Translations under genes and position numbers: made by a program | The notes under the pieces: generated by a model | What the model was told of the DNA's origin: nothing | Database searches by the model: none | Seen by the model: only the letters and a program-made list of their open reading frames with translations | In this document: one piece after another, positions 1 through 64,000 of the stretch | How the letters are laid out: the number at the start of each line of letters is the position of its first letter | Position numbering within the stretch: the first letter of the stretch is position 1 | From: Squalus acanthias | Taxonomy: Eukaryota | Direction of reading: 5' to 3' | Length of the DNA stretch: 64,000 bases | Assembly: GCA_030390025.1 (NCBI GenBank) | Contig: JASTWF010000334.1 | Coordinates: 310,001-374,000, forward strand

Positions 1-534
1 ATTGAGGGTTATCAGGGACGCAGATTGAGGATTATCAGGGACACAGATTGAGGATTATCAGGACACAGATTGAGGATTATCAGGGACACAGATTGAGGAT
101 TATTAGGGACACAGATTGAGGATTATCAGGGACTCAGATTGAAAATTATCAGGGACATAGATTGAGCATTATCAGGGACACAGATTGAGGATTATCAGGA
201 CACAGATTGAGGATTATCAGGACACAGATTGAGGATTATCAGGATTACAGTTTGAGAATTATCAGGGACACAGATTGAGGATTATCAGGGACACAGATTG
301 AGGTTTATCAGGGACACAGATTGAGGATTGTCAGGGACAAAGATTGAGGATTATCAGGGACACAGATTGAGGATTATCAGGGACACAGATTGAGGATTAT
401 CAGGGACACAGATTGAGGATTATCTGGGCCATAGATTGAGGATTACCAGGACACAGATTGAGGATTATCAGGGACACAGATTGAGGATTATCAGGGACAC
501 AGATTGAGGATTATCAGGGATACAGTTTGAGGAT
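1..534 (+). repeat. 23-bp minisatellite (GATTGAGGATTATCAGGGACACA)n
   Basis: Tandem unit read directly; interrupted at 535 by the LTR element and resumes at 5016-~5100; further blocks at ~9028-9070 (inverted) and ~10332-10757. Confidence 0.95.
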
Positions 535-728
535 TGTCGTAAGAATGAGCCTTACGCGTGGTGAACTTAAAGTAAGCTTTAATCAACTAAAAAGATGCTA
601 CATACAATCGAGGTCTTACTCTATGCCTCTCCAGGATCCAACTGATCAGCCCAGTATTTATCCTGGACTAATCACAGGAAGTGATGTAATAAAGTTCGAG
701 TCACAGGAAGCTGTATTGTGTTACCACA
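535..728 (-). repeat. 3' LTR of the Gypsy element
   Basis: Direct repeat of 4822-5015; preceded on the minus strand by the PPT. Confidence 0.95.
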
Positions 729-791
729 TTCTCCCCCCCCAAAAGATTAGGAGGCCGGGATGAAGTTCGAGTCACAGGAAGCTGTATTGTG

Positions 792-3700
792 TTACCACAT
801 TCTCCCTCCATTTCGTAGCCGCTGGACGAGGGAGAGCCGCACCCGTTTGGGTTCTCGTAGCGATAGAGGGCCCCTAGCCCGTTTACCCGTCGCGGGCCGT
901 GGACCAGAGTCCGAGTGATCCAGCCCGCTCTGTGAGGGGTCAGGACGATCCTGACTGTGTACTGGTGCCCGAACGGGTGTCAGGCAGGGCTGTGGCAGAT
1001 CCATTTCCGAGCGTATGGTATGGGGTGGATCGTGGCTGCGCGTGCGAGCCCCGACGGGCTCGTAGTCAGTCTGCCCCAGGTCGGCACGCTGGAGTGAGGT
1101 ACCAGCCGGCGTCAGATCCAGATCGTGATGAGAGGCACCTGGCGAGCCCAGAGATGTGCCTGGTACAATATCATCCCCTGGTGTCCCTCTATGTTTCGGC
1201 GGGCAGGGAGCCAGATCCCGCAATGACACGGTAGATTCCCGACCGTCAGGATACCGAATATAGGCGTAGGTAGGGTTGACGTCAGTGAGCTCAACCTCAT
1301 CTACCAGGGGGTCATTCTTAGACGCCCGGACATATCTTCGGAGTAGCACTGGTCCCGGTGCAGTCAGCCACGACGGGAGAGATATCCCATAGGATGAGCG
1401 ACGCTGAAATCGGAAGAACCGTTCATGAGGCGTCGTATTTGTGGCGGTCGAAAGGAGGGACCGTGTGGAGTGTAATGCGTCTGGAAGTACTGCTTCCCAT
1501 TGCTGGTTGGGTAGGCCCCGAGATCTCAAAGCCAGACGTACCGCATTCCAGATGATAGCGTTAAAACGCTCGACTTGCCCATTCCCGACCGGATGATAAG
1601 GCGTCGTTCTGCTGGCAGCAATACCCCGTTCCGAGAGATAGGCCTTGAGTTCTCCTGACATAAAAGAAGGGCCCCGATCCGAATGAACATAGGATGCCAT
1701 GCCACAGAAAGCAAATACCTGCTCAAGGCAGCTGATAACCGTGGTCGTCAGCATATTGGGGCAGGGAAAGGCAAACGGAAAACGGGAATACTCATCGACC
1801 ATGGTCAATAGATAAGTGTTGCGAGTTGAAGAGGGCAACGGCCCCTTAAAATCGATGCTAAGCCGTTGCATTGGCTGGGTCGCATGTATGAGTATACCAC
1901 CCGAGGGGCGGAAAAACTGAGGTTTCAATTCCGCACAGACTCTGCAGTCCGAGCACATCTTCTTTACATCCCCGGTAGAGAATGGGAGATTTCGGGACCG
2001 CACGAAGTGTAGCATGCAAGTAACGCCCGGATGACACAACCCATCATGGATGTCTACGAGCGTAGAGGGTGCCATGGCGGAGCAGAATGCTCGTGTGAGG
2101 GTATCCGGAGCCACATTCTCCTTGCCAGGTCAATAGTGGATGGTGTAACCAAAAGAGGCCAATTCCAGCCGCCAAAGCTGGATTTTATTATTTTTAATTT
2201 TGGTCCGTTTTCGATTATCGAGCATGAAGGCGACCGATTGCTGGTCCGTGATTAAGGTAAAGTGCTGGCGAGCTAGGAGATGAGTCCACTTCCGTACTGC
2301 CTCTATGATGGCTGTAGCTTCTTTCTCGACTGGAGGATAATGTAGCTCAGCCCCTTGAAAAGTCCTGGACAAAAATGCCACCGGACGACCTTCCTGATTC
2401 AGAGTGGCCGAGATCGCCACCTCCGAGGCATCACACTCAACAACAAAAGCAAGACTCTCATCGATGGAGTGAAGAGCCGCTTTCTCCAACTGTTTTTTCA
2501 GGAGGTTAAAGGCTGCAACAGCCGCTGTGTCTAGTGGGAATGTGCTGGCCTTCAGTAGAGGTTGGATTCGGTCCGAGAAGTTAGGAATCCATTTAGCATA
2601 GTATGCAAACAGGCCGAGGGCCCTGGCGCAAGGAGGCCGGATTCTTAGGTGGCGGGAGTTCTTGGAGTGGGCGAAGCCTTTCAGGGTCAGGTTTAATGAT
2701 GCCATTGCCCACACAATAGCCAAGGATGTTGATGGTTGGTTGTGACTCAATGGATTTAGCCGCATTTAATGTCAAATTACGGTGCTGGAGTGCATCCCAA
2801 AATCGTTTGAGATTGGCGTCATGTTCCCGCTGATTGCGACCTGCGACAGTAATATTGTCCAGATAAGGAAACGTATCCTTTAAGTCTTCCTGTTTGACCA
2901 GGTCATCCATTGCTCGCTGGAAGACAGCCACTCCATTAGTGACCCCAAAGGGGAGGCGACGAAATTGATACAGCCGTCCATTGGCTTCAAAGGCCGTATA
3001 CTGCTTGTCTGAGACCTTCAAGGGTACCTGATGATAGGCACTTTTCAGATCATATGTTGAGAACACCGTGTACTCAGCCAGTTTATTAACCATATCATCG
3101 ATGCGCGGCAATGGGTATGCGTCCAAGTCCGTATATTGATTGATGGTCTGTGAATAGTCAATGCACAGCCGTTTCTTGTGAGGTTGTAGAGGGTTCTTAA
3201 CAATAACGACCTGGGCGCGCCATGGCGACGAACAAGGCTCGATGATATCCTCTGCTAAAAGCCGAGAAATCTCAGCCGCAATAAAAGACTGGTCTTCCTG
3301 ACTGAAACGTCGTGACTTTGTTATAATCGGTTTGCATCGAGGAGGGATACTGGTAAACAGTGAGGGTTCATCCAGTGAAGCTGCTGACAATGCACAGAAC
3401 GGTAATCGAGGTCGTATATTAGAAATAGTGAGTTCAGGTTTGGATCCGCCGAACTCAATGGTGAGCTTCTTATGCTGCTTTTGAAAATATAGCCCTAAGA
3501 TAAGATCACTACATAAGTCCTTGAGCACCGAAAGCCGGGTGGAGGGATACCTGTGACCATTAAGTGTTATTTCAACCATACAAAAGCCAGAAATTCTGGT
3601 ATTAAGTGATGACTGAGCCATCGCAATTGCCTGGTCCGATGGGAAAACATGTAGCTTTAACTCTGCAACAATCTGTTCCCTAATGAAACTATCAGTGCTA

Positions 3701-4743
3701 CCTGAGTCAATTAAGGCATCTAAAGTATGTCCATTAATTGATGCTTTTGTAGCTGCATGGAATAGGTTCTGAGGACAAGCAGCTGTAATTGGTGTCGTTG
3801 CACAAAGAGTGGCTGAAACTCTAGGTGTGTTTCTTCGAGAGAAAACCCGAGAGGAAGCACGATAGATTTTAGTCGGAACATCTTGATAGGCCCTTACCGG
3901 GGCAGTTCGGTAGGACTTAGCTTGATAAGCCCTCGTAGAGGTTCTTGATAGGCAAACCTTTGCAAAATGACCCTTTTTGTTGCAATGACTGCAAAACGCA
4001 TTGCGAGCAGGGCAGAATTTCCGAGGGTGAAACTCATCACCACAAAAGAAGCATTTCTTAGATTGCCAAGAGGCTGCCACAGTGGGGTCATCATCCTCTT
4101 CATCAGTGAAGTCATCAGATTGATCGTCAGGGATAAAGTCCTCCCTAATAGAGTTCACCTGTGGCCTCTTAAATTGCCTGACTGTAGTTAAGGCAGCAGA
4201 CCGAGGTCTGGGCACTGTATAAAGGTCTGCATTTCTCTTTGCCAGATCTAGAGAGCAAGCCATGTCATAAGCTCTCTGAAGCTCAAGTGTCTTACTTTCC
4301 AGTAGACGCTGGCGTATAAATGGGGAGGCAAGCCCGCAGATGAAAGCATCACGGATCATTTCTTCACGGTACAGCTCAGCTGAGGCCGCCTGAAAGTTAC
4401 AGTCCATACTAAGTCTGCAAAGCTCTTGGAGGAATTTATCAATGGATTCCTCCGGCCCTTGTTGGGCTGTAGCTAGTAGATGTCTGGCATAGACCTCATT
4501 CGGTGTCTTAGTATATAGTCTTTTAAGCGTCCGAATTGCCTCCTCGTAACTGCCCCATTCCTCGACATACTGAAATACATTCGGGGTGACACAGTTGATG
4601 AGTATCCGCAATTTTGAGTCATCATCAGCCTTGGAATATTCGAGAAAATTGTCAAACGTGCGATACCAGTGTTTCCACACCTTACCGGCTGCTGGGGTGT
4701 TTGGGTCCAAGTCAAGACGCGATGGTTTAAGGATGTTTTCCAT
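792..4743 (-). pseudogene. gag-pol: gag-pol polyprotein with one frameshift (~2620) and one in-frame TGA (2130-2132)
   Basis: Two zinc knuckles (CFFCGDEFHPRKFC, CSHCNKKGHFAKVC); protease LIDSGS; RT LPFG...YLDN; RNase H ECDASE...EKEA...TDQ; integrase H..H..C..C and IDFKG/SDRG/VERFN. Confidence 0.92.
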
Positions 4744-4821
4744 GATGGGTGATTCCCTGGATCCTTAGTTCCGAGTTCGTCCAAAAAGTTTGAGTGCGAA
4801 GTTTTTCAAAGTTGATTAAAT

Positions 4822-5015
4822 TGTCGTAAGAATGAGCCTTACGCGTGGTGAACTTAAAGTAAGCTTTAATCAACTAAAAAGGTGCTACATACAAAAGAGG
4901 TCTTACTCTATGCCTCTCCAGGATCCAACTGATCAGCCCAGTATTTATCCTGGACTAATCACAGGAAGTGATGTAATAAAGTTCGAGTCACAGGAAGCTG
5001 TATTGTGTTACCACA
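4822..5015 (-). repeat. 5' LTR of the Gypsy element
   Basis: Direct repeat of 535-728, upstream of the gag ATG at 4743. Confidence 0.95.
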
Positions 5016-5458
5016 AGGATTATCAAGAACACAGATTGAGGATTATCAGGGACACAGATTGAGGATTATCAGGGACGCATTTTGAGGATTAGCAGGGGCA
5101 CTGAGGATAGGATGTGAAAGCAAAATACTGCAGATGTTGGAAATCTGAAATAAAACAGAAAATCCTGGAAATACTCAGCAGGTCAGGGAGCGTCTGTGGA
5201 GAGAGAAACAGAGTTAACGTTTCAGGCTGATGAGCAATCATCAGTACTGGAGAAAGCTGTAACACGTTTTAAGCAGTACAGAGGCAGCGAAAGTGGGGGA
5301 GTGGAGGAAGAGGGGAGTGCGCCACAGGGATCAGTGCTGGGACTTTAACTATTTACAAGCTATATTAATGACTTGGTTTAAGGGACCGAGTGCACTGTCG
5401 CCAAATTTGCAGATGATACAAAGATAGGTGGGAATGCAAGTTGTGAGGAGGACACAAA

Positions 5459-6224
5459 GGTCCGTATTTTCCGATCCCTACGGATGTGTATGAGCTATGT
5501 ACACACCCGTACGGGCCTCGCAAGTGCCGGTTTCAGGCATGTGAAGCACATGCGCTGAAAACCAGCACTTCCAATCTGTCATGAATCCTCTTGCCAGATT
5601 GCACGCCTGCCCAGGAGAAGGGCCTCTGCGGGTGGAGAGTTCCGCTTTCTGCACAACCTCCGCCCACTGACAACCTTTATAAATCTTACGCCTGGTAAAA
5701 TCGGGCATAAGGCCTACTTTTACCAGCATAAGAGTTTAAAAAAGTTTAAAAAAAAATTTCACTCATTTATAATTTAAAAATACTTTTAAAAAAGGTAAGT
5801 TTATTTTTTAACCCCGTAAAATACTTTAATTATTTTTTCAAAAAATTAAATTTTTGTTTAAAATATTTAATTTAATTTAATGTTAACTAATTTTAATTAT
5901 GTGATGTCTTTTTTAATTGATTTAATGTTTTAGTGTGTTTTTTGAGTGATCCCCATTCATACTTTTGATAAATCTACACTTAGAGACCTGTCAAAAGTGT
6001 GAAGGGGGATTCCCTTCTTCCATTGGCTCTCCATGGCCCATGTGATCCCAGGGACGCTTGTGAATGGCCTGCACCCCTGGGATACCTGGGCCTCTGCGCA
6101 TTTCGTCGTGGAGAGGCCCAGGAGCGGAAGTGTCGAGACCACCGGAGCCACCAGGTAAGGCGTAGATTTTTTCCAGATCGGAGGCATCCGCAGGCAGGAA
6201 GTCTCCGATCGGAAAATACGGGCC
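5459..6224. mobile_element. PIF/Harbinger-type MITE
   Basis: 18-bp TIRs GGTCCGTATTTTCCGATC / GATCGGAAAATACGGGCC; 3-bp TSD AAA; AT-rich core; related to 61618-62378. Confidence 0.85.
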
Positions 6225-6929
6225 AAAGACTCTGCAAAGCGATATATATTGGATAAGTGAGTGGGCAAAAATTTGGCAGATGGAGTATAATGTGGGAAAA
6301 TGTGAGGTTATCCACTTTGGTAGGAAGAATAAAAAAGTAAATTATTATTTAAATGGAGAGAGATTACAAAATGCTGCGGTACAGAGGGATCTGGGGGGTC
6401 CTCGTACATGAAACACAAAAAGGTAGCATGCAGGTACAGCAAGTAATTAGGAAGGCAAATGGAATGTTGGCCCTTATTGCAAGGGGGATGGAGTATAAAA
6501 GTAGGGAAGTCATGGTAAAACTGTACAGGGCGCTGGTGAGGCCACATCTGGAGTACTGCGTGCAGTTTTGGTCTCCTTATTTAAGGAGGGATATACTTAC
6601 TTTGGAGGCAGTTCAGAGAAGGTTCACTAGGTTGATTCCTGAGATGAAGGGGTTGTCTTATGAGGAAAGGTTGAACAGGTTGGGACTATACTCATTGGAG
6701 TTTAGAAGAATGAGAGGTGATCTTATTGAAACATATAAGATTCTGCGGGGGCTTGACATTGTAGATGCAGGGAGGATGTCTCCCCTTGTGGGGAATCTAG
6801 AACTAGGGCCATAGTTTCAGAAGAAGAGGTCGCCCATTTAAAACGGAGATGAGGAGGAATTTCTTCTCTCAGAGGGTCGTAAAATTTTTGGAATTCTCTA
6901 CCCCAGAGAGCTGTGGAGGCGGAGTCATT

Positions 6930-7360
6930 TTTAAAAAATTTGTTCATGGGATGTGGGTGCCGCTGGCAAGGCCAGCATTTATTGCTCATCCCTAGTTGCC
7001 CTTGAGAAGGTGGTGGTGATCCACCTTCTTGAACCGCTGCAGTCCGTGTGGTGATGGTACTCCCACAGTGCTGTTAAGTAGGGAGTTCCAGGATTTTGAC
7101 CCAGCAACGATGAAGGATCGGCGATATACTTCTAAGTCAGGATGGTGTGTGACTTGGAGGGGAACTTGGAGGTGGTGGTGTTCCCATGCATCTGCTGCCC
7201 TTGTCCTTCTAGGTGGAAGAGGTCACGGGTTTGGGAGGTGCTGCCGAAGAAGCCTTGGCGAGTTGCTGCAGTGCATCTTGTAGAGGGTACACACTGCAGC
7301 CACAGTACGCCGGTGGTGGAGGGAGTGAAATGTTTAAGGTGGTGGATGGGGTGCCAATCA
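6930..7360 (-). mobile_element. 3' fragment of a second LINE family (clade uncertain)
   Basis: Reverse complement of part of 31440-32129; 7-bp TSD AGTCATT (6923-6929, 7361-7367). Confidence 0.8.
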
Positions 7361-9399
7361 AGTCATTGAATATATTCAAGGCAGAGATAGATATTTGAGC
7401 TACAGGGGAGTCAAGGGTTATGGGGAAATTGGAGTTGAGGCCAAGATCAGATCAGCCATGATCTTATTGAACAGCGGAGCAGGCTCGAAGGGCCAAATGG
7501 CCGACTCCTGCTCCTATTTCGTATGTTCTTATGTTCTAAACAAAAGGGAAGGTCTGTGATTGGGTGGAAGGCAAGAGAGATTATATGACAAAAGAGATGA
7601 TGGTGCAAGGCAAAAGTAATGACACAAGTAAAGAAACAAAAGATGGGTCTAGAGGAGGTGTAAATGGGAACAGCAAAATCATTACCAACCACTGCCATCT
7701 GATAAAATGGGGGCAGTGGTTATGATCTGAAATTGTTGATTTCAGTGTTGAGTCCAGAATGCTGTAAGGTGCCTAATCGAAATATGAGGTTCCTCAAGCT
7801 TACATTGAGCTTCATTGGAACAGTGTAGACGGCCGAGGACAGAGAGGTCAGAGTGTGAGTGGGGCGGAGAATTAAAGTGACAGGCGACTGAAAGCTTGGG
7901 GCCACACTTGCGGACTGAACGGAGGTGTTCCGCAAAGCAATCGATTAGGTACTTTACAGCCTTCTGGACTTAACATTGTACTTATGGGACTTGTACAGCT
8001 GCCTCCCGCTAAAGCAACGTTATATAGAGCTGTGATCAGAGGCAAGAGCAAGAGCAGGCTGCCGGGTGTTGATTCAGTCACTGAGATTTAGACATCAGGC
8101 TCAGCTCTCTGAACTCTCCTATCAGCTCAGGTTAGCAACTGTCAGCTTCTGGACTGGACATTCTGGTTTTTGTGAGCACTTCTTGGAATTGTCTAAAATG
8201 TAAATCAGACACCAATAGGGTCACCGCTTAATGTGATATCCTGATATATCCTGGTGGCTCTTCCTGTGATATCCTGATATGCCCCTGGTGTCACTTGGGC
8301 TCCTGAATGAGGGGGGTGTCTCTGAAATGGGGGGTTCCGCGGTTTCCCCTCTTCCCCACCCTCAACTTGCTTTCTTCCCTGCCTTTGATGTCCCCGCCCT
8401 CGGTGTCCCCTCTTCGTCTGCTCACTGAAGGCCTCCTGGTTCATGGAACTTGTCCCACAACAGCTGCTGACGCAAAACCACGAGAAAAATGACTCAACTA
8501 CAGGGGTCGAAGCTTTATGACAAAATGTAACATGATCATTCATCACATGGTCAAATGTCATGTGGTGAGAATGTCACATGATCAAATTTCCAAGCATGAC
8601 TCCAACTAGATTTGGCAAACTTACCACTGAACCAAGGTGACAGCTCTTTTATGGAGCCAGCACACGGTTTGTATGGGGAAAAGGACAGAGGAATAAAATT
8701 CTATGTATGGCTCTTTCTGAGAGATGCCACAGTCACAATGGGCCGAATGGTCTCCTTCGGTGCTGTAATCGTGTCTGATTCTCATTCAAAGCACATGCAG
8801 TTCCGCTAGAGGCCTACAGGTGGCGGTGGTGAGCTACAGGAACACTGGTCTCAGCAGTGCCGCCAGGAGGCCAACACTGGAACTGCAGCGCCCTCACTCG
8901 CTGCATTATAAGTTTTAGTAAAATTGTGAAATTGGTGAGTGAGCTCACCACACAACAACTTATATTTATATACTGCCTTTAACATAGTAAAAATGTCCCA
9001 GGAGCTTCACAGGAGCATTATTGTTCTGAGAATCCTCAATCTGTGTCGCTGATGATCCTCAATCTGTGCTCCTTTACTGCGACATTGGCAGCATCCCTTT
9101 TAGATGCAAAGTACTCATTTAGTAGCTCAGCCAAGCCCTCTGTCTCCACAAGATCTACGTTTTGGTCCCAAATCAGTCCCACCCTTCCTTTGACTGCACT
9201 TTTACTATTGATATGTTTATAAAACAATTGGGTTCCCTTTTATGTTGCCCTCTAATCTATTCTCATACACTCTCTTTGCCCCTCTTACTTCCTTTTTAGG
9301 TTCTCCTCTGTACTTTTTGTATTCATCTTGGTTCTCTACTGAATTAGGAACACGACATTTATCATAAACCACCTTTTTATGATTCATTTAAATCTTTAT

Positions 9400-10132
9400 G
9401 GGGAAAAATTGGGTTGCTTTGGGCCTCCATGTTAGCAACAACCCGGGAGTTGCTAACGGGACACAAATCCCCTAGTGCCCGGGCGTGGTGCCGCTAACGC
9501 CTCCCTCGATATTCAGCGTGAGGTTAGCGGTGGCAGTAGCCGGTAGTGCCCCACGGCGCTGCGCCTTTGGCGATGATGTCATTGCCGTGCGCAGCGCCCT
9601 GCTCCCACCCCGGCCGCAAACTTCGGGTGTGCCCCCTGACCTATCGCTGGACGGTATGTCCGACAGGGTCAGGGTGGCGTATTTGCAGCCGTGGCAGCGC
9701 TATTTAAAGGGGCAGGAGTTGGGCGGCCATCTCTTTTTGGGCCCCTGCCAGCACCTGCCCCCTTCCCCTTTTTTATTCAGGGTGCCGGCCGTGATCGCTC
9801 AGCCTGGCGCTGCTCTTGAGTGCTCGGCTGCTTTCCCCGCACCCCACTCCCCGGTGGTCCAGTAGGGCCCCGTGCGCGCATCGCGAGGCCCCTCCCTTTA
9901 ATCAGGGGAGGAAGGCCTGTAATACCGCGGCACCACGTGCCGACGCACGTTGCGCTGTTGCACATAGCGCCGTGATATTCACTTGTAGCGGCCCAGGATG
10001 GAGGGGGAGCGCTTCCAGTAGCGCCCCGCCTCCTGCTTGGGGAGCTACCACTGAATTTAAGAAGCAGGTGCACTACTTTTAGCACCCCGGCGAAGTTAGC
10101 GCCCCAAAGGGGCACCACTGAATCTTTCCCTC
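9400..10132. mobile_element. Harbinger-derived MITE inside a minus-strand CR1 fragment (~9070-10330)
   Basis: Ends GGGGAAAAATT / AATCTTTCCCTC; TSD TAT; TTAGCGCC subterminal motifs shared with 32202-32869 and 53491-57924. Confidence 0.8.
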
Positions 10133-10331
10133 TATATCTTTAGTCATCCAGGGAACTCCAGCTTTGGATTCCCTTCCTTTCCCCCTCATAACAATATGTC
10201 CAGATTGTACCCAAACTATCTCCTCTTTGAAGGCCTGCCATTACTCATTTACCGTTTTACCTGCCAACGTTTGATTCCAATCGACCTGGGCCAGATCCCT
10301 TTTCAACTCACTGCAATTAACCCTCCTCCAA

Positions 10332-10757
10332 CTGAGGATTATCAGGGCCACAGATTGAGGATTATCAGGGACACAGATTGAGGATTATCAGGGACACAGA
10401 TTGAGGATTATCAGGGACACAGATTGAGGATTATCAGGGACACAGATTGAGGATTATCAGGGACACAGATTGAGGATTATCAGGGGCACAGATTGAGGAT
10501 TATCAGGGACACAGATTGAGGATTATCAGGGGCACAGATTGAGGATTATCAGGGAAAAATATTGAAGATTATCAGGGCAGTGATTGAAGATTGTCAGGGA
10601 CACAGATTGAGGATTATTAGGGGAAAATATTGAAGATTATCAGGGCAGTGATTGAAGATTATCAGGGCCACAGATTGAGGATTATCCGAGGAAAATATTG
10701 AAGATTATGAGGGCAGTGATTGAAGATGATCAGGGCTACAGATTGAGGATTATCAGG
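10332..10757 (+). repeat. 23-bp minisatellite, further block
   Basis: Same unit as 1-534, degenerating towards the 3' end. Confidence 0.9.
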
Positions 10758-11599
10758 TGATGGAATGGATCAGTCAGGTGAAACCTTGTGTTCAATGAGA
10801 CTGTTGCTCGAGGTCTGCCTCATAAGTAGTGTTGATTTGAACTGATTGTGCGTGTGTAGTGACGGGGGTGGGGCGGGCAGCAGGGCGGGCAGCAGTCCCC
10901 ATGACGATGTCGACTTGAAGCCCCTGTGGCCATTTTAATTCCCAGGCCTCATTAATGTCTGCATATAGTGTCACTTCTATTCACGGCCAGAATGGAAATG
11001 ATTGGGTAATTCCCCCGTCAATCACGCCTGGAGACCGCACTGCTGTAAGTGATTGAATTGATGTTACGCACAGCATTTGACTGTAACTATCCTCCACTCA
11101 CTGCAATTTACTGGAGAAATTATCCTGCTTTTATCGGGAGACTTTGCTGCAGTTTTCGTCATGAGTTCTGTTTGCTGTGGTTTGTCGGGACTCTTTTTTA
11201 ATAGATTCTGTAGACTGTTTGCTGTGGTGCACTGTTTAAATAGACTCTGTTTGCTGAGTAAACAGACTTTGCTGTAAAATATCCTGTTTGCTGTAAGTCG
11301 TCCCGTAAGTCCTGCCCCACCTCCAACACGTTGGCTGGCACAGTGCAACTCATTGGCTGTCACAGTTTTATCAATAGACACTCAGCTCATTAATATTTGA
11401 ACAATTAGGCAGCCCGTCCACGTGACCTGCACAATTTACAGCACATTCCCTGACTCTACTTAAAGTGGAGATGGACCTCTTAAAGCGAGGTTGCATCCCT
11501 ACTTGTGATTTTCAGTGAACAATGCTGGAAGACTTGCTGGCTGCAGACATGAGTAGAAGGGTGGCTCCCTGCCTTTCTGATGCTGACGTCTCTGTTGAC

Positions 11600-12062
11600 G
11601 ATATCATTCCCTCATGTTCCGGTGACCTAATGGCCACGTGTGGACAGTCAATCACGCCCAGCACATGAGGGAAGCCAGCCCTGCTGCAAAGCCCCGAGCA
11701 CTGTCCTGGTGACTGCTGAGGTCAGTGGGGAAGGTGCTGTACTGCTTGGCCCTGGAAAAGAGGCTGTCAGTCACCTGCTGAATGCAGCTGTGGACTGCAG
11801 ACTGTGAAACATGACTGATGTCCTGTCTAGCAGCATGAAAGGAGCCAGTGGTGTAAAAATTCCAGGCTGTGGTGACTTTGAGGGCCACTGGCATGGTATG
11901 TCCCCCTGGTCCAGCAGGCAGCAGGTTGTGTTGCAGGAAGCTGCAGAGGACTGAGACAGCCTGGCCGGAGAAACGCAGCCTCCTCCTGCACTGTTGTGCA
12001 AATAGACCCAAGAAGCTGACTCGGTCTGTAGACTCTGTGTGCTGGGTATGGCCTCCTGCGCA
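11600..12062 (-). pseudogene. Harbinger transposase relic
   Basis: PVALKVTTAWNFYTTGSF...ISHVSQSAVHSCIQQVTDSLF aligns with VAVKVTVALNFYATGSF...ISQFAVHRCIRQVTNALF of the transposase at 54123. Confidence 0.8.
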
Positions 12063-12063
12063 C

Positions 12064-12315
12064 AGTTGAGAGATAAATGTTGGCCAGGAGAACTCCCTGC
12101 TCTTCTTTGAGTTCTCCCATAGGATCTTTTACGCCCATCTGACCAGGCAGGTAAGACCTCTTGTCTAAAAGACGGCACCTCTGACAGTGCAGTACTCCCT
12201 CTGTACTGCACTGATGTCTCAGCATGGATTTTGTGCTCAAGTCTCTGGTGTGGGACTTGAACCTATGACCTTCTAACTCAGAGGTGAGAGTGCGACCACT
12301 GAATGACGACTGACA
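12064..12315 (-). mobile_element. tRNA-derived SINE with Deu-like core (DeuSINE/SacSINE1-like)
   Basis: Minus-strand A-box-like TCAGTGG and B-box GGTTCAAGTCC, followed by GCAGTACAGAGGGAGTACTGCACTGTCAGAGGTGCCGTC. Confidence 0.7.
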
Positions 12316-12797
12316 CCCAATATGATTGAAACAGTGAACAATACAGAGATTTCCTTTCTGGATAAACCCTGTGGGGAATCCCACCGCACTTCACCAAAAG
12401 CCATTTCCCACGGGCAGGAATGGGCTCTAAGGTTCTGAAGCTCTTCTCCATGTTAATATTTGTTTTCAAAGGGCTCAAAGCGCTTAAGAAACCCGAAGCC
12501 TCTTCCCATTCCCATTCCCGCTCAGCAGGAGCCCAGCTTCGGTAGTGTAAGTTCCGGGACGCAGGGACTGTGGCTGGGGGTCATTGTGGGCAGGTTGGCG
12601 TGGATCTGGTTTGCTGTCAGTGTCAGGGGGTGCAGCAGGCAGGGCCTGGGCCTTATACAAGACCCAGTGAGAGTGGGACTACCTGGACACATTGGAGCAG
12701 GAAATGGGGAAGGAGCAAAATGTAGCTGGTGAGACCTGCTGGTGGAGTTCGGCCTGTTGTCCTTCCCGGGAACTCGGAGCACCAAGGCTGGAGTTGA

Positions 12798-12960
12798 TCA
12801 CGTGACCCAGTCAGCCAATCAGCAATGAGTATAATGAATACTGCAGCGCCACCTAGTTGTCAGCTTGGAAAACTGAATCAGGGCTCAGTGTAATAAATAG
12901 GAAGATTGAAGCGTGACAGGAATTGTGTGACAGGAAGCAAGAGTAATACTTACAGGAAGT
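12798..12960. promoter_or_regulatory. Motif cluster: E-box, CCAAT, CTCF-like site, ETS-like sites
   Basis: TCACGTGA 12798-12805; GCCAATC 12814-12820; CTGCAGCGCCACCTAGTTG 12841-12859; three CAGGAA. Confidence 0.4.
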
Positions 12961-13503
12961 GTGTGTATATGGAAGACATTGAATATATTCCCGATGTGAT
13001 TAACACTGGATGAATGTTGTGTTATTAACAGCTTTTGCTGTATCTCTTTTTCCCTCTAATATCTGTTTCAGTAAATTCCTCTACTCCCAGGGCTCCCTTT
13101 TACCTGCATTCCTGTACGGTTTGTTGATATTTCTTATTCCCATTTTCATTGCCCCGTTGACTCATTCTGGGACTTTGTTTAGTTTACAGTTATTTTTGGG
13201 AATCTATATTTATCTTCAATAATCTACATTAGTGCAGGTTTAAATCAGATCCAATTTCCTTTCACAGATTCCTTTCAGTAATATTTCCCAGTTCATTTCT
13301 TTCAGTTCATCTCATCCCTTTAAAGGTTGTCTTCTTAAAACAAAGAGGCACAGATATTGAAAGTTAATTTTACAAAGTCTGTGCCGCCTTCTCCCCGATG
13401 CAGTGTTGAGTGAAGAGGTGGGTCGGAAGCTACAGTGGGACAGGAAGGCTGCTATAAACTAGACTCACACAGCATCAAACACACAGCTCAAGATGCAATT
13501 ACA

Positions 13504-13509
13504 TTTATT
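13504..13509 (-). terminator. Polyadenylation signal of lectin gene A
   Basis: AATAAA on the minus strand, about 115 nt after the stop codon. Confidence 0.7.
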
Positions 13510-13623
13510 ATTGGCTGAGAGACTAAGTCAGTACAGTCACCACAGGCAGTGACTGCGGCTACAAACAAATCGAGGCACTGAATCCACTCCTGGAAATGAT
13601 CCGTGGAGCATCGGCAGATTCTT

Positions 13624-13703
13624 CTAACTACAGGCCAGTTTGTAGGAGCAAACGAAAGGATGTTGTTGATCACAGGGCACATCATTCCAAAGACCTCGAG
13701 TAG
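13624..13703 (-). CDS. Lectin A coding exon 5
   Basis: Acceptor TTTCTTTCTCCAG; encodes PTRGLWNDVPCDQQHPFVCSYKLACS-stop (WND motif). Confidence 0.92.
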
Positions 13704-16700
13704 CTGGAGAAAGAAAAATTGAAACTAACATTTACCCATCAGTGAATCAGACAGCTATTTCTCGAACTGTTTCATACTTTCTCTTTTGGGAGAGTCAGGC
13801 CGCGATTTCCCCGACCTGGGCGGGTCGGTGGCGGGTGCGGTTGGTGGCGGGTGACGGCCTCCGAAATGACTTTCCCCAATTGGACTTGTTAAGCCCCGCC
13901 CAGCGAGTTTCCCGGCCAATTAACGGACGTGGGTCTGATGACGTCATTTGATGACCATCATCAGCCGTGTTCCTTTACGGGACCATACGCAAATTTACTT
14001 TGACATTTGTGCTGTCTGTGTTCTACAGCATTGAGGTGCTGCAAACACTGACAAGCATTGCAGAGAGGTGCACGGCTACACCCAAGCTCTCCAACTCTCA
14101 CAGCACACAGGGAGGTTCTCTTCCCTTCCAATGGGTGGAAGAGACCTCCCCAGGAGATCAACGCAGCCTGGTTGCACATTGCACAGGAGGGCACAAGCAG
14201 GGATGTCATCAGGAGGACCAGGCTGCAGTGGCACAAACCTTTCAATGATCTCAGTAGATCTCTCATCACATCCCCATCACTCTGCCTTCCCTCCCTACTC
14301 CTGCACATCCTTACTCACACCAACATTCCTTGCACCTCCACCCATCCCTCTCTATCTACATTATCACTTCCCCATCACACCCTCATCCTAGTGCAATCAT
14401 ACCAACTGACAACACACAAGGGTAGGCAGTTGTGTGTTTTAGCCAATGTTCATGTGAAGTTTCTGTTAATGTGGTGTCAAACATTGAAATCTTTATTTTC
14501 AACACTTTCCGTTTGTGAACAGATTCGTGTGCACCTTTGGAAGTGGCTTAGTGAGTTGCAGTGAATGGTGAGACATAACGGTACCCCCTGCAATGCTGAT
14601 GAGTGTGAAAGGAATGGCTTGAGCATTGTAGGGATGATTTATGGTGTTGGTGTGGGGTGGTGCCAACCTGGCACATCATGTGGCAGCCAGGGTGTGCAAC
14701 ATCAAGTGAAGTAAATCTGGCCATGGTGAGGCCTTCCCTGGTGTCGGGTGCTTATGCCTTCTGTCCTGTGCAGCATCAGGTGATTGCGGAGAAGGTTGGT
14801 GTGGTTGTTCATCCTGCTGGTGTGCCTGGCGATGTTGATGTTGCAGCTGATCATGATGAGATTCTGAAGACCAAGGTGAGAGAGTATAAACCGTACCAAT
14901 GTTGATGGAATAGATGGCAGGTGAACTGGAGATGACAGAAGCGATCTGTCAGTGGTGAGAGAGGTTGTTCCAGTGAGGTGACGCTGGATAGAGAGTTTGC
15001 TCCAAACACTTGCAACCTGCATAAAGCACAATCTGTCTTCCAAATGCAGTAAGCAACAGCTTCTGAGCTTGGAAAGTGAACAGCTGTGAGATGGGAGCTT
15101 TAATAGCACATTTCAAGCTGTCAAGTAATGAGATGATTCCATGGTCATTCAACTCCAGCCCAGCTTAGCAGACGTGATCCATGAGAAGCGTGGACCTCGT
15201 GGGCGAGTTGGTAAATTAAAAAGGTGAGCTCGAAATTGTTGTTAATCCTCTGTTAGCAAGGTCAGAATGACCTGAATTGCCTTCCTCGCCGCTGCAGGTC
15301 GGGTCTGCTCAGCGCTGACAGACCCGACATTTGGTAAAGGCATGTGGCACGGGTTGACAGCGGGGTCCCGACCTGCTGTAGTAAAAACTTTCCCACCTGA
15401 CCCACCACCGATCCCGCCCGCTGACCCCCCGGAAAACTCCCCTCTCAGTGTCTGTGATCCTCTAATTTTACCCATCTCTTGATCCATGAATTCACCTTGT
15501 AAATAAAGTGAGGCACTTCCTGTTGTTTTGCCATGTGCACTCAGTCAGTGTGTGTCTCACTGAAATCTGGAAACCTCACAATATTCAGTGGGGTTTGGAC
15601 AGTTCCTGACTGAAGATTGCGAGCTCACCCTGGGCTGGGTTTCCCAGTGTGGGGTGGACAGCAAGGCCTCACCACCAGGGCTAAACAGTCACCTACCCCA
15701 CTGCACGGACTTCACACGATTGGAGCAAAGGCTGTGATTTCTGGAGTTAGAATCTCTGTGTCCGGATTATATCATTTTAAATCTGGGAATTGAACCCCCT
15801 GTGGAAAGGGGGCGGGGTGTTTGGTGTATCAGTAAAGTGAGGGCCTGGATACAGGAAGGTTAAATAATTTTCTGAGAACGCTGTGTAAACACAGAGTGGA
15901 ATCCTGTCCAATGGGAGTACGGCTCCAGCCATGTCAGGAACAGCTCATTCAATGTGGGCCAATTATAAGGTTGGTCTCACTTTAGCCTCCACACTGCAGA
16001 ATCCAAAGAGATGGTCAATTGAGTGGAGGGAGAAACTGCAGTGTTACATCCAGTGTACGTTCCTCGATCTGCAGTGTTACACCCAGTGTACGTTCCTCTA
16101 TCTACAGTGTTACACCCAGTGTATGTTCCTCTCTCTGCAGTGTTACACCCAGTGTACGCTCCTCTATCTAGTGTTACACCCACTGTATGTTCCTCTCACT
16201 GTAGTGTTACACCCAGTGTACGTTCCTCTCACTGTAGTGTTACACCCAGTGTACGTTCCTCTATCTCCAGTTTTGCACCCAGTCTATGTTCCTCTATCTA
16301 GAGTGTTACACCCAGTGTATGTTCCTCTATCGACAGTGTTACACCCAGTGTACGTTCCTCTATCGACAGTGTTACACCCAGTGTACGTTCCTCTATCGAC
16401 AGTGTTACACCCAGTGTACGTTCCTCTATCGACAGTGTTACACCCAGTGTACGTTCCTCTATCGACAGTGTTACACCCAGTGTACGTTCCTCTATCGACA
16501 GTGTTACACCCAGTGTACGTTCCTCTATCGACAGTGTTACACCCAGTGTACGTTCCTCTATCGACAGTGTTACACCCAGTGTACGTTCCTCTATCGACAG
16601 TGTTACACCCAGTGTACGTTCCTCTATCGACAGTGTTACACCCAGTGTACGTTCCTCTATCGACAGTGTTACACCCAGTGTACGTTCCTCTATCGACAAT

Positions 16701-19700
16701 GTTACACCCAGTGTACGTTCCTCTATCTGCAGTGTGTGACCCGTGTTCATTCCTCCATTAAACAGCTTTACTTGGAAGGTGGCTGCAAAAGATGCAGAAG
16801 TTGAGCCCTGCCAAAGTCTAAAACTCAACCACACTGAGTCCAGTTAGAAGCTCATTAATCTCAGTCGACCTATCCAGTCGTCTGCATTTAATTTCCAATA
16901 AAAACACTGTCACACTTTGCAGCATCAACTTACGGTAATTTAAATGCAGACAGTCCTCTATTCCTTGAGCATTATTGGGTTCACCCGTACCCCAGTTTGT
17001 AAAATCTGTTTCCGATCCATCAGTCCAAAGGAAAGCCTCCTCCTGTGGAAATATAAAATCATAATTTAAACATGTATATTTCTGTTACAATAAACAATTT
17101 GTGATATAACTTCTCAGACAACGTTACCTTGTAGATGTCACTCAAACCGAGCCAAGTATAAGGATTTGATGCGTCTTTTGCTTGAATCACCCGTTCGAAT
17201 GAACTCGTTCTGTTCCTGCGAGTGTATGGAGGCAAGACGGCCGCCTGGAGCCAGTGCTCGGCAGTGCAGCTTTAAATAAAAATAAAACAGACCATTTGTT
17301 GTTTTTCACCTTGTTACATTGATTATATTCAGTTCTGTCGCTCCATGTAATATGTTTAATGTTGAAACATTCTATTCTTTTGCTAAAGGTGAACAATAAA
17401 ACATACAACCTGCTGTTATAAGTCCATGTCGTCCCAATATGGACTGACTCCAAACTTCACTGTGGATTAAGTGAATAGTGGGACGCTGGCACTGGATACT
17501 GGGGAACAATCTCATGGGGGTTCAATGGCTTCAAACCACCAGATTGAAGTTTCAGCAGCTTCTGTGCATCAGCTGACACTGGGCTGGTATTGTGGTCGAA
17601 TGTTCTGTGGGCTATCTGGCATTGTTTCCCCTCTTCTCCCCAACCTTTATCCATACAGCTGCTGTCAATACAGATGTTGCAGTCCACATCACTGCAAAGT
17701 GACCACGCCCACACTGACAGATTTATCTGGCCATCCTGTGCCATGTGGGAAGTCCAGGATGCTTCTCGTGTCCTGGACAACCACATGAGCAGGAAGTGTC
17801 GTCAGCTGGAGGAGCTCGAGCTCCGGGTTTCAGAGCTTGAGCAGCGGCTGGCGTCACTGCAGTGCGTCCGTGAGGCTGAGAGCTATGTGGATAACACGTT
17901 TCAGGAGGTGGTCACCCTGCAGCTTAAGAGTTAGCAGGCAGAGAGTTAATGGGTGACGGACAGACAGACAAGGAGGACCAGGCAGGTAGTGCAGGAGTCC
18001 CCTGAGTGCCTCATTTGATGATCCTTCTAACATATTGTCCCTCCTCACAGCTGTAATTGTTAATTTAACCAAAATTGCGTCCAGTCCCCGCCCCACCCCC
18101 CGTCCTTTTATATTCACCTTTAGAACTCGTTGGAAAACCCTGTAATCAGGAATGTTGAGCTACCATTCCTACTCTCCTTTCAGCCATGTTTCAGTAATAG
18201 CTATGATATCATACTTCCACACGTTTATCTGGTGAATACTGGTGAGAGTGATGGTTCCTCTGGGGAGTACAGCCAGAGCACCATAGGTGGCTCAGCTGTA
18301 TGGCGGGGAGTGGGTGGAGGAGGATGATCAGAAAAGCAATAGTGATGGGGGATTCATTAGTTAGGGGAACAGACAGGCGTTTCTGCACCGCAGACGTGAT
18401 TCCAGGATGGTATGTTGCCTCCTTGGTCAAGGATGTCACTGAGTGGCTGCAGGACATTCTGAGGGGGGAGGGCGAACAGCCAGAGGTCGTAGTCCATATC
18501 GGTACCAATGACGGAGGAGGCGGACCTGTGTGGGAGCGGCAGCGGGACCTGAGAGAAGGCGGAGCGGCCATAAAAGAGCGTGGCAGAGGAGGCCCGACAC
18601 CGGAGTGCTGCAAGTTGGGAAAGAGTCCCGAGAGCGGGAGCAATCAAACAACAACAACTTCGAAACCACTAAAGTGACATCACAACCAGGGAAGGAGCTG
18701 ATTGGTAAGTAGGACCTGGTGAGTATTTCTACAGTCCAGTCATTGAAGTAAAAGTAAGGTTTCTAGTTTAGAGTAAGTAGTGTTTAAAGGGAAGTAAGGT
18801 CCCTAGTGTATTTAATATTCTTTAATTTAAAGGAAGTAAAGGAAGTAAGTTAAGGGTAGGACATGGCAGGGCAGCTCGGCAGCATGGAGTGCTCCTCCTG
18901 TGCTATGTTGGAAGTCAGGGACACTTTTGGTGTCCAGGACGAACACATGTGCAGGAAGTGTCTCCAGCTGCAGGTACTCGAAATCCGCGTTTCGGAGCTG
19001 GAGCTGCGGCTGGAGTCACTGTGGAGCATCCGCGAAGCTGAGATCTTCGTGGATAGCACGTTTAACGAGGTGGTCACACCGCAGGTGAAGAGTGCACAGG
19101 CAGACAGGGAATGGGTGACTGCCAGACAGAGTAAAAGAACTAGGAAGGTAGTGCAGGAGTCCCCTGGGTCCATCTCCCTCTCCAACAGATTTTCCGTTTT
19201 GGATACTGCTGGGGGAGATGGTTTCTCAGGGGAATGCAGCAAGAGCCAAGTCCGTGGCACTATGAGTGGCTTAGCTGCATAGGAGGGGAGGAAAAAGAGT
19301 GGGAGAGCAAAAGTGATAGGGGATTCTATCTTAAGGGGAACAGATAGACATTTCTGTGGCCACAGACGTGACTCCAGGATGGTATGTTGCCTCCCTGGTG
19401 CCAGGGTCAAGGATGTCACTGAACGGCTGTAGGGCATTCTGAAGGGGGACGGCGAACAGTCAGAGGTCGTGGTTCACATTGGTATCAACGACGAGGGATG
19501 AGGTCCTGCAACAAGAATTTAAGGAGCTCGGTAGCAGATTAAAAAGCAGGACCTCAAAGGTTGTAATCTCTGGATTACTCCCTGTGCCACGTGCTAGTGA
19601 GTATAGGAATAGGAGGATAGAGCAGATGAATGTGTGGCTAAAGAGTTAGTGCAGGAGGGAGGGCTTTAGTTTCCTGGATCACTGGGTCTGCTTCTGGGGA

Positions 19701-22700
19701 AGGTGGGACCTGTACAAGTCGGAGGGGTTGCACCTGAACCGGAACAGGACCAACATCCTTGCGGGGAGGTTTGCTAGTACTGTTGGGGGGGGTTTAAACT
19801 AACTTGGCAGGGGGATGGGATACGGAGTGGAGCTATAGTAGGGGGTGATGCACAGCCAAATATAGAGGAAAAAACAAGTCAGCCTGGAAGGCAGAGCAAA
19901 TATGTAACGGCACAAGGGAGTATGGCGAGGCTGGATGGCATTTATTTTAATGCAAGGAGTCTTACGAGTAAGGCAGATGAATTGAAGGTGTTGATGAACA
20001 CATGGGAGTATGATATTGTTGCTGTCACAGAGACATGGTTGAGGGAGGGGCAGGACTGGCAACTCAATATTCCGGGGTATAGAATCTTCAGGCGAGACAG
20101 AGGAGGGGGTGTCGCAATATTAATCAAGGAGTCAATTACTGCTGGAAGGAGGGATGATATCTTTGCAGGTTCCTCTAATGAGGCCATATGGGTAGAACTT
20201 AAAAACAAAAAGGGGGCAAGCACTTTGCTGGGAGTGTACTATAGGCCCCCAAACAGTCAGGGGAGATAGAGGAACAGATATGTAGTCAAATCTCAGAGAA
20301 GTGTAGAAATAATAGGGTAATAATAGTAGGGGATTTCAACTTCCCCAATATTAACTGGGACAGTCAGAGTGTGAAAGGCTTAGAGGGCGCGGAATTCTTA
20401 AAGTGCATCCAGGAGAGCTTTTTGAGCCAGCATGTAGCAAGTCCTACAAGAGAGGGGGCAGTACTGGACCTAATTCTTGGGAATGTAGCCGGGCAAGTGG
20501 TAGAAGTGTCAGTAGGAGAGCATTTTGGTGACAGTGACCATAATTCGATGAGATTTAAGGTAGTCATGGAAAAGGACGAAGATGGACTGGAAAAAAAGGT
20601 TCTAAATTGGGGGAAGGCCGATTTTAATATGATAAGGCAGGATCTGGCCAAATTGGACTGGGATCAGCGACTTGTAGGAAAATCCACATCAGAGCAGTGG
20701 GAGTCTTTCAGAAAGGAAATAGAGAGAGTACAATGCCAACATGTTCCCGTAAAGGTCAAGGGTGGGATCAACAAGCCCAGGGAACCCTGGATTTTGTACA
20801 ATCTTACTAACTTACTTCTAATTACAGATCAGATGTGACTGGACAATTCAACTTGTGTGTGACTGGGCTATTCAACTTGTGTGTGACTGGGCTATTCAAC
20901 TCCGGCGAGGCGGAGGAGTCAAGAGGCGGCGGCGACCAGGTAGGCCCACAGAGGCGGCGGACCTTGGTGGAGCGGCTGCGGCGAGGCGGAGGAGTCAAGA
21001 GGCGGCGGCGACCAGGTAGGCCCACAGAGGCTTTTAAAGTGCGGGACGCAGTGGTTGCTGGGTAGGTGATTAATTTTTACCTGTATATAAGTTGGGCGGT
21101 TCCTAAACCCGAGACACTACACTTGTAGTGTCCCCCACCCTTCCTCCTCCTCTAACCTAAAGAAGGTGAGTGACTATTAGGTAAGCTCTTTTTTGTTCTA
21201 GTTTAATCTGCAAGTTAGCTGGAGGGGATGGCAGGGGAGGCAGTGAAATGTTCCTCCTGCAGAATGTTTGAGGTGAGGGACGCCGTAGGTGTCCCTGCTG
21301 ATTACACCTGTGGGAAGTGCACCCATCTCCAGCTCCTCGAAAACCGTGTTAGGGAACTGGAGTTGGAGCTGGATGAACTTCGGATCATTCGGGAGGCAGA
21401 GGAGGTCATAGATAGAAGCTTCAGGGATGTAATTACTCCAAAGCATGAAGATAGATGGGTGACGGTGAGAGGGGCTAGGAGGAAGCAGTCAGTGCAGGGA
21501 TCCTCTGTGGTCGTTCCCCTCAGTAACAGGTATACCGCTTTGAATACTGTTGAGGGGGACGACTTACCAGTGGTAAGCCACGGTGACCGGATCTCCGGCG
21601 CTGGGTCCGTCCCTGTGGCTCAGAAGGGAAGGGGAGAGAGCAGGAGAGCAATAGTTATTGGGGACTCAATAGTCAGAGGGACAGATAGGAGGTTCTGTGG
21701 CAGCAAAAGAGACTCACGGATGGTATGTTGCCTCCCGGGTGCCAGGGTCCATGACGTCTCGGACCGTGTTTTCAGAATCCTCAAAGGGGAAGGGGAACAA
21801 TCACAAGTCGTGGTACACATCGGTACCAACGACATAGGTAGGAGAAGGGATGGGGATTTAAAACAGGAATTTAGGGAGCTAGGTTGGAAGCTGAGAGCCA
21901 GTACAAACCATGTTGTAATTTCTGGTTTGTTGCCGGTGCCACGTGCTAGCGAGTTGAGGAACAGGGAGAGAGTGCAGATAAACACGTGGCTGCAGGGATG
22001 GTGTAGGGGGGAGGGTTTCAGTTATGTGGATAACTGGAGCACATTCTGGGGAAGGTGGGACCTGTACAAACAGGACGGTTTGCACCTGAACCAGAGGGGC
22101 ACCAATATCCTGGGAGGGAAATTTGCTACGGCTCTTCGGGGGGGTTTAAACTAATTTGTCAGGGGGATGGGAAAAAGGGCTGTAGTCCACGAGCCAGTGG
22201 TGAGTGTAGGGAGGTACTGAGGAGGGTATCAAGGTCGCAGGAATGTACCGGCAGACAGGAAGATGGCTTGAAGTGTGTCTACTTCAATGCAAGGAACATC
22301 CGGAATAAGGTAGGAGAACTTGGAGCGTGGATTGGTACTTGAGACTACAATGTGGTGGCCATTACGGAGACATGGTTAGAACAGGGACAGGAATGGTTGT
22401 TGGAAGTTCCGGGGTATAGATGTTTCAGTAAGAGTAGGGAAGTTGGTAAGAAAGGTGGAGGAGTAGCATTGTTAATCAAAGATAGTTTAACAGCGGCAGA
22501 AAGGCAGTTCGAGGGGGATCTGCCGTCTGAGGTAATATGGGCTGAAGTTAGAAATAGGAAAGGAGCGGTCACGTTGTTAGGAGTTTTCTACAGGCCCCCA
22601 AATAGTAATAAAGATGTGGAGGAAGAAATTGCAAAGCAGATTATGAATAGGTGTGGAGGTCACAGAGTAGTTGTCATGGGTGACTTCAACTTTCCAAATA

Positions 22701-25700
22701 TTGATTGGAACCTTTATAGGTCAAACAGTTCGGATGGGATAGTTTTTGCACAGTGTGTGCAGGAGGGTTTCCTGACACAATATGTGGATAGGCCGACAAG
22801 AGGTGGGGCCACGTTGGATTTGGTACTGGGTAATGAACCGGGCCAAGTGTTTGATTTGTATGTGGGAGAGCACTTTGGAGATAGTGACCACAATTCGGTA
22901 ACTTTCACTATTGCAATGGAGAGGGATAGGGCCATACGGCAGGGCAGGGTTTATAATTGGGGGAGGGGTAATTATGATGCGAGTAGGCAAGAATTAGGGA
23001 GTATAAGATGGGAACAGAAACTATCAGGGAAAGGCACAAACGAAAAGTGGAGCTTTTTCATGGAGCAATTACTGCGTGTCCTTGATAGGTATGTCCCTGT
23101 CAGGCAGGGAGGAAATGGCCGAGTGAGAGAACCATGGTTCACAAAAGAGGTTGAATGTCTAGTCAAGAGGAAAAAGGAAGCGTATGTAAGGATGAGAAAA
23201 CAAGGTTCAGTTGGGTCGATTGAGGGGTACAAGGTAGCAAGGAATGAGCTAAAAAAAGAGCTTAGGAGAGCTAGGAGGGGGCATGAGAAGTCCTTGGCGG
23301 GTCGGATCAAGAAAAACCCCAAGGCTTTTTACTCTTATGTGAGAAATAAAAGAATGACCAGGGTGAGGGTAGGGCCGGTCAAGGACAGTAGTGGGAACTT
23401 GTGCATGGAGTCAGAAGAGATAGGAGAGGTGATGAATGAATACTTTTCGTCAGTGTTCACCGAGGAGAGGGGCCATGTTCTTGAGGATGAGAGTGTGATA
23501 AAGGTGGATAGGCTGGAGGTGGTAGATGTTCTGAGGGAAGATGTTTTAGCAATTTTGAAGAACCTGAGGGTCGATAAGTCCCCTGGGCCAGATGGGATAT
23601 ATCCTAGGATTCTTTGGGAGGCAAGGGAGGAGATTGCAGAGCCTCTGGCTTTGATCTTTGGGTCCTCACTGTCCACGGGAATGGTGCCAGAGGACTGGAG
23701 AGTGGCGAATGTTGTTCCTCTCTTCAAGAAAGGAAATAGGAATGACCCTGGTAATTATAGGCCGGTTAGTCTTACTTCGGTGGTTGGTAAGATAATGGAA
23801 AAGGTCCTGAGGGATAGGATTTATGACCATTTGGAAAGGGGCAACTTAATCAGGGATAGTCAACACGGATTCGTGAAGGGTAAGTCTTGCCTAACAAATT
23901 TGATTGAATTCTTTGAGGAGGTAACTAAGTGTGTAGATGAAGGTAGAGCAGTTGATGTCGTATACATGGATTTTAGTAAGGCGTTTGATAAGGTTCCCCA
24001 TGGTCGTCTCATGAAGAAAGTAAGGAGTTGTGGGATAGAGGGAAATTTGGCCGATTGGATAAGTAACTGGCTATCTCATAGAAGGCAGAGGGCGGTGGTG
24101 GATGGAACATTTTCGGACTGGAGACCAGTTACCAGCGGTGTGCCACAGGGGTCGGTGCTGGGTCCTCTGCTGTTTGTGATTTTTATCAATGACTTGGAGG
24201 AGGGGACTGAAGGGTGGATCAGTAAATTTGCTGATGACACCAAGATTGGTGGAGTAGTGGATGAGGTGGAGGACAGTTGTAGGCTGCAAAGAGACATTGA
24301 TAGGATGCAGAGCTGGGCCGAAAAATGGCAGATGGAATTTAACCCTGATAAGTGCGAGGTGATTCATTTTGGTAGGGCAAATTTGAATAAGGATTACAGG
24401 GTCAACGGCAGGGATTTGAGGAACGTGGAGGAGCAGAGGGATCTGGGGGTTCATATCCACAGATCTCTGAAGGTTGCCACTCAAGTGGATAGAGCAGTAA
24501 AGAAGGCCTATGGTGTGTTGGCGTTTATTAACAGAGGGTTTGAGTTTAAGAACCGTGAGGTTATGCTGCAACTGTACAGGACCTTGGTGAGACCACATTT
24601 GGAATATTGTGTGCAGTTCTGGTCACCTCACTATAGGAAGGACGTGGAAGCATTGGAAAGAGTGCAAAGGAGATTTACCAGGATGCTGCCTGGTTTGGGG
24701 GGGAGGTCTTATGAGGAAAGATTGAGGGAGTTGGGGCTTTTCTCTTTAGAGCGGAGGAGGATGAGAGGCAACTTAATAGAGGTTTATAAGATGATGAGGG
24801 GGATAGATAGAGTGGATGTTCAGAGACTATTTCCTCGGGTAGAGGCAGCTGTTACAAGGGGGCATAACTATAAGGTGCATGGGGGGAGATATAGAAGGGA
24901 TGTCCGAGGTAGATTCTTTACTCAGAGAGTGGTTGGGGTGTGGAATGGACTGCCTGCTGTGATAGTGGAGTCGGACACTTTAGGAACTTTCAAGCGGTTA
25001 TTGGATAAGCACATGGAGCACACCAGAGTGATAGGGAGTGTGATAGCTTGATCTTGGTCTCGGACAATGCTCGGCACAACATCGAGGGCCGAAGGGCCTG
25101 TACTGTGCTGTACTGTTCTATGTATCTATGTAACTTGTGTGTGGCATTGTTTGTAATTGAGACGATGGGAGTAGAGAGTCCATGTGAGATAGCCAGGTCG
25201 AGGGGGTAGCTGTGAATATGGCCACTTGTGTGAGAGAGTACAACGCCAACATGTTCCCATAAAGGTCAAGGGTGGGACCAACAAGCCCAGGGAAGCCTGG
25301 ATGTCAAGGGATATACAAGAATGGATTAGGAAAAAAAGGGAGGCTTTTGGCAGATACAAAGGACTATAAACAATGGAAGCCCTACAGGAGTATAGAAAGT
25401 GCAGGGGGGTACTTAAAAAAGAAATTAGGAGAGCGAAGAAGGGGCATGAAAAAACACTGGCGGGCAAAATAAAGGAAAATCCCAAGGTGTTTTATAAGTA
25501 TATTAAGGGCAAGAGGATAACCAGGGAAAGAGTAGGGCTCATTAGGGACCAAAGTGGCAATCTGTGTGTAGAGCCGGAAGATGTGGGTGAGGTTTTAAAT
25601 GAAAATTTTGCATCTGTGTTCACTGTGGAGAAGGATGTTGTAGGCATAGAAATCAGGCAGGGGGATTGTGATATACTTGAACAAATTAGTATTGAGAGGG

Positions 25701-28700
25701 AGGAGGTACTAGCGGTTTTAGTGGGCTTAAAAGTGGATAAATCCCCAGGCCCAGACGAGATGTATCCCAGGCTGCTGTGTGAGGCAAGGGAGGAGATTGC
25801 AGGGGCTCTGACACAAATTTTCAGAACCTCTCTGGCCACAGGGGAGGTGCCAGAGGACTGGAGGACAGCTAACGTAGTACCATTATTCAAGAAGGGTAGT
25901 AGGGATAAACCAGGGAATTACAGGCCAGTGAGCCTAACATCAGTGGTAGGGAAATTATTGGAAAAAATTCTGAGGGACAGTATTAGTCTCCACTTGGAGA
26001 GGCAAGGATTAATCAAGGATAGTCAGCATGGCTTTGTCAGGGGAGATCATGTCTAACCAATTTGATTGAATTTTTCGAGGGGGTGACTAGGTGTGTGGAT
26101 GAGGGTAGTGCAGTTGATGTAGTCTACATGGACTTCAGTAAGGCTTTTGACAAAGTCCCGCATGGGAGACTGGTCAAGAAGGTAAGAGCCTATGGGATCC
26201 AGGGCAATTTGGCACATTTGATCCAAAATTGGCTTAGTGGCAGGAAGCAGAGGGTGATGGTCGAAGGTTGGTTTTGTGACTGGAAGCCTGTGTTCAGAGG
26301 TGTACTGCAGGGATCAGTGCTGGGTCCTTTGCTGTTTGTAGTGTACATTAATAATTTAGATATGAATGTAGGAGGTATGATCAGTAAGTTTGCAGATGAC
26401 ATGAAAATTGGTGGAGTGGTAAATAGCGAGGAGGGAAGCCTCAGGCTACAGGACGATATAGACGGGTTGGTCAGATGGGCAGAACAGTGGCAAATGGAAT
26501 TTAACCCTGAAAAGTGTGAGGTGATGAATTTTGGGAGGACTAACAAGGCAAGGGAATACACAATGAATGGTAGGACTCTAGGAAGGACAGAGGATCAGAG
26601 GGATCTTGGTGTGCATGTACATAGATCCCTGAAGGCAGCAGGACAGGTAGATAAGGTGGTTAAAAAGGCATATGGGATACTTGCCTTCATTAGCCGAGGC
26701 GTAGAATATAAGAGCAGGCAGGTTATGATGGAGCTGTACAAAACGCTAGTTAGGCCACAGCTGGAATACTGTGTGCAGTTCTGATCGCCACACTATAGGA
26801 AGGATGTGATTGCATTGGAGAGGGTGCAGAGGAGATTCACCAGGATGTTACCTGGGCTGGAGCGCTTCAACTATAAAGAGAGACTGGACAGGCTGGGGTT
26901 GTTTTCCTTAGAGCAGAGAAGGCTGAGGGGAGACCTGATTGAGGTGTACAAAATTATGAGGGGCATAGATAGAGTAGATAGAAAGGTACTTTTCCCCTTA
27001 GTAGAGGGGTCAATAACCAGGGGGCATAGTTTCAAGGTAAGGGGCAGGAGGTTTAGAGGGGATTTGAGGAAAAACTTTTTCACCCAGAGGGTGGTTGGAA
27101 TCTGGAACTCACTGCCTGAAAGGGTGGTAGAGCCAGGAACCCTCATAACATTCAAGAAGCATTTGGTGAGCACTTGAAATGCCATAGCATACAAGGCTAC
27201 GGACCAAGTGCTGGAAAATGGGATTAGAATAGACAGGGCTTGATGGCCGGTGCGGACACGATGGGCCGAAGGGCCTCTTCCTGTGCTGTATAACTCTATG
27301 ACTCTATGACATAGGTAGAAAGAGAGATGAAGTTCTGCAGGCAGATTTTAGGGACCTGGGAAAGAGATTATTAAGCAGGAACTCAAAGGTAGGGAGGGTT
27401 TAAACTAGCTTGGCAGGGGGTTGGGAACCTGAGTGTAGATTCAGAAGGGAGAGAAGAAAGGCTGGAAATGGAAGGCAGTAAATTAGTAAGTGAGTTTGGA
27501 AGGCAGAGGGAGCAAAAGTTAGAAAATAGGCAACAAAGGAGTTTGGCAGTGCTTAATGGTATATACTTCAATGCAAGGAGTCTAGTGAATAAGGCACAGA
27601 CAGACGTGTGGAAGTATGATATCATAGCTATTACTGAAACATGGCTGAAAGAAGGGTAGGAATGGTAGCTCAACATTCCTGGTTACAGGGTTTTCAGATG
27701 AGTTAGAAAGGGGATATAAAAGGATGCAGGGGGGGATTTTCAGGGGGTGAGGGCGGGGACTGTGTGCAATATTAGTTAAATTAACAATTACAGCTGTGAG
27801 GAGGGACAATATCTTCGAAGGATTATCAAATGAGGCCATATGGGTTTAACTGAAGAACAGAAAAGGCAATCACACTGCTGGGAGTGTACTATAGACCCCC
27901 AAATAGTCCGAGGGAGATAGAAGAGGAAATACGTCGTCAAATTTCTGAGAAGTGCAAAAACAGTAGAGCAGTAATAGTGGGGATTTCAACTGCCCGAATA
28001 TTAACTGGGATAGAATCAGTGTAAAAGTTAGAGGGTGCAGAATTCTTAAAATGCATTCAGGAGAACTTATTTTTAAGCCAGTACGTAGCAAGCCCAACAA
28101 GAGAAAGGGTGGTTCTGGACTTAGTTTTAGGGAATGAAGCTGGGCAGGTGGAAGGGGCATCAGTGGGAGAGCATTTTGGTGGTAGTGAATATAATTCTCT
28201 TAGATTTAGCGTAGTTATGGAAAAGGGACAAAGATAAATCAGGAGTTAAAGTTCTCAATTGAGGAAAGGCCAATTTTACTAAGCTGAGATGTGATTTAGC
28301 AAAAGTGGATGGAAACAGCTACTTGAAGGTAAATCAGTGTCAGAGCAGTGGGAGGCATTCACGGAGGAGACAGTGAGGGTTCAGAGCAAATATGTTCCCA
28401 CAAAGAAAAAGGTGGAACTCCCAAATCTAGAGCCTCCTGGATGTCAATGAGCATACAGGATAGGATTAGGCAAAAAAGGGAAGCTTATGTCAGATACCGA
28501 GAGCTAAATACTGCAGAAAGCTTAGAGGAGTATAGAAAATCCGGGGGTGACATTAAAAAGGAAATTGGGAAAGCAAAGAGAGGGCATGAAAAATTATTGG
28601 CAAGTAAAATCAAGGAAAACCCAAAGATGTTTTATAAATACATAAAGAGCATAACTAAGGAAAAAGTAGGGCCTATTAGAGACCAAAAAGGTAACCTGTG

Positions 28701-31700
28701 TTTGGAGGCGGAACACGTGGGTATGGTTTTTAATGAATACTTTGCTTCTGTCTTCACAAAGGAGAGGGACGATGCAGACATTGTAGTTAAGGAGGAGGAG
28801 TGTGAAATATTAGATAAGATAAACACAGTGAAAGAGGAAATATTAAGGGATTTAGCATCTTTGAATGTAGACAAATTGTCAGGCCCGGATGAAATGTATC
28901 CCAGGCTGTTAAGAGAAGCAAGGGAAGAAATAGCGGAGGCTCTGACCATCATTTTCCAAACCTCTCTGGCTACAGGCAAGGTGCCGGAGGACGGGAGGAC
29001 TGCTAACGTTATAAACTTGAGGTCATCCAAACCTCTGCTACCCGTGTCTGAACACGCACCAAGTCCCGTTCACCCATCACCCCTGTGATCACTGACCTAC
29101 TTTGGCTCCCAATTAAGCACACCTCGATTTAAAAATTCTCATTGTTTTCAAATCCCTCCATGACCTCGTTCCTCCCCATCTCTAACCTCTTCCAGCCCCA
29201 CAACCCCCAGGGATATCTGCGCTCCTCTAATTCTGGCCTCTTTCGCATCCCTGAATTAAATTGCTCAAACATTGGTGGCTGTGCCTTCAGCTGCCAAGGC
29301 CCCAAGCTCTGGAATTCCCTCCGTAAACCTCTCCGGCTCTCGTTCCTCCTTTAAGAGGCTCCTTAAAATTTACTTCTTTGACCAAGCATTTGGTCATATG
29401 CCCTCATTTCTCCTTGTGTGGCTCAGTGTCAAATTTTGTTTCATAACGCTCCTTTGAAGCGCCAAGGGATGTTTTACTACTTTAAAGGCGCTATATAAAT
29501 TCAGGTTGTCGTTGTTGATTAAAAAGGGAGAAAGGGATGGACCTTGTAATTACAGTCCAGTCAGCCTAACCTCAGTAGTAGGCAAATTATGGAAAAAGTT
29601 CTGAGGGCCAGTTTTAATTGTCATTTAGAAAGACATGGAGTAATCAAGGCCAGTCAGCATGGATTTGTTAAGGGAAGGTCGTGTCTGAATAACTTGGGGT
29701 TCTGGAGGGCTCAGTACAAGTCTCTCGCTTTATGTGGTACATATCAATGATTTCAATTTCAATGTACGGATATGGTTAAGAAGTTTGCAGATGATACTTC
29801 TGGGGTTGCCCTCCGTAGAGCAGAGAAGTTTGAGAGGAGATTTGATAGAGGTGTTCAAATTCATGAGCAGTCTAGACAGAGTAGATAGAGAGAAACTGTT
29901 CCCATTGGTGGAAGGGTCGAGAACAAGTGGACACAGATTTAAGGTGATTGGCAAAAGAACCAAAGGCGACATGAGGAAAAACTTTTTTTACGCAGCGAGT
30001 GATTAGGATCTGGAATGCAGTGCCTGAAAGGGTGGTGGAGGCAGATACAATCGTGGCTTTCAAAAGGGAATTGGATAAGTACCTGAAGGAAAAATATTTG
30101 CATGGCTACGGGGAAAGGGCGAGGGAGTGGAACTAGCTTAAGTGCTCTTGCAGAGAGCCGGCACAGGCTTGACGGGCTGAATGGCCTCCTTCTGTGCTGT
30201 AACCATTCTATGATCCTATAATTCTACGATACAAAAATTGGCCATGTGATTGATAGTGAGGAAGAAAGCTGTAGACTGCAGGAAGATATCAATGGACTGA
30301 TCAGGTGGGCAGAAAAGTGGCAAATTCAATCCAGAGAAGTGTGAGATAATGCATTTGGAGAGGGCTAACAAGGCAATGGAATACAGAGTAAATGGTAGGA
30401 TACTGAGAAGTGTAGAGGAACAGAGGGACTTTGGAGTCCATGTCCGCAGATCCCTAAAGGTAGCAGGACAGGTAGATAAGGTGGTTAAAAAGGCATAAAG
30501 GCATACAGGATACTTTCCTTTATTAGCCAAGGCATAGAATATAAGAGCAGGGAGGTTATGCCTGAACAGTACAAAACACTAGTTAGGCCACAGCTAGAGT
30601 ACTGCGTACAATTCTGGTCACCACATTATAGGAAGGATGTGGTTGCACTAAAGAGGGTAAAGAGGAGATTTACGAAGATGCTGCCAGGACTGGAGAATTT
30701 GAACTATGAGGAAAGATTGGATAGGCTGGGGATGTTCTCTTTGGAACAGAGGAGGCTGAGGGGAGACTTAATTGAAGTGTATAAAATTATGAGGGGCCTA
30801 GATAGGAAGGAGATATCTCCCTGAGCAGAGAGGTCAATAACCAGGGGGCATAGATTTAAAGTAATTGGTAGAAGGATTAGAGGGAAGTTGAGAACTTTTT
30901 CACCCTGTGGGTGGTGGGGGTCTGGAAGTCACTGCGTGAAAGGGTGATAGAGGCAGAAACCCTCATCACATTTAAAAAGTACTTGGATATGCACTTGAAG
31001 TGCCGTAACCTACACTGCTACGTACCAAGAGCTGGAAAGTGGGATTAGGCTGGATAGCTCTTCTTCAGCCGGCACAGGCACGATGGGCAGATCATGTCTA
31101 ACGAACTTGGTTAAATTTCTTGAGGAGGTAAGGAACGTGGCAGATAAGGAAGTGTCTCTGGATGTTATTTATATGGACTTCCAGAAGGCATTTGATAAAG
31201 TTCCACATAAAAGACTTGACAAAATTTAAAGCACATGAAATTGGAGGCAACCTATTGGCTTGAATAGGGAATTGTTTTGGAGGTAGGACACAGAGATTAG
31301 GGATAATGGGTATGTACTCAAATTGGCAGGATGTGGCTAGTTGTGTCCCCCAGGGTTTGTATTGGGGACTCAGTTTTTCACTTTTCTATTTTATTCATTC
31401 ATGAGATTTGGGCATCACTGGCAAGGCCAGCATTTCTAGATGAATCCTCCACCATCAACATCCTGGGGGGTCACCATTGACCAGAAACTTGACTGGACCA
31501 GCCACAAATACTGTGGCAACAAGAGCAGGTCAGAAGCTGGGTATTCTGCGGCGAGTGTCTCCTCCTGACTCCCCTAAACCTTTCCACCATCTACAAGGCA
31601 CAAGTAAGGAGCGTGATGGAATACTCTCCATTTGCCTGGATGAGTGCAGCTGCAACAACACTCAAGAAGCTCAACACCATCCAGGACAAAGCAGCCCGCT

Positions 31701-34700
31701 TGATTAGCACCCCATCCACCACCTTAAACATTCACTCCCTCCACCACCGGCGTACCGTGGCTGCAGTGTGTACCATCTACAAGATGCACTGCAGCAACTC
31801 GCCAAGATTTCTTCGGCAGCACCTCCCAAACCCGCGACCTCTTCCACCTAGAAGGACAAGGGCAGCAGGCACATGGGAACACCACCATCTCCAAGTTCCC
31901 CTCCAAGTCATATACTATCCTGACTTGGAAGTATATCGCCATTCAGTCATCATCGCTTGGTCAAAATCCTGGAACTCCCTCCCTAACAGCACCTTGGGAT
32001 CACCTTCACATGGACTGCAGTGATTCAAGAAGGCGGCTCACCACCACCTTCTCCAGAGCAATTAGGGATGGGCAATAAATGCTGGCCTTGCCAGCGATGC
32101 CCACATCCCATGAACGAATAAATAAAAAATTATTTGGCCTGGAGAAGGTGGTGGTGAGCCGTATTCTTGAACCACTTCAGTCCTTGTGGTGAAGGTACTA
32201 TGGGGGAAAAATTTGTTTACTTTGCGCCTCCCGTTAGCGCCGTAAGAGGGCGCTAATGGGGAGCAAAGCAATTAGCGCCTGGGCGCGGCACCGCCAGCGC
32301 CTCCCGTGAAATTCAGCTGGAGTTTAGCAGCGGTGGTAACTGTTAGCGCCCCGCAGCGCTGCTCCGCCAGCAATGACGTCATCGCCGTGCGTAGTGCCCC
32401 GCTCGCGCCCCGGCCGCGATCTTCGGGGGCACCCCCCGACATACCGCCAGGACAAAGCAGCCCACTTGATTAGCACCCCATCCAGGGGTGCCTACCTGTG
32501 GCCGTCCCCAGCCTCCGTGAAGCACCCCCCGTGGTGGGGGCCGGCTGCTCTCCGTGAGCCTGGCAGTCCTCTTGAGTGCCGGGCTCGTTTGCCGGCACTC
32601 CCGATCCCTGGTGGCCCAGCTGGGCGTCGGGACGCGCGGTGCCAGGCCCCTCCCCTTTAAGAAGGAGAGGAAGGCCTGCAGTACCACGGCGTGACATTCC
32701 CTCACAGCGCCCCAAGAGGGAGGTGGGGCGCTTCCAGTAGCACCCCGCTTCCCTTTTGGGATGCTACCATTCAACTTCGGCCGCAGGGGTGCTAATTTTT
32801 TCAGGGTGCTAAAAGTAGCGCCCCGACGAAGTTAGCGCCCCAAAGGGGGCACGACTCAATTTTTCCCCCTATATTTATAAAAGAATTAGATGAAGGAATA
32901 GAGAGCCGTAGATCTAAGTTTGCTGATGACACTAAGTTAGGTGGCACAGTAAATAGTGTAGATAAAAGTAGAAAGTTGCAAAGGGATGTTGTTAGATTAG
33001 GTGAGTGGGCAAAACTGTGGCAGATGGAGGTCATCCACTTTGTCCGAAGAAAGATAGATCAGAATATTATTTAAATGGTGAGAAGCTAGGAAGTATGGAG
33101 GAGCAGCAGAGAGATTTAGGAGTCCAAGTACAGAAATCACTGAAAGCTAGTGGACAGGTACAAAAAAAATTAAAAAGACTAAAGACTAAAGGCTAAAAGC
33201 ACAGATTCTCCAGAATGATACTGGGGTTAAAAGGGTTAAATTATGAGGACAGGTTGCTCCGACTAGGCTTGTATTTCCTGAGTATAGAAGATTATGGTGC
33301 GATCTAATTGAGGTGCTTAGGATGATTAAAGGAATTGCTCAGGTAGATAGAGATAACCTTAAAATTAGAGCTAGGCTGTTCAGGGGTGATGTTAGGAAGC
33401 ACTTGTTCACACAAAGGGTAGTGGAAATCTGGCACTCTCTCCCAAAAAGCTGTTGAGGCTGTAGTCAATGGAAAATTAGGCAAGGGTATTAAGTGTTATG
33501 GAACCAAGGCGGGTAGATGAGTTCAGATAAAGATCAGCCATGATCTATTTGAATGGCGAACAGGTGCGAAGGGATGAATGGCCTACTTGTGTTCCTATGT
33601 TCCACACATCACCCCTGTGCGCGCTGAGCTACATTGGCTACCGGTCCAGTAATGCCTCGATAATAAGATTCTCACCCTCGTTTTCAAATCCCTCCATGGC
33701 CTCGCCCCTCCCCTATCTCTCTAACCACCTCCAAATGCTTTGTATTTGTCTTCACAAAAAACATTCTGGAAATAGTGTGGAATCAAGGGTCCAGTGAGAA
33801 TGAAGAACTTTAAAGAAATTAATATTAGTAAAGAAATAGTACTGCAGAAATTAATGGGGCTAAAAGCCAACAAATCCCCTGACATGATGGCCTACATCCT
33901 AGGGTTTTAAAAGAGGTGGTTACAGAGATAGTGCATGCATTGATTTTGATCTTCCAGAATTCTAGATTCTAGAATGGTCCCCGTGGATTGGAAGGTAGCT
34001 AATGTAACCCCGCTATTCAAGAAAGGAGGAAGGGAGAAAACAGGGAAATATAGGCCAGTTAGCCTGACATCAGTAGTTGGGAAAATGCTAGAATCTATTA
34101 TTAGGGATGTGGTAACAGGGCACTTACAAAATCAAAATATGATTGGGCAGAGTCAACATGGATTTCTGGAAGGGAAATTGTGTATGACAAATCTAATTGA
34201 GTTTTGAGGTTGTAACTAGCAGGCTAGATCAGGGGGAAACCAGTGGATGTAATGTATTTGGATTTTCAGAAAGTATTCGATAAGGTGCCACACAAGAGGT
34301 TATTACACAAAATTAGGGCTCATGGGATTGGGGGTAATATATTAGCATGGATTGAGGATTGGTCAACGGACAGAAAACAGAGAGTAGGAATAAATGGGTC
34401 ATTTTCGGGTTGGCAGGCTGTAAATAGAGGGGTACCCCAAGGATCAGTGCTTGGGCCTCAGCTACTTACAATCTATATCAATGACTTAGATGAGGGGACT
34501 GAGTGTAATGTATCCAAGTTTACTGACAATACAAAGCTAAGTGGGAAAGTAAGTTGTGAGGAGGATGCAAAGAGGCTGCAAGGGATAAAAACAGGTTAAG
34601 TGTGTGGGCAAGAACATGGCAGATGGAGTATAATGTGGAGAAAAGTGAAGTTATCCACTTTGGTAGGAAAACAGAATATTTATTAAATGGTGAGAGATTG

Positions 34701-37700
34701 GGAAATGTTGGTGTTCAGAAGGACCTGGCTTTCCTTGTACACGAATCACTGAAGGTTAACATGCAGGTACAGCAAGCAATTAGGAAAGTAAATGATATGT
34801 TAGCCTTTATTTCAAAAGGATTGGAGTGTAAGAGGAAAAAATTCTTAGTGCAATTATATAGGGCCTTGGTGAGACCACACCTGGAGTACTGTGTACAGTT
34901 TTGGTCTCCTTACCCAAGGTAGGACAGACTTGCCTTAGAGGGAGTACAAAGACTGATTCCTGCAATGGAGGGGATTGTCCTATGAGGAGAGATTGAGGAG
35001 ACTAGGCCTATATTCCCTAGAATTTAGAAGAATGAGAGGTGATCTCAATTAAACATATAAAATTCTTACAGGGCTTGACAGGGAGAATGTTTACCTTAGT
35101 TGGGAAGTCTTGAACTAAGGGTCACAGTCTCAGAATAAGGGATTCGCCATTTAGGACTGAGATGAGGAGAAATTTATTCACTCAAAGGGTTGTGAATCTT
35201 TGGAATTCTCTAACCCAGAGGTCTGTGGATGCACAGTCGTTGAGTATATTCAAAGCAGAGAGCGATAGATTTTTTTGGATATTAAGGGAATCAAGGGATA
35301 TGGAGACAGTGGGAAAATTGAGTTGAGGTAGAAGATCAGCCATGATTGTACTGAATGCCGGAGCAGGCTTGAAACGCCAAGTGGCTTACTCCTGCTCCTA
35401 TTTCTTATGTTCTCATGTTCTTATGTTCTTACAACCAGCCCTACAACCCTCGCGATCTCTGCACTCCCCCAATTCTGGCTTTTTGCACAACTGTGATTTT
35501 CACTGCTCAACCATTGGTGGCCGTGCCTTCAGCTGCCTTGGCCCAAGCTCTGTAATTCCCTCCCTAAACCTCTCTGACTCTCTTTACTCCTTCAAGCCAT
35601 TCCTTAAAACCTACATCATTGACCAAGCTTTTGGTCGCCTACCCTGGTGTAACTGGGTGGAGCCTGTACGATGCAAGCTCTGCCCATTTGTAGCTGAATT
35701 TTGCATGAGGGTCCTACAATCGGCGTAGGACCCGATTTGCATATTTAAGTAGGTTCAAGCCTGTTTCAGGCGGGCTGCTCGCCCATTTTCAGGCCGGGCT
35801 GAATATTGCGTCGGGTGGGCTTTGGGCATCAAAGGGGCGATCGAGGTGTCCTCCTACCGCCTGTTTCTTAAGTGCAAAATGGACAGGTGTGAGTTGACTT
35901 TCTCCCCCAATAAATTAAATTCCATTTTTATTTAATGACATTCTGGAATTTGTCCATTGTTCTGTGAAAGTTAAGTGAGTGGCCTTCATTTTTCTTTACC
36001 TATATTTTAACAGTTTTCGCATTATAAATGTTGACGTAAAGGAACAAGAAGTGCATACTATATACACGGTTTTAGTAATATATGGATCATTTCTTCCTTC
36101 AAATATTTAAAAGGGAATGTGTGGCCAACGTGCTCTCCTGAAAGTAGTAATACAAGTAGAATAAATATCATGGAAGTCCTAAACAGTCTAAAAGGGCTCA
36201 AAATAAATTAGCCCCAGGTATACAATTTATCTTGCTAATATCACATGGGGGAATTTAAATATTTAAATGCAAATAGATGAACATTGCCCAATAGGAAGGG
36301 AGCAAATGAATTGACCTGGGGAGACATTACAGACCCATTCAATGAAAGAGACCTGGGAAGACCATTCAATGTAAAACCAATAAACATTGGATGCATCTTG
36401 TCGGCTTTTGAAAATGTCTGAAATCTTAGCTGAACGGATACAGGTTTTTCACAACTATCTGCCCTTTCAATGGGCTGACAGCAGATCCTTTAAATGGACC
36501 TTGTCATCTTTGATCTGAAGAGCAGGATCTGGAGCCCAATCCTGTCCCCACCAAACTTCCACACAATGCATTTTGCAGAAGGTTTCACTGGATGGTGATC
36601 AGGACCAGGGAGTCGCGCTGATTTTACTCTTTTCTAATCCAGAGACACTCAGACCAGTTGTAACTCCCTCATCACTGTCCATGGATGAACCTGGGACCCT
36701 CCTTGTCTGTAGGGCTCATTGTCACAGTTCAGTGCCCTCAGTGTTTAATGTAGAATACAATGTAGACCATGTTACCCACTGATGGAACACACTGAGTCAA
36801 TCAGAACTGTCCAGATATAAACAAGAAGGTTCTTTCATTCTCTGTGTCTGGTCATATTTAGAAACACTGAGGAACAAAGCCAATAACTTAAAATGGAGAC
36901 TCCAGGGACTTACCTCAGCTTCTATCCAATTCTTTTTCTGAGGGACAAACTGGTAACAATAACCAAAATAAAATCTGCTGTTGAAACAATATCCGCTCCG
37001 AAGGACGTCACGTTTTTCAAGGTCCTGATCCTGATCCGTCTGTGTCTCCAGTTGCCCATTCTCCAATGTGCTACTCGGAGTATCAAAACCTGCAGTTAAA
37101 GGGAATTAGACTAAACAAGCTGCAATAGTCACAACAGCAATCCCCAAACCTTCAAAGCTTCTGATTTGTGAGGCTAGAAATTGATGGGCAGATGGTGGGC
37201 GGGGCCTGCACAGGGGGCGGGGCTTGCTCAGGGGTCATGGCTTTTCACCTTCCTGCACAAACCTGTCCTCACACACCATGTTTGTTTACATAGAATTATA
37301 TAGAAGTTACAGCACAGAATCAGGCCATTTGGTCCAACAAGTCAATGCCACAGGAGCCTCCTCCCTCTCTATTTACTTCCTCTAACTCTATCAGCATATC
37401 ATTCTATTCCTTTTCCCCTCATGTGCTTATCTAGCTTCACCTTAATGCATCTATGCTGTTCGCCTCAACTACTCCATATTGTAGCAAGTTCCAGATTCTC
37501 ACCACTCTCTGGGTAAAGAAGGTTCTCCTGAAATCCTTATTGGATTGATTGGTGACTATCTCATATTTATGACTCAAACTGGAATTTTTCATCAACTTTC
37601 CTTCAAATTTCCACACTTCCTTTGTCTTCACATGGTCCATTTCCGACTCTTCCCTTCCTTGGCTTCTCCATCTCCATTTCTGGGAATAGGCTGTCAACCA

Positions 37701-40700
37701 ATATCTATTATAAACCCACTGACTCACACATCTTTCCCCCCCTTTCCCTTTCAGCATTCCGAAAGGACCGTATCCTCACTACACATTGGTCCACTCTTTC
37801 ATCACTCTAGAAAGCTCCAAACACTTGCAGAAACGTACACAGAGCCAGTAGAAATTAACCAGCAACTAACCTGAAAGTGGTTGATGAGCCCTTTAAATAT
37901 CGCTGGTGGGGCTCCTTGCAGCAGCTGAACGCATGTTCAGCTCTGCGAGGTTAACACAGGGCGTTAGTTCCAGGATGACAATGGCAGTGCTGGTGTCAAA
38001 TCAGCGTGCAACGCTGATTGATGTCACAATCTGGTTACTCTACATACTTCTGGCGCCGCTCCCAATGCCGCGCTAACGCTGTCACCAAGGTGGCATCCGG
38101 TGCGGCCCACACCAGAATTGTGCGTGCGCGCGGCTCGGACACCATTTCAACCAAAAGTGGCACCCGTAGCGCCCAAACAACGAGAGCTATGCAATTGAAT
38201 TTTTATGTCCTAGACTACCCAACCAACGGAAATAGTTTTTATCTACCCTATCAGTTCTTCTTAATATCTTCAAAACTTCGATCAAATCAGCCCTTAATCT
38301 TCTAAATTCCAGGGAATACAGCCTAAGTTTGTCTAATCTCCCGTCGTAATTTAACCCTTGGAGTGCACGTATCACTCTGGTACATCTACAATGCACTCCC
38401 TCCAAGACTAATACATCCTTCCTATGGTGTGGTGCCCAGAACTGAACACAGTACTGCAGGTGTGGTCTAACCAGGGCTTTGTATCGATGTAGCATAACTT
38501 CTACCCCCTTGTGGCTGCTGTGTTTCCGACATTACAACAGTGACTGGACTTCAAAAAGTACTAGCCCGCTTCTACCTCCTTCCCAAGATCCACAAACAGG
38601 ACTGCCCTGGTAGACCCATCGTTTCAGCCTGCTCTTGCCCCACAGAACTTATCTCTTCCTATCTCGACTCTATTTTTTCTCCCCTTGTCCAGTCTCTTCC
38701 CACCTACATCCGCGATTCCTCTGACGCCCTCCGCCACTTTAACAGTTTCCAGTTTCCTGGCCCCAACCGCCTCCTTTTCACCATGGACGTACAATCCCTC
38801 TACACCTCCATCCCCCACCAGGATGGCCTGAGGGCGCTCCGCTTCTTCCTTGAACAGAGGCCCAACCAGTCCCCATCCACCGCCACCCTCCTCCGCCTGG
38901 CTGAACTTGTTCTCACATTAAACAACTTCTCCTTTGACTCCACTCATTTCCTCCAAATCAAAGGTGTTGCTATGGGTACCCGCATGGGTCCTAGCTATGC
39001 CTGCCTTTTCGTGGGATATGTGGAACACTCTTTGTTCCAGTCCTACTCGGGTCCCCTCCCTCACCTCTTTTTCTGGTACATTGACGACTGTATCGGTGCC
39101 GTTTCCTGCTCTCGCCCTGAACTAGACAATTTCATTCACTTTGCCTCCAATTTCCACCCTTCCCTCACCTTCACATGGTCCATCTCCGACTCTTCCCTTC
39201 CCTTCCTCGACTTCTCCGTCTCCATCTCTGGGGATAGGTTATTGACCAACATTCACTACAAGCCCACTGACTCCCACAGCTACCTGGACTACACTTCCTC
39301 CCACCCCGCCTCCTGTAAGGACTCTATTCCCTTCTCCCAGTTTCTCCGTCTCCGCCGTATCTGCTCCAACGATGCCACCTTCCATACCAGTGCTTCCGAC
39401 ATGTCTTCCTTTTTCCTCAACCGAGGATTCCCCTCTACCGTGGTCGACACGGCCCTCGACCGTGTCCGTTCTATCTCCCGCACTTCTGCCCTCACACCGG
39501 CCCCTCCCTCCCTCCCGGAACCACGATAGAGTTCCCCTTGTCCTCACCTTTCACCCCACCAGCCTCCACATTCAACGGATCATCCTCCGCCATTTCCGCC
39601 ACCTCCAACGTGATCCCACCACCAAACGTATCTTCCCCTTACCTCCCCTTTCAGCATTCCGTAGGGACCGTTCCCTCCGAGACACCTTAGTCCACTCCTC
39701 TATCACCCCCAGCACCCCTTCCCCCTCACCCGGCACCTTCCCGTGCAAGCGCAGGAGATGCAACACCTGCCCTTATACATCCCCCCTTCCCACTCTCCAG
39801 GGCCCCAAACACCCCTTCCAGGTGAAACAGCGATTTACTTGCACTTCTTGCAATCTAATATACTGTATTCGCTGCTCACGATGTGGTCTCCTCTACATTG
39901 GGGAGACCAAACGCAGATTGGGTGACCGCTTTGCGGAACACCTCCGTTCAGTCCGTAAGGGTGACCCCGAGCTTCCGGTCGCTTGTCATTTTAATTCACC
40001 CCTCCATTCCCACTCAGACCTCACCGTCCTCGGCCTCGTGCATTGTTCCACGGAAGCTCAACGTAAGCTCGAGGAACAGCACCTCATCTTTCGTTTAGGC
40101 ACTTTACAGCCTTCCGGACTCAATATCGAGTTCAACAATTTCAGATCATAACCTCGGCCCCTACCACATATGTATACATTTTATCCACCCTTTTGGTTCG
40201 TGCCTTTTTCCTTTTTTTTCTCTCTCTCCCCCTACAGCAGCTGTCTCTCATTCTGTCAGCATTTCACACCTCACCTTTTGTTTCTTAACCTGTCTCTACT
40301 TACCATAGTTATTCCTCACCCCAGCCTCCCCCTTGCATTTTTATCTGTTTCATTTCCTGCTCTATTCTCAATTCTGACGACGGGTTGTGACCTGAAACGT
40401 TAACTCTGCTCCTCTCTCCACGGATGTTGCCTGGCCTGCTGAGTTTTTCCAGCGTTTTCTGTTGTTGTTTCGAAAAGTACCACATTGGCTGTAAAGCGCT
40501 TTGGGACGTCTGGTGATTGTGAAAGGCGCTATATAAAGGCAAGACTTTCTTTCTTTCTTCTTTCTATTCTAGTCCTCTAGATATAAAGGCCAACATTCCA
40601 TGTGCCTATTTGATTATTTTCTGTACCTGATCATGACATTTTTACAATATGTACATGAACCCCTAAGTTTATTTGGACCTCTACTGTTTCTAAATTTTTA

Positions 40701-43012
40701 CCATATGGAAAGTTAATTGGATATAAGACACTATATCGCCCCCAAGCCCACGGAAAGACAATGGGTTATTAGACACTATCCCGCCCCCTGGGGTTATTAG
40801 AAACTATCACCACCCCGCCCCCGGGTTTATTAGACACTATCACCACCCCGCCCCCGGGTTTATTAGACACTATCACCCCCCCACCCCCGGGGTTATTAGA
40901 CACTATCCCCGCTCCCCCCCCGGGGTTATTAGACACTATCCCCCCCCCCCCCCCCCGAGGTTATTAGACACTATCCCCCACCCCCGGGGTTATTAGACAC
41001 TATCCCCCCCCCCCCCCCCGGGGTTATTAGACACTATCCCCTCCCCCCCCCCCCGGGGTTATTAGACACTATCCCCCCCCCCCCCCGGGGTTATTAGACA
41101 CTATCCCCCCCCCCCGGGGTTATTAGACACTATCCCCCCCCCCCCCCCCCGGGGTTATTAGACACTATCCCCCCCCCGGGGTTATTAGACACTATCCCCC
41201 CCCCCCGGGGTTATTAGACACTATCCCCCCCCCCCCCCCCGGGGTTATTAGACACTATCCCCCCCCCCGGGGTTATTAGACACTATCCCCCCCCCCCCCG
41301 TGGTTATTAGACACTATCCCCCCCCCCGGGGTTATTAGACACTATCCCCCCCCCCCCCCGGGGTTATTAGACACTATCCCCCCCCCCGGGGTTATTAGAC
41401 ACTATCCCCCCCCCCCGGGGTTATTAGACACTATCCCCCCCCCCCCCGTGGTTATTAGACACTATCCCCCCCCCCCCCGGGGTTATTAGACACTATCCCC
41501 CCCCCCCCCCCGGGGTTATTAGACACTATCCCCCCCCCCCGGGGTTATTAGACACTATCCCCCCCCCCCCGGGGTTATTAGACACTATCCCCCCCCCCCC
41601 CGGGGTTATTAGACACTATCCCCCCCCCCCCCCCCGGGGTTATTAGACACTATCCCCCCCCCCCGGGGTTATTAGACACTATCCCCCCCCCCCCCCCGGG
41701 GTTATTAGACACTATCCCCCCCCCCCCCCCCCCGGGGTTATTAGACACTATCCCCCCCCCCCGGGGTTATTAGACACTATCCCCCCTCCCCAATGGTTTA
41801 CTCAGCTGAGCCGTGAATGAAATCCTCTCGAGTGAGCTCAACGCCAAGTGAGGAATTCACTGGATCATTTTCTGTTGGCCGGTGTGATGTTAACGAGCGG
41901 CACAAATTAATAATAAACTATGTCCCCAAATTGGCGCAGCCTCCCGACACATTCCAGCTTTAACTGAACAGGATCTGGACACAGGATCCGGGTCCACCAG
42001 GGGTGGGGATTCCAGGCCAGAGGAGCAGGCTGGACCCCCGAAGATCGAACAGTGGGGGTGAAGGATACACAAGAATGTTTGTTTATGAGAAGGAAGTGGG
42101 CGAACCCATGAGCAGGTGAGTGAGATTAGACTGGGTGCTTTAATAAAGGGTATGGGGAGTGAGCAGGAGAGTGGGATTAGACTGGTCGGGATAATAAAGT
42201 GTATGGGGAGTGAGCAGGTGAGTGAGATTAGACTGGTTGCTTTAATAAAGGGTATGGGGAGTGAGCAGGAGTGGGAGTAGACTGGTTGGGATAATGAAGG
42301 GTATGGGGAGTGAGCAGGAGAGTGGGATTAGACTGGTTGAGATAATAAAGTGTATGGGGAGTGAGCAGGAGAGTGAGATTAGACTGGTTGTGATAATAAA
42401 GGATATCGGGAGTGAGCAGGAGAGTGAGATTAGACTGGCTGGGACATTAAAGAGTATGGGGATTGAGCAGTAGTGTGGAATTGGACTGGGTGGATATTAA
42501 AGGGTATGGGGAGTTGAGCAGGAGACTGGGCTTAGACTGGCTGGAATATTAAAGGGTATGGGAAGTGAATAGGTGAGTGGGATTAGATTGTGTGGGATAT
42601 TAAAGGGTACGGGGAGTGAGCCGGAGAGTGGGATTGGAATAGGTGAGAGACTGAAAGTTATGGGATGTTCGCAGGAGAGTTTGATTAGAATGGGTGGGAT
42701 ATTTGAGGGTATGAAGAGTGACCAGGAGAGTGAGATTAGCTTGGGTGGGCTATTAAGGAGTATGGGGAGTGGGCAGAGAATGGAATTGGACTGGGTAGAA
42801 TATCAAAGCTTTGCAAAGTTAGATAGTTGCCCATTTTAGGATATTCCTTCAGGTGCCACCCCTTTCTATTCCCTCTAATTTAGACAGCAGGTAATCCACG
42901 AACTTTCCACCTCACAGCATTAACCTGTCCTCACACACCATGTCTGGTTGACCCTACCTGCCACATCACTGACGAGCAATGCACTCAGCACCAAAACCGT
43001 CACCAGCATCAT
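13624..43012 (-). CDS. Secreted prepro C-type lectin gene A (REG/ladderlectin-like single CTLD); coding exons 43012-42958, 37089-36914, 17269-17128, 17042-16934, 13703-13624; 186 aa if the +1 frameshift is corrected
   Basis: All introns GT-AG with compatible phases. Product: MMLVTVLVLSALLVSDVAG-FDTPSSTLENGQLETQTDQDQDLEKR-DVLRSGYCFNSRFYFGYCYQFVPQKKNWIEAELHCRALAPGGRLASIHSQEQNEFIRT/VIQAKDASNPYTWLGLSDIYKEEAFLWTDGSETDFTNWGTGEPNNAQGIEDCLHLNYPTRGLWNDVPCDQQHPFVCSYKLACS. Confidence 0.9.
13798..15444. mobile_element. Degenerate Harbinger derivative in the last intron of lectin A
   Basis: TSD TCA; Myb/SANT-like relic on + (INAAWLHIAQE...RRTRLQWHKPFNDL). Confidence 0.7.
16038..16735 (+). repeat. 33-bp minisatellite (CAGTGTTACACCCAGTGTACGTTCCTCTATCGA)n, about 21 copies
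   Basis: Tandem unit read directly; explains the repetitive 11-aa ORFs. Confidence 0.95.
16934..17042 (-). CDS. Lectin A coding exon 4
   Basis: CAG|EEAFLWTDGSETDFTNWGTGEPNNAQGIEDCLHLNY|GTAAGT; EPN sugar-binding motif. Confidence 0.92.
17128..17269 (-). pseudogene. Lectin A coding exon 3 with a +1 frameshift
   Basis: 142 bp between phase-0 sites (141 expected); LHC...LASIHS in one frame and WLGLSD in the next; CCC run at 17190-17192. Confidence 0.85.
21228..22154 (+). CDS. CR1 ORF1p: zinc finger, coiled coil, SGNH esterase
   Basis: CSSC...CGKC; LRVRELELEL-type heptad region; IVIGDS; HIGTND; DGLH. Confidence 0.92.
   Translation: MAGEAVKCSSCRMFEVRDAVGVPADYTCGKCTHLQLLENRVRELELELDELRIIREAEEVIDRSFRDVITPKHEDRWVTVRGARRKQSVQGSSVVVPLSNRYTALNTVEGDDLPVVSHGDRISGAGSVPVAQKGRGESRRAIVIGDSIVRGTDRRFCGSKRDSRMVCCLPGARVHDVSDRVFRILKGEGEQSQVVVHIGTNDIGRRRDGDLKQEFRELGWKLRASTNHVVISGLLPVPRASELRNRERVQINTWLQGWCRGEGFSYVDNWSTFWGRWDLYKQDGLHLNQRGTNILGGKFATALRGGLN
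22155..25051 (+). pseudogene. CR1 ORF2p (APE endonuclease + RT), open except one TGA at 22340-22342
   Basis: YFNARNI...ITETW, GDFN, SDHN; PQGSVLGP, FADD; 899 aa open downstream of the stop. Confidence 0.9.
29010..29518 (+). mobile_element. L2-type LINE 3' fragment
   Basis: Ends AAAGGCGCTATATAAAT...GTTGTTG; related pieces at ~33600-33735 and ~35430-35640. Confidence 0.65.
31440..32129 (+). mobile_element. 3' fragment of the second LINE family, inserted within an antisense copy of the same family
   Basis: ORF EYSPFAW...IQDKAARLI...HSLHHRR; A-rich tail; minus-strand tail pieces at ~31388-31436 and ~32130-32198. Confidence 0.75.
32202..32869. mobile_element. Harbinger-derived MITE
   Basis: TIRs GGGGGAAAAATT / AATTTTTCCCCC; TSD TAT. 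Confidence 0.88.
36914..37089 (-). CDS. Lectin A coding exon 2 (propeptide and start of the CTLD)
   Basis: CTGCAG|...DQDQDLEKR...C...GYCYQF...KNWIEAE|GTAAGT. Confidence 0.92.
37290..38510 (-). mobile_element. CR1, Penelope and Harbinger-end fragments in lectin A intron 1
   Basis: CR1 3' region on the minus strand; 37580-37810 resembles the Penelope ORF; ~37860-38210 resembles 57930-58200 inverted. Confidence 0.65.
38562..40472 (+). mobile_element. 5'-truncated Penelope-like element (RT + GIY-YIG), one frameshift near 39500
   Basis: GVAMG, YIDD; NLIYCIRCSRCGLLYIGET; 8-bp TSD AAAAGTAC (38554-38561, 40473-40480) within an L2-tailed fragment. Confidence 0.93.
40370..40405 (+). ncRNA. Minimal hammerhead ribozyme motif (slightly degenerate)
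   Basis: CTGACGA-c-GGGT-tgtg-ACCT-GAAACGTT-AACT. Confidence 0.6.
40765..41790 (-). repeat. G-run minisatellite (GATAGTGTCTAATAACCCC-Gn), left-arm copy
   Basis: Roughly 30-35 units with variable C-runs on +. Confidence 0.95.
42108..42797 (+). repeat. 51-bp diverged minisatellite, about 13 copies
   Basis: Unit GGGAGTGAGCAGGAGAGTGGGATTAGACTGGTCGGGATAATAAAGTGTATG. Confidence 0.9.
42958..43012 (-). CDS. Lectin A coding exon 1 (signal peptide)
   Basis: Exon starts at 43040 after TTTCAG; MMLVTVLVLSALLVSDVA|GTAGGG. Confidence 0.9.
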
Positions 43013-43118
43013 GTCTGCAGTGAAGTTCCTTTCCTCTCACCTGAAACACAAGGAAAAGATTCAACATTAGTGTCAAGATTTCAAATTAAAGATTGGGATT
43101 TCCTGCTCCCATTCCTAC

Positions 43119-43264
43119 CTCTCTTTCTCTCCCAGTTGTCTGATGTGATGAGGTTTCGAGTGTCACTGCATATATACATCGCAGATTGTGGAGACCTTTG
43201 GAACCATTGAAATCAGATCCAATTGGCTGGACCATCAATGATCTCAAAATTACTGCTGGCCAAT
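43119..43264 (-). promoter_or_regulatory. Lectin A promoter and short non-coding first exon
   Basis: TATA-like 43170-43176; CCAAT 43260-43264; donor GAG|GTAGGA at 43119; same layout in copy B. Confidence 0.65.
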
Positions 43265-44079
43265 CAGTGACTGGCAGCTCAGAACAGGAGGGACTGGAAA
43301 CCACTGGAATGTTTTGTGAGCGACACATGAGATTGTACAACGTGGCACTGTAACTGCTCACTGAGAAATGGAAACTGCAGTCACGCTTCCTGACCCAGTG
43401 ATCAGCCTGTTAGGGAATGCATTTATGATATTAGGATTTAATGATTATTATCAATGAGAACATTTAGGATTGGGTGACCATTGTATTGAGGTGAAATCCC
43501 CCAAATAAAGAGATAATATAAAAACATGAGAATTTTTATATAGAACAATCCAATCCCTTTTGTAATAGATCTGAACCCCATCTATTCCCCATTTCTCACC
43601 ATGGCAGAAGGTCTCCTTCATGCACTGGCTGCAGTGAGATTGTAATCTGTTTGTAAAAAACAGGGTCAATTTGGAATCATTGGCACCTTTCAAAAAGGAG
43701 CTGGATCGATGTCTGTTCAGAAGGGGGATTGAGGGATGGAGAGATAACGGAACTGCTTGATGTTTTTCCAGGGACAGAACAGCGCATTCCCTAAACCAAC
43801 AGCTGGTGTGGGCGGGAGTCCATGATGGAATTATGAGACCTGAACAATGAATGGAGTGGGATTGATGGGCTGAATGACCTTTTCTCACTCCACATTCTCT
43901 CCTGTTCCAATGAATGGGTTTACATTTTCACCGCACCCAGTACACAGATCAGATCCTTCCACATATCCCTCAATCACTTCTCACTCCATAGACACAACGA
44001 ACGGCCATTAGGTCCATCAATCCCACTCCATTCAAGGTCCAGGTCTCATTATTTCATTATGGGCTCCCTCCCACAACAG

Positions 44080-45234
44080 TGGGGAAAAATTCAGTACCTT
44101 AGTGGATCCTGTTAGCACCAGCAGATGGTGCTAACGGGGCACTAGTGCAGTATCACCGGGGCGAGGCGAATCCAGCACCACATGGCAAATCCTGCCCCCC
44201 CCCCGCAGCGCTGCCATTAACAGTCATCGCCAGGAGCCTTCTACCTTAGTGCCTGGAGGTAACAGCGATGGAGAGCGGGTGTGAAGCAACAGGAAGCCGG
44301 TTCCAGGGATGGTATTTAAAGGGATCACCAGTAATGAGTCGCAGCTGTAGGTTAGTGGAGTTTCAGAGCTTTCTTGCGAGTTTCACATAGAGCATCAGAC
44401 TCATGCCGTAATTTCAAGATTATTTAGTATCAGGACTGTTGTAGCAACTAAAAAGTAGCAACATTTATTCTTAACGAAATCAAATTGCTACACTTGGTTA
44501 CGTTACTGGGGTCTGTACCGGCAGTCGACATCACCCTCCAGGATCTATGGCGGAGGGAGCGCAGGCAGTGAGAAAGACTGGAACATGTGGCCAGAGGGAG
44601 GAGGAGGGCCATCAGGGCTCTCAACAGGAGGCTTGTTGAAGCATTTACTCACCCTGGCCACCCGAGTGAGGTCATTAAATTTCTTCTTGCATTGTGTGTG
44701 CGTCCGAGACCTGCTGCACTACCTCCCTCCACATGGCGTGGAAGACTTGCGACAAGGGCCTCCTGCCACTTGCCGGGTAGAGCACCGCCCTCTGTCTCTC
44801 CACAGCGAACACCAACATCTCCAATGCTTGATTGCAGAATTTGCGGGCTCTCTCCCTGGGGCGTGGATCTGCCATGAGTACAGCTGTTTCAGTCCTCCGG
44901 CTCCTTCTCCTTGACCTGCTGCTGCTTGCTGAGGCAGCTGCACAGCTAGCAATGCTGAGAATGAGGTTCTGCAGCATCAATGAACCTCCCCTTTAAGAAC
45001 TGGGAAAAGCCTGTGGCAATCATAACTTGTGATTAGACTGCACCCGATATTAGCACACCCTTTGAGTGTAACGCCAATGAGCTTGGGCTTTAAGACTTGA
45101 GTTAGCGCTCCAATCATTTCTTTGAGCATTGAGAATGAATTTTGCATGCAGTCTAAAGTATTAGCGCCTGGCGCTAATTCTTCAACTTTTCTAATTATAC
45201 CGCCCATTCCTGGGCTATAATGAATTTCTAGCCG
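44080..45234. mobile_element. Non-autonomous Harbinger between the two promoters
   Basis: TSD CAG; the empty site is visible in the left arm; Myb/SANT relic on minus (RERARKFCNQALEMLV...WREVVQQVS). Confidence 0.82.
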
Positions 45235-45761
45235 CAGCTGTTGGCTTAGAGAATGCTCTGTTCAGTCCCTGGAAAACAATGAATGAGTTCTATTATCTCC
45301 CCATCCTTCAATCCCCCTTCTGAACAGACATCAATCCAGTGCCAATGATTCCCAATTGGTTCTTTACAAACAGATTACAATCTCACTGCAGCCAGTGCAT
45401 GAAGGAGAACTTCTGCCATGGTGAGAAATGGGGGAATAGATGGGGTTCAGATCTATTACAAAAGGGATTGGCTTCTTCCGTATAAAAATTCTCATGTTTT
45501 TGTGAGTATTATCCCTTTATTTTTGGGGTCTTTACTTCAATATAATTGTCACCAAATCCTAAATGTTCTCATTGATAATATTCAGTAAATCCAAATATCA
45601 TAAATGCATTCACTTACAGGCTGATCACTGGGTCAGGAACTGTGACTGCAGTTTCCATTTCTCAGTGAGCAGTTACAGTGCCACGTTGTACAATCTCATG
45701 TGTAGCTCACAAAACATTCCAGTGGTTTCCAGTCCCTCCTGTTCTGAGCTGCCAGTCACTG

Positions 45762-45911
45762 ATTGGCCAGCAGTAATTTTGACATAATTTATTATCCAGC
45801 CATTTAGATCTGATTTCAATGGTTCCAAAGGTCTCCACGATCTGCGATTTATATATATGCAGTAGCACTCGAAACCTCATCACATCAGACAACTAGGAGA
45901 GAGAAAAAGAG
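45762..45911 (+). promoter_or_regulatory. Lectin B promoter and short non-coding first exon
   Basis: ATTGG 45762-45766; TTTATATATAT 45848-45858; donor GAG|GTAGGA at 45911. Confidence 0.65.
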
Positions 45912-46017
45912 GTAGGAATGGGAGCAGGAAATCCCACTCTTTAATTTGAAGCCTTGACACTAACATTGAATCTTTTCCTTGTGTTTCAGGTTAGAGGAAA
46001 GGAACTTCACTGCAGAC

Positions 46018-46072
46018 ATGATGCTGGTGACGGTTTTGGTGCTGAGTGCATTGCTCGTCAGTAATGTGGCAG
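46018..46072 (+). CDS. Lectin B coding exon 1 (signal peptide)
   Basis: MMLVTVLVLSALLVSNVA|GTAGGG; 1 nt different from copy A. Confidence 0.9.
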
Positions 46073-46165
46073 GTAGGGCCAACCAGACATGACGTGTGAG
46101 GACAGGTTAATGCTGTGAGGTGAAGAGTTAATGGATTACCCGCTGTGTAAATTAGAGGGAACAGA

Positions 46166-48381
46166 TGTAAAGGAATGAGCCATATTTCAGAAAAATACAC
46201 CATCCTATGAACAGAATTCTGATATTATTAAAATATGACATACTGGGGTTAAAAATCTAAAAGCCTCAATGACACAAGCTGTAAACAGAAATACAGGCTT
46301 CTGAGATAAGATGAAGTTTTAACACAAAGCTGTAAACACCATACAAGCTTTTGAAATGGGAAATGGTTATTGACACTTAGACAATGGCCTATTGAAGAAG
46401 CAAAGGCTTGGTTCCAAGGAGTCTGCAGTTTGGAACCAACACAATAGCTATACCTAGTTTAAAGTGTTAAAAATTAACACGTCGAACAGAAACACAGAAC
46501 ATTAAAAACCATGTGCCTTTGTAAAAGTAACATCAAATGAAACAGGAAACAAGATTATATATACAACCAATTGAAGTAGCTAAGAAATGCATGGAACACT
46601 CTGGTTGAAGTGGTTTTGATTTACATATTGTAAATATGATACCTACAGAACACTTTGAAGATATAATATCAATAGATGTACCAAGCAATCACATTGTGCT
46701 TGTATTGAACTTGGAACAGTTGGGAGACATGACGTCTGCTTATAACCAGTTAAGGGGATATTAAGAGTTCAATAGAAGACCTCGTAAGAATGGCATCAAA
46801 TAGATAAATCTGTTAAACCACATTTGATAAGTTATAAAACACCTATACAGCAGACAGGATTCTGAGAGTTAGCAGCTGAACTAACAGTAAGAATAGAAAG
46901 AAGTCACCAGAAAGACTGACTAGAGATAATTAGCTTACATCAGCAGAAAACTTCAAAGGAGATACCACTGCAAAAAGAGTTTAAGATATGGGATTTTCAA
47001 ATGGGAAAACAGAAGTCGCTGGAAAGGGCAGGCGATTCTCAGCTTCAGAGGCAGGCTCTGTAAGTTTTTAACTCTTTGGGCTGGATTTTCATTGACCCGT
47101 GGAGGTGGGTTTGGAGGCGTTTGGTGGGTTAAAATTGCAAAAACTGGCGGGTGGGCACAAGTCCGCCTCCATCCCGCCTCCACGCAATTTTCATTAAATC
47201 GTGTCTGCTGGTCCCGACTCCGTCCCGCCTTTAAGAGGCAGGATAGGCTGTTAACGCCCTTAACAAGCACTAAATTGGCTCTATAATGCCATTTTGAAAA
47301 GCCTTTGTGATTTTAACCCTTGATCTACGTGAAGCACGCCTGTTCTGAACCACGATTGTGAAACCTGGCGGGAGCACATTTGGATAGCTGACTATCAGCT
47401 ACAGGTCCACTATTACAACGGAGATGTGATGAAGGTAGTAGGAGTATTTGGTCTGAAAGTCGCCTCTGATGCTGCTGCATTGAAGGTATTCAGAGACTGC
47501 CTGGCCTTTGCTGTGCGAGGACCTGGATGCAAAATGAATTTCTCTCTCTCTCTCTCTCTCTTGAGCTGCTGCTCATTTTGCATCCAGGTCCTCTCACAGC
47601 AAAGGCCAGACAGTCTCTGACCTTCAATGCAGCAGCAATGATGACATCGTCAGAGGCGACTTTCAGACTGAAACCATTAATTGGGTCATGGGTTCCCACA
47701 TGCTAGAACTCAATTGCCCAATTAGGTGAAAATTGCATCAATCTCCCACATCCAATTGCAGTTGGGTGGATAACACGAAAAGCGGATGACACGACTCCAA
47801 CCCGCCCCAGTATCAAAATCCAGCCCTTTGAGTCTCGGGGATCAAACGGTACTTTAATTGATTTTGGTGGATATTCTGGATTAAGAATAAGACTTCGAAA
47901 TGTAAACATGTAACGAAGTTAAGATTTGAGAATAAGGATCTCTGAGAATAGAATTGTAAGCTATTTGTATTTTGAACTGTTAAAGTTGCGATTGACTCAT
48001 CAGCTGTTAACTAAATGTCAGTTCCTTAATAGATCTATATATTTTTTGAATTGTCTCACAGAGTATTTCTGTATCAACCTCGCAAACTCAAATCTCTGTA
48101 CACTCTTTTGTGAGGAGTTGCAGAATTCGGGGGGGTTTTCCGGACCCTCATAATATCCAGAAGGTTACAGTCTAGTTAAACTTATTAAAAGTGCTATCTG
48201 GAGGACAGCAATATCTTCAAGTCGTTTCTTTCCTTTAGGGAGAGATAGTCTGGACCTTTAGACCCAATTAAGTGTCTTATAGGATTCGGCTATCTCTAAC
48301 TTTAGTTGAAGGGGAACGTCTGGGGAATACGCCTGATCTGGGGTAGCCCGAGAAGGGCTAGGACTTGTAATTATCCCTTCA
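46166..48381 (+). mobile_element. Probable solo LTR (~1.46 kb without the nested MITE)
   Basis: TG...CA ends; 4-bp TSD CAGA; absent from the left arm; TATAAAA at 46833; no ORF. Confidence 0.72.
47078..47826. mobile_element. Harbinger-type MITE with an internal long hairpin
   Basis: Perfect 12-bp TIR GGGCTGGATTTT; TSD TTT. Confidence 0.85.
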
Positions 48382-48889
48382 CAGAAAGGGGCGGCACCTG
48401 AAGGAATATCCTAAAATAGGCAACAAACTAACTTTGCAAAGCTTCGATATTCTACCCAGTCCAATCCCACTCTCCTGCTTACCCTCCATTCCCTCCAATT
48501 GTCTATTTTTAAGCAGCTATCTAATTCTCTTTTTAAAAGAATTGATGGGCTCTGCTTCATCAGCAGTTTGTGGCAGAGAATTCCACATTCTCACCATCCG
48601 CTGTGGAGAAATAGGCTTCTAAATTCCACGGCCCATGGTCTGGACAGTGACACTGAGATGGTTTCCACCAGAGCCCTCCAGCACTGCCCCTGCCCCGGAG
48701 TATGGGGGGTAAGTGGGAGGCCCCTCATTAGCATGGTGCCACTATGGGGTGTCTCAGACCCAACACTGCCCAAAACAAGAGCACCTGATGCCATCCAGGG
48801 GTGCGCTCACTTCCTCCCTCTCCACAAACATTCTTGTGCCTCCTTCACCCCCACTACTTGAAATTTGGGAGTTCAATCTGCTTCTAAGA

Positions 48890-49640
48890 ACATAAGAACA
48901 TAAGAATTAGGAGCAGGAGAAGGCCATTCGGCCCCTCGAGCCTGCTCCGCCATTCGATAAGATCATGGCTGATCTGATCTTGTCCTCAACGCCACTTTCC
49001 CGCCCACTCCCCATAACCCTTGACTCCCCTGTAGCTCAAATATCTGTCCATCTCCATCTTGAATATATTCAATGACTCCACCTCCACAGCTCCCTGGGGT
49101 AGAGAATTCCAACCCTCTGAGAGAAGAAATTCCTCCGTTTTAAATGGGCGACCCCTTATCCTGAAGCTTTGCCCCCTAGTTCTAGATTCCCATGATTATC
49201 GCAGTACCTTTCTTACAAGCCCCTATTATTTCTTGATTCATACTCTGTCCTACAGTGTAGCTACTGTTAGGGGGCCTATAGACTACTCCCACCAGTGACT
49301 TCTTTCCCTTACTATTTCTTATCTCCACCCAAACTGATTCTACATCTTGATCTTCTGAGCCAATATCATTTCTCACCACTGCACTGATCTCATCCTTTAT
49401 TAACAGAGCTACCCCACCTCCTTTTCTTTTCTGCCTATCCTTCTGAAATGTCAAATACCCCTGACTATTCAGTTCCCAGCCTTGGTCAACATGCAACCAC
49501 GTCTCTGTAATGGCTATCAGATCATACCCATTTATTTCTATTTGTGCCGTCAACTCATCTATCTTGTTACGAATGCTGCATGCATTCAGATAAAGAGCTT
49601 TTAATTTTTTCTTTATACCATTTTTACCTACTCTGAAGCT
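48890..49640 (-). mobile_element. Internally deleted CR1 fragment
   Basis: APE motifs (YLNA, ITETW, VYRPP) joined to a 3' end with (TTCTTATG)n tail. Confidence 0.8.
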
Positions 49641-49854
49641 ATTCTTTGGCCTGGGTACCCACCTGTCATGGGCCTGGATCCTGTGGAGTGTGTCGGGAGG
49701 CTGTGCCAATTTGGGGAGATAGTTTATTGTTAATTTGTGCCTTCAGTTACTATCACACCAACCAATAGAAACTGATCCAGTGAATTCCTCACTTGGCGTT
49801 GGGTGAGTTCACTGAAGAGGATTTCACTCACTGATCAGCTGATTAAACGGCTGG

Positions 49855-51787
49855 GGGTGGGGGCGCGATAGTGTCTAATAACCCCGGGGGGGGGGGGGGG
49901 TGGTGGGATAGTGTCTAATAACCCCGGGGGGGGGGGGGATAGTGTCTAATAAACCGGGGAGGTGGGGGGGGATAGTGTCTAATAACCCCGGGGAGGGGAT
50001 ACAGTGTCTAATAACCCGGGGGGGGGGGGGGGGATAGTGTCTAATAACCCCGGGGAGGGGGGGGGGATAGTGTCTAATAACCCCGGGGGGGGGGGGGGAT
50101 AGTGTCTAATAACCCCGGGGGGGGGGGGATAGTGTCTAATAACCCCGGGGGGGGGGGGGGGGGGGATAGTGTCTAATAACCCCGGGGGGGGGGGATAGTG
50201 TCTAATAACCCCGGGGAGGGGGAACAGTGTCTAATAACCCGGGGGGGGGGGGGGGGGATAGCGTCTAATAAACCGGGGAGGTGGGGGGGGATAGTGTCTA
50301 ATAACCCGGTGGGGGGGGGGGGGGATAGTGTCTAATAACCCGGTGGGGGGGGGGGGGATAGTGTCTAATAACCCCGGGGGGGGGGGGTGGGATAGTGTCT
50401 AATAACCCGGTGGGGGGGGGGGGATAGTTTCTAATAACCCGGGGAGGTGGGGGGGTTAGTGTCTAATAACCCCGGGGGGGGGGGGGGGATAGTGTCTAAT
50501 AACCCCGGGGGGGGAGGCGGGATAGTGTCTAATAACCCCGGGGGGGGGGGGGATAGTGTCTAATAACCCCGGGGGGGGAGGGGGGGGGATAGTGTCTAAT
50601 AACCCCGGGGGGGAGGGGGGGGGATAGTGTCTAATAACCCCGGGGGGGGGGGGGAGGATAGTGTCTAATAACCCCGGGGGGGTGATAGTGTCTTATAACC
50701 CGGGGGGGGGGGGGATAGTGTCTAATAACCCCGGGGGGGGTGGGGGATAGTGTCTAATAACCCGGGGGGGGTGGGGGATAGTGTCTAATAACCCTGGGGG
50801 AGGGGGGGGGGGATAGTGTCTAATAACCCCGGGGGAGGGGGGGGTAGTGTCTAATACCCCGGGGGATAGTGTCTAATAACCCCGGGGGGGGGGATAGTGT
50901 CTTATAACCCGGGGGGGGGGGGGGGGGAGTGATAGTGTCTAATAACCCCGGGAGGAGGGGGGGGGGGGAGAGTGTCTAATAACCCCGGGGGGTGGGGGGG
51001 GGATAGTGTCTAATAACCCGGGGGATAGTGTCTAATAACCCCGGGGGGGGGGGGGGGATAGTTTCTAATAACCCCGGGGGAGGGGGGGGGGAGAGTGTCT
51101 AATAACCCCGGGGGGTGGGGGGGGATAGTGTCTAATAACCCCGGGGGAGGGGGGGGGGGTAGTGTCTAATAACCCGGGGGGGGTGGGGGGGATAGTGTCT
51201 AATAACCCCGGGGGATGGGGGGGGGATAGTGTCTAATAACCCCGGGGGGTGGGGGGGGGATAGTGTCTAATAACCCCGGGGGGGGGGAGGTAGTGTCTAA
51301 TAACCCCGGGGGAGGGGGGGGGGAGAGAGTGTCTAATAACCCCGGGATAGGGATAGTGTCTAATAACCCCGGGGGGTGGGGGGGGGGGATAGTGTCTAAT
51401 AACCCCGGGGGGTGGGGGGGGATAGTGTCTAATAACCCCGGGGGGGGAGGTAGTGTCTAATAACCCCGGGGAGGGGGGGGGGGGAGAGAGTGTCTAATAA
51501 CCCCGGGGGGTGGGGGGGGATAGTGTCTAATAACCCCGGGGGGTGGGGGGGGGATAGTGTCTAATAACCCCGGGGGGGGTGGGGGATAGTGTCTATTAAC
51601 CCTGGGGGAGGGGGGGGGTAGTGTCTAATAACCCCGGGGGAGGGGGGATAGTGTCTAATAACCCCGGGGGGTGGGGGAGGGGGGGGGATAGTGTCTAATA
51701 ACCCCGGGGGAGGGGGGGGGATAGTGTCTAATAACCCCGGGGGAGGGGGGGGGTAGTGTCTAATAACTCCGGGGAGGGGATAGTGTT
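49855..51787 (+). repeat. G-run minisatellite, right-arm copy (about 60 units)
   Basis: Reverse complement of the unit at 40765-41790. Confidence 0.95.
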
Positions 51788-53569
51788 GATCATGGGATCT
51801 GTGTTCAAATGCACAGTGTAAGTTGATGTGGCGATGCAGTGTTTAAAGTGATGGTAGTTGATGTGGGCCTAGTCTCTGTGGATCCTGAGCTCCTGGGCCT
51901 CCCTCTCCCACCACCAGTAACACTGACCCAGTTAATGTAACAATCACCACTGATTTCATGTGGAACAGAATCTCTGCCAATGAGTTGAGTTGCTCCATTG
52001 TTGAAGGATCTCCATCTCAACGGGTGGATTAATTCCCAGCAGATTGTTTTCATTTCCCCCAGTGGAAAACTGACATTACTCTCTCTGAAGGATCATTAAT
52101 GAGGCCTTAACAAGTAAGAACAGATTTTTCAACAATGATAATTGTTATCAATTTATCATGCTTGCTGCCCTTATTCTTGGTTGTAAATGGGGAGCAGTAC
52201 AGATAGGATATAACTGGGGAGAGGGGGTTCAATGTCTCTGAGTTTCCGCCTGTCTCACCTTTGTTGCCAATTATGTTTGTTCCTGGATGCTGGTTCTAAA
52301 CTAAATAACAGCCTTGCAGTTGTTGTAGTGCAGTTGTTGTAGTGCATCCAGACCGGTTCAGGTGATTCCATGAACAGATCTCCAGCTATTTCAGATCAGA
52401 ACCCAACACCCCCATAAATAGCAGACCGTGGTTGAACGAGGACAACACTGATCAGGCCTGAACAGACTTTTAAATGGAACATTGAAAACATTGTCACTGG
52501 GTTCAGATTTATCTGAAATACATAGGGGGTTATTTTGGCCAAAGGGTGAAAACAGGCACTAAATGGGTGTAGTGCTAATAAAACTAGCCTGTCTGAAAGT
52601 CCGGATTTAGCACACAATTTTGGTCCTAATTGCTGATTGCCATAATTTGAACTTGCCTGGAGATACTAAACCAGATCCCTGCAGGTTTAACACTCAAGTG
52701 CTGATTAGACGCAATTTTCGTGGAGCAGTATGTGTGGGCTCCTCGCACCCACTTCCACTGAAGGTGTGGAGTGCTCTGGCTGGCATAAAGCGGCGCGTTG
52801 CAGGATGGCTTAGGGACCGAGGGAGAGGGTGCACAGGTTCTCGAATGTAGCACTGGAGGTCCTGGTGGAGGAGGTCCAGAGGAGGAGCGTTGTCCTCTGC
52901 CCACAGGACTCCACCTCACTCTCCTGGTCCTTTGACCTGCAGCAGCTGCTGCTGCTCTGCCTGGCCTCATGTTCTCCTCTCATCCCTCGTCCAGACCAAG
53001 GGGGACCCCTAGCAAGATGCCCATGACCAAGCACTCCCTTTCTCCTGGTGACTCCTATAACATGTCCAATAAAGTGGAGTAGCCCAGCATTTACTCTTTT
53101 TAGGTGAAGGCCTCAGAGAACTTCCGAAATAAATGTTGCTCAAGTGTTGGTGTGGTCTTGAAAAAGCGTCCCAGAAAGTCTTCCGATATGTTTCAGGGAT
53201 CCTCTTCTCAGCTCCAGCCGCAATGAACATGAAATGGTGAGTATCCCTTGAAGTAATGTTTGAAATCGACATCTGGTTGCTGTTAGGAGAGGGCGTTAGT
53301 TGAAGCGTCAGCTGGTAAAATGCTGTGCCGCCTCTTTAATGACTACTAGCAGGTATCTTAAGTGGCAATCAGCTGTTTAACAAACCTCTGGGCGGCCGTT
53401 CCCAGCACTGGCTTTAACTCATTTACCAAGATGGCCGGCGCAAAATTCGGATCTGTAATGCCCGTATTCTGGGCACTACGAGTACCCTTAGGGGTAAAAA
53501 TTCAAAATAACAACAGAAAACGCTGGAAAAACTCAGCAGGCCAGGCAGCATCCGTGGAGAGAGAAAGAG

Positions 53570-53606
53570 AGTTAACGTTTCAGGTCGATGACCTTTCATC
53601 AGAACT
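53570..53606 (-). ncRNA. Minimal type I hammerhead ribozyme in a ~115-bp Penelope terminal fragment
   Basis: AGTT-CTGATGA-A-AGGTC-atc-GACCT-GAAACGTT-AACT: intact core, stems I and II, palindromic stem III. Confidence 0.75.
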
Positions 53607-54122
53607 GTGAAGAGCCGGAAATCAGTTGGTTGCGCCTCCCGTTAGCGCCTTAAGAGGGCGCTAATGGGGCGTTAAGGCGCTAACGCCCGGGCGCAGCGCT
53701 GTTTGCGCCGCTCGAGAACTTAACTTGAGATTGTGCGGCGGCGCTAAAACTTACCGCTGCGACCACCTGCGCGCGCAGATTGTGACGTCATTCCGTGGTG
53801 CAACGCCCTTGGGGCGCCCCGGAGCGGAAATTGAGTGGCGCCCCCTGCCTTACCGCCTGGCGCTTCCAACGACCGGAAGACTGGAACGTTATCAATCGGT
53901 GTGGGGCTGGGGGGGGCGCTATTTAAAGGGGGCCTCTTCCTGTCTTTTTCTGTGGTCGACATTTATGCACCACTCGTTCTGAGAGAGAGAGAGAGATTCG
54001 GAGAGAGAGAGAGAGAGACTTCTACATTGACTCAACGCTTTGTGAGGTAGTTTTGCCTAGTTCATCCTAACTTTGCTGCTACTTTCGTTGCTGTACCTCA
54101 TTACTTTTCTGGCAAAGAGAAT

Positions 54123-55273
54123 ATGGGGGCTGCAATGATTGGGGGCGTCGTCCTGCTCCAGCTCAATCGGAGGATAGTGAGACGCAGACAGAGAGTGGCA
54201 ATGATGGCCAGACGGAGGAGGGCCATCAGGCGCATGTACAGGAGAGCTTACCCTCCCAGGGTATATCGTGAACAGCTCTCCTACATCCACATGTCCGAGG
54301 AGCTGTGTTTGCGAAGGCTGCGATTCAGCAAGGAGGTGGTCACTGAGCTCTGCCACCTGCTGCAGCCAGATCTGCAGCCTCAGCTGAGGTCCAGGACGTC
54401 TCTGTCGGTGGCAGTGAAGGTCACAGTGGCTTTGAACTTCTACGCCACTGGCTCATTCCAAGCTGCTGTTGGGGACCTCGCCAATATCTCCCAGTTTGCG
54501 GTGCATCGCTGCATCCGGCAGGTCACCAATGCCCTCTTCACAAGGAGACGAGACTTCATCTCCTTCCCTATGACCCCAGACAAGCAGCATGACCGTGCTA
54601 TGGGCTTTGCGAGGGTAGCGGGCTTCCCCATGGTGCAGGGCGCCATTGACTGCACGCATGTGGCTTTGCGTGCTCCGCGAGAGAATGCAGAGGAGTTCCG
54701 GAACAGAAAGGGGTTCCATTCCTTGAATGTGCAGTTGGTCTGTGACCACAGACAGGTGATTCTCGCTGTCAATGCCCACTATCCGGGCAGCTGCCACGAT
54801 GCTTTCATCCTGCGCCAGAGTACTGTGGCAGAAATTTTCGAGGCACCGCATCAGCCAGTTGGTTGGCTTCTGGGGGACAAGGGGTACGCATTGAGCACCT
54901 GGCTGATGACACCGCTCCGTGCGCCAAACACCCCTGCTGAGCTGCGGTACCAGGAAAGCCAACAAGCAACCAGGACATTATTGAGCGCACAATCGGCGTG
55001 CTCAAACAACGATTCCGCTGTCTGGACCATTCCGGCGGAGCCCTGCAGTACTCGCCTGAGCAAGTTTCCAAATTCGTAGTGGTGTGCTGCATGTTGCACA
55101 ACATGGCAATCCTCAGGACGCAGCCAATGCCACCAGGCCTTGTAGCACCACCAGAGGAGGAGGAGGAAGAGGACGAGGACGATGATCAGCAGCAGCACCA
55201 AGGCAGGAGGGCGGCCCACAATGGTCAAACTGCAAGGGCCGTCCGTCAACGACTAATAGCAAGCCGCTTCTAG
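54123..55273 (+). pseudogene. Harbinger DDE transposase with a single 1-bp deletion near 54974
   Basis: GAIDCTH, NRKG, PGSCHD, GDKGY, then IERTIGVLKQRFRCL...CCMLHN in the next frame. Confidence 0.92.
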
Positions 55274-55567
55274 GGCCCCTGCCATTGCTACAAACACGAA
55301 TCAACCCAGCACGCAACCCCTAAGCCGGCCAAGGCACCAATAATTCCAACCACCAGCCATGTATATTTTGAATACAGAAACTTATTTATTGTACAAACTC
55401 TGTGTGTGTCAATTCCTCATGACAAACTCATAGAAATAAACACAAAAAAACAGTCAATAACATAACTGGTTCTCACAACCTGGAGATAATGTCCAAAACA
55501 CTAAACAAAAGTTGGGCCATGAACCTCGGCCTTTAATAAAAAAATGACCAGCATTTTGGCACACCTC

Positions 55568-57564
55568 CTACTTTTTGCCCTTCGAGGGTGATCTCCTTCC
55601 CTTGCGCACTTCCCCCCTTCTAACCCTACTGCTCCTCCGTAATGGGACCTCAGTGGCTGCAGCAAGGCTGGTGGAAGGCTGCTGCTTGTCAGACCCTGAC
55701 ACTGCAGATGCCCCTGAAGGACGGCCTCGACCACTTCTGGGCCTGGAGGGCCCGGCTGCAGACTGCACCAACTCTGCATGGGCGGCAGCAGTCTGTCCTA
55801 CAGGCGGTGGCAAGTGCAGTGGAGAAGTGACAGTGTTGGCAGCAGGAATGCTGTCATCGTGAGAGAGGACAGCAACTCCCTGCTCGCCCGACACACTGGC
55901 ACTCCCACGGGGCAGCACTTCAGCATCCGGAGCAATTTGCCGGAGAACAGATTGCTGGCCTGCTGCGGCGCGGTGACAGCCCCGGGGACATGTGCACGAA
56001 CCATCGAGGATGGCAGCAGTCAGTGCTCGCGTGGCCTCAATCTGAGTCTGCATGAGAGCAGTCTCAGATGGGTTCCTGGCAGCCAGTGACTGAATTGCAG
56101 CACTAAGCTTTAGTGTGGCATCCGCCTGTGCTACAGCGAAGTGCTCCACACTCCTTGCCAGTGCCTCAATGCATTCGGGCACCCTTCCCACTGCACCCAT
56201 GAGCTCAGTGTGCATGCCCACCGCCTGGCAGTTCATTTCTGCAATCAGCCGCTCCTCCTCTGCGTCCATTGCATTAGGAGTGTCTGGCATACTCTCCCTC
56301 TGGGGAGAAGGCTCCCGTTCTTCCCTCCCCCCCCCATGGCGTGGCTGCAGCCCGCTGGGTCCTGCAGCTTCACCATCATCAGCCCCTTCCCCCCTGCTCC
56401 CCCGTTCTTCCCTCCCCCCCCAATGGCGTTGCTGCAGCCCGCTGGGTCCTGGAGCTTCACCATCATCAGCCCCTTCCCCCCTGCTCCCCCGTTCTTCCCT
56501 CCCCCCCCAATGGCGTTGCTGCAGCCCGCTGGGTCCTGGAGCTTCACCATCATCAGCCCCTTCCCCCCTGCTCCCCTCCGGGGAAGGCGTGTTCCCAGTG
56601 TGGCCATGGGCTTCCTCGGGAGAGGGTGGCACTGATGCTCCGGCTTCCTCTTCCTCCTCAGCTGCAGCATCACTCCCAGTGGCAGCTTCAGGGACCATCT
56701 CCTCAGCTGGTGAATCACCATCTGAAAGCAGGGAGGTACAAGAGTGGCTTTAGCGTGAGGACAGGGTGGCAGTAAGGGAGGAATAAGTGCAGCGAGTTAG
56801 CAAGTTGGATTGAAAGTGTCAAAGGCTGGTATTGTGAGGGACAAGTGGAAGGACAGAGGACAAAAAGGTGATGACCTTACCATTGCTGTCCACAACGGGG
56901 TCGGCGTCCCCAGTGGCGACGGGACCGATCACCCGGCTTGCCACAATCCTGTGGACGCGCTCCTCCAGATCGCTGAGGGATTGCAGCTGAAGCCGCCCTC
57001 CACCCGTCCGTTGCTGCTGTCTCCGATTATGAGCCAGCTTAGCCTGCAAGAAAAAGGACAGCATCTGAGTAAATATACAGCCATGGTCTTGCCTGATGTG
57101 CCTCCCATAGGTGAATAGCCCTTACAATATGCAGCCATGGTCTTGCCTGATGTGCCTCCCATAGGTGAATAGCCCTTACTGTATGCAAAGTGTGGAATGT
57201 GTGTGTGTGTTTGATGAAAGGGCCATAGGTGTTGCATGAGTGTTGTGCATTGGGGTTTTAAGACCCTCTGGCCATATAGTGAGGTTGAGATGGAGGGATG
57301 GAGAGGTATTGAGAAAAAGCCACTCACCCTGACGACCCAAGTGAGGTCATTGAATTTTTTGCGGCACTGAACATGGGTCCTGGGCACCATGCTCCTGGAG
57401 GAGACGCTCTGAGCCACCTCCCTCCACACTCTTCTGAACTCGCGTGGCAAAGGCCTCCTGCCACTCTCCGGGAACAGCATGCATCGTCTGCGCTCCACTG
57501 CGTCAACCAGAGCATCCAAGGCCCGCTCGGTGAAGCGATGAGCGCGTTCTCTCACCCTCTCCAT
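55568..57564 (-). CDS. Harbinger Myb/SANT-like DNA-binding protein; exons 57564-57328, 57043-56881, 56721-55568; 517 aa, uninterrupted
   Basis: RFTERALDALV...W..VA...RT..QCRKKFNDL; GT-AG introns in phases 0 and 1 give one open frame. Confidence 0.85.
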
Positions 57565-58364
57565 GCTTGGCAGCAAAATGGATTACAGGTCTCTCCAGGC
57601 TGAGATTCAAGGCTGCAATGAGCAGGGTGTGGCTGGGGAGCAAGTGGCCCCCCCCCCCGCTTTAAGAAGTGTCCGGCGCCAGTGTGTCTGTGTTACCTCG
57701 CTAACTGGCAGCAGCTGCGCTGCGCTCGTGCGCTGAGGTAGCGCCTCACTCCTAGGCCTTTGCGCCTTAAGAGAGGTGTGCAGCGCCTAATTTAGCGCTC
57801 CACTCACCTCCCGGGGCGGTAAAAGTGAAGTTTCCTGTCAGTGCCGATAATTAGCGCCAGGCGCTAATATTTGCGCGCGGACGATATTTGCGCCCCAAAT
57901 GGGGCGCGACCTAATTTCTACCCCTTAGAGTTCCAAAATAGCATCCGCGGTGTGCGCACACACTCGTGGGGTGAATCGCACCAGACGCCATATTGGTGAG
58001 GGCATTTGCACACCGCCTGCCGGAAGTATGCAAAGCAGGCAGATGATGCCGTCAACAGTGTGCAACGCTGATTTGACGCCATTGCTGCCATTTTGGAGCT
58101 CAATGCTCCAGCTGACGCCCTCTCTTAACCTCGCACAACTGAACACGCATTCAACAGCTGGAAGAACCCCTACTAGCGCTATTTAAAGGGATCATCAACT
58201 ATTCACAGCTGGTTGATTTCTTCTGGTTGTTGGTACGTGTCTACAAGTGTTTGGTGCTTTCTATAGTTGTTTCAAGTTGCCAAAGTCTACAGGGAATGGT
58301 GTGGCAGGTGCTGAAGGACTTTTTCCTGACTTCAAGGCTTCTGCACAAACCACTTGCTGCCAGA

Positions 58365-59175
58365 CATGGGTGCGCTAGTCGGAATTCCTCCTGGAATACA
58401 GCATGACTTGGAGAATGAACAGAGGGCATGCAGAGCAGGACAAGCTGCTGGAAGAGGGAGGAGGAGGAGGGGGAGAAGGACTCTCAGAAGAAGGCCATAT
58501 CTGCCCAGGGTGTCAGGGAGCAATTCTCTTACCTGAACCTCAGTGAGGAACAATGTGTGAGACGTCTGCACTTCAGTAAGGACGTCCTCACTGAAATATG
58601 CCACCTGCTGCAGCCACAACTACAACCTCAGAGCAGAGAAAGGACTCCATTGCTAGTGGGTGTGAAGGTGACCGTGGTAATGAACCTTTATGCGTCAGAC
58701 TCCTTACAGGCTGGAGCTGGATATATTTGCAACATCTCGCAGTTTGCCATCCACTGTTGCATAAGGGAGGTCACTGAGGCTCTCTATTTAAGAGAGCTGA
58801 CTACATTTCATTTTCTCTTGCCATAGACCAGCAGGCGGAGTGAGCACGCAGCTTCACAAGGATTGCAGGCTTTCCCATGGTGCAGGGCGCCATTGATTGC
58901 ACACACATCTCTTTGCGGGCAGCGGATGTCAACTCTGCCATGTACTGGAACCGAAAGGAATTCCACTCCCTCAACGTGCAGCTGGTGCGTGACCATAGGC
59001 AGCGAATCATGCAGGTCAATGCCCGGTATCTTGGAAGCATTCATGGTGCCTTCATTCTGCGGCAGTCCGCCATGCCATCTGCATTTGAGCCGTCATGGCA
59101 AACCAAAGGGTGGCTACTGGGTGACAAGGGCTATCCGCTTATGACATGGCCAATAACTCCTGTGCACAACCTCTG
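58365..59175 (+). pseudogene. Degenerate Harbinger transposase
   Basis: RRLHFSKDV, GAIDCTH, GDKGY with frameshifts; 3' end deleted. Confidence 0.85.
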
Positions 59176-59179
59176 GGAT

Positions 59180-60621
59180 CCAGAGCCATGGTGGCAGCAG
59201 TCTGAGCTTCCACTGCAGCACCCAGACATTGAGTGGCTGCTGCTTGTGCTGCAATGGAAGCTGAGACATCGGCCATCAGACGCTGCATCATAGTTGGGGC
59301 CACAAGTGTGCTAATGGAGTTGGCCACCACGTCCATGCTGGGAAGGATTGGCTCCAAGCTCTGTGCAAAGCCCTGCACCAAGTTGGTGCCCAAATCATCC
59401 ATGCTGCTTGACATTGCACGCAGGCTTTCTGGCAGGCTTCCCAATGCACCAGGCATTTCAGTGTGTACACCCATCAGCCTTCTTCTGTAGCTTCCCCCGT
59501 CGAAGTCCTCATCTGAGTCCTCTGCAGCAGAACTCATTTGCGACCTCACCCTCTGGCGAGCTGGCACCTGCGCTATCCTTTACCCCTGCCCTGGCTGCAG
59601 CCCACTCGTGCCCGGTGTCTCACCACGTGTAGAACCCGCCTCAATGCTATCCTCTAAATGACGTGCAGTATCAATAACTGAGCTGGTGGCTGCGAGTGTT
59701 AAATCGAGTGACTGTGTCTTCATATTCACTATCTTCCTGTTCTTCCACCACTGCCTGGCCAGGTGGCAGTTCTTGGGTGTCTGAAAGGAAAAAGGCACGT
59801 GGGTAAGTTTGTGGTGAGGGGATAGGGGGCTAATGTAATAGGTGCATGCTTACACCATCTACAGCTTGTAAACCAGAAGAGATTGTAGGATGAGTGGGAA
59901 GTGGGATGTGAGACGGAGGATTAGATATGAGGATACCATCATCTTCTATGGTTTCAGCCCCGCTGCTGGCTACGGTCTCAGCAATGGCCGTTCCAATAAT
60001 GGCCAGCACTGTCTCCTCCATGGGGGTTAGGACGTGCAGGTACGCCTGTCCCCCGCTTGTTAGCTACTGCTGCCTCTGGTTGTGCACCACCTTGTCCTGC
60101 AAGAGAGAGGGAAATGTGTCAGTGAGTGTGGTGGAATCTGTTTGGGTGATGTGGCTGTCATGATTGAATAGCTGGCAGTATAAGAAAGCTGTGAGATGTG
60201 GGTGTGAAGCTTGCAACAGTGCTAAGTGTGTGAGGGTGAGGTGAAACTATGAATGTTCGGTATGAGTCCTGATTGATAGAGATTGTTGGTAGGTGAGTGA
60301 TGGGGGTGTGGTGCATTGAGCAGTGGCTGAGGGTAGTGGTGCAGTTGGTACGATATGACATTTGAAGATGCATCCACTGACCTTGACCATTCGTGTGAGG
60401 TCATTGAACTTCTTACGGAACTGCACGAAGGGCCTCAGGGCTTGACCCCTGGCACTGACTGCCACGGCTACCTGCTTCCACTGTCTTCTGAGTGTGTGTC
60501 TGGAGGGCCTCCTGGCCCCCTGCGGATACAGCACTTCTTTGCTCCTTTCCACCTCCTCCACCAGGGCCTCCAGTGCAGCGTCGGAAAACCTTGGAGCCCG
60601 CTGTTTCCCATCTTGTGCCAT
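59180..60621 (-). pseudogene. Degenerate Harbinger Myb/SANT gene
   Basis: RAPRFSDAALEALVEEV...FRKKFNDL; downstream parts resemble 55568-57564. Confidence 0.8.
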
Positions 60622-61409
60622 TATTGATAGTTTACCAGGTCAGAATCCGTTGTAGAATGACTTCCAGCACCTGTTCCAGCCACAATACACCTGCCCTTTA
60701 AGAAGTGCAGGCTGGCTTTAACTGGTGCTAGCCTCTCATGATTTTGGGCCCCCTGCTGATGCGTGCAGCCAATCAACAGCGAGGTTAGCGCTAGCTGCTG
60801 GCAGAAGTCATGTAAATGAGCAGGCAGCACAAAGTTGGCGTGTTGCCTGCATTACATTGAACGGGCGTGGGTTAATCACGCATCACGATCCCCATGCTCG
60901 TTTTTGGGGGCTATCGAATTTAGCCCCTGGTGCCTTGCGCTAAATGTAGGCTAAACCCATCTGAATGCGCTACCAAAAATTGCCCCCAAAGATTAATAAG
61001 TGTAAATAAGACTTCTAGTGGCAGAAGGGTCAGTAACCAGAGGACACAGATTTTAGTTAATTGGCAAAAGAGCCAGAGGGGAGATGAGGAGATTTTTTTT
61101 TTACACAGTGAGTTGTTATGATCTGGAATGCATTGCCTGAAAGGGCGGTGGAAGCAGATTCAATAACTTTCAAAAGGGAATTGGATAAATATTTGAAAAG
61201 CTGAAATTTGCAGGGTTATGGAGAAAGGGCAGGGGGAGTGGGACTAATTGGAAAGCTCTTTCAAAGAGCTGGCACAGGCATAATGGGCTGAATGGTCTCC
61301 TTCTGTGCTGTATCATTCCATGATTCTATGACGCCTTGAATCAGAAATAAACAGTGAATGTTTGGGGATTGTTCTGTGATTATTGCCGCTTGTTTCCCTT
61401 TAATTGCAG

Positions 61410-61585
61410 CTCACGTTGCCCTGAATAGAGCATTGGAGAACGGACAACCAGAGACAGAGACTGATCAGGATCAGGACCTTGAAAAACGTGGCGTCTTTGG
61501 GAGAGGATCTTGTTCCGACGGCTGGTTTTATCTTGGTTATTGTTACCAGTAACTCTCTATGAGAAAGAATTGGATATATGCTGTG
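61410..61585 (+). pseudogene. Lectin B coding exon 2 with a premature TAA (61550-61552); remaining exons lie beyond the window or are lost
   Basis: TTGCAG|AHVALNRALENGQPETETDQDQDLEKRGVFGRGSCSDGWFYLGYCYQ*LSMRKNWIYAV|GTAAGT; 176 bp, same as copy A. Confidence 0.88.
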
Positions 61586-61617
61586 GTAAGTCCCTGGAGT
61601 CTCCATACTAAGATATT

Positions 61618-62378
61618 GGCCCTGAAATTCGCCTCTCTGGCTTGCCGCGGGGGTAAGGATCGCGCGCGCACTTACCTACCGCGCCTGCCGTTGACCTCTG
61701 GGCCCACGGGGACTTCAGCTCCTGGGCCTGCTCCAAGTGCCGGCGCGCAGTGCTTGCATGTCCCAGGGGCGTAGTTAGTGCGATGCGTACCCTGGGATCA
61801 CGTGGGCCATGGAGAGCCAATGGCAGCAGACCATCTTTCATTCACAGATTTGACAGGACCTGTCAAATCTATGAATTGAAATGGGCCCCAAAAGAACAGC
61901 TAAACCTCAAATAAATTTTAAAAAACCATCACATTTATAAAATAACTATAGGTTAAATAAATTAACTACTTTAAACAAAAATTAAAATTTTTGAAAAAAT
62001 TAAAAAACTTTTTAACAGTGCTAAAAATAAACTTACCTTTCTTTAAAGTATCTAAAAAAGATAAACCTGTTGAAATTTTTTTCAAATTATAATTAATTTA
62101 CCACTTACCTTGTTGAAAACAGGTCCTGCGCCTCCTTTCTAAAAGTGCAGGTTCTTCAATACTTACCCTCCCGTAGAAACCTGAAAAAAAACCTAAGTTT
62201 GCTGCGTGCGCGCAGCCTCTACTGCACACGCGGTTCACCTATGAACCGCTCCCTTCACCAGAGCGGAAGTTCTGGTTTCCCGCGCATGCGCAGTGCATGC
62301 AGGAAACCGGCACTTCAGGACGCCTTACGGGTGAGTACACAGTGCGTACTCACCCGGCAAGGGCCGAATTTTTGGCCC
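61618..62378. mobile_element. Harbinger-type MITE 32 bp after the lectin B exon 2 donor
   Basis: TSD ATT; the empty site is visible in copy A (~36880); same family as 5459-6224, opposite orientation. Confidence 0.85.
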
Positions 62379-62944
62379 ATTGGGTTTGTTACTCATTGTT
62401 TCTAAATATGACGGGACGCAGAGAATGAAAGAACCTTCTTTTTTATATCTGGACAGTTCTGATTGACTCAGTGTGTTCCATCAGTGGGTAACATGGTCTA
62501 CATTGTATTCTACATTAAACACTGAGGGCACTGAACTGTGACATTGAGCCCTGCAGACAAGGAGGGTCCCAGGTTCATCCATGGACAGTGATGAGGGAGT
62601 TACAACTGGTCTGACTGTCTCTGGATTAGAAAAGAGTAAAATCAGCACGACTCCCTGATCCTGATCACCATCCAGTGAAACCTTCTGCAAAATGCATTGT
62701 GTGGAAGTTTGGTGGGGACAGGTTTGGGCTCCAGATCCTGCTCTTCAGATCAAAGATGACAAGGTCCATTTAAAGGATCTGCTGTCAGCCCATTGAAAGG
62801 GCAGATAGTGTGAAAAACCTGTAACCGTTCAGCTAAGTTTTCAGACATTTTCAAAAGCCTTCAAGATGTACCTAAGCTTTGGTTAGTCTTGTTGACTGGG
62901 AATTTATATTGAATGGATGCCCCAGGTCACTTTCACTGAATGGT

Positions 62945-63870
62945 CACTAAATGGTTCAATTTTAAAAGGGGTGCAGGAATGGAGAGACTGGGTGTATGTA
63001 CACAAATTTTTGAAGGTGGCAAGACAAAATCATAGAACTCCCTCCCTAACAGCACCGTGGGAGTTCCTTCATCACACGGACTGCAGTGGTTTAAGAAGGC
63101 GGCTCAGCATCACCTTCTCAATGGCAATTAGGGATGGGCTGTAAATGTTGGCCTTGCCAGCGACGCCCACATCCCGTGAATGAATTTTTGAAAATAAGTT
63201 GAGAAGTCTGTTTAAAAAAAAAGCTTTCCGGACCCTTGACTTTATAAACAGAAGCATAGAGTACAAAGCAAGGAAGTTGGGCTAAACCTTTATTGATCAC
63301 TTGTTAGGCCCCAGCTGGAGTATTGTCCAATTCTGGCACCACACTTTAGGAAGGATGTTAAAGCCTTGGAAAGGGTGCAGAGGAGATTTACTAGAATGGT
63401 ACTAGGGATATGGGACTTTAGCCCCCTCCTCTCCCGAGATTGAGAACATAAGAACATAAGAACTAGGAGCAGGAGTAGGCCATTCGGCCCTTCGAGCCTG
63501 CTTCACTATTCAATATGATCATGGCTGATCTTTTACCTCAACTCTACCTCCCGCACCATCCCCATATCCCTTGATTCCCTTAATATCCAAAAATCTATTG
63601 AAATCTGTCTTGCATATATTCAACGACTGAGCATGCACAGCCCTCTTGGGTAGAGAATTCCAAAGATTTACAACCCTTTGAGTGAAGAAATTTCTCATCA
63701 TCTCAGTCCTAAATGGCTGACCCCTTATCTTGAAACTATGACTTCAGTTCTAGACTCTCCAGCCAGGGGAAACAGCCTCTCAGCATCTATCCTGTCAAGC
63801 CCTCTAAGAATTTAGTGCGTTTCAATGAGATCACCTCTCATTCTTCTGAGATTCAGAGAATATTCAATGA
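62945..63870. mobile_element. CR1 and second-LINE fragments
   Basis: CR1 RT pieces on + (62945-63420) and a CR1 3' end on minus (63445-63860). Confidence 0.7.
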
Positions 63871-64000
63871 GATACAAATTGGTGGAGCTTGCATCCGACA
63901 GGCTCCACCCAGTGACACCAGATACCAAGTGGCCAAAACAGTGGTCATTAAACACGGCCCAAAGCCAAATTTGGGCTGAGGTGATGTGTGGAACATAGGA

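Follow-up and report, generated by a model that had tools for sequence, protein, structure and literature searches.

A primer-binding site complementary to its own LTR in a chromodomain-free clade of animal Gypsy retrotransposons, a signature of likely self-priming

The fission-yeast retrotransposon Tf1 is described as using the first 11 bases of its transcript as primer, with an RNase H cut between bases 11 and 12 (PMC7175516). Two duplexes are reported to flank its primer-binding site (PBS) in a fold called the pretzel, and the fission-yeast Tf1/sushi-group elements are all described as carrying a chromodomain (PMC10085805). Self-priming has been described for Tf1/sushi, Tcn1 and TAR Copia elements (PMC6317226, PMC6934838, PMC5445492), and among Gypsy elements it has been treated as a mark of Tf1/sushi chromoviruses (PMC6317226, PMC10085805). 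For Tcn1 chromoviruses and TAR Copia elements (Houba, Osr-1), self-priming is predicted by the same criterion as for the elements studied here, namely an LTR complement of at least 10 bp starting 0–5 bp after the 5' LTR (PMC6317226). Those are plant or fungal lineages, and TAR is Copia, whereas the named members of the clade described below come from crustaceans, a nematode, a tunicate and cnidarians.

We analysed a 64,000-nt window of Squalus acanthias DNA containing an element that, judged from its sequence, is a young, high-copy Gypsy retrotransposon whose predicted PBS pairs with its own LTR instead of a tRNA. By analogy with Tf1, reverse transcription of this element is likely to be primed by 11 bases of its own RNA. 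Its clade resembles Tf1, Tf2, Tj1 and the Tf1/sushi group in having no tRNA PBS and, beside the 5' LTR, a site complementary to a stretch of the LTR; it also shares the single gag-pol ORF of the Tf1/sushi group, and the Tf1 primer is likewise 11 nt long (PMC7175516). Unlike the Tf1/sushi chromoviruses, the clade has no chromodomain, and its RT-RH region is 28–35% identical to that of chromodomain-bearing proteins and falls outside their cluster. It further differs from Tf1 in that a flanking pretzel duplex is unsupported, the primer is only putatively the RNA 5' end and the RT motif is mostly YxDN.

What is likely new here is the self-priming signature in a chromodomain-free animal Gypsy clade, self-priming itself being already known from Tf1/sushi, Tcn1 and TAR. 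A literature search that lacked some key older papers and Repbase returned no report of it in such a clade. In one survey, 361 of 1,512 elements were left with no tRNA PBS assigned, and self-priming is not mentioned in the accessible part of its text (PMC13524379).

The element and its priming site

The element is complete and runs on the minus strand from 5015 to 535 (4,481 nt; Table 1). It shows the PR-RT-RH-IN order, direct LTRs with TG...CA ends, PPT and target-site duplication (TSD) of Ty3/Gypsy elements, its best solved relative is Ty3 Gag-Pol (E 1.9e-58), and the RNase H catalytic motifs are present. Its two LTRs differ at 3 of 194 bases, and its coding region has interruptions near 2.6 kb and 2.13 kb. 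Matches in a cluster atlas were to unnamed retro-Gag clusters, and an Rfam search gave no match near the gathering score. The extra PPT-like tract, together with its 37-nt copy of the LTR start, is placed 72 nt ahead of the 3' LTR and contains the ORF stop; contigs from four public runs carry a form without 39 nt at this place. Elsewhere in the window there are further minisatellites, the full set having units of 23, 33–34 and 51 nt (15–540, 5004–5119, 10300–10700; 16007–16874; 40781–42827; 49856–51751).

Table 1. Features of the element and its insertion site in the window
Feature	Position	Strand	Remarks
5' TSD ATCCT	5016..5020	-	insertion site is a 23-nt minisatellite
5' LTR, 194 nt, TGT...ACA	4822..5015	-	
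TATA-like motif (predicted)	4942..4949	-	distance to the paired 11-mer downstream 74 nt, and 92 nt for the homologous motif of the sister family
Predicted self-primer, 11 nt	4865..4875	-	starts in initiator-like TTAGTT, ends in ATTAAA hexamer
Small hairpin	4849..4864	-	begins at the base directly past the predicted primer end; common among relatives, not significant
U5 hairpin CGTAAG/CTTACG	4825..4843	-	arms 4843-4838 and 4830-4825
One-base spacer A	4821	-	between LTR end (CA) and PBS
Predicted primer-binding site (PBS)	4810..4820	-	complement of 4875-4865; no TGG
gag-PR-RT-RH-IN coding region	792..4743	-	no chromodomain; RT motif YLDN
Extra PPT-like tract and 37-nt copy of LTR start	763..809	-	common to 8/8 other copies examined
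Polypurine tract (PPT)	729..740	-	
3' LTR, 194 nt	535..728	-	second copy of the 11-mer at 588-578
3' TSD ATCCT	530..534	-	

The first-pass annotation of this DNA had placed an exact 11-nt self-complementary site without TGG directly after the 5' LTR, together with its LTR complement, a CGTAAG/CTTACG hairpin and a TATA-like motif, and all of these coordinates hold on the minus strand. The pairing is exact, and the PBS 11-mer has no complement in the element other than the two LTR copies. When the LTR was shuffled with dinucleotide composition preserved (last 191 of its 194 nt), a complement of at least 11 nt arose in 1 of 5,000 shuffles. The folding energy of the 66-nt segment is −15.3 kcal/mol (z −3.64; 1/200 shuffles equally good), and significance is gone when longer segments are folded (z −0.5 and −0.2). 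The 79-nt leader contains a single TGG, at +39, and none beside the LTR.

Covariation across relatives

Homologues with 47–81% identity include named proteins from shrimp, copepod, isopod, nematode, tunicate and cnidarians, and 93 metagenome or MAG loci yielded 35 gag 5' ends. A search that assumed no LTR end found an LTR complement (9–18 nt) upstream of 26 of these 35, and in 19 of the 26 the complement begins exactly at CA+1, one base past the LTR end; that end was checked against the 3' LTR wherever both LTRs were present. After removal of six near-duplicates, two ends with <100 nt upstream and one second match, and addition of two genome families, 28 ends remained. At CA+1, 23 of the 28 form at least 10 of 11 pairs with their own LTR, using 16 distinct 11-mers, and five fail; the best value in 320 shuffles was 9/11. 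Mean pairing was 10.8 with the own LTR versus 7.9 across families. One of the passing ends (L099), unlike the rest, may be a chance match.

We aligned 19 of the 23 passing ends, leaving out L053, L099, L107 and L124. RNAalifold returned a single 13-bp helix in which 10 of 13 pairs have two-sided changes; across its 247 cells, 97.6% are paired, with 42 two-sided changes and one G-U. None of 500 shuffles scored as high, and slid registers paired at 19–50%. These figures are not probabilities, since the rows were picked for pairing (by a Watson-Crick score, which favours few G-U pairs), several come from one assembly and the shuffles ignore kinship. A single two-sided change separates the near-identical loci L039 and L048. 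The CGTAAG/CTTACG hairpin did not appear as a conserved consensus helix in the 19-row alignment. Three distant loci with integrase before RT, which serve as an outgroup, have an ordinary TGG site. The first-pass annotation had offered covariation of both 11-mers among family members as a check on its tRNA-independent reading; relatives pass this check strongly, and their two-sided changes support the reading itself.

These data make it extremely improbable that the match arose by chance or reflects a DNA-level duplication devoid of function. Such a match is helped by the AT-rich sequence and by the first five PBS bases, which are common to most relatives, but the shuffle frequency of 1 in 5,000, the covariation and a PBS position that stays fixed across clade proteins only 51–80% identical in RT-RH all argue against it. 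We also consider unlikely a purely structural helix that would mask the 5' poly(A) signal, with a tRNA half or other host small RNA acting as the primer. A fixed host RNA cannot match the PBS, because 16 different 11-mers each follow their own LTR; the best match to the PBS was 7/11, although this comparison spans just 16 tRNA genes of only four isotypes. The structural part of the proposal gains from 11 of 20 families in which the paired stretch closes with a canonical AATAAA or ATTAAA, and loses from the other 9, whose helix has no such hexamer, and from a helix that begins one base past the LTR end, the geometry required for priming. Thus the earlier suggestion that the primer overlaps a poly(A) signal stands for this copy, with its ATTAAA, and for canonical hexamers in just those 11 families, so hiding of the signal may be a by-product rather than a cause.

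The 3' end of the primer defines the cDNA end, so priming must occur at the LTR end. The sole partner found for the site there is the element's own LTR, tracking every change, and tRNA-independent self-priming is supported as the best explanation of these patterns.

Among the sequences collected, L119–L131 are eukaryote-type retrotransposons of the clade on contigs filed as bacterial genomes, probably host contamination. Viral contigs yielded no relative, and an RVT_1 search gave no useful elements.

Genomic copies and a model of priming

The 3.7-Gb genome holds at least 150 near-identical gag matches, and 7 of 8 full-length copies were scorable, each of these with a 5-bp TSD and 0–1 LTR differences. 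Among 90 copies picked by gag, 86 keep all 11 pairs, three keep 10 and one has an LTR deletion. A sister family in the same genome (80% RT-RH identity to the window family; 215-nt LTR) keeps 13 of 13 pairs in 117 of 120 copies. A pattern search of the genome for more families gave 23 matches, none with gag or with a helix >7 bp. One sister-family copy (L144) has four extra bases between LTR end and PBS, and two pairs of sister-family gag matches lie 4.29 kb apart (C4:938041/942336; C5:93134998/93139284), as tandem elements with an LTR in common would. Runs X1, X2, X4 and X9 contain a variant LTR (window 4820–4978) with an extra base at 4874, which would pair over 12 bases; this variant is absent from the 90 genome copies. 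One contig end from X4 looks A-to-G hyper-edited.

By analogy with Tf1, the RNA would fold so that 4875–4865 pairs with 4820–4810, the element's RNase H would cut 3' of ATTAAA, between 4865 and 4864, and RT would extend the resulting 3'-OH across spacer and U5 (44 nt). After strand transfer, the plus strand would copy the primer, so that the PBS is rewritten from LTR sequence and the two are kept in step; such copying would account for changes being two-sided in nearly every case. Tf1 RT is described as adding non-templated bases to cDNA 3' ends (PMC11042837), and plus-strand copying of the primer combined with untemplated addition by RT should leave a cluster of errors just past the helix. 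In the sister family, only two of 375 columns are triallelic, and they are the positions directly past the 13-bp helix: +14 (A 100, G 16, C 4) and +15 (T 113, A 4, C 3). The +14 G is recurrent, occurring on three haplotype backgrounds (6/44, 5/40 and 3/30). This hot spot is as expected for the end of a copied primer and appears consistent with it. In the window family, the predicted primer edge shows no hot spot: all 90 copies agree at +12, and a +15 G (17/90) is confined to one haplotype.

Because the 11-mer is present in both LTRs, sequence cannot distinguish which copy acts, and the 3' copy (588–578) would be transcribed at the 3' end of the RNA should its ATTAAA serve as poly(A) signal. 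Three points nonetheless make priming by that copy at the end of the genomic RNA, or by the 11-mer of a second packaged RNA, very unlikely: the 5' copy lies 44 nt from the PBS and folds in cis, the sister-family hot spot suggests a short copied primer, and the portions of the literature consulted contain no precedent.

With priming from the 5' copy as the preferred reading, the position of the transcript start can be considered. The initiator-like sequence around 4875 may be set beside the consensus TCAKTY (PMC3601003). The TATA-like boxes at −74 and −92 in the window and sister families point to predicted starts ~45–60 nt upstream of 4875, and no TATA position is common to the 20 families compared. 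A start exactly at 4875 is therefore a candidate only, as these boxes lie 74–92 nt upstream and paired lengths vary among relatives between 10 and 18 nt; alternative starts are known in Tf2 (PMC5341516). The hairpin after the primer end averages 4.2 bp versus 3.8 bp in shuffles, 87 of 1,000 of which were equally good. A leader-to-LTR duplex like that of the Tf1 pretzel is unsupported (195/200 shuffles equally good), and the consensus has the central helix only.

A primer made by splicing was considered for this copy and rejected, the 33-nt GT...AG interval (4906–4874) being short for an intron and its junction pairing 9 bases, fewer than the unspliced 11. No splice joint in the LTR was found in LTR-covering contigs of runs presumed to be RNA.

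Relation to chromoviruses and other Gypsy clades

The first-pass annotation saw no chromodomain, and Pfam agrees, giving no chromodomain or SH3 match. PF00385 and PF24626 had no match at E ≤ 1 in two uninterrupted natural ORFs, and none is listed for 120 homologues. In an RT-RH tree, 52 clade rows form one group with a stem of 0.99 changes/site, against 0.9–1.0 over the RT-RH trees as a whole, outside a cluster of 28 chromodomain proteins; that cluster has 99% SH-aLRT support with the clade excluded, and an RT-RH-IN tree agrees. The RT trees were built without named Tf1 and sushi sequences and used four retrovirus-like SH3_Tf2 matches from the genome as outgroup. An RT phylogeny, which had also been suggested as a check, thus places the clade outside the sampled chromoviruses, but sisterhood of the two is not rejected (p-AU 0.494), so one or two origins of self-priming both stand. 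As for chromovirus references from the same genome, the 16 Chromo matches all lacked integrase, and the SH3_Tf2 matches were set aside in that role as retrovirus-like.

The RT motif, located in the window within 2593–4743 (-), is YxDN in 89 of 120 clade proteins, with DD in 28 and three unaligned. None of 120 outside proteins has YxDN. In Ty1, the same change is reported to abolish transposition in vivo (PMC2148107), which makes a natural YxDN active site notable in a family that is young and spreading.

A joint scenario can be put forward only tentatively, with more doubt than confidence: a widespread animal Gypsy clade would have evolved self-priming independently of Tf1/sushi, with a TATA-driven start ~45–60 nt upstream and a primer excised from within the leader, with no pretzel, at a TTAAA end resembling a poly(A) hexamer, and extended by an RT that is usually YxDN rather than YxDD. 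The presence of the self-priming signature in a large animal clade lacking chromodomains would imply that the mechanism either predates chromoviruses or evolved a second time. Annotation based on tRNA PBSs would miss the elements of this clade, and control by tRNA fragments would not reach them. With hundreds of young copies, both the start site and the primer are open to direct testing.

Among named animal Gypsy clades (MolGy, Saci2, Cigr-1, Tor and Mag), a motif search of one paper supplement came back empty. The clade may be one of the MolGy clades, as far as these are described in PMC6238403, or lie near Saci2. Flatworm Saci2-like elements share its single Gag-Pol ORF and TGT...ACA ends and are described as having a highly variable PBS, with tRNA primers assigned by the authors; compared by description only, they differ in 4-bp TSDs and 250–525-nt LTRs, versus 5 bp and ~190–220 nt in the clade (PMC12471100). 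The same genome also contains retrovirus-like elements (L302–L320) with ~25% RT-RH identity to the window element.

Follow-up and report, generated by a model that had tools for sequence, protein, structure and literature searches.

Among the soluble lectins of fish, ladderlectins form a ladder of disulfide-linked oligomers. Ladderlectin has been called teleost-specific in the accessible text of PMC12006334. HjCL, a skin C-type lectin of Heterodontus japonicus, is credited with broad sugar binding and blood coagulation in the title of its report (pmid 25433861) and is termed antimicrobial in the available part of a review. In the REG3 lectins of mammals, an 11-residue prosegment is cut by trypsin at an Arg-Ile bond, not at a dibasic site, and inhibition operates via local acid-base contacts that need only three local basic residues (accessible portions of PMC2643518).

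We analyzed a 64,000-nt stretch of the Squalus acanthias genome (the window) containing a gene for a predicted secreted lectin with a single C-type lectin domain (CTLD), gene A, and the first part of a second copy, paralogue B. The coding exons of gene A were located by a six-frame motif scan and by reading of the DNA. The features of the two genes are as follows.

43,176-43,171 (minus strand): TATA-like box of gene A, within 43119..43176
43119..43176 (minus strand): region of the TATA-like box and of a short non-coding first exon of gene A, donor at 43,119; exon start placed by inference
42958..43040 (minus strand): exon 1 of gene A, 5' UTR plus putative signal peptide; 55 coding nt at 43,012-42,958, phase 1
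36914..37089 (minus strand): exon 2 of gene A, 176 nt, phase 0; acidic segment, KR at 37,015-37,010, CTLD cysteines 1 and 2
17128..17269 (minus strand): exon 3 of gene A, 142 nt; frame shifted by one extra base near 17,197, with the resulting stop at 17,140-17,138
16934..17042 (minus strand): exon 4 of gene A, 109 nt, phase 1; EPN at 16,982, then Glu/Cys
13624..13703 (minus strand): coding part of exon 5 of gene A, 80 nt; WND at 13,689, tail Cys at 13,632, stop at 13,624
13504..13509 (minus strand): polyadenylation signal AATAAA of gene A
45235..46165 (plus strand): upstream block of paralogue B, with a non-coding exon (donor at 45,911) and exon 1 (from the ATG, 46,018-46,072)
61410..61585 (plus strand): exon 2 of paralogue B; KR block shared with gene A, TAA stop in frame at 61,550

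The five coding exons of gene A (55, 176, 142, 109, and 80 nt) lie on the minus strand and are bounded by GT-AG. A 78-nt intron (43,118-43,041) separates the non-coding exon from the ATG exon, and RefSeq models of the shark homologues P0017, P0018, and P0019 cross the same intron; counting the non-coding first exon, gene A has six exons. An in-frame stop precedes the ATG at 43,012 in the 5' UTR. The encoded N-terminus is hydrophobic and signal-peptide-like, and it is followed by a 26-aa segment with seven acidic residues that ends in KR, the next residue being Asp. When the break in exon 3 is read as X, the product displays a WIG-like motif and the six-Cys pattern of the long form of C-type lectin domain (Cys 53/63/80/155/171/179), and a seventh Cys lies in the C-terminal tail. 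As judged from the primary structure, the Ca2+-site ligands are complete, comprising EPN, the downstream Glu, and WND; the splice sites and the poly(A) signal are likewise intact. Moreover, gene A differs at only 2 of 29 conserved columns, and other members vary as much. Three of its exon pieces matched Lectin_C (PF00059) below the cut-off, homologue P0003 matching at E 2.2e-21, and the Pfam search returned nothing for exon 2 of either paralogue. The original prediction had described a hidden five-exon gene with a signal peptide, an acidic segment of about 26 residues ending in DQDQDLEKR, EPN and WND motifs, and a seventh, C-terminal Cys. Each of these protein features was recovered, as were the five coding exons with their GT-AG ends; the sixth, non-coding exon had escaped it.

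To place the gene among known proteins, exon 2 alone was searched against 1.84 billion representative proteins. Twelve proteins were retrieved, and the 10 that were checked are shark entries of RefSeq that carry the name lectin-like or one close to it; an earlier search with exon 2 against longer proteins had given no match. A profile of the 12 sequences then retrieved 82 proteins, 78 of which come from sharks or rays, with many per species. Gene A, 186 aa with X at the break, shows identities of 59% to Heptranchias and 57% to Heterodontus proteins. A tree was built from 67 of the 97 rows, with incomplete rows dropped and REG and snake sequences left out, and is midpoint-rooted with few outgroups; in it, gene A falls inside an elasmobranch clade (100/99) and, with moderate support, within a shark subgroup (97/73). 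By its sequence, gene A is a member of a multi-copy elasmobranch family of secreted single-CTLD proteins already annotated in RefSeq, and the proposal of a secreted, Ca2+-dependent mannose-type single-CTLD lectin with a prepro-like leader is supported for that family. The homologue search and CTLD tree that had been suggested as a check thus set gene A among elasmobranch lectin-like proteins, with ladderlectins on a separate branch; the existing annotation of the family had been overlooked.

Within the family, the sugar motif is EPN in 34 of 67 members and QPD in 20, and the tail Cys is shared by gene A and 36 of the 61 elasmobranch homologues that are complete. The predicted model of the Heterodontus homologue P0003 (not of gene A) contains a confident CTLD, with residues 5-47 disordered (pLDDT <50); its nearest solved folds are snake galactose lectins, CEL-I, the aggrecan CLD, and lithostathine. 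A mineralization or venom role, as the automatic names dromaiocalcin-like, lectoxin-like, and snaclec-like might imply, was rejected, these being best-hit labels that are inconsistent between close paralogues. Four skate and ray paralogues (P0083, P0085, P0086, and P0077) have lost the sugar motif, are strongly cationic (net +10 to +25), and have no KR; these would suit direct killing better. The literature searched, with subscription journals largely outside and supplements outside its scope, yielded no description of the family or of KR processing and no N-terminal data on cleavage after KR. The accessible parts of PMC9316650, PMC4768133, PMC8455134, and PMC2440524 hold nothing on the family or the KR leader, and catshark clec3a, in the accessible part of PMC13188829, is a different gene.

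The intact prepro-lectin that the original prediction read from these exons is not what they encode as written. With the end of exon 2 and the start of exon 4 both in phase 0, exon 3 needs a length divisible by three; at 142 nt, or 47 codons plus 1 nt, it is one base too long. Its first part, the CTLD helix region, and its second part, with the WLG motif, read in different frames, and tblastn with homologues located the frame change at 17,198-17,193. When spliced as written, the frame is lost after the EFI motif, and 120 residues are followed by the stop at 17,140-17,138, ahead of EPN. Every other AG/GT pair fails to hold the two halves of exon 3 in frame together, and tblastn found no second exon 3 in the 64,000-nt window, including the 19.6-kb intron. 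The extra base near 17,197 lies outside any homopolymer. In the family, skipping of this exon in frame is annotated, as RefSeq isoforms P0002 and P0006 of shark homologues are without the exon-3 segment.

Sequencing runs were further used to evaluate this site. None of the 18 runs listed reached half of 38 sampled window words, the best share being 0.29, which indicates that the runs represent relatives or paralogues. Alignment of four runs to 16,760-17,500 gave 157 pieces, 32 of them listed, and all four runs omit one base at 17,197. Among the 32 listed pieces, all seven contigs that bridge the site by at least 31 bases, drawn from the four runs, fall short of the window by one base, and an eighth with a shorter overlap likewise lacks the extra base. 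The window base at 17,238 disagrees with nearly all of the aligned depth; thus, the gene A copy carries private changes. One DNA run places 109 contigs on 16,760-17,500, which points to a multi-copy family. Contigs from X1 and X9, runs that are only presumed to be RNA and whose contigs are uninformative on level or tissue, consist of exons only and cross the 85-nt intron with GT-AG ends. An X1 contig is identical to exon 4 over 108 of 108 bases, and a loose end of X1 contigs matches the first 30 bases of exon 5; loose ends of the presumed-RNA contigs also match a homologous exon 2 end. With regard to the splice junctions named as a check of the predicted gene, these exon-only contigs, which given the best word share apparently do not derive from this exact copy, connect exons 2-3, 3-4, and 4-5 in relatives. 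Altogether, the exons form a real structure that relatives splice, and the extra base is a private feature of the gene A sequence.

Paralogue B lies head-to-head with gene A. Its block at 45,235-46,165 is an inverted copy of 42,865-43,805 with 89.6% identity, and its exons after exon 2 fall outside the window. The TAA at 61,550 is a substitution-type lesion, independent of the gene A frameshift; the original prediction had noted neither of the two. As had been predicted, the DQDQDLEKR codons are the same in both paralogues; the longest identical run is 28 nt, a length reached in 2.3% of 20,000 shuffles, whereas the rate of non-coding divergence would give about 17%, and taken alone it is a weak signal of conservation. 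Pooled non-coding blocks of A and B differ by 6.4% over 1,329 sites. Past KR, 25% of non-synonymous sites differ, with 18 non-synonymous changes against 1 synonymous (P = 1.4e-6 versus non-coding; P = 0.06 versus site counts), and codons 8-26 differ by 4%, in a comparison of only 58 codons in which B is broken and the 8-26 boundary was picked post hoc. The first seven codons are also fast-diverging. The split of non-synonymous and synonymous changes before versus after KR gave P = 0.03, and dN/dS over all of exon 2 comes to about 1.1, which is not significant. These comparisons suggest that the post-KR sequence changes faster than the introns with the KR block kept, a mildly interesting signal; the flanks of the pair may have been homogenized by gene conversion. 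The non-coding flanks are 90-92% identical (42,865-43,805 versus 45,235-46,165; 36,335-36,884 versus 62,379-62,943) and exon 2 is 78% identical, a contrast that would reflect either accelerated change of the exon or gene conversion sparing it.

Intron 2 of gene A contains, in antisense, a near-intact LINE (21,219-25,048, plus strand) with an esterase-type ORF1 of 311 codons and an ORF2 encoding endonuclease and reverse transcriptase (RT) over 902 codons after one early stop; on our own reading, we take it to be CR1/L2-like. A 343-codon ORF at 38,498-39,526 (plus strand) has a weak RT match and is presumably Penelope-like. An LTR-retrotransposon pol in the order protease, RT, RNase H, and integrase occupies 795-4,764 (minus strand) over three open frames, and intron 1 of paralogue B holds a Harbinger-like DNA transposon (54,051-57,582) with a DDE_Tnp_4 ORF on the plus strand and a convergent Myb/SANT ORF on the minus strand. 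Mirror-image minisatellites with 29- to 33-bp units and poly-C/poly-G runs, about 85% alike, lie in intron 1 of both paralogues (40,763-41,791 and 49,853-51,779). A 33-bp minisatellite in intron 4 of gene A and three arrays of a 23-bp repeat downstream of the gene lie at 16,039-16,735, 1-535, and 10,333-10,757.

We then determined how widely the KR leader is shared. The leader could be parsed in 79 of 89 elasmobranch sequences, and a dibasic site was sought 5-9 residues ahead of the first Cys. Such a site is present in 34 of the 79 (12 of 21 shark and 22 of 58 ray sequences), compared to a mean of 5.75 and a maximum of 13 in 500 shuffles, the sequences being related and not independent counts. 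The remaining homologues comprise 6 with Arg plus an upstream basic residue, 24 with Arg only, and 15 without Arg. Four further shark homologues have R-x-x-R in place of the dibasic site, and R-x-x-R occurs in four of the seven listed Heptranchias copies that are without the K. On the tree, the KR label changes 12 times, at least 6 of which are forced, with EPN/WND kept where KR is lost; P0021, scored KR-less, is a partial sequence. In 13 shark sequences, mean identity is 0.56 over the 10 residues ending in KR, 0.51 over the CTLD, and 0.28 and 0.27 over the flanking segments; in 54 ray sequences, the KR block scores 0.37 versus 0.51 for the CTLD. An N-glycosylation sequon is found within 36 residues ahead of the first Cys in 42 of the 79 homologues. 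Because KR is kept in most shark homologues, convertase trimming after KR is plausible in the family. The proposed proprotein convertase-type site is commoner among sharks, with 12 of 21 dibasic and four more R-x-x-R, than among rays, most of which lack it, and the question of whether homologues lack KR was answered both ways, with 45 of the 79 lacking a dibasic site. Tilapia ladderlectins share the signal-acidic-EKR plan; therefore, this architecture is not specific to gene A.

We lean, by a modest degree, toward gene A having been disabled recently, as one copy in a cluster of secreted single-domain C-type lectins of elasmobranchs that evolves by birth and death. A doubtful but possible alternative is that the extra base arose through an error of sequencing or assembly, gene A being an intact, expressed 186-aa member. 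The reads come neither from this individual nor, apparently, from the exact copy, so that an assembly error is possible, and an error would agree with the intact signals of gene A, with the identity of exon 4 to the X1 contig, and with the exon-only contigs that join exons 2 to 5. It fits poorly with the position of the extra base outside a homopolymer, with the independent nonsense substitution in B, and with the mismatch at 17,238, which indicates private changes. The LINE in intron 2 keeps its 311- and 902-codon frames, which shows that indels are not rampant in the region; nonetheless, about 3.7 kb free of indels limits the indel rate only loosely. By judgement and not by measurement, we consider a real lesion in exon 3 roughly twice as probable as an error.

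For the acidic segment of intact members, two other readings were weighed. Its retention as a spacer or as a solubility or glycosylation arm, with KR an inherited motif, is rather unlikely; 45 of 79 homologues without a dibasic site, 15 of them without any Arg there, and the sequon in 42 of 79 would suit it, as would the lack in gene A of the P4 Arg that belongs to the furin consensus, whereas dibasic sites far above composition among these related sequences (34 versus a shuffle maximum of 13) and the EKR plan of tilapia ladderlectins argue against it. Improbable is a REG3-like switch in which the segment keeps the lectin inactive and KR cleavage turns on killing or binding. The leader of gene A is indeed acidic (net -7 ahead of KR), that of the P0003 model is disordered, the pro block is conserved with a fast-changing mature part, and in 29 KR members, which are related and partly incomplete sequences, a weak inverse correlation links pro and mature charge (rho -0.39, P = 0.036). 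However, the mature part of gene A is itself net -6 (pI 5.1), that of complete KR-bearing homologues is net positive in 2 of 25 and zero or below in 23, ray leaders are barely acidic (median -2), and KR was lost at least six times with EPN/WND retained; moreover, cleavage at a convertase site would precede secretion, leaving no on-demand control. The combination of a conserved pro block and a fast-changing mature part is a pattern of toxin and antimicrobial precursors. We give similarly little credence to an undescribed group of fast-diversifying shark and ray prepro-lectins of this precursor-like kind, in which a convertase cut at KR would switch on a hypervariable lectin domain for skin defense or clotting and gene A would be an intact or polymorphic member. 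Support for REG3-style activation is poor, since the mature part is acidic, the Ca2+-site ligands are full, and KR-less paralogues persist; the same holds for the protease-activated, REG3-like lectin of the original prediction, REG3 itself being cut at Arg-Ile. Net charge alone leaves local acid-base contacts possible, REG3 inhibition needing three local basic residues (accessible portions of PMC2643518) and gene A having two among the 12 residues after KR; hence, the switch is kept as an outside chance.

Under the disabled-copy reading, intact family members would lose the signal peptide after about Gly19, and the disordered acidic segment would be clipped after KR by a proprotein convertase as routine maturation. 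The 141-residue, net-acidic lectin domain would bind mannose/GlcNAc/fucose-type sugars via Ca2+ through EPN and WND, the tail Cys may cross-link lectin domains, and the protein could act as an agglutinin, an opsonin, or a clotting helper in mucus or plasma. Agglutination, opsonization, or clotting support is the likely family role by analogy with ladderlectins (accessible part of PMC10668809) and HjCL, the function being borrowed from other fish lectins. The gene A transcript, whose premature stop lies upstream of the last junction by about 120 nt, would be a target of nonsense-mediated decay; alternatively, it may yield a 120-aa stub without a sugar site. Skipping of exon 3 would keep the frame and lose part of the domain core.

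Gene A, damaged and from a lectin family that RefSeq annotates already, matters little by itself. The conserved KR block, on the other hand, predicts the N-terminus at which mature lectins of shark mucus and plasma would begin. Should cleavage gate activity, prosegment control of C-type lectins would extend from mammalian REG3 to cartilaginous fish via a different protease.

In comparison with known systems, the snake galactose-binding lectins (PDB 1jzn and 5f2q) and lithostathine (1qdd) are the top structural matches to the predicted model of the homologue (TM 0.81-0.87 by target, 32-35% identity). The likeness is at the level of the fold, with another sugar motif, and gene A bears no sign of a venom role. 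REG3A and RegIII-gamma (HIP/PAP) resemble gene A as secreted single-CTLD proteins with an acidic N-terminal segment; nonetheless, their prosegment has 11 aa compared to the 26-aa segment ending in KR, the mature part of gene A is acidic, and REG3 is a weaker match (E 3.7e-14 versus 6.8e-24 for the best single-domain match). Teleost ladderlectins and AFP-like soluble fish lectins differ in being about 33% identical and outside the elasmobranch clade of the midpoint-rooted tree with its few outgroups, whereas tilapia ladderlectins share with the family a signal peptide, an acidic segment, EKR, and a single CTLD. The three CTLD introns of gene A sit where the accessible part of PMC514892 describes them for AFP-like, group VII, and EMBP genes. 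HjCL is, like the family, a secreted C-type lectin of a shark, a likeness drawn from its title and the description in the review. The closest counterparts are the RefSeq elasmobranch proteins named lectin-like, C-type lectin-like, or ladderlectin-like (for example, Heptranchias XP_067861502.1 and Heterodontus XP_067915857.1; 57-59% identity), which occur in several copies per species and share the signal peptide, acidic segment, KR, EPN/WND, and tail of gene A; their models are full length, whereas gene A is frameshifted and paralogue B carries a stop, as sequenced.

What the first reader, a model, noticed from the sequence alone, without database searches (positions are those of the whole stretch)
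36333..62943. Large inverted duplication with a ~120-bp spacer places two lectin genes head-to-head
Seen: reverse-complement homology in mirrored order: 43881/44001 (inner ends), 43806/45235, 43040/45990, ~42860/48390, ~41800-42020/49645-49850, the G-run satellites, exon 2, and 36333-36880/62380-62943. Arm-specific insertions have empty sites in the other arm. Without the central Harbinger the two TATA boxes are about 1.5 kb apart. Inference: a fold-back duplication that created a bidirectional promoter region, open to arm-to-arm gene conversion or inversion.
Basis: partly seen in the sequence, partly recalled or inferred. Interest (0 to 1): 0.78.

Follow-up and report, generated by a model that had tools for sequence, protein, structure and literature searches.

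The report
Old head-to-head shark lectin gene pair
A shark genome carries two back-to-back copies of a sugar-binding (C-type lectin) gene from an old mirror-image duplication; both look broken in this assembly, each has its own promoter, and the pair is an ordinary example of gene-cluster evolution with signs of patchy copying between the copies.

Summary
Three arm-specific insertions have target-site duplications and empty sites in the other arm. A contig from a public run matches the spacer and the junction exactly. The genes are members of a clustered shark family of secreted single-domain C-type lectins. Arm identity is a mosaic: 4-8% divergence in the two long uninterrupted blocks, 14% in short islands between insertions, 22% in exon 3. 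B's exon 3 is closer to horn-shark lectins than to A's. Best reading: an old fold-back or palindromic duplicate, partly homogenised by gene conversion until transposon insertions cut the homology, then decaying. 'Bidirectional promoter' is not supported: two separate TATA promoters, 2.7 kb apart, CpG-poor. New member of a known kind; modest interest.

The parts
43883..43999 (.). 117-bp non-duplicated spacer; native upstream flank of the lectin family
   Evidence: X1 contig exact over 43881-44050; X10 contig lays 43595-44004, X2 contig lays 43804-43965
43803..43882 (-). arm A inner block (mirror of 44000-44079; 14 of 80 differ)
44000..44079 (+). arm B inner block
44080..45234 (.). B-specific non-autonomous Harbinger-type element, 3-bp target-site duplication, very high copy in the genome
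   Evidence: family assignment from TIR/TSD form and a Myb-like frame (no Pfam hit): inference
42865..43805 (-). arm A long block: upstream flank, TATA 43176-43170, exon 1, intron 1, exon 2 (69 of 921 differ from B)
45235..46165 (+). arm B long block: upstream flank, TATA 45850-45856, exon 1, intron 1, exon 2
43119..43145 (-). gene A exon 1, non-coding (start inferred from TATA position)
   Evidence: donor at 43118; exon 1-exon 2 splice seen in a family transcript (loose end before 45988)
42958..43040 (-). gene A exon 2: start codon 43012, signal peptide
36914..37089 (-). gene A exon 3: acidic pro-piece, dibasic KR site, start of the lectin domain
17128..17269 (-). gene A exon 4, 142 nt (3n+1): one extra base near 17197-17194; stop at codon 44 of the exon
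16934..17042 (-). gene A exon 5 with EPN motif
13490..13703 (-). gene A exon 6 with WND motif, stop 13626-13624, poly(A) signal 13509-13504 (3' end approximate)
45882..45911 (+). gene B exon 1, non-coding (start inferred)
45990..46072 (+). gene B exon 2: start codon 46018, signal peptide (1 of 55 coding bases differs from A)
61410..61585 (+). gene B exon 3 with in-frame stop at 61550-61552; exons 4-6 are not in the window
46166..48381 (.). B-specific LTR-like insertion (TG..CA ends, 4-bp duplication) with a nested MITE-like element at about 47079-47826
42109..42796 (.). 51-bp tandem array expanded in arm A only
40763..41791 (.). C-run minisatellite, arm A (about 33 units)
49853..51786 (.). G-run minisatellite, arm B (about 59 units; same commonest core as A in reverse complement)
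61618..62378 (.). B-specific MITE-like insertion 33 bp after exon 3, 3-bp duplication
36335..36884 (-). arm A intron-3 block (21 of 496 differ from B in its main part)
62379..62943 (+). arm B intron-3 block
35644..35695 (-). outermost mirrored block, arm A (mate 63870-63921; 7 of 52 differ)
63870..63921 (+). outermost mirrored block, arm B

Best explanation
An old inverted (fold-back or palindrome-type) duplication inside a shark C-type lectin gene cluster made two divergently oriented copies, each with its own TATA promoter. The break fell about 0.8 kb upstream of the TATA box, leaving 117 bp of native flank as spacer. The neighbours then exchanged sequence by gene conversion where homology stayed long and unbroken (promoter to exon 2; the intron-3 block). 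Transposon insertions chopped the rest into short islands that escaped conversion and show the older divergence. Exon 3 lies on such an island and diverged further at amino-acid sites. Both copies later acquired a disabling lesion (birth-and-death decay). Shown: the mirror structure, insertion sites, mosaic divergence, gene model, lesions in this assembly. Inferred: fold-back mechanism, conversion and its donor, selection on exon 3, loss of function.
For: Mirrored blocks and empty sites. Junction bridged without a difference by an X1 contig, 119 letters on the left and 51 on the right of 44000; arm A plus spacer continuous in one contig each of X10 and X2, which then run on into other sequence. 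Nine non-coding blocks differ in divergence, 4% to 24%, chi-square p 6e-9. Short islands 83 of 576 differ against 90 of 1417 in the two long blocks, p 3e-8; block length against non-coding divergence rho -0.86, p 0.007, n 8. At 12 of 29 listed arm positions A and B share a letter that other copies lack, 11 of them in the long block. Exon 3: 38 of 176 differ against 21 of 496 in the next intron block, p 1e-10. B exon 3 has 42 identities to two horn-shark proteins but 32 to A; tree support 94/93 for B with three horn-shark rows, A and B together in 0% of 200 bootstrap trees. Insertions ending conversion and a peak of divergence on one exon are described in PMC3924837 (passages).
Against: The AU test does not reject A and B exon 3 as sisters (p 0.10; p 0.135; 55-58 columns). 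With exon 3 counted, the length-divergence correlation is not significant (rho -0.57, p 0.14), and the test was chosen after seeing the data. Purifying selection could lower divergence in the promoter block without conversion. Exon 3 dN/dS over the whole exon is about 1.1 (Fisher p 1.0); the excess after the KR site (dN 0.30, dS 0.05) has p 0.06 only. At 14 of 29 listed positions the other copies side with one arm against the other, and 209 rows of that table were not shown. The spacer is shorter than any of 21 sequenced human fold-back spacers (766-70,466 bp; PMC3907307, passages). The lesions were not checked in reads.
Confidence: 0.5

Rival explanations
1. A younger fold-back duplication (4-8% divergence, the long blocks) followed by accelerated amino-acid change in exon 3, or by import of B's exon 3 from a third cluster member; no arm-to-arm conversion needed.
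For: Long blocks hold most of the shared sequence and differ by 4.2% and 7.5%. After the KR site 18 non-synonymous to 1 synonymous difference. The family is multi-copy: several members per species on one contig, and summed depth over the promoter is many times that at the junction (the tool warns depth is no copy number). Exon 3 differs more than its own flanks, 38 of 176 against 9 of 90, p 0.03.
Against: Does not explain non-coding islands at 13-24% divergence, including the block next to the junction. Acceleration in A alone predicts asymmetry against all outgroups, but it is seen against 2 of 11 (P0001, P0003: 3 to 13, p 0.02) and not the other 9.
Confidence: 0.25
2. Two already diverged cluster members were brought head-to-head by an inversion or by deletion of what lay between them, and were then partly homogenised by conversion.
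For: Exon 3 of A and B fall in different parts of the tree. In the inner block other copies are about 11% from A (18 of 162) while A and B differ by 17.5%.
Against: Two independent breakpoints would have to fall within 117 bp of each other in homologous coordinates, while other copies continue upstream.
Confidence: 0.2
3. The head-to-head arrangement is an assembly artefact (misjoin or false duplication).
For: No listed contig spans the whole 43400-46200 stretch, and the Harbinger-to-arm-B joint at 45234 was not seen bridged among the 32 pieces shown. X1 may be the source sample. The frameshift in A could be a base-level error.
Against: Arms differ by 4-24% with arm-specific insertions and target-site duplications; no N in the window; exact contig across spacer and junction.
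Confidence: 0.03
4. The region works as one shared bidirectional promoter that co-regulates two active lectin genes.
For: Divergent orientation; the two promoter blocks are 92.5% identical, so co-expression is plausible. A spliced family transcript is present in a probable RNA run.
Against: Two separate TATA promoters 2,673 bp apart; CpG observed/expected 0.25 and 0.16. Both frames are broken. The transcript's exon-1 end matches neither copy exactly (one repeat unit longer than A, two letters from B).
Confidence: 0.07

Closest known systems
Duplicates under gene conversion with a peak of divergence (human red/green opsin pair; Fawcett and Innan review, PMC3924837, passages read)
   Same: Neighbouring duplicates, low divergence in flanking intron, high divergence on one coding exon; transposon insertions disrupt pairing.
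   Different: Inverted, not tandem; overall identity far lower; here the peak could be a mechanical effect of insertions as well as selection; both copies now look disabled.
Fold-back inverted duplications in humans (Hermetz et al. 2014, PMC3907307, passages read)
   Same: Inverted copy beside a non-duplicated spacer that is native sequence.
   Different: Those are new, megabase, identical-arm rearrangements with terminal deletions and spacers of 766 bp or more; this is old, fixed or inherited, with a 117-bp spacer and no testable second junction.
Large sex-chromosome palindromes of mouse and primates (10.1101/800185, PMC8327919, PMC8600007; search listing and start of abstract only)
   Same: Inverted arms carrying gene copies, arm-to-arm conversion.
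   Different: Those exceed 10 kb at over 99% identity; here about 2.2 kb of unique homology at 76-96%.
Single-domain secreted C-type lectins: group VII (REG), group XII (EMBP) and fish antifreeze-protein-like lectins (PMC514892, PMC6817481, passages read); shark 'lectin-like' cluster genes in NCBI
   Same: [quoted passage not shown]
   Different: Chondrichthyan family without a functional study found; names in NCBI are automatic; orthology to group VII or XII not tested; both window copies broken.
Accelerated evolution of coding regions in secreted lectin and venom gene families (congerin galectins, PMC3269628, passages; snake venom genes, PMC2711939 and PMC6062510, listing and start of abstract only)
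   Same: Mature-protein exon more divergent than neighbouring non-coding sequence; signal peptide conserved.
   Different: Signal is weak here (p 0.06) and can be explained by conversion; no evidence that this lectin is a venom component.

Membership tests
Fold-back inverted duplication | Non-duplicated spacer that is native sequence continuous with one arm | tested here: met
   contigs in X10 (43595-44004) and X2 (43804-43965) run from arm A into the spacer; both are other copies, 89-90% alike
Fold-back inverted duplication | Inverted microhomology (2-8 bp) or inverted repeats at the spacer ends | tested here: inconclusive
   X10 alignment ends at 44004 and arm B begins at 44000, an overlap of about 5 bp with 4 of 5 matching arm A; alignment ends are fuzzy and the block is 17.5% diverged
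Fold-back inverted duplication | Second junction (terminal deletion, translocation or template switch back) | not testable with these tools
   outer end of arm B lies at or beyond the window end; no whole genome held
Bidirectional promoter | Divergent start sites within 1 kb | tested here: not met
   TATA boxes 2,673 bp apart, 1,518 without the insertion; convention from PMC10887517
Bidirectional promoter | G/C-rich shared promoter | tested here: not met
   GC 0.43 and 0.40, CpG o/e 0.25 and 0.16; two separate TATA boxes
Bidirectional promoter | Both genes transcribed from the shared region | tested here: inconclusive
   one probable RNA run laid; spliced family transcript matches neither copy exactly
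Large palindrome (sex-chromosome type) | Arms over 10 kb at over 99% identity | tested here: not met
   about 2.2 kb unique homology at 76-96%
Concerted evolution with a peak of divergence | Divergence high on an exon and low in flanking intron | tested here: met
   21.6% against 4.2%; immediate flanks 10%
Concerted evolution with a peak of divergence | Paralogues closer to each other than to orthologues in converted tracts | tested here: inconclusive
   12 of 29 listed positions shared by A and B against other copies, but orthologues could not be told from paralogues
Single-domain secreted C-type lectin (group VII/XII/AFP-like) | Signal peptide and one C-type lectin domain | tested here: met
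   (Lectin_C on exons 5 and 6, below the whole-protein cut-off); homologues carry PF00059
Single-domain secreted C-type lectin (group VII/XII/AFP-like) | Introns upstream of C1, after the WIGL motif, between C2 and C3 | tested here: met
   gene A introns 3, 4, 5 against PMC514892
Single-domain secreted C-type lectin (group VII/XII/AFP-like) | Calcium/sugar site motifs (EPN, WND) | tested here: met
   present in gene A exons 5 and 6; gene B not in window; binding not tested
Single-domain secreted C-type lectin (group VII/XII/AFP-like) | Intact reading frame | tested here: not met
   frameshift in A exon 4, stop in B exon 3, in this assembly
Group XII (EMBP) | Acidic neck between signal peptide and domain; orthology to EMBP | tested here: inconclusive
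   a short acidic piece ending in KR is present; orthology not tested

The most novel reading that the evidence does not exclude
The head-to-head pair is older than the split from horn sharks and has kept a 117-bp spacer since. Arm-to-arm conversion kept promoter, signal peptide and part of intron 3 alike, while transposon insertions fenced off exon 3 and so decided which part of the lectin could diverge. That would be a natural, datable test of the idea that insertions end concerted evolution exon by exon, readable across slowly evolving shark genomes.
Probability: 0.25. Interest if true: 0.55.

Novelty: new member of a known kind. Interest (0 to 1): 0.32.

Why it matters
As found, it is a clear but ordinary case of birth-and-death evolution in a shark lectin cluster, with two probably dead copies. 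Its value is as a small worked example in which homology length, insertion sites and divergence can be read side by side. It would matter more if the junction is shared across shark orders, because that would date a very short-spacer inverted duplication and show insertions limiting gene conversion. The family itself (57 of 66 hits from sharks, rays and a chimaera) seems unstudied: four literature searches gave no paper on it or on a head-to-head pair, within an open-access library only.

Tried and rejected
No whole genome is held, so exons 4-6 of B and other cluster members could not be read. Word-indexed protein searches with single exons found nothing; weak evidence, overturned. The run finder on 13000-17700 listed no holder on record as RNA; best share 0.50; small shares were not used as evidence. 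No joint skipping the central Harbinger and no strand-changing joint at the arms was among the 15 shown (29 not shown): no evidence on insertion polymorphism or flipping. A possible extra small exon at 41800-41870/49750-49800 was rejected: splice phases do not fit and homologues join the signal exon directly to exon 3. Collinear-looking matches 40474-40352/53501-53622, 38134-37804/57947-58267 and 37350-37289/61270-61330 were treated as independent repeats, as these sequences match elsewhere in the window or are repeat tails. A Pfam 'Magi peptide toxin' match on exon 6 (E 0.038, below cut-off) was taken as chance. The spacer has no stable fold of its own (-2.7 kcal/mol, no shuffle control). The regex count of satellite cores returned nothing and was redone. 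Searches for head-to-head venom lectin genes gave nothing relevant, so that recalled parallel is not used. Earlier-finding look-ups near this place, by sequence and by 'lectin' were empty. No structure or complex prediction was run; it would not bear on the claim.

Full report
Observation. A self-BLAST of the window and a more sensitive left-against-right comparison with the tandem arrays masked show reverse-complement homology in mirrored order around 43883-43999. Shared unique sequence totals about 2.2 kb in spans of 8.2 kb (A) and 19.9 kb (B). Three B-specific insertions have target-site duplications and an empty site in A: 44080-45234, 46166-48381 and 61618-62378. The TATA boxes are 2,673 bp apart, or 1,518 bp without the central element.

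Is the junction real? Four public runs were laid on 43400-46200 (all are contigs; 32 of 37,207 pieces shown). One contig of run X1 matches 43881-44050 with no difference, bridging position 44000 by 119 and 51 letters; X1 may be the source sample. A contig of X10 (another organism label) lays on 43595-44004 at 90% and then continues for 277 letters unlike the window. A contig of X2 lays on 43804-43965 at 89% and continues for 403 unlike letters. So arm A plus the spacer is the family's ordinary upstream flank, and arm B begins at a break near 44000-44004. That is the geometry of a fold-back or of a palindrome trimmed at its centre (PMC3907307, passages), though human spacers there were 766 bp or longer and microhomology here is inconclusive. 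No listed piece spans the whole stretch. Misassembly is unlikely given the divergence and the insertion sites.

The genes. Gene A (minus strand) is complete in the window: non-coding exon 1, signal-peptide exon 2 (43040-42958), exon 3 (37089-36914), a 19.6-kb intron, exons 4 and 5 (17269-17128, 17042-16934) and exon 6 (from 13703). All introns have GT-AG ends. Exon 5 holds EPN and exon 6 WND; Pfam Lectin_C hits both exons below the whole-protein cut-off and 46 PDB sequences match exon 5. A HMMER search with exon 3 gave 12 hits; the 10 looked up (two long proteins left out) are all shark lectins. A profile search gave 66 proteins, 57 from sharks, rays and a chimaera, with up to six per species on one contig. 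The window is therefore taken as shark, and the gene as one member of a clustered family. Intron positions match those of group VII, group XII and fish antifreeze-like lectins (PMC514892, passages). In run X16 (RNA by guess) a contig joins an exon-1 end to exon 2, which supports the model; its letters are one repeat unit longer than A and two letters from B, so it may come from a third member or an allele of A. That the leading letters of this loose end are a sequencing adapter is recalled, not from a call.

Both copies are broken in this assembly. A exon 4 is 142 nt between phase-0 introns; homologues align in one frame to 17198 and in the next from 17193, and the first frame stops at codon 44. 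B exon 3 has an in-frame stop at 61550-61552. Neither lesion was checked in reads, since the one read-laying run went to the junction. B's exons 4-6 are outside the window.

Divergence is a mosaic. Non-coding blocks differ by 4.2% to 24% (chi-square p 6e-9 over nine blocks). The two long uninterrupted blocks differ at 90 of 1417 sites, the short islands between insertions at 83 of 576 (p 3e-8); length and non-coding divergence correlate at rho -0.86 (p 0.007, n 8), or -0.57 (p 0.14) with exon 3 counted (post hoc, sites treated as independent). Exon 3 differs at 38 of 176 sites with no indel, the next intron block at 21 of 496, the signal-peptide codons at 1 of 55. Over exon 3 dN/dS is about 1.1; after the KR site dN is 0.30 and dS 0.05 (p 0.06). 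Of the 40 rows shown in the table of other letters, 29 lie in the arms (11 in spacer and Harbinger were dropped; 209 rows were not shown): at 12 A and B share a letter against other copies, 11 of these in the long block; at 14 the other copies side with one arm; 3 fit neither. In a tree of exon-3 peptides (A, B and 42 homologues chosen from about 75 fetched; partial and bony-fish proteins mostly left out; 55 columns) B groups with three horn-shark rows at 94/93 and A lies elsewhere; A and B are together in 0% of 200 bootstrap trees, but the AU test does not reject them as sisters (p 0.135; p 0.10 on 13 rows).

Mechanism. The simplest account of all of this is an old inverted duplicate whose long homologous stretches kept converting while insertions isolated the rest; a review describes both the ending of conversion by insertions and a peak of divergence on one exon (PMC3924837, passages). 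Exon 3 sits on a 266-bp island between a LINE tail and a MITE-like insertion, and is still more divergent than its own flanks (p 0.03), so selection for amino-acid change may have added to the barrier effect. I give this 0.5. A young fold-back with accelerated or imported exon 3 gets 0.25; two old paralogues joined by inversion or deletion 0.2. Misassembly gets 0.03.

Bidirectional promoter. Not supported. Each copy has its own TATA box and its own upstream flank, the distance exceeds the 1-kb convention even before the insertion (PMC10887517, passages), and the flanks are CpG-poor. Co-expression from two similar promoters is possible but was not shown. Flipping of the centre is possible in principle over a 92.5% identical 0.9-kb block; nothing bears on it.

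Novelty. Inverted paralogue pairs, patchy conversion and decay in lectin clusters are known kinds. No paper on this family or pair came up (open-access library only). Verdict: real, new member of a known kind, interest 0.32.

Noticed in passing
window 533-728 and 4820-5015: Pair of 196-bp direct repeats at 98.5% identity flanking about 4.1 kb, inserted in a 23-bp satellite: looks like a young LTR retrotransposon.
   Followed up: no
window 1-535, 5016-5101, 10333-10757, 9016-9073: One 23-bp satellite in three direct arrays and one short inverted piece, split by insertions.
   Followed up: no
window 17270-36913: Intron 3 of gene A (19.6 kb) is a stack of LINE-like copies, 64-80% alike, nearly all on the + strand (antisense to the gene), giving a strong G skew.
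   Followed up: no
window 38498-40470: Penelope-like element in intron 2 of gene A: reverse transcriptase and GIY-YIG frames overlapping in two reading frames.
   Followed up: partly
window about 53610-57925 and 57926-60930: Two abutting Harbinger-type elements in intron 2 of gene B, each with DDE_Tnp_4 and Myb/SANT matches; both transposase frames are interrupted.
   Followed up: partly
window 37241-37287: 47-bp copy of the sequence just after the exon-2 donor lies about 150 bp before exon 3 of gene A (79% to 46081-46127).
   Followed up: no
window 43882-43892 and 43978-43988: An 11-bp direct repeat sits at the two ends of the spacer; significance not tested.
   Followed up: no
window 43516-43581 and 45440-45502: Upstream flank matches the N-terminus of a predicted horn-shark protein (P0014) at about 72%: probably a mis-predicted exon, showing that this non-coding flank is conserved between sharks.
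   Followed up: no
window 40763-41791 and 49853-51786: Both G/C-run minisatellites have the same commonest 15-bp core although their flanks differ by 13%; runs of 5-19 G or C. Exchange between arrays or G-quadruplex formation not tested.
   Followed up: partly
window 16039-16735: 33-bp minisatellite (21 units) in intron 5 of gene A.
   Followed up: no
tree: Catshark, ray, sevengill and carpet-shark members mostly form lineage-specific groups, as expected from repeated expansion or concerted evolution of this lectin cluster.
   Followed up: partly

Follow-up and report, generated by a model that had tools for sequence, protein, structure and literature searches.

The introns of snake venom PLA2 genes are reportedly more conserved than their exons, an observation said to come from a paper of 1993. 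Related patterns have been described elsewhere. Snake venom families (CTLP, PLA2, SP and MP) have grown by tandem duplication and show KA/KS above 1 in their venom copies (PMC6062510), conotoxins underwent accelerated evolution after duplication (PMC3862624), and the same comparison of KA/KS with intron KN has been applied to snake serum proteins (PMC7150969). Accelerated evolution also diversified the sugar specificity of congerins I and II, secreted skin proteins of the conger (PMC3269628) which, as galectins and as a two-gene case, differ from the genes described here. For the red and green opsins, a model in which selection acts in the presence of gene conversion yields a peak of divergence at the selected exon and low divergence in the flanking introns (PMC3924837).

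Here we describe a family of secreted C-type lectins, each with a single lectin domain, that has expanded in the shark Squalus acanthias, and we consider it probable that diversifying selection and gene conversion have shaped it together. The accelerated-evolution pattern itself is already known and this family is an added case, a cartilaginous-fish, non-snake instance of the venom-gene pattern in which signal and UTR are conserved and the mature domain evolves fast. Unlike the snake venom genes, the shark genes have a KR propeptide, combine EPN and QPD types in one cluster and include mosaics of two subfamilies; a venom role is conceivable. Whereas the opsins are a two-gene pair with few key residues, the shark family numbers thirty copies, with many sites under selection and with chimeras among its genes, and this number of paralogues in one genome suffices to part selection from conversion. 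A literature search that covered openly accessible listings and the openings of abstracts showed no study of how these genes expanded or came under selection.

Among named proteins, the closest are shark models labelled 'lectin-like' that carry PF00059. Such elasmobranch models (Cal-, LmsL- and lectoxin-like; e.g. Heterodontus francisci P0030 and P0032) have a signal, an acidic propeptide, often KR, and a single lectin domain, and occur in several copies per shark genome; their names record an automatic likeness to snake lectins, not a function. In a protein tree limited to shark, ray, chimaera, amphibian and teleost rows, homologues clustered largely by shark order, and P0030 grouped with one plus-gene relative from the S. 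acanthias genome and one Rhincodon row (SH-aLRT 96). The difference lies in 14 genes of the FDT subfamily defined below, which formed a clade holding rows of this genome only (SH-aLRT 98). A broad-specificity C-type lectin from the skin of the Japanese bullhead shark, Heterodontus japonicus, is cited in PMC10707392 and may be a further member.

The window genes and their family

The window, a stretch of 64,000 nt (G000:C2606:310001-374000) from a genome of 3.7 Gb, contains two five-exon lectin genes in head-to-head orientation. Their products consist of a signal peptide, an acidic propeptide with KR at its end and a single C-type lectin domain. All five exons of the minus-strand gene lie inside the window: the nearest upstream signal exon (42958..43012, -), exon 2 (36914..37089, -), exon 3 (17128..17269, -), exon 4 with an EPN motif (16934..17042, -) and the coding part of exon 5 with a WND motif and the stop (13624..13703, -). 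The plus-strand gene is only partly inside. Its signal-peptide coding exon (46018..46072, +) and its exon 2 (61410..61585, +), which encodes the propeptide, the KR site (61484-61489, +) and the start of the lectin domain, are in the window, and exons 3-5 follow outside it at G000:C2606:403242, 417341 and 429413. Judged by their sequences, both genes look disabled. Exon 2 of the plus gene has an in-frame TAA stop at 61550-61552 (+), and exon 3 of the minus gene is apparently frameshifted, because it measures 142 nt in the assembly and is out of frame, compared with 141 nt in 27 of the 28 other genes that have an exon 3.

An exon-2 search of the genome returned 35 matches, 30 of which were copies of the exon, on five contigs. 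Thirty genes is a lower bound, although some of those located on unplaced contigs could be haplotypes. Defects affect 8 of these 30 genes. The exon-2 tree divided the family at bootstrap 100 into the subfamilies FDT (18 genes, including the minus copy) and HVALN (12 genes, 11 of them in the tree, including the plus copy). This split is old, since the exon-2 peptide of the plus gene is nearer to a Heterodontus francisci protein (42/58 residues) than to the neighbouring minus copy (32/58); its age depends on the distance between the two shark species.

Several features identify the lectin domain. The PF00059 profile matched the full-length shark relative P0030 at E 1.5e-17 and exon 3 of paralogue L033 at 23.3 bits (cut-off 22.6). 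Lone exon 4 pieces scored 17 bits, under the cut-off, as did exon 4 of the minus gene when taken alone (Pfam Lectin_C E 0.0085, under the gathering cut-off). The window's exon 2 by itself gave no match to the profile, and a homologue search by exon 2 alone gave none. All 20 intact mature domains contain 6-8 cysteines, W(I/L/F/V)G is present in 27/27 in-frame exon 3 rows, and WND in 17 of the 20 intact genes, which divide into 10 with EPN, 8 with QPD, 1 with QPN and 1 with neither. EPN is the mannose type of such motifs and QPD the galactose type. By the motifs EPN/QPD and WND, the family is predicted to belong to the calcium-dependent sugar-binding CTLDs; QPD is called galactose-specific in PMC9316650. 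Both EPN and QPD types were found in both subfamilies, a hint of short segment exchange at exon 4.

The best single-domain relatives of solved structure, found with query P0004, included the snake galactose-specific lectin 1jzn and BJcuL (5f2q), at E ~2e-26, and weaker matches in the structure database included REG4, lithostathine and PAP1. In zymogen-type lectins such as REG3 and major basic protein, a lectin fold follows an acidic N-terminal piece. We rejected as unlikely a cationic zymogen lectin of this REG3/MBP-like kind, one whose membrane-killing activity is masked by charge, as the propeptides carry a charge of -2 to -6 and the mature domains one of -8 to +1, without basic character.

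Baselines and mosaicism in the window pair

A sequence-only reading of this stretch had proposed diversifying selection from the finding that exon 2 of the two genes differs about nine times more than the adjacent intron. Recounting reproduced each of its figures: 38/176 nt differ between 61410-61585 and the reverse complement of 36914-37089, 5/210 between intron pieces 36573-36782 and 62481-62690, and, for the two signal exons (42958-43012, -; 46018-46072, +), 1/55; past the KR site 17/32 codons differ, and all 17 are replacements, one of them a stop. The counts are exact, but the size of the contrast falls to ~2.8 over all non-coding DNA of the pair (127/1670 = 7.6%) and to ~1.6 against its other introns (Fisher p 0.016), whose alignable pieces differ at 75/551 positions (13.6%). 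The ninefold ratio was inflated because the 210-nt piece is the best-conserved intron stretch. It lies in the start of intron 2 (62379..62943, +, in the plus gene, homologous to 36335..36884, -, in the minus gene), which is 91.7% identical over 566 columns with 30 mismatches. Within intron 2, the initial 480 nt show 16/479 differences versus the 75/551 of the other introns (p 2e-9). The block adjoining the 210-nt piece shows 24/541, the DNA upstream 33/464 and the 3' UTR 3/176. The signal-exon figure of 1/55 compares two 5' modules of the same type, inverted head-to-head copies at 42865-43805 and 45235-46165 that are 89.6% identical over 951 columns, and the signal exon is conserved across the whole family. 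These same-type modules, the two old subfamilies and the apparent breakage of the second copy had all been overlooked in the sequence-only reading. The contrast sets an old between-subfamily exon against the least diverged intron piece, and it arises mostly from the piece chosen and from exchange of DNA among copies. More generally, baseline choice and mosaicism can inflate a pairwise exon/intron ratio ~threefold.

That positive selection on exon 2 alone drove it apart ninefold faster than a neutral intron is very improbable for this pair, and the baseline counts largely refute it. The part after KR has pN 0.25 and pS 0.048, the latter near the 0.033 of the intron-2 start, as this explanation would have it, and the mature part of exon 2 is under selection family-wide (2dL 15.6, p 4e-4). 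Set against this are the 13.6% divergence of the other introns and the exon part before KR, skipped in the earlier comparison, where 6 of 15.9 synonymous sites differ (pS 0.38) and which belongs to a whole exon with pN 0.21 and pS 0.19. The absence of any purely synonymous codon past KR has a neutral probability of 0.035-0.086, and it is not typical of between-subfamily pairs either: over 112 such pairs of intact genes, the post-KR part has pS 0.30 and pN 0.30. Moreover, both copies look broken and are mosaic, and their exons 3-5 are more diverged (88/326) than exon 2.

Both window genes are mosaics of FDT and HVALN. In the minus gene, 5.9 kb separate the signal exon from exon 2; the distance is ~1.0 kb in the rest of the FDT genes that have a signal exon, 16 in number. 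Its FDT-type intron 1 (37090..37805, -) loses homology to two FDT paralogues at ~37805, the junction with an HVALN-type 5' part, and the DNA upstream of its signal exon clusters with HVALN genes in a tree (bootstrap 100). A tree of the intron-2 start does not separate the subfamilies. Position 37290, considered as a leftover of the original signal-exon junction, was rejected on finding the same internal repeat in the FDT gene at C2606:51 kb.

Set beside the sister gene at C2606:172 kb, exon 2 of the plus gene has differences at 1/137 of its first nucleotides and at 13/39 of its last. Over an approximate tract at 61547..62730 (+), made up of these last 39 nt and ~370 alignable nt of intron 2, the plus copy is closer to the minus copy than to the sister. 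Of the informative sites inside the tract, 21 link the plus copy to the minus copy and 6 to the sister, compared with 6 and 104 outside it, a score matched in 0/300 permutations. Either direction of exchange is possible, and part of this signal is change in the sister, because it is the sister that stands apart at 8 of 14 intronic sites linking plus to minus copy and Heterodontus proteins have the same Met and Ile as the plus copy's tract. The exon codons of the tract are also under family-wide selection. The minus neighbour is no more than a candidate donor, two other FDT genes being equally close over the last 39 nt; one exon site in the tract is common only to the plus copy, the minus neighbour and one other gene. 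A very recent duplication from the 172-kb gene is only partly true of the plus copy, since the blocks are 85-97% identical. Further along its intron 2, outside the window at C2606:383940-384480 (L107/L108), the plus gene holds a 541-nt FDT-type piece comprising the end of intron 2 and ~80 nt of the start of exon 3. Its identity is 91.5-94.8% to the FDT genes, 18 in all, and no higher than 86%, over <190 nt, to 11 HVALN genes; a search near the sister gene gave no match of this type.

Gene conversion is the mechanism we infer for the mosaics. The sequence-only reading had offered conversion and mosaicism as an alternative to selection; the discordant exon, intron and upstream trees and the tract test bear this out, and it explains much of the contrast within the pair. 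Discordant genealogies of exon and flank, together with exchange tracts, are the mark of selection under conversion, and both are found in the lectin family. The ~180 nt of 3' UTR past the stop at 13624 (-), compared with the same region in paralogues of both subfamilies, have diverged by ~2% (0.022-0.027), far less than the introns, and the low divergence of the intron-2 start and the 3' UTR could reflect constraint instead of conversion.

Selection across the paralogues

We wrote GY94 site models for this analysis (M0 likelihood -3319.92, compared with -3319.96 from IQ-TREE), in which branch lengths were rescaled only and sites were called by naive empirical Bayes. From the 30 genes, the 8 with defects and 2 without a retrieved exon 5 were dropped, leaving a 20-gene set; per-exon models used 20-22 genes. 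For the lectin domain of the 20 intact genes (137 codons), the codon-model dN/dS came out above 1, with an M0 omega of 1.73 and 35% of sites at 4.7 under M2a. The 2dL values were 145.7 (M1a/M2a), 149.6 (M7/M8) and 144.7 (M8a/M8). Diversifying selection is thus upheld at the level of the family, mainly in exons 3-5, and is not shown by the pair and the exon from which it had been proposed. When each exon was given its own tree, the four exons of the lectin domain were all significant (2dL 15.6, 42.4, 30.2 and 34.3; joint 115.8), the signal being weakest in exon 2 and strongest in exons 3-5; per-exon trees gave no selection excess for the signal exon (omega 0.48) or the propeptide (1.01). The result was kept without 3 near-duplicates, under three codon-frequency models and within each subfamily (2dL 94 and 27).

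Could conversion tracts, relaxed constraint and pseudogene decay suffice, with no selection at all? Eight of the 30 genes have defects, mosaics are common, and three changes unique to the plus copy fall in EAE codons that are otherwise kept. Heavy conversion can also produce false positives: 2dL reached a maximum of 37.7, and omega one of 0.78, in a set of 14 neutral simulations of which 10 included 20-80 conversion tracts. The observed 2dL is ~four times this simulated maximum, and the structural residues are conserved. In addition, intact FDT genes show pN at twice pS without any tree (14 genes, exons 3-5: pN 0.151, pS 0.071; pN<=pS in 0/2000 bootstraps), which neutral or relaxed evolution cannot achieve. 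We therefore regard an explanation without selection as very improbable. Codons of the FDT genes with single-base variants include 113 replacement and 19 silent changes (p 0.002). The tree-free excess was slight in the post-KR part of exon 2 of FDT genes (pN 0.079, pS 0.067; p 0.36), and pN/pS was weak, at 1.05-1.3, among HVALN genes and between subfamilies.

For exons 3-5 of 11 FDT genes, 3 others with an intron deletion having been dropped from this comparison, tree dN was 0.61-0.92 and dS 0.22-0.36, compared with 0.10-0.26 for well-covered non-coding DNA. The exon excess over typical introns in these 11 genes is therefore real, ~three- to sixfold, and carried by replacements. Synonymous divergence also exceeded intron divergence, even inside FDT, where dS was 1.5-2 times the well-covered intron tree lengths, and exon 4 had a tree dS of 2.07 versus ~0.95 for the remaining exons of the lectin domain. 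The raised dS may stem from a local effect on the mutation rate. Taken further, the exons might be locally hypermutable, or the introns and UTRs constrained, with selection merely acting as a filter, comparable to conotoxin exons; error-prone replication has been proposed for the mature exons of conotoxins (PMC3862624). The raised FDT dS, its doubling in exon 4 and the ~2% divergence of the 3' UTR family-wide agree with such an account. Yet a higher mutation rate would raise dN and dS alike and leave omega at <=1, the signal exon and propeptide show no excess, and hitchhiking near selected codons under conversion predicts the same kind of dS excess (PMC3924837). We judge this account unlikely.

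Sites under selection include three residues before EPN/QPD, four shortly after it and several past WND; the Cys, Trp and motif positions themselves are not selected. The selected positions flanking EPN/QPD and WND, placed by reference to these motifs, presumably line the sugar site, as is established for lectins. Selection and conversion are partners rather than rivals here. Under the joint action of the two that we favor, the family evolves by duplication and loss, and positive selection, as the codon models show, alters residues near the calcium/sugar site, with the frame of cysteines, WIG, WND and EPN/QPD kept. Ectopic exchange would keep stretches of non-coding DNA similar between the subfamilies and yield the mosaics, and selection opposing exchange at exons would leave peaks of divergence that include synonymous sites and exon flanks. 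The KR site may be cut by a dibasic-site protease, and the likely function would be a glycan-recognition repertoire against microbes or parasites.

A more specific version is doubtful when all of its parts are taken together. It holds that a repertoire of KR-processed secreted lectins has been diversified by sugar-site selection and by swaps of short exon-4 loop segments with broken copies as donors, and that this repertoire, serving innate glycan recognition or skin, spine or reproductive secretion, has expanded separately in each shark order. The repertoire reading fits because exon-4 dS is doubled, EPN and QPD are mixed in both subfamilies and clades are order-specific. The family is a target for work on shark innate immunity or secretion, and the sites under selection predict that its members differ in glycan specificity.

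Reads and repeats in the window

A 276-nt contig from run X1, possibly the assembly's own source, spans 61355-61630, taking in both the stop and the diverged 3' end of the plus copy's exon, with one differing letter, at 61430. We rejected an assembly error as the cause of the stop as unlikely, since the X1 contig carries it, with the qualification that X1 may be the assembly source. A contig from run X2 over 61517-61637 also has one differing letter. At 61430, three DNA-like runs carry A, at the full depth listed, in place of the assembly's G. No other position among the 137 nt that open exon 2 sets the plus copy apart from the sister gene, and the mismatch is either an allele or an assembly slip. 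In a contig from run X8, the signal exon of one family member is directly followed by its exon 2; that X8 is RNA is a guess, as no run is recorded as RNA and none has a tissue label.

Beside the 5' module of the minus gene lies an 80-nt inverted repeat (43803-43882 and 44000-44079). Four head-to-head pairs of signal exons, spaced 3-5 kb apart, occur along C2606 (at 151.7/154.7, 236.7/239.7, 353.0/356.0 and 525.8/530.5 kb), and a common two-way control region is possible for them. A minisatellite with a period of ~29-33 and with runs of poly-C/poly-G occurs twice, in opposite orientations, at 40763-41791 and 49853-51786; it sits in intron 1 of both window genes and of the sister gene. Tandem arrays with periods of 23, 33, 51 and 87 occupy 1-538, 5016-5104, 10333-10757, 16039-16735, 42109-42796 and 56314-56576. 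Long open frames of up to 902 aa at 792-4764 (-), 22343-25051 (+) and 38498-40151 (+) are probably retrotransposon remnants, and those from 22343 onward fall within repeated DNA. Finally, an insertion of ~760 nt in intron 2 of the plus gene (61620..62378), related to 5750-6057, has short imperfect inverted ends and a very high copy number (summed contig depth 2e5-2e6, versus tens to hundreds for the exon), and looks like a non-autonomous DNA transposon.
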